In this document: positions 1 through 28,044 of the stretch, piece by piece
Numbering within the stretch: position 1 is the stretch's first letter
How the letters are laid out: the number at the start of each line of letters is the position of its first letter
Virus record (IMG/VR): IMGVR_UViG_3300031953_000085
Location: 1 to 28,044 of that record
Origin: a virus
Taxonomy: Duplodnaviria > Caudoviricetes
Strand: one strand, 5' to 3'
DNA length: 28,044 nucleotides
Made by a program: the position numbers and the translations under genes
The notes under the pieces: model-generated
Told to the model about the DNA's origin: nothing
Database searches by the model: none
Seen by the model: the letters and a program-made list of their open reading frames with translations, nothing else

Positions 1-958
1 GGCCGTCAGCTTTCACCTTGTCGATGTCGGCGAGTGCTGCGTTCAGCGCTGCCTCTTCCGTCGTGCGGGTTTTGAGCTCTGCGGCGATCGCGGCCCGGGC
101 GGCTTGTGCGCGCACCTTCACGTTCACCGCATCGACGTTGCTGATCTGATCCGTCACAGCGTCATCCAGCTTCACCACAATCGTCGCCGCAGCGGCCACG
201 GCCGCACGCTCGGCAGCCACGAGTGCTTTGTGCTCGGCTCGGGCTTCGTCCAGCTGAATCGCCAGCGCCTTGCCCCGCTCCTCAGCAGCAACGCGGGCGA
301 CCTCAGCTGCGAGAACCTCACCGTGAATCCGTTCGGCGTCGGCATTGTGCTCGCGGATCGCATCACGCTCGGCGTACAGCGCAGCGATGTCGACCTCAGC
401 GGCCGGCACGCTCGCATCCTCCGCAGCGCACCCGGCGAGCTGCGCAGCCAGGCGCTTGACCTCGCGGGTCTTGTCCGTGCGCCCGTCGAAGAATCCCTTC
501 CGCTTGGCCGTGATCTCTTCGAGGTCGAACGGCAGCGTCACCTTGGCGAGCAGCTGGTCGCGCTGTTCCTTCTCCGAAAGTCTCACGAACTCATCCGGGT
601 CGAAGAGGATGCCGCCAGTGATCTCCGCGACGAACGCTTTCCCGCTGGGGTACTTCGCCCCATCGAGTGCGTACGCCGTGAGGACCCCAGCGTCATCCTT
701 CTTCCACACCCGGACGATGCGCGCCTCCGTCGTTTCGATCTCCACCCGAGCTTCGTTCGCGCCCTCGTGGATCGGCTTCGGAATGATGCGCGTTCCCTGC
801 GGGTCGATGCACTCTTGGATGGCATGGATCAGGCTGGACTTCCCCGACCCGTTCGGCCCGGCGATCTGCACCAGTGCGCCATCGGGGGCGAGTTCGATCG
901 TGCCGCCGATCCCCATGAAGTCGGTGACGGTGATTTTGGTGATGCTCTGTTCTGTCAT
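1..958 (-). CDS. SMC/Rad50/RecN-like AAA ATPase with coiled coil; 3' end lies beyond the window
   Basis: Not in the ORF track because it has no stop in the window. Manual translation from ATG at 958 gives MTEQSITKITVTDFMGIGGTIELAPDGALVQIAGPNGSGKSSLIHAI, with Walker A GPNGSGKS, followed by an Ala/Glu-rich helical region. ATGA overlap with the upstream gene. Confidence 0.85.
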   Translation of the reverse strand, partial: MTEQSITKITVTDFMGIGGTIELAPDGALVQIAGPNGSGKSSLIHAIQECIDPQGTRIIPKPIHEGANEARVEIETTEARIVRVWKKDDAGVLTAYALDGAKYPSGKAFVAEITGGILFDPDEFVRLSEKEQRDQLLAKVTLPFDLEEITAKRKGFFDGRTDKTREVKRLAAQLAGCAAEDASVPAAEVDIAALYAERDAIREHNADAERIHGEVLAAEVARVAAEERGKALAIQLDEARAEHKALVAAERAAVAAAATIVVKLDDAVTDQISNVDAVNVKVRAQAARAAIAAELKTRTTEEAALNAALADIDKVKADG

Positions 959-1137
959 TTGGTGCGCCTTTCAGAGGGGTGGTCGATCCAGTGACGGATC
1001 AAACCGAAGATGGCCAAGATCGCGACCAATGCGGCCAGGACGTGGATGATGGTGGAACCGGCGAACGCTCCGGCCGCGCTGATAGTGATCGCGACGGCGA
1101 AGATGAGGCCGAGGATGCCGTTGAGGTACGGGGTCAT
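955..1137 (-). CDS. small two-TM membrane protein (60 aa)
   Basis: MTPYLNGILGLIFAVAITISAAGAFAGSTIIHVLAALVAILAIFGLIRHW; ATGA overlaps at both ends; the longer ORF start at 1506 is rejected. Confidence 0.75.
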   Translation of the reverse strand: MTPYLNGILGLIFAVAITISAAGAFAGSTIIHVLAALVAILAIFGLIRHWIDHPSERRTK

Positions 1138-1397
1138 AGGTGCACCGTCCTTCTGTTCAGGAGAATCACAACGCAATTGCGGGCGACGAACGCCTGCCGC
1201 CACCAGTCCTCCTCGCGATCGACGCGCCCGTCGTCGAGCGGCGAGGCCGCGATAGTGATCAGCTCCGGGGCGGTCTCGGGGAGCAGGTAGCCGACGAGTT
1301 CGCGCTCCTGGCTGCCGCGGCCCCAGATAACGCACACACGATCGCCGACCGCCGGGGCGGGTCTGCGCTTGGGCTTGCCAGCGAACAGCAGCGCCAT
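1134..1397 (-). CDS. hypothetical phage protein
   Basis: Coupled chain of early genes (TGATG overlap at 1397). Confidence 0.65.
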   Translation of the reverse strand: MALLFAGKPKRRPAPAVGDRVCVIWGRGSQERELVGYLLPETAPELITIAASPLDDGRVDREEDWWRQAFVARNCVVILLNRRTVHL

Positions 1398-1645
1398 CAG
1401 GCGAGCACCGCCCAGTCGCGCCACGCCTCAATGTCGATCGACACGGGACCGGACGGACCTCGCCGATTGTCGCTGATCGTCTTCGCCTCGACTCTGCCGA
1501 AGCCAATGGCCGTAATCTCGATGCACACCTCAGCGACTGTCGGCGGCGTTGCCCAACCGTGCGTGGTGCTGCTGATCAGCCGCGTGCCGACCTTGATGCC
1601 GTTCTCCCGGCAAGTCTCGGCGGGGGTATCCATAATCTTGATCAT
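1397..1645 (-). CDS. hypothetical phage protein
   Basis: ATGA overlap with 1642..1833. Confidence 0.65.
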   Translation of the reverse strand: MIKIMDTPAETCRENGIKVGTRLISSTTHGWATPPTVAEVCIEITAIGFGRVEAKTISDNRRGPSGPVSIDIEAWRDWAVLA

Positions 1646-1833
1646 GAGCAGGCTTCCGATCCGGGATGGATGGTGCGTGAAAGAGCGATAGTGGCGCAGG
1701 CAGTGACCGCGGCGTACGCGGCAGCGTTGCCAGCGGTGTGTTCGAGGTTGGCGAGCTTCATCAGATCCGCGTGAATGTCGCGGCTTCGCTGATCAGCTGC
1801 TGTGCTTTCGACCGCCGCATGCCTGGCGCTCAT
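1642..1833 (-). CDS. hypothetical phage protein
   Basis: ATGA overlaps on both sides. Confidence 0.6.
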   Translation of the reverse strand: MSARHAAVESTAADQRSRDIHADLMKLANLEHTAGNAAAYAAVTACATIALSRTIHPGSEACS

Positions 1834-2135
1834 GCGATGACTCGCTCGATCAGGGCAATTGCGACACCAGTCAGAGCGCCTGCAGCGACGACGAGCAGGT
1901 TCAAGACGTGCGTGCGTGCGAGTCTGAACCGGCGCGGCGCCGCAGCCACACGCCGAACCGGCATCGGGTGACCGAGGCCATCCAACCGGTCAAGGCGCGA
2001 GTATTCCGGCACAGGGTCATCGGCTATCAGCCGCGACCACCACGGCTTGCTGTGCGCAGCCCCAGTGATGCCGATGATCGGCTGGTACGTGTGGCGGCGC
2101 CCGTCCTTCATGCGTGTTTCGTTGAGGGTGATCAT
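1830..2135 (-). CDS. hypothetical protein with C-terminal TM helix
   Basis: C-terminal VLNLLVVAAGALTGVAIALI; ATGA-coupled to the antirepressor stop. Confidence 0.65.
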   Translation of the reverse strand: MITLNETRMKDGRRHTYQPIIGITGAAHSKPWWSRLIADDPVPEYSRLDRLDGLGHPMPVRRVAAAPRRFRLARTHVLNLLVVAAGALTGVAIALIERVIA

Positions 2136-2968
2136 GCGTTCACTGCTTTCAGCTCGGTGAAGAATCGGCGGCGGATACTCGGCAGCGCCTCGGAACGGAT
2201 GTACAGGGTCTGCTTGACCTGCCCGTTGTGATGGCGGGGCGCGTTGTGCTGCGGCATCAGCCGGAACTTGCCGCCGTGGCCGGATGCGGCCCGGTACTCG
2301 CGGTCAATGACTTCCTTCTGCTGCGACTGGGACCATCGCTTGCCGATCGTGAGTCTGTAGATCCAGTTCGCGGTCATGAGCGTGTCCCGCAGAACGCCCT
2401 CGGCCACGCCCAGTTCTGATGCTGCGACCCGGAAGAGCACCACGTCATCCGATCCCAGGAACTCATCGACGTAGGCGACTTTGGGGGCGTCCAGTTCGGC
2501 CTGAGCCTTGAGCGCCGATGTCTGCTCGACTTCCGCGACGAGCGCCTTTAGTGCTGAGAGGTAATCGCCGGGGAGCGCGGGGGCCGCTTGCTCGGAGAGT
2601 TCCTGCTTGCGGGCCTGGTAGGCGAAGTACGACTGCATGGCCGCGATCTCAGGCTTGCGACCGTCGCCGTTCTGGAAGAGGATCGAGCATCCGTACCGGG
2701 TCAGCTCCACATCTTCGATCTGACGCTTGGCCCCGGAGCCGACCGTGACCAATTTAGGCGCTCCCCTAAAATGGTCGGCGGCATCTTTCCCGCTCGCATT
2801 CACCGATGCAATGGCCCGGTTGATTGCGTTACTGAAATCCTGCCAGGCGGTGTAGCCGGCGAACTGCATTAGGTCGCGGGCGCTCCATGCTTCCCCGTCT
2901 GTCAGGGTGACCATTTTCAGGTCGTCCAGCCTTTCGGCGTAGGCGGTGGTAATCTCGGTTCTTGTCAT
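2132..2968 (-). CDS. phage antirepressor (BRO-N/DinD-like N-terminus plus KilAC/ANT-like C-terminus)
   Basis: WSARDLMQFAGYTAWQDF...LTRYGCSILFQNGDGRKPEIAAMQSYF is BRO/DinD-like. LPGDYLSALKALVAE...APKVAYVDEFL is KilAC-like. Start reassigned to ATG 2968 (MTRTEIT). Confidence 0.85.
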   Translation of the reverse strand: MTRTEITTAYAERLDDLKMVTLTDGEAWSARDLMQFAGYTAWQDFSNAINRAIASVNASGKDAADHFRGAPKLVTVGSGAKRQIEDVELTRYGCSILFQNGDGRKPEIAAMQSYFAYQARKQELSEQAAPALPGDYLSALKALVAEVEQTSALKAQAELDAPKVAYVDEFLGSDDVVLFRVAASELGVAEGVLRDTLMTANWIYRLTIGKRWSQSQQKEVIDREYRAASGHGGKFRLMPQHNAPRHHNGQVKQTLYIRSEALPSIRRRFFTELKAVNA

Positions 2969-2990
2969 TGGAATCTCGTTTCTGTGTCGT

Positions 2991-3019
2991 GGCCCCCTGT
3001 TAGAGCAGGGGGTTCTTTC
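2991..3019 (+). terminator. hairpin plus T-rich tail, putative terminator of an antisense RNA to the antirepressor 5' end
   Basis: GGCCCCCTG-ttagag-CAGGGGGTT followed by ctttc; -10-like TAATCT at 2950-2955 on the + strand. Confidence 0.5.
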
Positions 3020-3030
3020 GATGGTCGGTT

Positions 3031-3282
3031 CTACGCGCCGATGTAGCGGCCATAGATCTTGCCCTTGCCGCTGACCACATCTCGCGTGGTGAATTCCCAC
3101 TCGCCGACGGTGCTGAAGGCCGAATTCTTCCCCTTGCGCCAGTTGTAGGCGCAGCTTGCCGCAACGTCCGTAGCCATAAGCGCCCACGCGCCCGGGTTGG
3201 CTCGCAACTCCGCGGCGACCGCATGCCATTTCCCGGCGACGCCATTGGCCGCTTCGGCTGGCTCTTCCCATACAATGCCCAT
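3031..3282 (-). CDS. hypothetical phage protein (83 aa)
   Basis: MGIVWEEPAEAANG...ELRANPGAWAL...KIYGRYIGA; purine-rich RBS AGAGGGA upstream of ATG 3282. Confidence 0.75.
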   Translation of the reverse strand: MGIVWEEPAEAANGVAGKWHAVAAELRANPGAWALMATDVAASCAYNWRKGKNSAFSTVGEWEFTTRDVVSGKGKIYGRYIGA

Positions 3283-3316
3283 TTGTTTTTCCCTCTGTTG
3301 GTCGTGCGTGGTTACG

Positions 3317-3385
3317 TGGACGGGAAGGGAATCGGACCCTCTCTCCGGGAAGTGAACAACCCGGCGCATACCCACTGCCCCGCCC
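3317..3385 (-). ncRNA. tRNA-like cloverleaf (degenerate; probably not a decoding tRNA)
   Basis: Acceptor stem GGGCGGG/CCCGTCC plus A; D-like arm GCA-GTGGGTA-TGC; stem CCGGG/CCCGG with a 10-nt loop; T arm GAGGG-TCCGATT-CCCTT. Confidence 0.55.
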
Positions 3386-3390
3386 ATGTG

Positions 3391-3421
3391 CCCCGGTCAA
3401 GGGCTCGACGCTTGACCGGGG
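3391..3421. other. 11-bp perfect stem-loop
   Basis: CCCCGGTCAAG-ggctcgacg-CTTGACCGGGG. Confidence 0.7.
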
Positions 3422-3687
3422 GTGTTGCGTCCTTTCAGCGATAGGGGCCGGTTTCGCCCCACTTACTCGCACCATCAGGATTCGTGCTGATTGCCGCCGA
3501 TCTCTCTCGGTCATCGACGGCCGTACCCACCGACCTCGAATGGTCAGTGGTCGTTCCGCGCCCTGAGTACGTTCCTTGGCGGGGCCATGACCGTCGGATT
3601 GGCCGTTCCCTCTCGCCGTGCAAGCCCCCGCCTGCACCATTCGTTCGTGGTGCCCCGTACGGCGGGGTAAATATCCTTCTCAGTGCG

Positions 3688-3704
3688 CTGTATTCAGTTT
3701 TCAA
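3688..3704 (-). promoter_or_regulatory. boxA-like antitermination element
   Basis: Minus strand reads TTGAAAACTGAATACAG, resembling rrn boxA-region sequences (TTTGA(A/G)AACT...); AT-rich island in the early-operon leader. Confidence 0.4.
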
Positions 3705-3845
3705 TGAGGTGCAGTCGCGCCCAGCCATGTCGCTCTCGCGGTGGTCCCTGGGGCAATGTCTTGCAGCCGGCATGCGGGCACGCCAGCGGTTCGGCCATCC
3801 AGTGGACGGCCAAGAATGAGAGGCGCAGAGAACGCGCCTGGCGGC

Positions 3846-4064
3846 TTACCTAGCTACAGGCAGCGGCTTGTCGACGGGCAATGAATCGGCCCACTCGACC
3901 AGCTCTTTGTGAGTGATGATCGGCGTCGAGTTCGGATAACGGCGAGTGATGTCGCCGGCCGCAAGAATGCGATTGAACGACGGGAGGCTCATCCCGACAG
4001 CTTCCGCTGCGGCAGGGATGGCATACGCTACCGGGGCCGGCGCACTGAGGCGCGGGCTGCTCAC
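3846..4064 (-). CDS. excisionase/AlpA-like HTH DNA-binding protein
   Basis: AYAIPAAAEAVGMS...IITHKELVEWADSLP; GTGA-coupled to the Cro-like gene. Confidence 0.7.
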   Translation of the reverse strand: MSSPRLSAPAPVAYAIPAAAEAVGMSLPSFNRILAAGDITRRYPNSTPIITHKELVEWADSLPVDKPLPVAR

Positions 4065-4309
4065 GGGGTCTCGATTTCGGTTCGTGCCACGAAATCAACG
4101 AGAGGGATTCCGAGGAATCGCACGATGGAGTCAAGCTCGTCCATGTTGAACGGCTTGACTCCACCTAAGCGTCTGCGGAGTGTTTCGGTTGTCATGCCCG
4201 TTGCCAGTGACAGGCTTGTACGGGACTTCTTTTGGATAGCGAGTTCCGACCGGAGTTCGGCCGCGATCCTCGCTCTTCTTAGTCCTGGGTCCTGCGTTGT
4301 TTGCTCCAT
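4061..4309 (-). CDS. Cro-like XRE HTH regulator
   Basis: SRTSLSLATGMTTETLRRRLGGVKPFNMDELDSIVRFLGI; divergent from the repressor; TATTGT -10 lies 7 nt before ATG 4309 (leaderless). Confidence 0.8.
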   Translation of the reverse strand: MEQTTQDPGLRRARIAAELRSELAIQKKSRTSLSLATGMTTETLRRRLGGVKPFNMDELDSIVRFLGIPLVDFVARTEIETP

Positions 4310-4386
4310 GTGGATCACAATACACACTTATGGAACAAAACACACCATTTTTCTCGCATTATCCAAATCTGTGCAAGAATCCAGTC
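4310..4386. promoter_or_regulatory. divergent promoter/operator region of the lysis-lysogeny switch
   Basis: 77-bp AT-rich gap between two divergent XRE genes; -10-like TATTGT (- strand, 4317-4322) and AAGAAT (+ strand, 4375-4380). Confidence 0.7.
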
Positions 4387-4686
4387 ATGGCTGGTGGATA
4401 TAAGAGCGCTCCCGGGCCGCTCACACAGGAGATAGCCGCGATAATTCGCGAGAAAATGGCGCGCGACAACGTCAAAGACGGGCAGCTGTCGGCTGCTGTG
4501 GGCGAGGCTCGCCTGTCACGCCCGCAAATCAATAAGATTCGGCTGGGTCAGAAACAGATCGACATCGAAGACCTCGAGCGGATCTGTTGGGCGCTCGGCC
4601 TAAGCTTCCTCGATGTGATTACCCAGGCCGACGCAGCCACCCCCAACCGCCACGTCGAACCCGAGTGGGACGTCAAGCCGCTCTAA
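4387..4686 (+). CDS. immunity repressor, XRE HTH (99 aa)
   Basis: LSRPQINKIRLGQKQIDIEDLERICWALGLS; the only + strand gene in the early region; start reassigned to ATG 4387. Confidence 0.8.
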   Translation: MAGGYKSAPGPLTQEIAAIIREKMARDNVKDGQLSAAVGEARLSRPQINKIRLGQKQIDIEDLERICWALGLSFLDVITQADAATPNRHVEPEWDVKPL

Positions 4687-4859
4687 GCCCAGGTCGGGAA
4701 GCTGGTCAGCCATTCAGCGATGTCGTCTCTGAGGATCACAGGTTGGTCATCGATTCTGCGCGCGCGAAGCTGCCGGCCCTTGAGGGCAATCTCGACAGTC
4801 CTCACTGGAACCCCCGCGGCCGAGGCCGCCTGAACGATGGTGTAGCCAATCTTTGACAC
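4683..4859 (-). CDS. second excisionase-like HTH protein (58 aa)
   Basis: GTG start after AAAGGGG; MSKIGYTIVQAASAAGVPVRTVEIALKGRQLRARRIDDQPVILRDDIAEWLTSFP; own -10 TAGGGT (4913-4918) and hairpin at 4884-4905. Confidence 0.7.
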   Translation of the reverse strand: MSKIGYTIVQAASAAGVPVRTVEIALKGRQLRARRIDDQPVILRDDIAEWLTSFPTWA

Positions 4860-4964
4860 AGATGTTCCCCTTTTGAATGAACGCAGCCGGGCAGATCCCC
4901 GGCTGTTCAATCACCCTATATCGGGGGTCAGACATGTCTATTGTCGAGCACACCCGCCGGCGCC

Positions 4965-6299
4965 CTAGTCCGTCGCGTGCTTCGTGTTGTCTGTCCCCAC
5001 GTCCGGGGCGTCAAGGGCAAGGAACGCGGCCATAGACGTCAGCGCGGCGCCCTGCTGCCCCATGTCCACATCTGTGTAGTGCTGCGTCATCGCCGGGGAG
5101 CTATGCCCGAGGATCGCCATGCGCGTGGCCTGGTCGACACCAGCGCGGTTCAGCAGCGACGCGGTGACATGACGCGCGTCATGCAACCGCACATCCGTGA
5201 CGCCCGCACGCTTGAGCAGCGCATCCCATGCTTTCGAGTCAGGGGACGGATCCAGCGGCGTCCCGTCCAGGGGGAGCTCCCGGCCGTGCCTGTCCTTCTT
5301 CGGGTCGGCCGTCCACACGAACCCGTGGGGGTTCGGCTCCGTCCCGGCGACTTCGATGCGGCGCATGACCATGGTCTTGAGCGGCTCGACGAGCGTCAGC
5401 ATCCGCTTGCCGGCGTCACTCTTGGGACGCGCCAGCCAGAGCCCACCCGTGACATGGCGGTGCTCCCAATCCGCAGGACCGTTGAGCGTACGCGCGGGAC
5501 AGTCAGTGCCACGCTTACGATCACACGTGCCCCCGCAGCCATGCTGCCACGACAGCCGCTGCAACTGCCACGACAGGTCGAGGGCATTGGGCAGCACGCG
5601 ATCTATCTCAAGGCCGATCAGCTCACCTTGCCGCGCACCCGTCAGGAGCGCAGCCCACCACCGCGAGCCCAGACGCTCATGCTCCGTCATTCGCAGCACA
5701 GCGATACCCTCCGCAGCGCTCATGACGTTCAAGCTCGACGCCGCCACACGCGGTTTCTTGGCGAGGTCGGTCGCGATCTCCTCCACGTACCCCTCGCGCT
5801 TGGCGTCCTTCAGCGCGCTCGACAGGCAGTTGTGGGCATAGAGCGCAGTCGACGACGACAGCCCCTTGCTGATGATGTCCTTGTGCAGCTTCCGCACGTC
5901 AGTGTGCGCGAGCTGATCCAGGCGTTTCTTGCCGATGCTGGGAATGATGTGCACCTTGATGCTCGACCGGTAGCCGGCCGCAGTCTTAGGTCGCACGTCC
6001 ATCCAGTCATCCAGCCATTCGGTCAGCCATTCGGTGACTGTGCGAGTGCTGGTGCTGACCGTGCCGCGTTTGAGCCGTTCGCGCTTCAGCTTCGTCAGCT
6101 GCTCTTTCGCGAGGCCCTCCGTCTTACGCTTGCGCGTGACGCGGTGCCGTTCGCCATCAGGGGAGGGGAGCTCAATCGCGGCCACCCAATATTTGAGTGG
6201 CTGCTTCGGATCCTTGGGGACCCTGTACGTGGTCCCCTCACCTTTTGCGTGGCGGTTCGGGCCTTGCTTCGGCCGCCCGTTATTGCGCGCGCTGCTCAT
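4965..6299 (-). CDS. int: tyrosine integrase
   Basis: N-terminal arm-binding-like KGEGT region, SAM-like domain, and catalytic motifs GARQGE, RPKS, RLHDARH, LGHS and HY; adjacent to attP. Confidence 0.95.
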   Translation of the reverse strand: MSSARNNGRPKQGPNRHAKGEGTTYRVPKDPKQPLKYWVAAIELPSPDGERHRVTRKRKTEGLAKEQLTKLKRERLKRGTVSTSTRTVTEWLTEWLDDWMDVRPKTAAGYRSSIKVHIIPSIGKKRLDQLAHTDVRKLHKDIISKGLSSSTALYAHNCLSSALKDAKREGYVEEIATDLAKKPRVAASSLNVMSAAEGIAVLRMTEHERLGSRWWAALLTGARQGELIGLEIDRVLPNALDLSWQLQRLSWQHGCGGTCDRKRGTDCPARTLNGPADWEHRHVTGGLWLARPKSDAGKRMLTLVEPLKTMVMRRIEVAGTEPNPHGFVWTADPKKDRHGRELPLDGTPLDPSPDSKAWDALLKRAGVTDVRLHDARHVTASLLNRAGVDQATRMAILGHSSPAMTQHYTDVDMGQQGAALTSMAAFLALDAPDVGTDNTKHATD

Positions 6300-6423
6300 T
6301 TCTTCTCCCCATGTTTGAGTCCCTTCTTCTGCCGTGCGCCATCCACTCTGCCCCGGTGAGTACTCCAGAGGCCTCGAGTCTTCTAACGACTGCGCCGCGA
6401 CGGACTGCTGCGGTAGAGTTCAT
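6280..6423 (-). CDS. putative 47-aa leader peptide overlapping the int start
   Basis: RBS GGAAGGA, then ATG AAC TCT ACC (MNSTAAVRRG...); stop lies 20 nt inside int. Confidence 0.4.
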   Translation of the reverse strand: MNSTAAVRRGAVVRRLEASGVLTGAEWMAHGRRRDSNMGRRNEQRAQ

Positions 6424-6469
6424 GGTGTTCCTTCCCTGTTGGACTTCGCGTAAAGCAGTGGATGGAGCT

Positions 6470-6512
6470 GAGGCCGTCAGGGTTGCCGCCCTGGGGGCCT
6501 CGTCTTTTTCTT
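6470..6512 (+). terminator. hairpin plus T-tract in the int leader (antisense orientation)
   Basis: GAGGCCGTCAGGG-ttgccg-CCCTGGGGGCCTC followed by gtctttttctt. Confidence 0.65.
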
Positions 6513-6523
6513 GGTACATGTGA

Positions 6524-6532
6524 AACGTAGCA
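6524..6532 (-). promoter_or_regulatory. extended -10 promoter for int
   Basis: TGcTACGTT on the minus strand, abutting the left arm-type repeats. Confidence 0.5.
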
Positions 6533-6535
6533 CGG

Positions 6536-6557
6536 TGGGTAGCCATTGGGTAGCCAT
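6536..6557 (+). repeat. integrase arm-type sites, left arm
   Basis: Tandem TGGGTAGCCAT x2. Confidence 0.85.
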
Positions 6558-6650
6558 TGTGGGGTATTGCATGCAAGATCAGTCAATATCTGTGCGTGGG
6601 AGTTCCGCACGATTCCGGCCCACACAGGCCATGTTCTATATGGAACGTCC

Positions 6651-6695
6651 CACTCGTAATGAGAAGGTCGTCAGTTCGATTCTGACAGGCGGCTC
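6651..6695 (+). mobile_element. attP core: 3' half of tRNA-Thr(CGT)
   Basis: Anticodon loop CTCGTAA, 3' stem TGAGA, T arm GTCAG-TTCGATT-CTGAC, acceptor 3' strand AGGCGGC-T. No D arm or 5' acceptor strand upstream. Confidence 0.9.
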
Positions 6696-6743
6696 AATGA
6701 AACAAAGGGATGCAGGGGCATCCAAGGCCAGCGAAACGGGCAA

Positions 6744-6765
6744 GGGTAGCCATTATGGTAGCCAT
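6744..6765 (+). repeat. integrase arm-type sites, right arm
   Basis: GGGTAGCCAT-ta-TGGTAGCCAT; same GGTAGCCAT core and orientation as the left pair. Confidence 0.85.
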
Positions 6766-6849
6766 AGGGTCGTTTGGGAGGCCATTCTGGGCCTCCTGCG
6801 CAAGCGGCGCGCTACACTCCAAGCACCGGCCAACAATCAAGGGGAGACC

Positions 6850-7068
6850 ATGAGCAGCACGGCGACCAAGACTCGGTCCAATCCATTCGCCACCGCATTG
6901 CTCGCGATTGGGGGAGGTGCGATACTCCTGGCTGCTGCCTTCGCGATGATGGCCAGTGGCACGGACCTGACAGAGTCGTGGGGGGCTGCGGCCGCCGGCG
7001 TCCTGTTCCCGCTCGGCGTCGTCGCTGTTCTCCTCTGGCTGACCGTCGCAGCCTTGCGCTGGAAGTAG
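6850..7068 (+). CDS. small two-TM membrane protein (moron-like)
   Basis: RBS GGGGAG, -10 TACACT at 6813-6818, two hydrophobic helices, downstream terminator. Confidence 0.75.
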   Translation: MSSTATKTRSNPFATALLAIGGGAILLAAAFAMMASGTDLTESWGAAAAGVLFPLGVVAVLLWLTVAALRWK

Positions 7069-7088
7069 CAGCGCGCACCACCGGGCCA

Positions 7089-7135
7089 ACACGGAAGCCC
7101 CGCCGAACCCATGAAGGTCGGCGGGGCTTCCGTGT
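7089..7135. terminator. terminator hairpin between convergent genes
   Basis: Perfect 18-bp stem ACACGGAAGCCCCGCCGA/TCGGCGGGGCTTCCGTGT. Confidence 0.8.
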
Positions 7136-7140
7136 GCCTG

Positions 7141-8055
7141 CTATGCGGCGCCAGCGATGTACGCGCTCACGAGGTGCGCCGCATGACGGTCGAGGTTCTG
7201 GCGGCCGCGGTCGTAGCGCGTGGTGATGCGCGGGTCTGAGTGCCTGGCGAAGATCTGGGCGTCGCGCAGCGGGGCGCCGGCGTCGAGTGCGGCCGTGATC
7301 GCAGCGTGCCGCATGGTGTGCGGGTGCGTTCCTACAGGGAGGCCAGCGCGCTTCACGAGGATCTTGCACCGGCCGTAGGCGCCGCGCCTATTCTGCGCCT
7401 TGCCCGCGCGAGTGAGCACGACCGGGCCAGTTGTCCGATCCCCTGCAGCGATGACGAGAGCGCGCAGCACAGGGACGGGGATAGGCATCGTGGCGTCCTT
7501 GTTGCCCTTGCCCGTGAGCTGCAGCACACGGTGGCCACGGACCTCGCTCTGGAAGTCCTCGATCTGCACGTTGCACGCCTCGCTCACGCGCAGGCCCATG
7601 AGCCCCATGAGCGCGAACAGGGCGCCGTCGCTGGGCGAGCTGGCCGACGCGACCTGCAGCAGCTTTCCGAGCTGGTGCCGGTCGAGGCCGAGCGCGCGCG
7701 TCTCGTCGTAGCTGACCTTCGGCATCCGCAGGAACACGGTCGGATCCTTCGCGATGTAGTCGTCTGCCTGGGCGATGCGGTAGAAGCCGCAGAGCGTCGA
7801 CAGTTTGCCGTGCACCGTCGCCGCGTTGTTGCCGCGCACGTCCTCAAGGTGCCGGGCGTAAAGCTCGAGGTGCACGCGCTGCGCGTCGAGGGGTGGCAGG
7901 CCGTTGGCCGAGCACCACTCGAAGAAGAACCGGAGGTCGTTGGTGTACTTGTACCGGGTGTCGCCCTTGTACCGGACGAGGAAGGCCAGAGCGGCCATTT
8001 CCTCAATCGTCATTCCCGGCTTGAAAGTGGGCGCGAGGGCTGTAGGGTTTTGCAT
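7141..8055 (-). CDS. second tyrosine recombinase, XerC/D-like (304 aa)
   Basis: SAM-like N-domain plus MGLRVSE, GKGNK, HPHTMRH and RHSDPRITTRYD; no arm-binding domain; start reassigned to ATG 8055 after GGAG. Confidence 0.92.
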   Translation of the reverse strand: MQNPTALAPTFKPGMTIEEMAALAFLVRYKGDTRYKYTNDLRFFFEWCSANGLPPLDAQRVHLELYARHLEDVRGNNAATVHGKLSTLCGFYRIAQADDYIAKDPTVFLRMPKVSYDETRALGLDRHQLGKLLQVASASSPSDGALFALMGLMGLRVSEACNVQIEDFQSEVRGHRVLQLTGKGNKDATMPIPVPVLRALVIAAGDRTTGPVVLTRAGKAQNRRGAYGRCKILVKRAGLPVGTHPHTMRHAAITAALDAGAPLRDAQIFARHSDPRITTRYDRGRQNLDRHAAHLVSAYIAGAA

Positions 8056-8093
8056 GTTGGCTCCAGATACTTTGCGGTGGATGGATGCCGGCG

Positions 8094-8131
8094 GCCTCGT
8101 CCGATGCGGAAACATCGGGCGGGGCATTTTT
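8094..8131 (+). terminator. hairpin plus T-tract in the recombinase-2 leader (antisense orientation)
   Basis: GCCTCGTCCGATG-cggaaa-CATCGGGCGGGGC followed by attttt; sense -10 TAGAGT at 8146-8151 (- strand). Confidence 0.6.
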
Positions 8132-8169
8132 GTGCCTGCGAGTGGACTCTACGCCTACCCCCTGACAAA

Positions 8170-8227
8170 CACGAATAGGCCCCGGCCGCCATCCCTCCTG
8201 GGGACGACGGCCGGGGCCGTTTTCGTG
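8170..8227. terminator. long hairpin, probable terminator insulating the recombinase from upstream late transcription
   Basis: CACGAATAGGCCCCGGCCGCCATCCC / GGGGACGACGGCCGGGGCCGTTTTCGTG. Confidence 0.7.
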
Positions 8228-8291
8228 CGGGTGGTGCAACAGTCTGGGCGAGAGAGACGGGGTTAGCTGAGAGCCCCGATAGACTGCCCGC

Positions 8292-9425
8292 ATGGCTACG
8301 CGCAATTCCGGGGGAACGTTCGCTCGCGGAAACACATTTGATTTCCTACGACTCCTCGCGGCGCTCTCCGTGTTGGTTCACCATTCAGTAATCCACCTCG
8401 AAACAAACTTCTTCTGGCATTCAGAGTCGAACACGTTCTGGTTCTACGGCGGCGTGCCGTTGTTCTTCATTCTGAGCGGCATGATGATTTTTCAATCAGC
8501 AGAACGATGCCATTCGGCACGTCGACCGTGGCGGGATTTCTACCAAAACCGTGCCCTACGCATCATGCCCGCGATCTACTTCTATTGGATTGTCAGCATG
8601 GCCTTGCTTGTCCTGATCGGCGCTCTAACGATAAGCGAGATGGCTTCCCCGGGATTTATCGCCTTCGCTGCGAGCAACCTGTTCCTGATACCGGTCATCA
8701 GCCCTGGCGCTCTCGACAGCTTTGGCGTGGGCGTCGTCAACGGCAGTCTGTGGACGATCCCGGTCGAGGTATCCTTCTACCTGATCGTGCCGCTCTTCGT
8801 GCTTCTGCTGGTGAAGTCTGGTCGTCGTGTCCTGATTGGCGTGTTGGCGCTTTTGTCGATTGCGGGCTTACTCGCTTTTGCTGCGGCGGGTGGGAACTCT
8901 ACCGAGTCAGTAGCCTGGAAGCTATTCGGGGTAACGTTCGCCCCCTACCTTTGGTACTTCGCAATCGGAATATTTTGGTCAAAGGCGTGGCCTAGCGCGG
9001 TAAAATCGGGGTGGATAGCGGCGGCGTCAGCAGTCACCTACCTTGCAATGGTCAATATCCCCGCCATTGGCGGCGCAGACGTTCTCTTGAACGCGGCTGC
9101 GGCAATCCCCCTGTCCTACGCCGCGGTCTGGTTTGGGTACAACGGCCCGCGAGCCCTGTCTAACGTTGCCGCTCGGATCGGTGATTTGAGCTTCAGCACC
9201 TACATCTGGCACATGATCGTCGTAAACGTGCTGATTTACTTCGGTGCCCGAGACTGGGAAATCTCGGGCACCGTGCTGGTGATGGCGGTTGCTGTTCTAT
9301 CAATGCTTATTGCGGCTGCTTCATGGTGGTTTATCGAGAAGAGTGCACTCTCGCGCAAACGCTACTCCACAGGCGCAGTCGCGGTTACTGCCCCCAGCCG
9401 TAAGTCAACGACGCGACAGCATTGA
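8292..9425 (+). CDS. acyltransferase family 3 (OafA/Oac-like membrane O-acyltransferase)
   Basis: FDFLRLLAALSVLVHHS, GVPLFFILSG, RALRIMP, NGSLWTIPVEVSFY and GDLSFSTYIWH motifs; about 10 TM segments; TAGACT -10 lies 6 nt before the ATG (leaderless). Confidence 0.93.
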   Translation: MATRNSGGTFARGNTFDFLRLLAALSVLVHHSVIHLETNFFWHSESNTFWFYGGVPLFFILSGMMIFQSAERCHSARRPWRDFYQNRALRIMPAIYFYWIVSMALLVLIGALTISEMASPGFIAFAASNLFLIPVISPGALDSFGVGVVNGSLWTIPVEVSFYLIVPLFVLLLVKSGRRVLIGVLALLSIAGLLAFAAAGGNSTESVAWKLFGVTFAPYLWYFAIGIFWSKAWPSAVKSGWIAAASAVTYLAMVNIPAIGGADVLLNAAAAIPLSYAAVWFGYNGPRALSNVAARIGDLSFSTYIWHMIVVNVLIYFGARDWEISGTVLVMAVAVLSMLIAAASWWFIEKSALSRKRYSTGAVAVTAPSRKSTTRQH

Positions 9426-11190
9426 TGGGGGAGGCGGACATATTGGTCACGACCAGCTCGACCTCCTGCGCCCCGGTGAGGGGGTATCGGAGAATGCCCA
9501 AGCCAGTTTCGGCGCGGTCACCGTATCGTTCTGAAGTTTCCGAACTGCGGTGGAAATATGCCTCTCCGGTAACGCGCACGTCAAGCCGCGCCTGAGTGCC
9601 TGCGAGGTCTTTTACGCCGATGTCGAAGATGTGGAGGTTCTTTGCAAAGATTGGCGCGCGAATGACCGCGAACACACGCGACTCGGACGCTGCCAGCGCC
9701 ACGTTCCCGCTTGCCAGGGTTTGCCACGCAACAACGACGGGCGCGGGCGAGGGCCATGCTATAGCAGCCGGGCCACCATACCCGAGGCGGAACTTCCATA
9801 CCCCCCTGCGGCCAGCGGTTCGAGCGACCATATAGAAGAAATCGCCGTGATCTTCCGGCAAGCCGACCGGCATTAGCGACCCGGCAGGAAGCGCCGGTGA
9901 TTCAACGGTTGGCGCGAGCGTGCCGACCTCGTAGATGGTTGCGCCTTGGTCTTCGACCGCGTAAAGATGCACGAGCTTGTCGATCTGGTAGGCGTCATTC
10001 TCCTGTGATGCGGAGATAACCCAGCGCGTGCCATCAGCCGATGCTTTCACACTGAACCATGCCGTTGAGTTCAGTCGGTAGATGCGCTCAATGACGGGCG
10101 ATGCCTGACCGATTTCCGAGCGAGCCATACGGAACAGAAACGGGTTGCTCGTGGAGTCGGATGCCCATGCGATGTAATCGGGGAAGGGCATAAATCCGAT
10201 GGCACGGGGCGCGTCGATGAACTCTGCATCCAGCATCCTGTTGGTCAGGACTGGCTCGACGCTCGTTCGCGCTGCGTCTACCCGGTACATGCCGACAGCG
10301 GCGTGACCGTCTCCGGTGAAAATCCACACGCGCTGGTCAATGTGGTCCCACTGCACGGCGTGAATGTGGCTGATCTTGTCAACGTGCCCGGAGTTGATGC
10401 CGGGGAACGCATGAAACACCGGCCATGTGAGCCCGTCGTCAGTGGAGCGGTACAGGTTCATGGCGGTCACAGCGTCGCCGCCGTACTCGCCGTAATAGAT
10501 GTCGTTGGTTACCTTGTCGATGCACCACGACTGCGTGCCGAGGGGCTGCTGCCCAGCCTGCAACGACCCAACCGTGGCCCATGTAACCCCGTCGTTGGCT
10601 GATCGCTTGATCGTGTTTGCAGAGTTGATCGACAGCAGCGACCCCGCCGCCGTTTTCAGGAACGTTTCTTGCCCAAACGGTGCCCAGTTCAGGTAGGCGC
10701 GCAATACCCACGTCAATCCGCCGTCAATGGATTTGCGAAGAGTCGAGTCGTAGCCGTATGCGTAGATCGTCAGCCCGCCATTTTCCACCCAGAGCACACG
10801 CTCGAACGGAGCGTTTACGTTGGGCCACGACTCGGCGACGGTGAGGATTGGGGCGCGGGTTGGTTTGGGAAAGTTGCCACCTTGCACCTGCTTGGCAATC
10901 GGTGAGGCCGCGTCAATGGTGGTGGACTGACGGATACTTGCAGCCGAGGTCGGGTCAGCGAGAACCGAGTCCACGACCGCGGCCGTCGGGGCGGTGAACA
11001 CCCCCAAAGCGGACTGCGCGGCGACCTTGGCGATGTCTGCCTGACTGGCGTATGACTGCGCCGCCGTCGCCGAGATGTCGGCGGCGGCGGCTGCCTCCTG
11101 CGACAGCACGCGGTCCTCAACGACGATGCGGGTGGTTTCACCCTCGATGGGCGCGGACCCTTCGGTCCATTCAATGCGGGTGACTGCCAT
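9385..11190 (-). CDS. Asp-box/BNR beta-propeller protein, putative receptor-binding protein or glycan depolymerase
   Basis: Three Asp-box motifs (RKSIDGGLTW, KRSANDGVTW, YRSTDDGLTW); Ala-rich helical N-terminal stalk; RBS AAGGAG. Confidence 0.75.
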   Translation of the reverse strand: MAVTRIEWTEGSAPIEGETTRIVVEDRVLSQEAAAAADISATAAQSYASQADIAKVAAQSALGVFTAPTAAVVDSVLADPTSAASIRQSTTIDAASPIAKQVQGGNFPKPTRAPILTVAESWPNVNAPFERVLWVENGGLTIYAYGYDSTLRKSIDGGLTWVLRAYLNWAPFGQETFLKTAAGSLLSINSANTIKRSANDGVTWATVGSLQAGQQPLGTQSWCIDKVTNDIYYGEYGGDAVTAMNLYRSTDDGLTWPVFHAFPGINSGHVDKISHIHAVQWDHIDQRVWIFTGDGHAAVGMYRVDAARTSVEPVLTNRMLDAEFIDAPRAIGFMPFPDYIAWASDSTSNPFLFRMARSEIGQASPVIERIYRLNSTAWFSVKASADGTRWVISASQENDAYQIDKLVHLYAVEDQGATIYEVGTLAPTVESPALPAGSLMPVGLPEDHGDFFYMVARTAGRRGVWKFRLGYGGPAAIAWPSPAPVVVAWQTLASGNVALAASESRVFAVIRAPIFAKNLHIFDIGVKDLAGTQARLDVRVTGEAYFHRSSETSERYGDRAETGLGILRYPLTGAQEVELVVTNMSASPINAVASLTYGWGQ

Positions 11191-11213
11191 GACGCTCCTT
11201 GGTGCTTAGTTGG

Positions 11214-11549
11214 TTATTCGGCGACGTGCTTGGCGGGGAGACTTGCAGCCTGCGCAGCGTCGGCGCCGGCGGGCTTCGGGGTGGCGCCGAGCCCGAATTG
11301 AGTGAGCAGGTCGTTCACCTTCGTGAGCGCCATGATCCGGGTGACGAGGAGAGCGAGCGCAGCGATGAACGCGGCGGCGGTGGCGATGAATCCGATGACC
11401 GGCGAGGTCGGCCAGAACTGCGCCACGAATTCAGACACGAGCGGCAGCGCCAGCACGGCAATACCCGCGACGGCGAGGAACACCTGCAGGCTCGTTCGGA
11501 AGGATGCGCGCCACGGGTGGACGACCTGGGTGGGTGAGGTGGTGGTCAT
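11214..11549 (-). CDS. holin-like membrane protein
   Basis: HPWRASFRT followed by two TM helices and TRIMA; lies in the lysis cassette; start at ATG 11549. Confidence 0.75.
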   Translation of the reverse strand: MTTTSPTQVVHPWRASFRTSLQVFLAVAGIAVLALPLVSEFVAQFWPTSPVIGFIATAAAFIAALALLVTRIMALTKVNDLLTQFGLGATPKPAGADAAQAASLPAKHVAE

Positions 11550-12178
11550 GGAGTGTCTCCTGTGGGTTGGGCCGCGCACTCGTAGGTCGGCGCGGCGGGG
11601 TCGTACGGTTCAGTGCGGGTGCACTCTTGCTGTGTTCCGGTTGCGTCGGTGAACGTCCATGAGGCGGGGGATTCACCGCGTGGGCCGGGTGTCGTTGAGG
11701 TTGGCCCGGTCGCGCCGGCGGCGCCGTCTGTGCCGTCAGCCCCATCCGTGCCGTCTTGGCCGTCGCCGCCCGCTTGTCCCGGGACTGTCGAAGCTGGGCC
11801 GGTTGGCCCCTCGGCGCCGACCGGCCCGGGCACTGTCGAGGTGGCGCCCGACTGACCCCGGCAATCCAAGCGCACACCGCAATACGCGGCGACCTGCTCA
11901 CGAACCTCGTCAGCAGTCGGCGGACGACCCGCAGCACCCGTCAGGCCGATCTCTCCATCGCTGCCCGTCTTCCCGGTGACGGTCTTGGCAGGCGGGGCGA
12001 CGGGCGTTTCCCCTTGGCTTTGCACCTGGGAGCGCAGCGCATCATTGTTGGTGGACAGCTGCGCGAGCTGCGCGTCTTGTCGATCTACGGCGCTCATAAG
12101 GAACGCCATGGCGCCGAGCAGCCCGAGCACGGCGATCGCGGTGACAACATTCGGACTAAGGCCTCTGCGTGAGGTCAT
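11546..12178 (-). CDS. membrane-anchored collagen-like protein
   Basis: N-terminal TM, short coiled coil, Gly-X-Y runs (GGDGQDGTDGADGTDGAAGATGPT), two Cys pairs; start at ATG 12178. Confidence 0.75.
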   Translation of the reverse strand: MTSRRGLSPNVVTAIAVLGLLGAMAFLMSAVDRQDAQLAQLSTNNDALRSQVQSQGETPVAPPAKTVTGKTGSDGEIGLTGAAGRPPTADEVREQVAAYCGVRLDCRGQSGATSTVPGPVGAEGPTGPASTVPGQAGGDGQDGTDGADGTDGAAGATGPTSTTPGPRGESPASWTFTDATGTQQECTRTEPYDPAAPTYECAAQPTGDTP

Positions 12179-12486
12179 ACCTGAAATCCTCCCTGAACGA
12201 TGAATATGACGATGGCTGATACGAACGGGCTCGCGATGAGGGCGATGATTGTCCATCGGTTGCGGGATCTCTGATCTTCGGCTCGGTTGTCGGCGGCTGT
12301 CTCGGCTGCCTTCGCTGCCCGAGCCTCTGTCTCAAGGTCGCGCAGACGAGAGTTCATTCGTTCCTTGTCTGCGTTGTAGACGTCGAGCGATACGACTTTG
12401 CCGGTGAACTGTCGAATGGCTTCTTCGACGCGGGTGAGGCCCCGCATGAGTTCCCACGGTGTGGGGTCGGGGCCGTTGTCAGCCAT
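12175..12486 (-). CDS. coiled-coil protein with a single C-terminal TM (lysis accessory)
   Basis: RLRDLETEARAAK coiled coil, then WTIIALIASPFVSAIVIFIV. Confidence 0.75.
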   Translation of the reverse strand: MADNGPDPTPWELMRGLTRVEEAIRQFTGKVVSLDVYNADKERMNSRLRDLETEARAAKAAETAADNRAEDQRSRNRWTIIALIASPFVSAIVIFIVQGGFQV

Positions 12487-12559
12487 CTACCTGCACGGGC
12501 ATGAGCGAGTCTGAGATGGTTTCAACTTCGCAGTTCGAGTGTGGGTGGGTAGCGTTCAT
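12479..12559 (-). CDS. putative 26-aa leader peptide MNATHPHSNCEVETISDSLMPVQVDG
   Basis: Strong RBS AGGAGG; stop overlaps the next ATG (ATGGCTGA); below the ORF-track size cutoff. Confidence 0.5.
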   Translation of the reverse strand: MNATHPHSNCEVETISDSLMPVQVDG

Positions 12560-12601
12560 AGCTAGCCCTCCTGTCTGATCTTGGTCAGGTGGGTTGGGTT
12601 A

Positions 12602-12636
12602 GCCCCCGGTCGACGCTTGGCGTGCCGGCCGGGGGC
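12602..12636. terminator. hairpin immediately after the endolysin
   Basis: GCCCCCGGTCG-ACGC-ttg-GCGT-gc-CGGCCGGGGGC. Confidence 0.6.
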
Positions 12637-12642
12637 GGTGGC

Positions 12643-13455
12643 CTACTTGGCCAGTCGTTCCCGTTCGCGCTTGTCCTGCTCGTCCTGCACCGCCTTTGCG
12701 ATCGCCGCGTAGTCGACGTCGGCGCCCGCGCCGCCCTGGGCCTGAGGCATGGCGGCGAAGAGCGTGGACACGATCTCGGCGACGAGTCCCGACCGGCGGT
12801 TCGCGGCTTCCCGGATCAGAGTTGTTACTTCGTCCGGGGTGAGGACATCAGCCCCGAACACCTTCTCGTTCAGCGCATAGGACCAGCCCTGCGCCGTGCT
12901 GGTGTACGCCTGCGAGGTGAACTCGCCAATGAGGGCGATGGTGCCACCCGTCACTTTGACAATCTTCATGGCTTCTTCTTTCGGTTCGGGGATGGCGGGG
13001 ATGACGATGGGGGTCTGGCTTGAGGCCCCGGTACTGGTGCTGCTGATGTAGGGGTTCGGGTCGACAATGCTGCCGTTGATGCGCAACTCGAAGTGCAAGT
13101 GCACGCCGCTCGCATTGCCCGTGTTGCCCATCCATGCGATCTGCTCACGAGCGGCGACATGCTGGCCAACACTCACCAGGGGAGTGCTGCCCGGAATGTG
13201 CGCATACAGGGTGGAGTACCCGTCGCCGTGGTCGAGCAGGATGTAATTCCCGTACCCGCCCTTGCGGTCATTCGTCGGTGCGTGCTCGCCCCACCGAATG
13301 AATGCAACGCGTCCAGCGGCTGCGGCGTAGACCTGCGCGCCGCTGCCCCAGCCGTAATCGTTCCCGTTGTGCGGAATTGTCGAAACGCCCGGAACCGGCT
13401 TGTCCATATAGCGACGTCCCGGCTCCTTGTTCGCCGGCCGAATTAGGGTGATCAT
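12643..13455 (-). CDS. endolysin, M23 family peptidase
   Basis: HNGND (HxxxD), GYGNY, YAH and GNTGNASGVHLHFE (HxH) motifs. Confidence 0.92.
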   Translation of the reverse strand: MITLIRPANKEPGRRYMDKPVPGVSTIPHNGNDYGWGSGAQVYAAAAGRVAFIRWGEHAPTNDRKGGYGNYILLDHGDGYSTLYAHIPGSTPLVSVGQHVAAREQIAWMGNTGNASGVHLHFELRINGSIVDPNPYISSTSTGASSQTPIVIPAIPEPKEEAMKIVKVTGGTIALIGEFTSQAYTSTAQGWSYALNEKVFGADVLTPDEVTTLIREAANRRSGLVAEIVSTLFAAMPQAQGGAGADVDYAAIAKAVQDEQDKRERERLAK

Positions 13456-13997
13456 CAGTCGCGCGAGTATTGCAGTTCGCCGAGGCTCACCGTCGAACCG
13501 GAAGAGAACGATCCCGTTGCGATAGCATCACCGCCGGATTGGATGACGATGTTTCCCGAGTTCGTGCCGATCCATGCCGCGAACTGCTTGTTGTTCGGCG
13601 GTCGAAAATCCAGGGGTATGTTGAACAGCTTCGAGGTGTACCCGGACCCTGCGAGAAGTACGCCCTGAACTGATACCTTCCCGCTGCGAAAGCGGTAGGC
13701 GGGCGTGCCCCAAACGCTGGGCAGGTAGGCCGTCCACCCCGTGGCGGGAGTAAGCGTTATCCACCCGGTGTCGCCGTCCCCGTACCCCCAGCCTGATCCG
13801 AGCCACACCCGCGAGATGCCGCTGTCCTCGACGAGGATGGTGCGGCCGATCCAGTTGCCGGACAGCGGAAGGTTCGCGGCGGTTGGCTTGGTCTCCCCGA
13901 GCAGCGGGTCGAAGTGCTCGAATACGCCAGTGATCTGCGCGGGGCCTTGCATCGGTCCGGAGTTTGCGACCTCGGTGTAGTTGGTGCGGCCTGTCAT
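13455..13997 (-). CDS. minor tail protein
   Basis: DTGWITLT...YR...V...G...LFNIPLDFRP pattern typical of actinophage tail proteins; synteny. Confidence 0.7.
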   Translation of the reverse strand: MTGRTNYTEVANSGPMQGPAQITGVFEHFDPLLGETKPTAANLPLSGNWIGRTILVEDSGISRVWLGSGWGYGDGDTGWITLTPATGWTAYLPSVWGTPAYRFRSGKVSVQGVLLAGSGYTSKLFNIPLDFRPPNNKQFAAWIGTNSGNIVIQSGGDAIATGSFSSGSTVSLGELQYSRD

Positions 13998-14024
13998 GAG
14001 TGCTCCTTGCTGGCCATGAGCCGG

Positions 14025-14903
14025 TTAGTTGGTCCAGGTGATAGTGATCTGCCCAGAGGATGAGGCGGGGCCGTAGCGCCGCCATCCGAAGGTTTTGTAC
14101 AGGCCGACACCGAGTGCGGAGCCCGTCTTGAGAGCGTTGGCGAAATCCATGATGCTGATGTCACGAGTACCGCCGGGAACGGACAGAGCGCCGGTCAAGT
14201 TCGGTTCGCCGCCACGTGAACCCTCGCTGTGGGTGCCCATGCGAGACGCGACACCGGGGACTTGATCCCATTCCTGTGTCAGGTGGATGCTGGCCGACGA
14301 GACCGCGGCAGAGTTGGGGATCGTGTCCCGAATCTGGGCGCCGTACCAGTAGAACGCCGACCGCCCATCGGACACTTCCGCGGACTGCCCCGCATACGCG
14401 CCGTTCCGGTAGTTGCCCGAATCGGTCGGGTAGAACGTCTTCGACTGCGGGCCGGGTGACCCGGAGTCTCCCGGAGGAAAGAACTCGTCCACGACAGGTT
14501 CGCCGCCGTACGTCGCCCCGACTGCACGCCCCTCATGGTCAAGGCGCACCCGCTGCCCCGTGGAATACGCGCGGGTCGCATCGTAGGGGTAGACGTAGGT
14601 GACATTGTCGTCCCCGAGGACCGTCACAAGACCACCCGAGGGCACCACCATGACCGTTCCGATTGGGGCGCGGGGCTTCGGACCGATGCACACAGGGATC
14701 GTGCCGAGATACCCGACCTGCACTTTGTCGCCGGGCCATGGCACCGCGCCCACCATCGGCATGTTCTGGGCACCGCCGCCGACGTTCACGACGGCATACC
14801 CGCTGCCCAGGTCAACGCTCACGCACTGGCCCTCCGACGTGCTCGAAAACCCTGCACGCGAACTCGCTGCGCCCTTCGCTACACCCCTGCCGATGCTGCT
14901 CAT
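14025..14903 (-). CDS. minor tail protein
   Basis: Synteny; beta-rich with a PWPGDKVQV baseplate-like segment. Confidence 0.7.
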   Translation of the reverse strand: MSSIGRGVAKGAASSRAGFSSTSEGQCVSVDLGSGYAVVNVGGGAQNMPMVGAVPWPGDKVQVGYLGTIPVCIGPKPRAPIGTVMVVPSGGLVTVLGDDNVTYVYPYDATRAYSTGQRVRLDHEGRAVGATYGGEPVVDEFFPPGDSGSPGPQSKTFYPTDSGNYRNGAYAGQSAEVSDGRSAFYWYGAQIRDTIPNSAAVSSASIHLTQEWDQVPGVASRMGTHSEGSRGGEPNLTGALSVPGGTRDISIMDFANALKTGSALGVGLYKTFGWRRYGPASSSGQITITWTN

Positions 14904-15997
14904 GATTCCTCCGCCACAATCAGGGACACCTGCACGCCGGCGAGCGGGTCCAAGGGAATTTCCATCTCGGTTACCTCCCCCATCGCCGCGCGGCCGGTGC
15001 GCGGGTCACGGATCCATCCGACGTCGCCGAGCTCGAGGAGTATTGCTTCGGGGCCGCACACGACTTCGATGACACGGGAACGCCCCGACGAGAGCCGGGC
15101 GAGCATCGTGTCAGCCGCGGCGTCGACAGCTCCCTGCGTTTCGTAGATCGGGGATGCGGCCTTATAGGTGCGGCCTCCCGCGCGGGATACAGCGCGCGGA
15201 TTCGATGCGTCCGTAATCGACCGGAATGCCACGAGGTCGTTGTTGGAGCTGGACCGCACCTGCACCTGATTGATGAAGTCGTTCGACATGTCGTCAGCCC
15301 ACTCAATGACGCCCTCGATGTCGAATGCTTTGGTGGTGACGGTCAGCCACCCATCGGTGAGTCGGGGCCGGAGCACACCTTCGCGGGTGAGGTGCGGTGT
15401 GCCGCCGAGGATGGCGCACAGTGCCGTGATCGCACCCAGCCGGGAGTCGTACACCGTGCTCGGCGGCACGGGCCGGTCAGCGAGGGACTCCTGCACGGGG
15501 ACGGGGCAGATGCGTCGCAGCTCCTGATACACGCTGTTGCCGGGTTTCGGCGATTCGACCTGCAGGAAATCGTCGGCGCGCATCGCCTCGAACCGATCGT
15601 TGACCTTGAGGCTCACCTTCCAGCTGGTGACGATGGAGCGGGCGCCGTAGACCTCGTGGTGCTCGTCGGAATCGTACGCGCGCTGGATCGGGTACCGGCC
15701 GAGGGGAATGTCCCACGACTGGTCCCCAATCATCACGGTGCGCCAGATCGCCAGCTCTTGCCCGTACGTGCCGAGCGGGTCGGTCGCGAAGCGAGGGACG
15801 AGGGACCCGGAGGAACCGAGCGCGAGGACCGTGCCTTGCGCCTGGACCTCCGCAGCCCCGTCGAACCGGATCGACCCGTTTGTGTCGAGGCGCACTGTCG
15901 GGGCCGTCATCGCGCCCATGTAGAACGCGGAGCAGTGCACATCGCCTCCCTGGTGCGTTTTCAGGGCGCGGTGCACCTCCTCACTGACCTGCAGCAT
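14900..15997 (-). CDS. minor tail/baseplate hub-like protein
   Basis: Second gene after the tape measure; DPLGTYGQEL...IPLGRY...LELGDV. Confidence 0.7.
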   Translation of the reverse strand: MLQVSEEVHRALKTHQGGDVHCSAFYMGAMTAPTVRLDTNGSIRFDGAAEVQAQGTVLALGSSGSLVPRFATDPLGTYGQELAIWRTVMIGDQSWDIPLGRYPIQRAYDSDEHHEVYGARSIVTSWKVSLKVNDRFEAMRADDFLQVESPKPGNSVYQELRRICPVPVQESLADRPVPPSTVYDSRLGAITALCAILGGTPHLTREGVLRPRLTDGWLTVTTKAFDIEGVIEWADDMSNDFINQVQVRSSSNNDLVAFRSITDASNPRAVSRAGGRTYKAASPIYETQGAVDAAADTMLARLSSGRSRVIEVVCGPEAILLELGDVGWIRDPRTGRAAMGEVTEMEIPLDPLAGVQVSLIVAEES

Positions 15998-17368
15998 TTA
16001 GGCCTCCCGGGGCGGGTTGTCTATGGCGTCGAGCCAGTTCGTGTACGCGGCGTTGAACTCTGGCCAGGTGGGGAACGCGTCAATGTAGGCCTGCCATGTG
16101 ACGACGGGCACGATGATGTCGAAGTCCGTGCGCGTGACTTCCGCGCCAGACAAATCCCACCCGGTGAACAGCGACCCGTACTGCGCCTCCCACACGCTGC
16201 GATTGGGCTGGCCGATCGCGACGTTCAGCAGCCGCGGGATGCGGTGCGGCGGGGACGATCGCACCAGGACGATGGTGCGCAAGAGGATGCGGTCGAGCAG
16301 CGACGCGTCGGTGAGGCTCTCCGTACTGCACCGCAGCGACACGTCCTCAAGCAATCCCATGGAACCCATCAGGGCGATCGTCGTGTCCCCGAGGTTGACG
16401 AGGCGCATCTGTCGTGTGCGGGACAGCGTCGCGCCGAATTCCGCATCGGCATGCACCGGGACTTGTGAGAGCGGGTCCAGCGGGTCGCTGATCCACACCG
16501 TGAGCGGGTCCCCGTCGAGGAACGTTTCCGCGGATTCCGTGAATCCCACGCTCACGCCGCCGGCGTCGAACTGCTCCGCCTTGTACGTGACCGGGACCCC
16601 GATAGGCGGGGCGTAGTCGACGATGGAGAACCCACCGACTGCGAATTCCTTGGTGGCATTGCGAACAGGGACCGTGCCGTCCTCCGATATGGCAATGACG
16701 GTGACCTCGACGGCGGCCGTGTGCAGCGTGTCGAAGAAGATGTTCACCCGCGGCCCCGGGTCTCGGTCGCCGTGGGGGGTGAGGATCGGATAAGTGAAGA
16801 GCCGGTCCGATGCCGACGCGTTCGCGGTGCCCACCCATTCCGACGACGCCGATGATCCGTCGAACCACTCGATCACGCCGGGGGTTTGCGTGGCCGACGC
16901 CTTCGACGCCTGCAGGGTGTCGGCCGCACTCCACGCTGATCCGGCGGTGAGATCCACGGATGCCGCGATGCTTACCGTCGCGGCGTTCGCGGGAACTTCG
17001 CCGACGGTTGCCCCGGCGAAGGTGATGCGAGTGGCCACCCCGGCCGGCACGAACTTGTTTTCCCCGTATGTGGTGCTGATCGGGGTGCCGTCAGACGTAA
17101 GGAACGTCGCCACGAGCTTCATTACCTGATCGCGTGATGCCCGCACGTGGATTCCCAGCGACACAGTGTCGCCAGGGGTGACGGCCTGCAGGATCTTCGC
17201 GACGGCGCCCGGTGTGGACGCCGCCGTGAAGGTGAGCTGCACAAGCCCCGCATTTTCGAACCCTGTCGTTGCCGCCGAAAAGTCAGCGGTGCCGTCTGCC
17301 TCTGCGCTCCACCCTGTGGAGTTGACGCGCAGGGACGGGTTCGTGATGATGTCGCGAATGCGAGGCAT
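15998..17368 (-). CDS. distal tail-like protein with N-terminal carbohydrate-binding-like module
   Basis: First gene after the tape measure; ITNPS...TGW and WFDGS...WVGTANAS motifs. Confidence 0.7.
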   Translation of the reverse strand: MPRIRDIITNPSLRVNSTGWSAEADGTADFSAATTGFENAGLVQLTFTAASTPGAVAKILQAVTPGDTVSLGIHVRASRDQVMKLVATFLTSDGTPISTTYGENKFVPAGVATRITFAGATVGEVPANAATVSIAASVDLTAGSAWSAADTLQASKASATQTPGVIEWFDGSSASSEWVGTANASASDRLFTYPILTPHGDRDPGPRVNIFFDTLHTAAVEVTVIAISEDGTVPVRNATKEFAVGGFSIVDYAPPIGVPVTYKAEQFDAGGVSVGFTESAETFLDGDPLTVWISDPLDPLSQVPVHADAEFGATLSRTRQMRLVNLGDTTIALMGSMGLLEDVSLRCSTESLTDASLLDRILLRTIVLVRSSPPHRIPRLLNVAIGQPNRSVWEAQYGSLFTGWDLSGAEVTRTDFDIIVPVVTWQAYIDAFPTWPEFNAAYTNWLDAIDNPPREA

Positions 17369-20300
17369 TAGTTACCTTCCCTGTAGCCGGCTTTGCGGGT
17401 GTCTTCTTCTTCGTCGAGCACGGAGGCGACGACAGCGCGCATGACGCCCTTGAGCCCGTTGCCGAGGTCGAGGGTGCCGGTGAGCTGCATGCCCTTCATG
17501 GATCGGGTGGCGGCAGGTGAGGAGCCTGACGAGCCGTTCGCGAACGACTTCGCGCCGGCGGGCACCAACTGGTACCCGAACCGGTCGGCGATGTCGGCGA
17601 GGATCGCGGTGGAGCGACCTCGCTTGGACTGGGCCAGGGGGATGTACCCCTCGCCTTCCGTTTCCGGTTCCGCCCACACGCGCATGGTGCCGGCCTTGGC
17701 GATCTGAGCGACGTGCCGCTCAGATGTGCCGCCGTTGGCGAAGTACTGGACCACGCCGCCGTTGGCCTGGTTGATCGTGCTCTTGAGCACGCCGAGGCCG
17801 TTCCCGTACGAACCGGGTGCGGGACTGTTGAGCTTCGCGTACCCGTCGAAGAGCAGCTGCAGTTTGTACGCCGCGCTCGACGTGTTGATGTTCACGACAG
17901 GGTTCAGGCTCTCGATCTTGAGCCCATACTCGGTCATGATCTCCGCGACCGTGGCCGTGCCCGCTGACAGCTTCCCGGCGATCTCGTTGGCTGCGCCCTG
18001 CCCGAGCTGGGCAGCCGCTGCGGCTATGACCGTCTTGGAGTCCGTCAGCTTCTGAGCGAACGCGCCCGTGGCCGCTGCCGATCGTTCAGCGAACAGCCCC
18101 TCCATGCGTGCGAGCTCTTCATCCGAGGCATTGACCAGGTTGGCGACGAGGGGCGCGCCCTCCGGGCCCATTTTCTGCAGCTCGTCGAGGGTGCCCTGCG
18201 ACACCTTCCCGGCCAGCGCGATCATGTTCGATTCCCAGTTGGTCTGGGCGTCGACCATGGTCTGCAGCTCGGTCAGGTATTGCTCCGTCGTCAGCTCAAA
18301 GCCACCGATGAAGTCTTCCCACGTGTCTGAGGTGTCTTCGGTGGCGTCAGCGGCAGACTGCGCGTATTCCTGATTCTTGGCCATGGCGTTGTCGAGCGCC
18401 CCGCCAGTGTCGACGAATGCGGCGTCGGAGTTGCTGAGGCTGGCGATCCATTCGTCGTTGGCGGCCGTCGCTGCCTCCGTCGCGGCTATGACCGCTTCGG
18501 TTGGCTCCGTGGAGCTCTTCATCGCGTCCCGGTGTTCTTCCCAGGCAGTCTTTGCTTCCGCGAGTTTGCCCTTTGTTCCGGAGATCGCACCCTCTACGTC
18601 TTGGAACGACTTGTTGAGCACTGAGCTCGTTACGCCTGTCCGGTCAGCTTCTGCCCGGTGCGCGGCGAGATTCGCGTTCACGATCTCCAGTGCATCGCCC
18701 TCGCCGAGGATCGCGTCGGTCATCGTCCCGAGACTGATGCCGAGGAGCTTCGCGGTCCGTCCTACACCGGACGATTGCAGTTCGTTGAGAACGGCCTCGC
18801 GCGTGTTCTTCGTGAACGCGCCGGTGTTCTCGTCCAGGGATGTGGTGTACGAATCCATGACAGCTTTGCTGTCGGCCGCCTTCTTCGCGAAGGCGCCGAG
18901 CACGACGGCCGCAGCGGTAAGCACGAGCCCTACAGCTCCGCCGGCGGTAGCGGTGCCCCGCATAGTGCTATTCAGGGTGGTCAGCGCCGCACGGAATGCG
19001 ACGATCTTCGGGACGGCGAGCAGGAACGTGCCGCCGAGCAGCAGAGCGGCGCCGGTAGCGATACCGATGGTCTGCACGTTTCCCTGCACGCTCTCGTCGA
19101 GGGACCCGTACCAGTCGGTGAGGCCGATGAGGACCTGCACCATGTCGCGCAGAGTCCCGTTGGCCTGACCGCCGGTCTTGATGAGGATCGAGTCCATGGA
19201 ACCGCCGAGCAGTTCGATGTCGCCGAGGAGGTTATTCGTCTTGTCAGAGGCCTGCTTCGCAGCGAACCCCTGATCGTCGACGTTGTCCGTCCACTCCTTG
19301 ACGCCTTTCGCTCCCGACTTATAGAGGATTCCGGCGGCGCTTGCCGCTTCCGCGCCGAAGATGGCACCGAGGGCAGCGGATCGCGTCTGCTCGTCGAGGC
19401 CGCCGAGGCCGTTCTGCAGCTGCTCAGCGGCGCCTTCCATGCCGATGAAGTTGCCGGAGGCATCGAACACGTTGATGCCGTATTTCTTCATCTCCTCGGC
19501 GCCCTTGGCGACCGGGGCGGTGAGGGAAGAGATCACGCTGCGCAGCCCGGTACCGGCCTTCTCGCCGAGCAGACCGTTCGCAGCCAGCAGTGCCAGCGTG
19601 CCCACGGTTTCCTCGAGCGGGATGTTGAGGCGGGCGAAGGTGACACCGACGTACCCGAGGCCGAGAGAGAGGTCTTCGACCGAGCCTTGAGCCTTGCCAG
19701 CGCCGGCGGCGAGCAGGTCGGCGACGTGCCCGGCCTGGTCACCCTTGAGCCCGAAGACAGACAGAGTCGTGGCAGCAATTTCAGCGGCCCGCGCGACTTC
19801 GAGTTCACCCGCGGCTGCGAGTGCCAGGGATCCTTTCAGCCCGCCGCCGAGGATGTCGCTGACAGCGACGCCGGCCTTCGCAAGCTCGGTCTGTGCGTCT
19901 GCGGCTTCTTTCGCCGAGTAGATCGACGCGGCGCCCTGCTCGATCGCGGACTCTTTGAGGAGCTTCTGCTGCTCGATGTTCGCTTGCGTCGCGGCCACCG
20001 TCTTCGAGCTGGCCTCGTCGAACTTCGCGTACGTGCCCACGGTGAGCGCGGCCATCGTGAGAAGGGCCGCGCCGATGCCGACCGCAGCGACGCCGACAGT
20101 CTTGGCGGCATCCTCCGATTTCTTCTTGAGCTCTGCGACCTCGGCGGCGGTCTGCTTCACCTTGGGGGTGGCGGTGGCTGCCTCGTCGCCGAGCTTCTTC
20201 GTCGCCGTGCCCGCGCCCTCGACGGGTGCCTTGGCATCCTTGCTGGCCTTGCCGGTCTTGTCGACCTCGGTGCCGAGCGGTGCGACCTTCTTCGACGACG

Positions 20301-20415
20301 TTTCGGCGGACTTGCCGAGGTCGTCGATGGCCTTATCGGCGGCTTTCGCGTCCCGTTGGAATACCTCCGCTCCCATCATTTGGAGGGCGAAGCTGATTGC
20401 GCCTGCGTTGAACAC
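17368..20415 (-). CDS. tape measure protein (TP901-like core)
   Basis: 1015 aa, Ala-rich and helical; SAKEAADAQTELAKAG, GEKAGTGLR and AIFGAEA motifs; C-terminal ANGG...WAEPETEGEGYIPL. Confidence 0.93.
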   Translation of the reverse strand: MFNAGAISFALQMMGAEVFQRDAKAADKAIDDLGKSAETSSKKVAPLGTEVDKTGKASKDAKAPVEGAGTATKKLGDEAATATPKVKQTAAEVAELKKKSEDAAKTVGVAAVGIGAALLTMAALTVGTYAKFDEASSKTVAATQANIEQQKLLKESAIEQGAASIYSAKEAADAQTELAKAGVAVSDILGGGLKGSLALAAAGELEVARAAEIAATTLSVFGLKGDQAGHVADLLAAGAGKAQGSVEDLSLGLGYVGVTFARLNIPLEETVGTLALLAANGLLGEKAGTGLRSVISSLTAPVAKGAEEMKKYGINVFDASGNFIGMEGAAEQLQNGLGGLDEQTRSAALGAIFGAEAASAAGILYKSGAKGVKEWTDNVDDQGFAAKQASDKTNNLLGDIELLGGSMDSILIKTGGQANGTLRDMVQVLIGLTDWYGSLDESVQGNVQTIGIATGAALLLGGTFLLAVPKIVAFRAALTTLNSTMRGTATAGGAVGLVLTAAAVVLGAFAKKAADSKAVMDSYTTSLDENTGAFTKNTREAVLNELQSSGVGRTAKLLGISLGTMTDAILGEGDALEIVNANLAAHRAEADRTGVTSSVLNKSFQDVEGAISGTKGKLAEAKTAWEEHRDAMKSSTEPTEAVIAATEAATAANDEWIASLSNSDAAFVDTGGALDNAMAKNQEYAQSAADATEDTSDTWEDFIGGFELTTEQYLTELQTMVDAQTNWESNMIALAGKVSQGTLDELQKMGPEGAPLVANLVNASDEELARMEGLFAERSAAATGAFAQKLTDSKTVIAAAAAQLGQGAANEIAGKLSAGTATVAEIMTEYGLKIESLNPVVNINTSSAAYKLQLLFDGYAKLNSPAPGSYGNGLGVLKSTINQANGGVVQYFANGGTSERHVAQIAKAGTMRVWAEPETEGEGYIPLAQSKRGRSTAILADIADRFGYQLVPAGAKSFANGSSGSSPAATRSMKGMQLTGTLDLGNGLKGVMRAVVASVLDEEEDTRKAGYREGN

Positions 20416-20800
20416 CGGCCATCACCTCTTTCTGTAGCCAGGACGGCTCGGGGTCGTCGATGAGGCGGTGAATGGCGGACCGCACGAAATGCCATGTGCG
20501 GGTATCGAGCGCCCGGTCAAGGTCCGGGATGAGTCCGTGCTGGGCGAGGTCGAGTTCGACCTCGCCGAAGAGCTGCGGAAGCGCGAGGCCGTACAGCTCT
20601 ACTGCGGTGATGCTCCGGGCGTCGTGGTCGACTGCTTCGGTTTGCGCGACCGCTTGTTGGCCGGCAGCCGCTCGGAGGCTGTAGTACTCGCTGCGGTAGG
20701 CGGGGTAGGTGCCTGTAACTGGATCAGGTGTTCCAATGCCGTACTTGGCGCGGTCTGCGTTAGTGAGATTCCCAAACTCATGGTCAGGAGCAGGAGTGCT
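20333..20800 (-). CDS. -1 frameshift extension of the tail assembly chaperone (gpGT-like)
   Basis: Slippery GCA AAA AAA at 20808-20800; the -1 frame is open for 155 codons (STPAPDHEF...DLDRALDTRTWHFVRSAIHRL...) to TAA at 20335-20333. Confidence 0.8.
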   Translation of the reverse strand, partial: STPAPDHEFGNLTNADRAKYGIGTPDPVTGTYPAYRSEYYSLRAAAGQQAVAQTEAVDHDARSITAVELYGLALPQLFGEVELDLAQHGLIPDLDRALDTRTWHFVRSAIHRLIDDPEPSWLQKEVMAGVQRRRNQLRPPNDGSGGIPTGRESRR

Positions 20801-21135
20801 TTTTTTGCGCCGGCCATGCCTTCACCGCCGCTCAGGTAGGCGTTGACGCCGTCCATGCCAAGGACGGTCTGCCAGTAGAACGCTGGCAGCAGAACGCTCT
20901 GACCCTCGCTGAGGCTGAGTTCGTCCTGCACTCGCTCGTACACGGCGGCGCCGACGGCCTCTTCGAGCACAGCTTCCATCTCGGAGCCGGGCCGTTGACT
21001 GGCGACGATCTCGATGAAGAGGTTCGTGAGCGCCTGGCCGCGTCGGCCGCCGAGCGGGGGAATGATGAAGGGCTCTTCGATGCCGTCGATGTGGATGGCG
21101 AGGTTGCGGCCTTGGAGTGTGGCGGTGGTGGTCAT
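20599..21135 (-). CDS. tail assembly chaperone (gpG-like)
   Basis: Between major tail and tape measure genes; contains the A7 slippery run. Confidence 0.85.
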   Translation of the reverse strand: MTTTATLQGRNLAIHIDGIEEPFIIPPLGGRRGQALTNLFIEIVASQRPGSEMEAVLEEAVGAAVYERVQDELSLSEGQSVLLPAFYWQTVLGMDGVNAYLSGGEGMAGAKKALLLLTMSLGISLTQTAPSTALEHLIQLQAPTPPTAASTTASERLPANKRSRKPKQSTTTPGASPQ

Positions 21136-21173
21136 GAGGTATCCCTGCAGATAGGTCGTGCGGATGGTGTGGG

Positions 21174-21201
21174 GCCGGGCGGCCAGTGATGACCGCCCGG
21201 C
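21174..21201 (-). terminator. hairpin after the major tail gene
   Basis: GCCGGGCGGCCA-gtga-TGACCGCCCGGC. Confidence 0.6.
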
Positions 21202-21208
21202 AGGGGTG

Positions 21209-21955
21209 CTACGCCCGGGTGTAGGGCAGTGCGACGCTGACGCCGATGGCGTTGGTCAGCACGATCGGCGCGGACCCGGCGGTGCCGGTGGGGACCTCGA
21301 GCACGACGATGTTCGGCTCGCCCGGGATCTGCTCGATCGACGTGACCGCGACGCCGCCGATGGTCGCTGCGGTGATCGCGTCGACCTTGTAACCGCGGAC
21401 GTAGACGTTCTCGCTCGCAGCGGCGAGGGTGGGAAGCGCCGACTCGGCGACGGGAACCCCAGTGCCGGCGATCGGCGACTCGACGTCGCGCACGACACCG
21501 TTCGACGTGAGCGTGAACGTGTATCCGCCCTTGTCTGCGTAGCCGGTGGTGAGGTCGGCGACAGTGACGGTGAAGTTGCCTTCGATCGCACCGAGCGCGG
21601 GGTCCTTCGCGTCGAACACCTGCACGTCGACGGCGTTCGCGGCGCCGGTGGCCTTGGCGATTCCGAGCAGGGCGACGAGCCACGTCTGCGCGATGGCGCC
21701 CGTGTTGTCGCGAACCGCTTCTGCGGCGAAGCTGACCACGTAGTTGTCGCCGAGCTTGGACTCCGAGGTGCGGCCCTTGTTGCCGTAGTTCTCGCGGGTG
21801 ACGACGATCTTGGTGGGGACTGCGGCGAGCGCGTTGACGTCGCCGGTGATGTTCTCCCAGGCACCGGTCCGCTTGACGCGGATGATCTTCTCGTGTGCGA
21901 GGGCGAGGGTGCCTTCGGTCTGGACGGTGGTGTCGTACAAGGTTGAATCGGCCAC
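21209..21955 (-). CDS. major tail protein with C-terminal Ig-like (IPT/TIG-like) domain
   Basis: Synteny; RBS AGGAG; ends VYVRG...TIGGV...VPTGTAGSAPIVLTN. Confidence 0.8.
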   Translation of the reverse strand: MADSTLYDTTVQTEGTLALAHEKIIRVKRTGAWENITGDVNALAAVPTKIVVTRENYGNKGRTSESKLGDNYVVSFAAEAVRDNTGAIAQTWLVALLGIAKATGAANAVDVQVFDAKDPALGAIEGNFTVTVADLTTGYADKGGYTFTLTSNGVVRDVESPIAGTGVPVAESALPTLAAASENVYVRGYKVDAITAATIGGVAVTSIEQIPGEPNIVVLEVPTGTAGSAPIVLTNAIGVSVALPYTRA

Positions 21956-22056
21956 GTGGGTCTCCTAAACGTGTGATGGCTGAGGCCCGTGTGGGCCGTG
22001 GTCTGGCGGGGTCGCCAGTAGGCGCCACCGGGTGGTGACGCTGGAATGTGGGGGTA

Positions 22057-22488
22057 TTAGGCGAGCGGGCGGCGCCCAGTGAAGTGGTACGTGGCCGATA
22101 CGGCGCAGCGCCCGGACGAGTCAGCCGATAGCGTGAGCGACGAGAACAGCTCGCACCACGCGACATTCATCCCGGGCGGCACGTTCTGCTTCTGGTCCAT
22201 CGCGGCTTCGATCAGCGCGGCGAAGTTCTCCGCGGCGATCCTCGACCCCTTGACCCGGGACATGATCTGCACGCGGTACAGCATGTTCGCGCGTCCGGAA
22301 GCGATCGGCTGCAGCCACGAGAGCACGATGGCGTTGTCGTTCGTCGTCGGCATTTCCGGCCCATTGGTGTAGATGCCACGGTCGGTCGATGCGTAGTTAC
22401 TGGTGGAGTACACGCCGACGCCCTGGTCTGCGAGGTGCTGGGCAAGGGCCCGGCGGAAGATGATCGGGTAAGCGTCAGGATCCGCCAC
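22057..22488 (-). CDS. tail terminator
   Basis: LAQHLADQGVG...MP...VQIMSR...DSSGR pattern; synteny. Confidence 0.75.
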   Translation of the reverse strand: MADPDAYPIIFRRALAQHLADQGVGVYSTSNYASTDRGIYTNGPEMPTTNDNAIVLSWLQPIASGRANMLYRVQIMSRVKGSRIAAENFAALIEAAMDQKQNVPPGMNVAWCELFSSLTLSADSSGRCAVSATYHFTGRRPLA

Positions 22489-22885
22489 GGTTCACCTCCG
22501 TCTCAACGATCTTGCGCAGCTCGTCGGCGTTCTGCAGGGCAGGGTCCGAGAGGTAGTGCGACTTGCGGCCGTTCTGAAAATTCGAGTTGCCCTTGTAGTG
22601 GCGTCCGAGGTTGTCGACGAGTTCGCCGTCCTCGTGCCACCGGGCCGCGTAGCTGGTGGAGTAAGTGACAAGGCTCTCGTCGCCGAGGGCCTTCGCGGGT
22701 ACGACATCGCCCGACGCGACGAGAGTGCCGCCGCCGCCCGAGTCGAGCGGGGCCTCAGCAGCAGACAGCGCGAGCAACCGTTCAGCGGCGAGGTTCTGCC
22801 CCTTGACAGCAGCGAGCAGCATGTTCGCGACCACTCCGTCCAGGTTGCTGGTGATGGTCACAGCTGCGCGGATCTGGCCTGCCAT
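22475..22885 (-). CDS. neck/tail completion protein (HK97 gp10-like)
   Basis: APLDSGGGGTLVASG...YSTSYAARWHE...HYL pattern. Confidence 0.7.
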   Translation of the reverse strand: MAGQIRAAVTITSNLDGVVANMLLAAVKGQNLAAERLLALSAAEAPLDSGGGGTLVASGDVVPAKALGDESLVTYSTSYAARWHEDGELVDNLGRHYKGNSNFQNGRKSHYLSDPALQNADELRKIVETEVNRGGS

Positions 22886-22898
22886 GGTGCCTCCTAGA

Positions 22899-23504
22899 TC
22901 ATTGTTGGTATGAAACCTCCGCGATGACTCGCGCGATGGTGGCCTGCGTGACGCCGAGGTCGCGCCCGAGTGCCGACATGGAAACGGTCCCCGTGGCGAA
23001 CTCTGTCTTTATCCGTGCGACATCGGCGAGTGTGAGCTTCGCCATTACGTTGCGGGTGCCGCGAACGTCGCGGGCCTTAGAAACCATGTCGTCATGATTG
23101 GCCTTATGGCTACCGAGGAAGATATGCGCCGGGTTCATGCACGGAGGGTTGTCGCATCGGTGCAGGGCAAGCATCCCCTCCGGGATGAGTCCGAAGTAGG
23201 CCTCGTAGGAAACGCGATGCGCCACGACGATCTTCTGTTTCCCTACACAGCACCTTCCATACCCCGACTTCAATCGGGATCCGCGCCATTCCCAGCACTC
23301 GCCCAAATCTTCACGCCGAACCACGCAGTCCCACCCGACGCGCTCAAGCCGTTCGGCGAGCGTTGCGGTCGGGGATGCAGTACGAGCGCCGGGGGCGCCC
23401 GTTGAGCCATTGCGCCTGAGGCGGTTGTAGTGCATGGGGCAAAGGCCGCGGGACTCGCCTCTGGTCCTGTCACAGCCTTCGATTGAACAGGTACGATTGC
23501 TCAT
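22899..23504 (-). CDS. free-standing HNH endonuclease
   Basis: N-terminal CSIEGC...GLCPMHY, then CWEWRG...GYG...AHRVSY...HRCDNPPCMNPAHIFLGSHKANHDDM, and a C-terminal HTH. Confidence 0.92.
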   Translation of the reverse strand: MSNRTCSIEGCDRTRGESRGLCPMHYNRLRRNGSTGAPGARTASPTATLAERLERVGWDCVVRREDLGECWEWRGSRLKSGYGRCCVGKQKIVVAHRVSYEAYFGLIPEGMLALHRCDNPPCMNPAHIFLGSHKANHDDMVSKARDVRGTRNVMAKLTLADVARIKTEFATGTVSMSALGRDLGVTQATIARVIAEVSYQQ

Positions 23505-23506
23505 AT

Positions 23507-23577
23507 CAACTCCTTACCGAGTTGGTCATGCCCCCGGACGTTGACGCGTCGCGGGGGTCTTTGCTGCCTACATTCTA
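23507..23577 (-). promoter_or_regulatory. HNH gene promoter and structured leader
   Basis: -10 TAGAAT (23572-23577); hairpin at 23531-23557; stem CAACTC-ggtaag-GAGTTG that sequesters the RBS AAGGAG. Confidence 0.7.
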
Positions 23578-23582
23578 CCGGG

Positions 23583-23921
23583 TCAAATGTAGATTTCGAC
23601 GTGGTTTGGGGTGCCCCGGTAATCGAAGAGGGCCGAGTTGAGCACTTCCATCTCGTGCTCGCGGGGAGTGCCGGCCCACACGGTGACGCGGGAGCGCGGC
23701 AGGGTGTCGTCGGCGACGAGCAGGACGACGAACGCGGTCGACGTGATCTCTTGCCCTGCGGTCGGTGAGGTTGAACGGCGGTCGACGACGAGGCGGGACT
23801 TCTGCTCCACGTACGCGGGCGCGGACACGGGGTCGGCCCAGGTCGTGCCCTCGGACCCTTCGCCGGTGAGCCGCACGATGCTGACCGTGTGCGGCAGGTG
23901 GCCCTTGCGCAGGCGAGCCAT
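23583..23921 (-). CDS. head-to-tail stopper
   Basis: HTVSI...G...LVVD...GQEITSTA...SRVT pattern; synteny. Confidence 0.75.
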   Translation of the reverse strand: MARLRKGHLPHTVSIVRLTGEGSEGTTWADPVSAPAYVEQKSRLVVDRRSTSPTAGQEITSTAFVVLLVADDTLPRSRVTVWAGTPREHEMEVLNSALFDYRGTPNHVEIYI

Positions 23922-24331
23922 TACCGGTGCCAGACCGTCGAGCCGCGCAAGCCAACGTTGGCGAGGATCGCGATGGCTCGGGACCCGATGCGGGCCACTG
24001 TCGCCTCACCAGCGCTCTGGCGGGAAGAAGTGGTCCCCAAAGACACGGAACCGATCTTGACCGCGCCTTGCCCCGCTTCTGCGCCAGTCGGGTCCCCTGT
24101 GATGCCCCAGTGCTCAACGATCGCGCACGTGGCTTCGGTGAACGCTGCTGACACGTCGGCGTCGGTGGGGTATCCGTCGTCGTCGGTAGTGAAGATTGAG
24201 CGGGTGGTGAGTGATTCGACCTCGATGGACGCGGCCCGGAGGCGTTTACCGAGGATGATGTCGGTGCCGTCGAACGGTTCCTCTGCGTGCGCGGCGTAGT
24301 CCGCGGCGAGTGCGTAGACGCGCTGGGCCAT
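23921..24331 (-). CDS. head-to-tail adaptor
   Basis: RVYA...LRAAS...ATCAIVEHW...VKIGSVSL pattern; synteny. Confidence 0.75.
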   Translation of the reverse strand: MAQRVYALAADYAAHAEEPFDGTDIILGKRLRAASIEVESLTTRSIFTTDDDGYPTDADVSAAFTEATCAIVEHWGITGDPTGAEAGQGAVKIGSVSLGTTSSRQSAGEATVARIGSRAIAILANVGLRGSTVWHR

Positions 24332-24333
24332 GG

Positions 24334-24642
24334 TCAGGCTCCCTTCTTGCCACGGGCGCGGCGGGCCGGGGCGACCTTCTCGCCATCGCCCTCGACGGCG
24401 TCCGGGAGCTCGTCACCGGTGCCGTCGAGGCCAGCGCCGAGTGTCCCCGGGAAGTCGGCTTCGAGGCCGGTGAAGCGCCCCAATGCCAGCTTCTCCGTGA
24501 TGCTGTACCCGTGCTGGATGAGGGCGCCGCGCAGGTTCGGTGCATCCGTGAGATCGACCTCGGCCACACCGTCGATGAAGACGATGCCGAGCGGGTCGTG
24601 GTGCTTGCCAGCGGGGCGAGTCGGGTGAAAGACGTGAGCGAT
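24334..24642 (-). CDS. small virion-associated hypothetical protein with an apparent ATC start
   Basis: GGAGG, 6 nt, then ATC GCT CAC GTC, in frame with ORF 24334..24567; adds AHVFHPTRPAGKHHDPLGIVFIDGVAEVD. Confidence 0.6.
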   Translation of the reverse strand: MAHVFHPTRPAGKHHDPLGIVFIDGVAEVDLTDAPNLRGALIQHGYSITEKLALGRFTGLEADFPGTLGAGLDGTGDELPDAVEGDGEKVAPARRARGKKGA

Positions 24643-24663
24643 GGTGTGCCTCCGTGAAGTTGG

Positions 24664-24695
24664 CCACCCTGCCCTGTACAGGCAGAGCAGGGTGG
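24664..24695. terminator. hairpin after the minor capsid gene
   Basis: CCACCCTGCCCTGT / GCAGAGCAGGGTGG. Confidence 0.55.
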
Positions 24696-24706
24696 GGAAT
24701 ATGGGG

Positions 24707-25924
24707 TTAGGGCTTGCCGTCGGCGAAGCTCAATTGCTCGCGTGCACCGGCACGTTTACGGCCGGTGAGGTCGACGTGCTCGCGCATCTGCGCCTGCTTG
24801 GCGCGGACCTTCATCGCGGCACGCTTCTCATCCGCCGGAGTCCCCGCGACAGCCTCGCGTCGCTTGTACTTGCGAATGTCACGCTCGATGGACCGTTGCT
24901 TCTCCCGGTCAGCTTCCGCCTGCGGGTCGTACTCTTGCCCCTCCTGGGGAATCGTGAGGCCCGGCAGATACGCGACGTCTTTGTGGCGGCAGTTGGGGTG
25001 ATGCAATCCAGCGGTGCGAGCAGCGTCGAGCGTCGCGTGGATCACCACGGTGACTATCTCGTCGCTCGTCGCATGCTGCAGCTGCACCGTCCCCGTCGTC
25101 CCATCCGTAGAGAGGATCTTGCCGACCCACGGCGCACACAGCGAGCACGAGTCGCCGGCACCGACCGGGGTGACGAGGTGGATGCCGACCTGCTGCATCC
25201 GCCACACGCCCGCGTCGTTGAACGCCCGGTTCACTGCGGTTCGCCCGGCCATTTCGGCGTACGAGCCGATGCGCCAGTTCCGGTCAGCTTTATCCACGAA
25301 CCCGGTGATGCCCTGCCCGAGGAACCGTTGAACAGCCAACTGCTGCGAGGCGAGGTTCGTGGACGCGCCGAGCAGCGTGTTCGACGCGGTAAAGCTGATG
25401 ATGCGCTGGTATGCGTCCTGCGGATAGCGGGCGATGCGCAGCGCGAGCTTCTCCAGCTTCGACGTGAGGTCGAGGGTCAGCATCGTCGCGGCCTGCGACG
25501 AGGTGCCCGTCAACGTTGTCGTCTGGGGGAGCCTCGCGGCCATGCCAAGCCGATCAGCGGCCGCAGCCTCGCCATGCTTCCACGCCGTCGTGATGACCTC
25601 GAGGGCTGCCTCACGGCCGCCGAGCTTCCCCGACATCTCCGTGGCCAGGTACTGCAGCTCCCGCAACGACTGTGCGCGGGTGGCTTGCAGCTCAGCGAGT
25701 GCACGGTTCCGGGCGATGGCACGGTCGAAGAGGTCTTCCATGTGCGGGGTCATCGTCGACTGTCGGACGATCTCCTGCAGTTCGAGGTCGCGGTACGCGC
25801 GCACGGCAACAGCGCGGATGAGAGCGTCCTCAGCGTCTGCGTACCGGGCCGCGAGGTCCACCCCGAGTTCTTCGATGAGGTCCCACGCGGGAAGGCCGGC
25901 CGGATCTGGGATGTACTGAGCCAC
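24707..25924 (-). CDS. phage minor capsid protein (MuF/min_cap2-like)
   Basis: GITGFVDKADRNWRIGSYAEMAGRT, CSLCAPWVGK, GLHHPNCRH and QRSIERDIRKYKR motifs. Confidence 0.88.
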   Translation of the reverse strand: MAQYIPDPAGLPAWDLIEELGVDLAARYADAEDALIRAVAVRAYRDLELQEIVRQSTMTPHMEDLFDRAIARNRALAELQATRAQSLRELQYLATEMSGKLGGREAALEVITTAWKHGEAAAADRLGMAARLPQTTTLTGTSSQAATMLTLDLTSKLEKLALRIARYPQDAYQRIISFTASNTLLGASTNLASQQLAVQRFLGQGITGFVDKADRNWRIGSYAEMAGRTAVNRAFNDAGVWRMQQVGIHLVTPVGAGDSCSLCAPWVGKILSTDGTTGTVQLQHATSDEIVTVVIHATLDAARTAGLHHPNCRHKDVAYLPGLTIPQEGQEYDPQAEADREKQRSIERDIRKYKRREAVAGTPADEKRAAMKVRAKQAQMREHVDLTGRKRAGAREQLSFADGKP

Positions 25925-25955
25925 CGGCTGGCCTCCCTGCTACTCGATCAGGCTG

Positions 25956-26216
25956 CTACTTGCCGCGGCTCTTCGTGGTCTTCGCCGGGGCCGCGTCGAT
26001 GTCGAGGGCGTCGTCAGCGGCGCCCTGCTCGTCATCGGTGGGGACATCCGGCGCGGCGACCTTGATGCCGAGGCCCTTCTCGGTTTTCGCGATGAGCGTC
26101 TTCGCTTCGGCCGGGTCGATGGTCTCCCATCGCGCCATCGCTTCGAGGTCTTCGCGGGGCTCGTCGGTGATGACGATCTGAGCGCCCGGTTCGAGTGAGC
26201 GGTATGCGTGAGCCAT
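25956..26216 (-). CDS. hypothetical virion protein
   Basis: RBS AGGAG; directly after the capsid gene; Lys-rich tail. Confidence 0.7.
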   Translation of the reverse strand: MAHAYRSLEPGAQIVITDEPREDLEAMARWETIDPAEAKTLIAKTEKGLGIKVAAPDVPTDDEQGAADDALDIDAAPAKTTKSRGK

Positions 26217-26254
26217 GAGTCTGTTCTCCTATGCGAGAGGGAAAGTGAAGGGGG

Positions 26255-26284
26255 TGCGGGCGGCCGCGTGAACGACCGCCCGCA
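26255..26284 (-). terminator. terminator after the major capsid gene
   Basis: TGCGGGCGGCCG-cgtgaa-CGACCGCCCGCA, followed by a pyrimidine tract on the minus strand. Confidence 0.65.
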
Positions 26285-26290
26285 AGGGTG

Positions 26291-27229
26291 CTACACGGTA
26301 GCGTTGGCGCCCTTGAGCAGCACAGCGCGGTTCGCGTCGAGCAGCTTCGTGCCGAACAGCATGTCGGCCGAGAGGACCGTCTGCTTCTTGTTGATGTCCC
26401 AGCCGTACGAGATCCGGATGGACAGGCCCTTGTAGCTGACCACGGCGACCTGGCCGACGTTGGCGCCGGCGGGCATCTGCAGCGGGGCAGAGCCGAAGGC
26501 GAACGCGGTCTTGTGGAACGCGAGGCCGACCTCGGTTGTGGGCTCGCCCACTGCCGGGGAGCCAGCAGGCTGGCCGACGTTGCCGGTCTGGAAGGCGTCG
26601 AACCCGAAGAGATTCTTACCGATCGAGCCTTCGCGCAGAGCCGCGGTCGAGCCGGACTTCTCCGCGTGCTTGATGATCTCGCTGTTCAACCAGCGCGCCT
26701 TCGTGGTCGGGCCGACGACGGCGAACCGGTCCTGCAGCGGCACAGCACTGAGGTCGAGCTGACGCCCGGCCTCGATGAGCACCTCGGGCTTGTCCCACGT
26801 CTGCAGGTTCGCGTCCGCAGCAGTGCCGAACCCGGCGACCTGCGTCACGTTGTCGCGCAGGCTGAGCAGCGACTGGTCGATGTCCTGAGCGATGGCCTCC
26901 ATCATCGGAGTCAGCAGCTGAGCGCTGAAATCCTTGATGCCGAGCGTCATGTCCTCGTCGGTGACGGCCACGGAAACATCCGCGATGTCGTTGACGACGA
27001 CGGGGATGCTGGTCTCCGTCGCGTTCTGCAGCACGACGCCGGTCGCACGGTTGAAGCGATTGGACTGGAAGACAGCCGGCACGCGGATGTCGATCGTGTT
27101 GCCCTTGGCCTTCGTCGCGAACTCGGTGGTGAGGTCGGTGTGCACGAGGCCGTGCATGGGGGTTGCTTCGTACAGGGTGGCGAGCGCCTCTTCGGCGATC
27201 TCCTGAATGGTGAGGAAAGTGTTAGCCAT
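26291..27229 (-). CDS. major capsid protein (P22 coat-like family)
   Basis: MANTFLT...GNTIDIRVP...LAFHKTAFAF...DMLFGTKLLD; follows the scaffold gene. Confidence 0.9.
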   Translation of the reverse strand: MANTFLTIQEIAEEALATLYEATPMHGLVHTDLTTEFATKAKGNTIDIRVPAVFQSNRFNRATGVVLQNATETSIPVVVNDIADVSVAVTDEDMTLGIKDFSAQLLTPMMEAIAQDIDQSLLSLRDNVTQVAGFGTAADANLQTWDKPEVLIEAGRQLDLSAVPLQDRFAVVGPTTKARWLNSEIIKHAEKSGSTAALREGSIGKNLFGFDAFQTGNVGQPAGSPAVGEPTTEVGLAFHKTAFAFGSAPLQMPAGANVGQVAVVSYKGLSIRISYGWDINKKQTVLSADMLFGTKLLDANRAVLLKGANATV

Positions 27230-27247
27230 GGTGGTGGCCCTTCTGCG

Positions 27248-27976
27248 CTATTTGGAAGCGCGCTGGTCGCGAATCGCCTTGCGGCGGTCGTCGATGGATT
27301 GCGGACCCGGGGTGGGTGTTCCGCTGGGCGGTGCTCCTCCGCTGGACGGGGCCACCTGGACGGCGCGCAGCTTCGGGTTCGATGTGACCGACGTCTTCAC
27401 GAGTTCGTCCACCAGGGAGCGGTACTCGGAATCAGTCGTGTCGATGGCCGCGAGCTTCGCCTGGAAGCTTGCGGAGTCTGTGAGGAGGTCATAGTCAGCG
27501 CCATGGGAGCCGACGACCTTGAGCAGTGCGTTGTCGAGGCGTGCAGCCTTGATGTCCGCGGCCTGCGTCGTGATGGTGGTGTCGCGCGTCTGGATCTCAG
27601 CGGACAGGCTCTCGACGGTGGTCTCGGCGTCAGCCTCGACGATGCCGAACTCCTGCCCGATCTTCTTGTACGCGGCGGCCGTAGCTGCTTTCGCTGCGGC
27701 CTCCGAGTCCGTCCTGCCACTCACCCGGGCAGCGGCAGCCTCGTCGCGGAGCTTCTTCACGTACGCGGCATCGAAGGTCTCGACGGGCGGCGTGACGGGC
27801 TCAGCGGGCGGCGCCGGCTTCGGCGGGGTGACGGAATCGGTCGGTTCGACGGGAGCCACCGGGGGAGTGACGGGCTCGCCTGGAGCGCCGCCGTCTTCCC
27901 CCTCGATGAAGCGGATACCCATCAGGGCGAGCTTCGACGGGCGGATCGGGCCGAACGTGTGTGTGCGGATGAACAT
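27248..27976 (-). CDS. capsid scaffolding protein
   Basis: GIRFIEGE, Pro-rich linker, FDAAYVKKLRDEAAAAR; RBS AAGGAG before ATG 27976. Confidence 0.85.
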   Translation of the reverse strand: MFIRTHTFGPIRPSKLALMGIRFIEGEDGGAPGEPVTPPVAPVEPTDSVTPPKPAPPAEPVTPPVETFDAAYVKKLRDEAAAARVSGRTDSEAAAKAATAAAYKKIGQEFGIVEADAETTVESLSAEIQTRDTTITTQAADIKAARLDNALLKVVGSHGADYDLLTDSASFQAKLAAIDTTDSEYRSLVDELVKTSVTSNPKLRAVQVAPSSGGAPPSGTPTPGPQSIDDRRKAIRDQRASK

Positions 27977-28044
27977 GGTGCTCCTTCGCGGCGCCTGGCC
28001 GCATTGGTGAACGCTCACCCCTGCGGTGAACGGTGAAACGTGGG

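Follow-up and report, generated by a model that had tools for sequence, protein, structure and literature searches.

The window analysed here is a stretch of 28,044 nucleotides (positions 1 to 28,044 of IMG/VR virus record IMGVR_UViG_3300031953_000085; Duplodnaviria, Caudoviricetes) from a temperate phage whose host is probably Cryobacterium. Five minus-strand leaders in this window are considered, together with the following genes and features:

2132..2968, minus strand: antirepressor (KilAC/Ant), 278 aa (PF03374; phrog_63/130)
2950..2955, plus strand: antisense -10 TAATCT, nt 14-19 of the ant CDS, an offset shared by homologue L180
2963..3019, plus strand: predicted antisense RNA of ant, about 57 nt (fold z -2.8); start inferred at hexamer +8
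4965..6299, minus strand: tyrosine integrase, int (PF00589, PF14659)
6280..6423, minus strand: 47-aa upstream ORF (uORF) overlapping the integrase start (no Pfam hit); an equivalent uORF and cassette occur in L184
6414..6419, plus strand: antisense -10 TAGAGT in the int uORF
6427..6512, plus strand: predicted antisense RNA of the int leader, about 86 nt, two hairpins and U-tract
6524..6529, minus strand: sense -10 TACGTT of the int leader, TG-extended
7141..8055, minus strand: second tyrosine recombinase, rec2, 304 aa (PF00589)
8043..8048, plus strand: antisense -10 TAGGGT of rec2, kept in several homologues
8056..8131, plus strand: predicted antisense RNA of rec2, about 76 nt, two hairpins and U-tract (z -4.6)
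8146..8151, minus strand: sense -10 TAGAGT of rec2
12479..12559, minus strand: 26-aa uORF, with the endolysin on one side and a predicted membrane protein of 103 aa on the other
12550..12555, plus strand: antisense -10 TAGCGT in the lysis-region uORF
12563..12636, plus strand: predicted antisense RNA of the lysis-region leader, at least 74 nt, two hairpins (z -3.4)
22899..23504, minus strand: free-standing HNH endonuclease, 201 aa (PF13392)
23492..23497, plus strand: antisense -10 TACGAT, nt 8-13 of the HNH CDS, a family-wide position
23505..23562, plus strand: predicted antisense RNA of HNH, about 58 nt, short tail (model R1 64.7 bits, R2 68.2 bits; covariation)
23505..23526 and 23530..23558, plus strand: 5′ hairpin with anti-Shine-Dalgarno, and 3′ hairpin, of the predicted HNH RNA
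23572..23599, minus strand: sense promoter-like site of HNH, TCGAAA-16-TAGAAT, whose -10 is at 23572-23577

A preliminary description of this DNA had claimed one layout for all five sites, and inspection of the sequence found the TAnnnT hexamers, hairpins and tails where it had placed them. At each leader the hexamer lies in the first codons and points backward, and the opposite strand carries two hairpins, a 5′ hairpin whose stem lies over the anti-Shine-Dalgarno and, next to it, a terminator-like stem. The preliminary description had overlooked the 5′ hairpin, which all five sites possess. The minus-strand starts concerned are those of ant (2968), the int-leader uORF (6423, with the int ATG at 6299), rec2 (8055), the lysis-region uORF (12559, overlapping an ATG at 12486) and HNH (23504). 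The predicted antisense RNAs (about 57-90 nt) start at the start-codon complement and always span the Shine-Dalgarno (SD). The three convergent sense -10s named in the same description (6524-6529, 8146-8151 and 23572-23577) were also confirmed, placing opposing -10s about 80-110 bp apart at int, rec2 and HNH, while inspection found no sense -10 in the first 46 nt past either the ant hairpin or that of the lysis region. What had been taken for the leader of a lysis gene does have the layout, but the ORF it leads into is a uORF that lies downstream of the endolysin, not the endolysin itself. The mRNA strand folds too, with the SD largely paired in four of the five predicted leader folds.

Homologues of the individual loci add detail. 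The predicted ant RNA, with a weak 5′ stem, a 3′ hairpin and a short U-rich tail, covers the AUG and leader, and a natural control is provided by the coupled homologues L181-L183, which lack both hexamer and hairpin, and the free-standing L180, which has both. At int, where the uORF is likely to be a translational coupler, the fold is stronger on the antisense strand (z -3.9) than on the mRNA strand (z -2.5), and the cassette occurs in one of six displayed homologues, another with an internal stop having been left out of the display. The rec2 protein, which matches Arthrobacter phage integrases at 54%, has a terminator-like hit at 8094-8125 in its leader; its hexamer is retained in L040, L041, L042, L165 and L043, although the middle bases differ, and is missing in L164 and L166; the nearest homologue (88%) has lost it. 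The lysis-region site has no U-tract, whereas its equivalent in L165 has one, preceding a 24-aa uORF alike in its first four codons only. In a second natural control, one contig lacks the HNH gene, cassette and sense promoter together, with the joint at 22895-23596.

The HNH leader is a member of a tight, widespread cassette family (model E 1e-11), and it alone among the five is significant against the R1 and R2 models: the ant, lysis and rec2 leaders score E 1-2 in the correct register, rec2 homologues reach E 0.03-0.5, and the int leader has no match to the HNH-type model. On these scores a single homologous cassette behind all five sites, the earlier reading, lacks significant support; what stands is a common architecture, the other four leaders recurring in relatives, and not copies of one sequence. 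Rfam searches gave no match at cut-off in the window or in 20 loci. The family is present in 27 of 41 genomes from one genus, inferred to be Streptomyces, and the proposal that it guards hazardous genes holds in part, since nucleases or recombinases make up 20 of the 65 downstream ORFs, but 37 of the 65 have no Pfam hit. One candidate, L216, was discarded as a chance probe match, a control search with DUF6415 matched nowhere, reading the sequence of the Giles 74-75 region revealed no cassette, and the accessible portions of the ShiLan and Adephagia papers describe no such RNA.

The position of the hexamer, which conforms to the actinobacterial -10 TANNNT (PMC4895711, in the portion available), was analyzed in 73 cassettes selected without using it; of 116 pattern hits, 43 did not pass the cassette filter, and seven of these were later added back by hand. 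Of the 73, 55 have AnnnTA at CDS nt 8 and 63 have it at nt 5-11. Among held-out model matches the hexamer was found in 18/19 (16 at one offset) and 25/30 (23 at the same offset), so that TAnnnT lies just upstream in 43 of 49 held-out members, compared with 16 of 303 annotated starts (CDS nt 5-14, four actinophages), in agreement with the suggestion that it is commoner here than at ordinary starts. Inside window genes TAnnnT begins in 11 of 1477 10-nt windows. Codon 4 ends in T in 61/73 ORFs (257/2555 at codons 6-40), a constraint at the DNA level: the hexamer is kept across 12 different residues and 33 tripeptides, is not confined to one reading frame, and stands before 27 of 30 unrelated protein clusters. 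Hexamers accompany strong upstream hairpins at actinophage starts (7/34, versus 9/269 without; Fisher 7e-4). Within the window alone this association is weak (p 0.02-0.22 depending on threshold), and hence the case rests on homologues; a loose hairpin definition (p 0.18 at one cut-off, window alone) was dropped as uninformative in GC-rich DNA.

Alignment A1 excludes 11 atypical or self loci, as well as near-duplicates. Both stems covary: 98.7% of 856 cells pair, with 112 double changes, a value reached by none of 500 shuffles and set against 36-50% in slid controls, although relatedness of the sequences inflates these controls. Wobble pairs favour the antisense strand, with 137 G-U and 2 A-C cells (46 and 1 when two columns that the search pattern partly constrains are left out), and the antisense fold is the more stable in 57 of 59 cases. 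A convergent sense -10 is found in 40 of 66 family members and in 16 of 718 control windows. The U-tracts are short, averaging 3.8 T per 8 nt. A YUNR loop was seen in 23 of 59 loops; with no null computed, it was not used as a hallmark.

The closest described counterpart is scr4677 of Streptomyces coelicolor, a northern-validated cis-antisense sRNA of about 70 nt over a gene leader, with convergent promoters (PMC3896431, PMC2602773). Its locus type shares with the five leaders a -10 in the first codons, two hairpins and an anti-SD within the 5′ hairpin. The expected layout was found in seven of eight such loci, with TAnnnT at CDS nt 14 in the homologous loci and a 3′ hairpin of the same loop and bulge style. 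A dRNA-seq antisense start at 5108124 corresponds to CDS nt 6 of SCO4676, 8 nt past the inferred hexamer; the RACE 5′ end lies 19 nt further on, and full expression required sequence 80-160 bp upstream (PMC3896431, PMC2602773). It differs in being known as a lone chromosomal sRNA next to a weak HTH_36 gene, and its descriptions draw no connection with mobile genes. Since loci of this type score only 6-7 bits against R1 (E 3-4), with no R2 match at E<=3, scr4677 supports the architecture and not the HNH-type family. The ribosome-footprint ratio of SCO4676 appears low, as does that of one of two incidental comparators, and was not used as evidence. Start tables for S. avermitilis list a strong plus-strand start at 3913697 beside SAVERM_3140, a candidate that was set aside.

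Several known systems invite comparison. The P22 Sar RNA has a two-hairpin shape; in CopA/tap and P1 c4/icd an antisense RNA acts on a coupled leader ORF; and IS10 RNA-OUT, directed at a transposase, combines convergent promoters over the translation start with copy-number damping. Sar is a 68/69-nt RNA that pairs with ant mRNA and blocks initiation, according to the accessible part of PMC12197685. Like Sar, one of the five sites lies at an antirepressor gene; unlike Sar, the layout recurs at five loci in this phage, and related leaders precede dozens of unrelated targets. The five sites carry, at motif level, an antisense promoter motif at a fixed position and, with alignment evidence from the HNH-type family, a structure conserved on the antisense strand and spanning the SD. 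The Rfam searches returned no match to the Sar family at E<=1 in the window or at E<=0.5 in the 20 loci, and none of 37 ORFs scanned matched Arc or Mnt, its immI context. Sok acts on mok, the leader ORF coupled to hok (PMC5488031, in the part available), and coupled leader ORFs, as in CopA/tap and P1 c4/icd, are the predicted targets at int and the lysis region. The targets here differ from those of Sok and CopA, which also lack an Rfam match in these leaders, in being neither a small membrane toxin nor Rep; a type I toxin-antitoxin target is absent, the uORF peptides being hydrophilic, with no Pfam hit, and the other targets enzymes. IS10 RNA-OUT differs in its single long stem, and it too has no Rfam match here. 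The ctRNA of Corynebacterium plasmid pGA1 (RF00236) is an actinobacterial countertranscript with two stems that matches the int leader at 28.8 bits (E 0.05), under the gathering cut-off of 45, and the int-leader target is not a Rep gene. M. tuberculosis ncRv12659 was rejected as an instance because, in the accessible text of PMC3861185, it begins upstream of the integrase's start site and is directed away from it.

Conservation, covariation, strand asymmetry and the scr4677 look-alike strongly support small antisense RNA genes over ribosome-binding regions, which in part upholds the family of small antisense RNAs put forward in the preliminary description, though not as one homologous cassette. 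On sequence evidence, it is highly probable that the leaders encode small cis-antisense RNAs transcribed in the phage, and we consider it somewhat more probable than otherwise that these cover the SD and block translation, as a Sar-like throttle travelling with mobile genes. Initiation by RNA polymerase with the housekeeping sigma factor would fall 8 nt past the hexamer, on the base where pairing in the 5′ hairpin begins, and transcription would end at the 3′ hairpin and the short pyrimidine run that accompanies it. The resulting RNA (57-90 nt) would base-pair with the leader of its own mRNA, masking the SD and lowering translation initiation. The sense mRNA would begin just beyond the hairpin (int, rec2, HNH) or read in from the operon (ant, lysis region). 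For int and the lysis region, the predicted target of the antisense RNA is the short uORF coupled to the next gene, just as mok is the target of Sok. Being diffusible, the RNA would cap expression in the lysogen and as copy number rises, while a cell without it as yet would allow a burst; the module moves together with its gene.

Other explanations were weighed against this translational block. The antisense promoter could be real and work in cis, through collision, occlusion or premature termination caused by the RNA, leaving the RNA a by-product. The convergent -10s at three sites and in the family suit this unlikely reading, whereas no near sense -10 is present at ant and the lysis region, and both stems, including a 5′ stem not needed for termination, covary with wobbles on the antisense strand, which therefore points to selection on a folded RNA. 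It is also quite unlikely that the RNA pairs but tunes mRNA stability or processing within the operon: roughly 3-fold scr4677 overexpression raised SCO4677-4676 read-through RNA 2-3 fold, independently of RNase III, with SCO4676 mRNA similar or slightly lower and effects subtle (PMC3896431). Translation could not be assayed in that study, and an RNA beginning at the start-codon complement and spanning the SD has the geometry of translation blockers. The working structure could instead reside in the mRNA, as an RBS-sequestering hairpin with an insulating terminator, the hexamer being a codon effect. Such hairpins are described before free-standing endonucleases of T4-like phages (PMC2677866, in the part available), which share with the present leaders a structure moving with the endonuclease, and the SD is paired in most of the mRNA folds. 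In that partial account they are interpreted as hairpins in the mRNA, accompanied by a late promoter, whereas here the pairs favour the antisense strand and the -10 points backward; no T4 late promoter element was seen by eye in any of the five leaders. The G-U excess and a hexamer kept across residues and frames, disappearing along with the hairpin, make this alternative improbable, and an mRNA hairpin may still contribute alongside the main mechanism. Chance assembly of AT-rich first codons and ordinary GC hairpins, to which the hexamers at 3/27 other window starts (CDS nt 5-14) and the weak in-window test lend something, is very improbable given the held-out members, and is contradicted for the HNH family.

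How actinophages restrain free-standing endonucleases, extra integrases and antirepressors is largely unstudied, and these leaders offer an answer that can be put to the test in phages amenable to culture (Arthrobacter phages Auxilium, Karkharias and Pitbull, and Gordonia phage Kenna), with starts and ends predicted exactly. If correct, the antisense reading would account for scr4677, give Rfam a further widespread family of RNAs and help settle start codons, and recoding the first codons of such genes would delete a regulator; small orthogonal antisense modules are also potentially useful parts for high-GC hosts. We further propose, tentatively, a portable RNA self-throttle on the mobile genes of actinobacteria, homing endonucleases and recombinases among them, in which variable loops might serve as identity tags and a resident copy might silence an incoming cognate gene in trans, a naive cell allowing a burst. 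If true, this would amount to an RNA-based incompatibility system that operates on individual mobile genes, in phages and Streptomyces chromosomes alike, and scr4677 would be a settled relative.

Re-reading of the sequence confirmed every coordinate that the preliminary description had assigned to five minus-strand leaders (those of the antirepressor ant, int, the recombinase rec2, the lysis region and HNH). The hairpins noted there are accompanied in the predicted RNAs by a second, 5′ hairpin overlooked at first reading. With starts set 8 nt past the backward-facing TAnnnT hexamer, the predicted antisense RNAs are:

2963-3019, + strand, predicted antisense RNA of ant
6427-6512, + strand, predicted antisense RNA of the int leader
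8056-8131, + strand, predicted antisense RNA of rec2
12563-12636+, + strand, predicted antisense RNA of the lysis region
23505-23562, + strand, predicted antisense RNA of HNH

At four sites the predicted RNA begins exactly where pairing in the 5′ hairpin begins; at ant it begins one base earlier. Fold z-scores range from -2.8 to -4.6 on the plus strand and from -2.4 to -3.8 on the mRNA strands, the latter being weaker at four sites and slightly stronger for HNH. The int and lysis-region start codons open short ORFs (47 and 26 aa) overlapping the start of the next gene. The int upstream ORFs of the window (6280-6423) and of homologous locus L184 have a short stretch in common (GVL..g.W.AHGRR, at peptide and DNA level), and hence this ORF, or an element inside it, may be under selection. 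A possible sixth, degenerate site lies in 3270-3430, where the hairpin 3390-3421 is strong and the gene that starts at 3282 has AnnnTA at its nt 7; the long fold there is non-significant (z 0.8). The antirepressor frame (2132-3640, minus strand) is open for 224 codons upstream of the likely start, across the hairpin, and automatic annotation would yield a false 502-aa protein.

The HNH-type leader defines a broad family. A pattern comprising only the 3′ hairpin and linker recovered 120 loci (116 distinct) in 39 of the 64 IMG/VR parts, and filtering by hairpin energy, purine run, Shine-Dalgarno (SD) and start codon, with the hexamer ignored, left 73. AnnnTA lies at CDS nt 8 in 55 of these and at nt 5-11 in 63. 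With seven loci added by hand, the third base of codon 4 is T in 61/73 ORFs of at least 40 aa, against 257/2555 at codons 6-40; this T is kept under 12 residues and the hexamer is present in 27/30 blastp clusters, a constraint at the DNA level. Family model R1 was built without the hexamer, and its new matches thus test it: the hexamer is present in 18/19 and 25/30, at one shared offset in 39/49. In an unfitted alignment of 51 leaders, two helices are paired in 98.7% of 856 cells with 112 double changes, a result reached by none of the 500 shuffles and none of the slid controls. How many pairs show a double change is, taken alone, not significant in this alignment (53/500 shuffles) but is significant in a fitted 84-sequence alignment. 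Antisense-strand wobbles favour G-U over A-C by 137:2 (46:1 minus two pattern-fixed columns), an excess somewhat favoured because structure was predicted on that strand. The 3′ tails are short and pyrimidine-rich, and a sense TAnnnT follows 8-24 nt past the hairpin in 40/66 members versus 16/718 controls.

The hexamer begins in 11/1477 10-nt windows within the window's genes and, at CDS nt 5-14, in 3/27 of its remaining starts; the broader comparison advised in the preliminary description gave 16/303 annotated starts (Karkharias, Auxilium, Kenna and part of Giles). Among these it accompanies 7/34 starts with a strong upstream hairpin versus 9/269 without (p 7e-4; two other thresholds gave 9e-3 and 4e-5). 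Of these seven, six can be recognised as cassettes, standing ahead of integrase, antirepressor, HNH or unknown genes; Kenna alone supplies three. A looser hairpin test varies with cut-off (p 1.0 to 6e-5), and the in-window test is underpowered. Strong leader hairpins whose annotated start lacks the hexamer (L043 28588; L196 9651, 37005; L197 26408; L210, several) may be mis-called starts in some cases and ordinary terminators in others.

A validated look-alike is scr4677, which its reports describe as a northern-confirmed RNA of ~70 nt, antisense to the SCO4676 leader and expressed in three Streptomyces species (PMC3896431, PMC2602773). Its probe pattern recovered eight loci. Seven of them resemble the window cassettes: TAnnnT stands at CDS nt 14, the anti-SD region is present and the 3′ hairpin has the loop style of the HNH-type family; five have a 5′ hairpin in their best fold. 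Unlike members of that family, these loci gain no significant score with R1 or with R2, a second such model. The loci and published primers placed the expected start at 5108120-5108124 (derived before look-up, recorded after, the S. coelicolor hexamer position being inferred from primer sequence), a range that includes TSS-2303 (5108124, plus strand, antisense to SCO4676; PMC4895711, supplementary file 4). Besides the missing model score, two findings weigh against the parallel. The RACE end, 19 nt further on (PMC3896431), falls in the predicted 5′ loop and is perhaps a processed product. Overexpression had subtle, RNase III-independent effects, translation not being measurable in that study (PMC3896431).

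The proposal of one cassette reused at five sites holds for architecture and recurrence; common descent is not significant by R1 or R2. R1 recovers only HNH among the five leaders, while R2 places ant, lysis-region and rec2 near the top ranks in the right register (E 1-2; rec2 homologues, 0.03-0.5) and does not match int. Common descent is possible. All four non-HNH cassettes recur in relatives. That of rec2 is retained in L040-L042, L165 and L043, giving five different hexamers together with the one in the window; L164 and L166 have lost it, and three distant homologues lack it. The ant cassette is present in free-standing L180, hexamer and hairpin both being absent in three coupled homologues. 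L165 carries the lysis-region hairpins, U-tract, hexamer and a 24-aa upstream ORF similar to the window's in four codons only, and L184 has the int cassette and upstream ORF, which the five other int homologues displayed lack.

Contigs in 3/4 runs skip 12494-12649, and one contig fuses 22895 to 23596, HNH, cassette and sense promoter being missing together. In other contigs of these runs a shared portion of the HNH cassette (23489-23605) is followed by different 3′ hairpins and genes, and the cassette thus recombines between genes. R1 matches two or three times in 11/40 virus records, most picked for having one copy, and, as lower bounds from partly scored candidates, in at least 5/151 genomes of Cryobacterium's family and at least 27/41 of inferred genus Streptomyces (up to 11 per genome). 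Tandem cassettes stand 25 nt apart in L200 (639-799), and L199 has two inside 1 kb.

The window, a linear 28-kb record estimated 70% complete, encodes head, tail, M23 endolysin, O-acyltransferase, Cro/CI-type repressor, antirepressor and two tyrosine recombinases. Further features are:

6633-6686, tRNA-like 3′ fragment upstream of int, tyrosine recombinases on both sides
6536-6560, direct repeat upstream of int
8292-9425, + strand, O-acyltransferase moron opposed to the late operon, with hairpin 8178-8218

The fragment is likely the attP core and the repeat arm-type sites, an arrangement of recombinases also seen in several Arthrobacter phages; the moron is possibly a surface-modification or exclusion gene. 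Because rec2 is 61-88% identical to proteins of named Cryobacterium genomes, the host is probably Cryobacterium. All 13 sequencing runs containing part of the window are brine-metagenome DNA, none RNA.

The principle of antisense leader control is old. What appears undescribed is its breadth, its portability, the link to scr4677 and the placing of a promoter inside the opening codons of proteins unrelated to one another. The suggested Rfam comparison matched no family, and in the literature searched, which took in few subscription papers, no antisense leader recurring among actinophages is described; the portions consulted of a 2025 phage sRNA review (PMC12197685) and of the Weinberg 2017 main text contain, respectively, no mention of actinobacteria and no such leader RNA. 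Part of the HNH-type family may be present, unnamed, in Fremin 2023, since its tables list HNH-adjacent and actinobacterial candidates.

The cassettes are most likely a translational throttle resembling Sar, the P22 antisense RNA on ant mRNA. The predicted RNA would cover the SD of its target, and in ant also the AUG, acting at int and the lysis region through the coupled upstream ORFs; convergent transcription may contribute as well, and so may the hairpin of the mRNA itself. By analogy with IS10 and plasmid antisense systems, such a throttle would damp expression as copy number rises and leave naive cells a burst on entry. Downstream ORFs (n=65, some cut off by short flanks) comprise 15 HNH, 3 GIY-YIG-like, 2 recombinases, 4 HTH, 4 other and 37 without match, and chromosomal ones (n=24) 1 HNH, 2 serine recombinases, 2 other and 19 without match. 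Many cassettes (L044-L163, L219-L248) precede Cys/His-rich or DUF6415 ORFs of 60-120 aa and unknown function; they mark the starts of these ORFs, which suggests that their dose matters.
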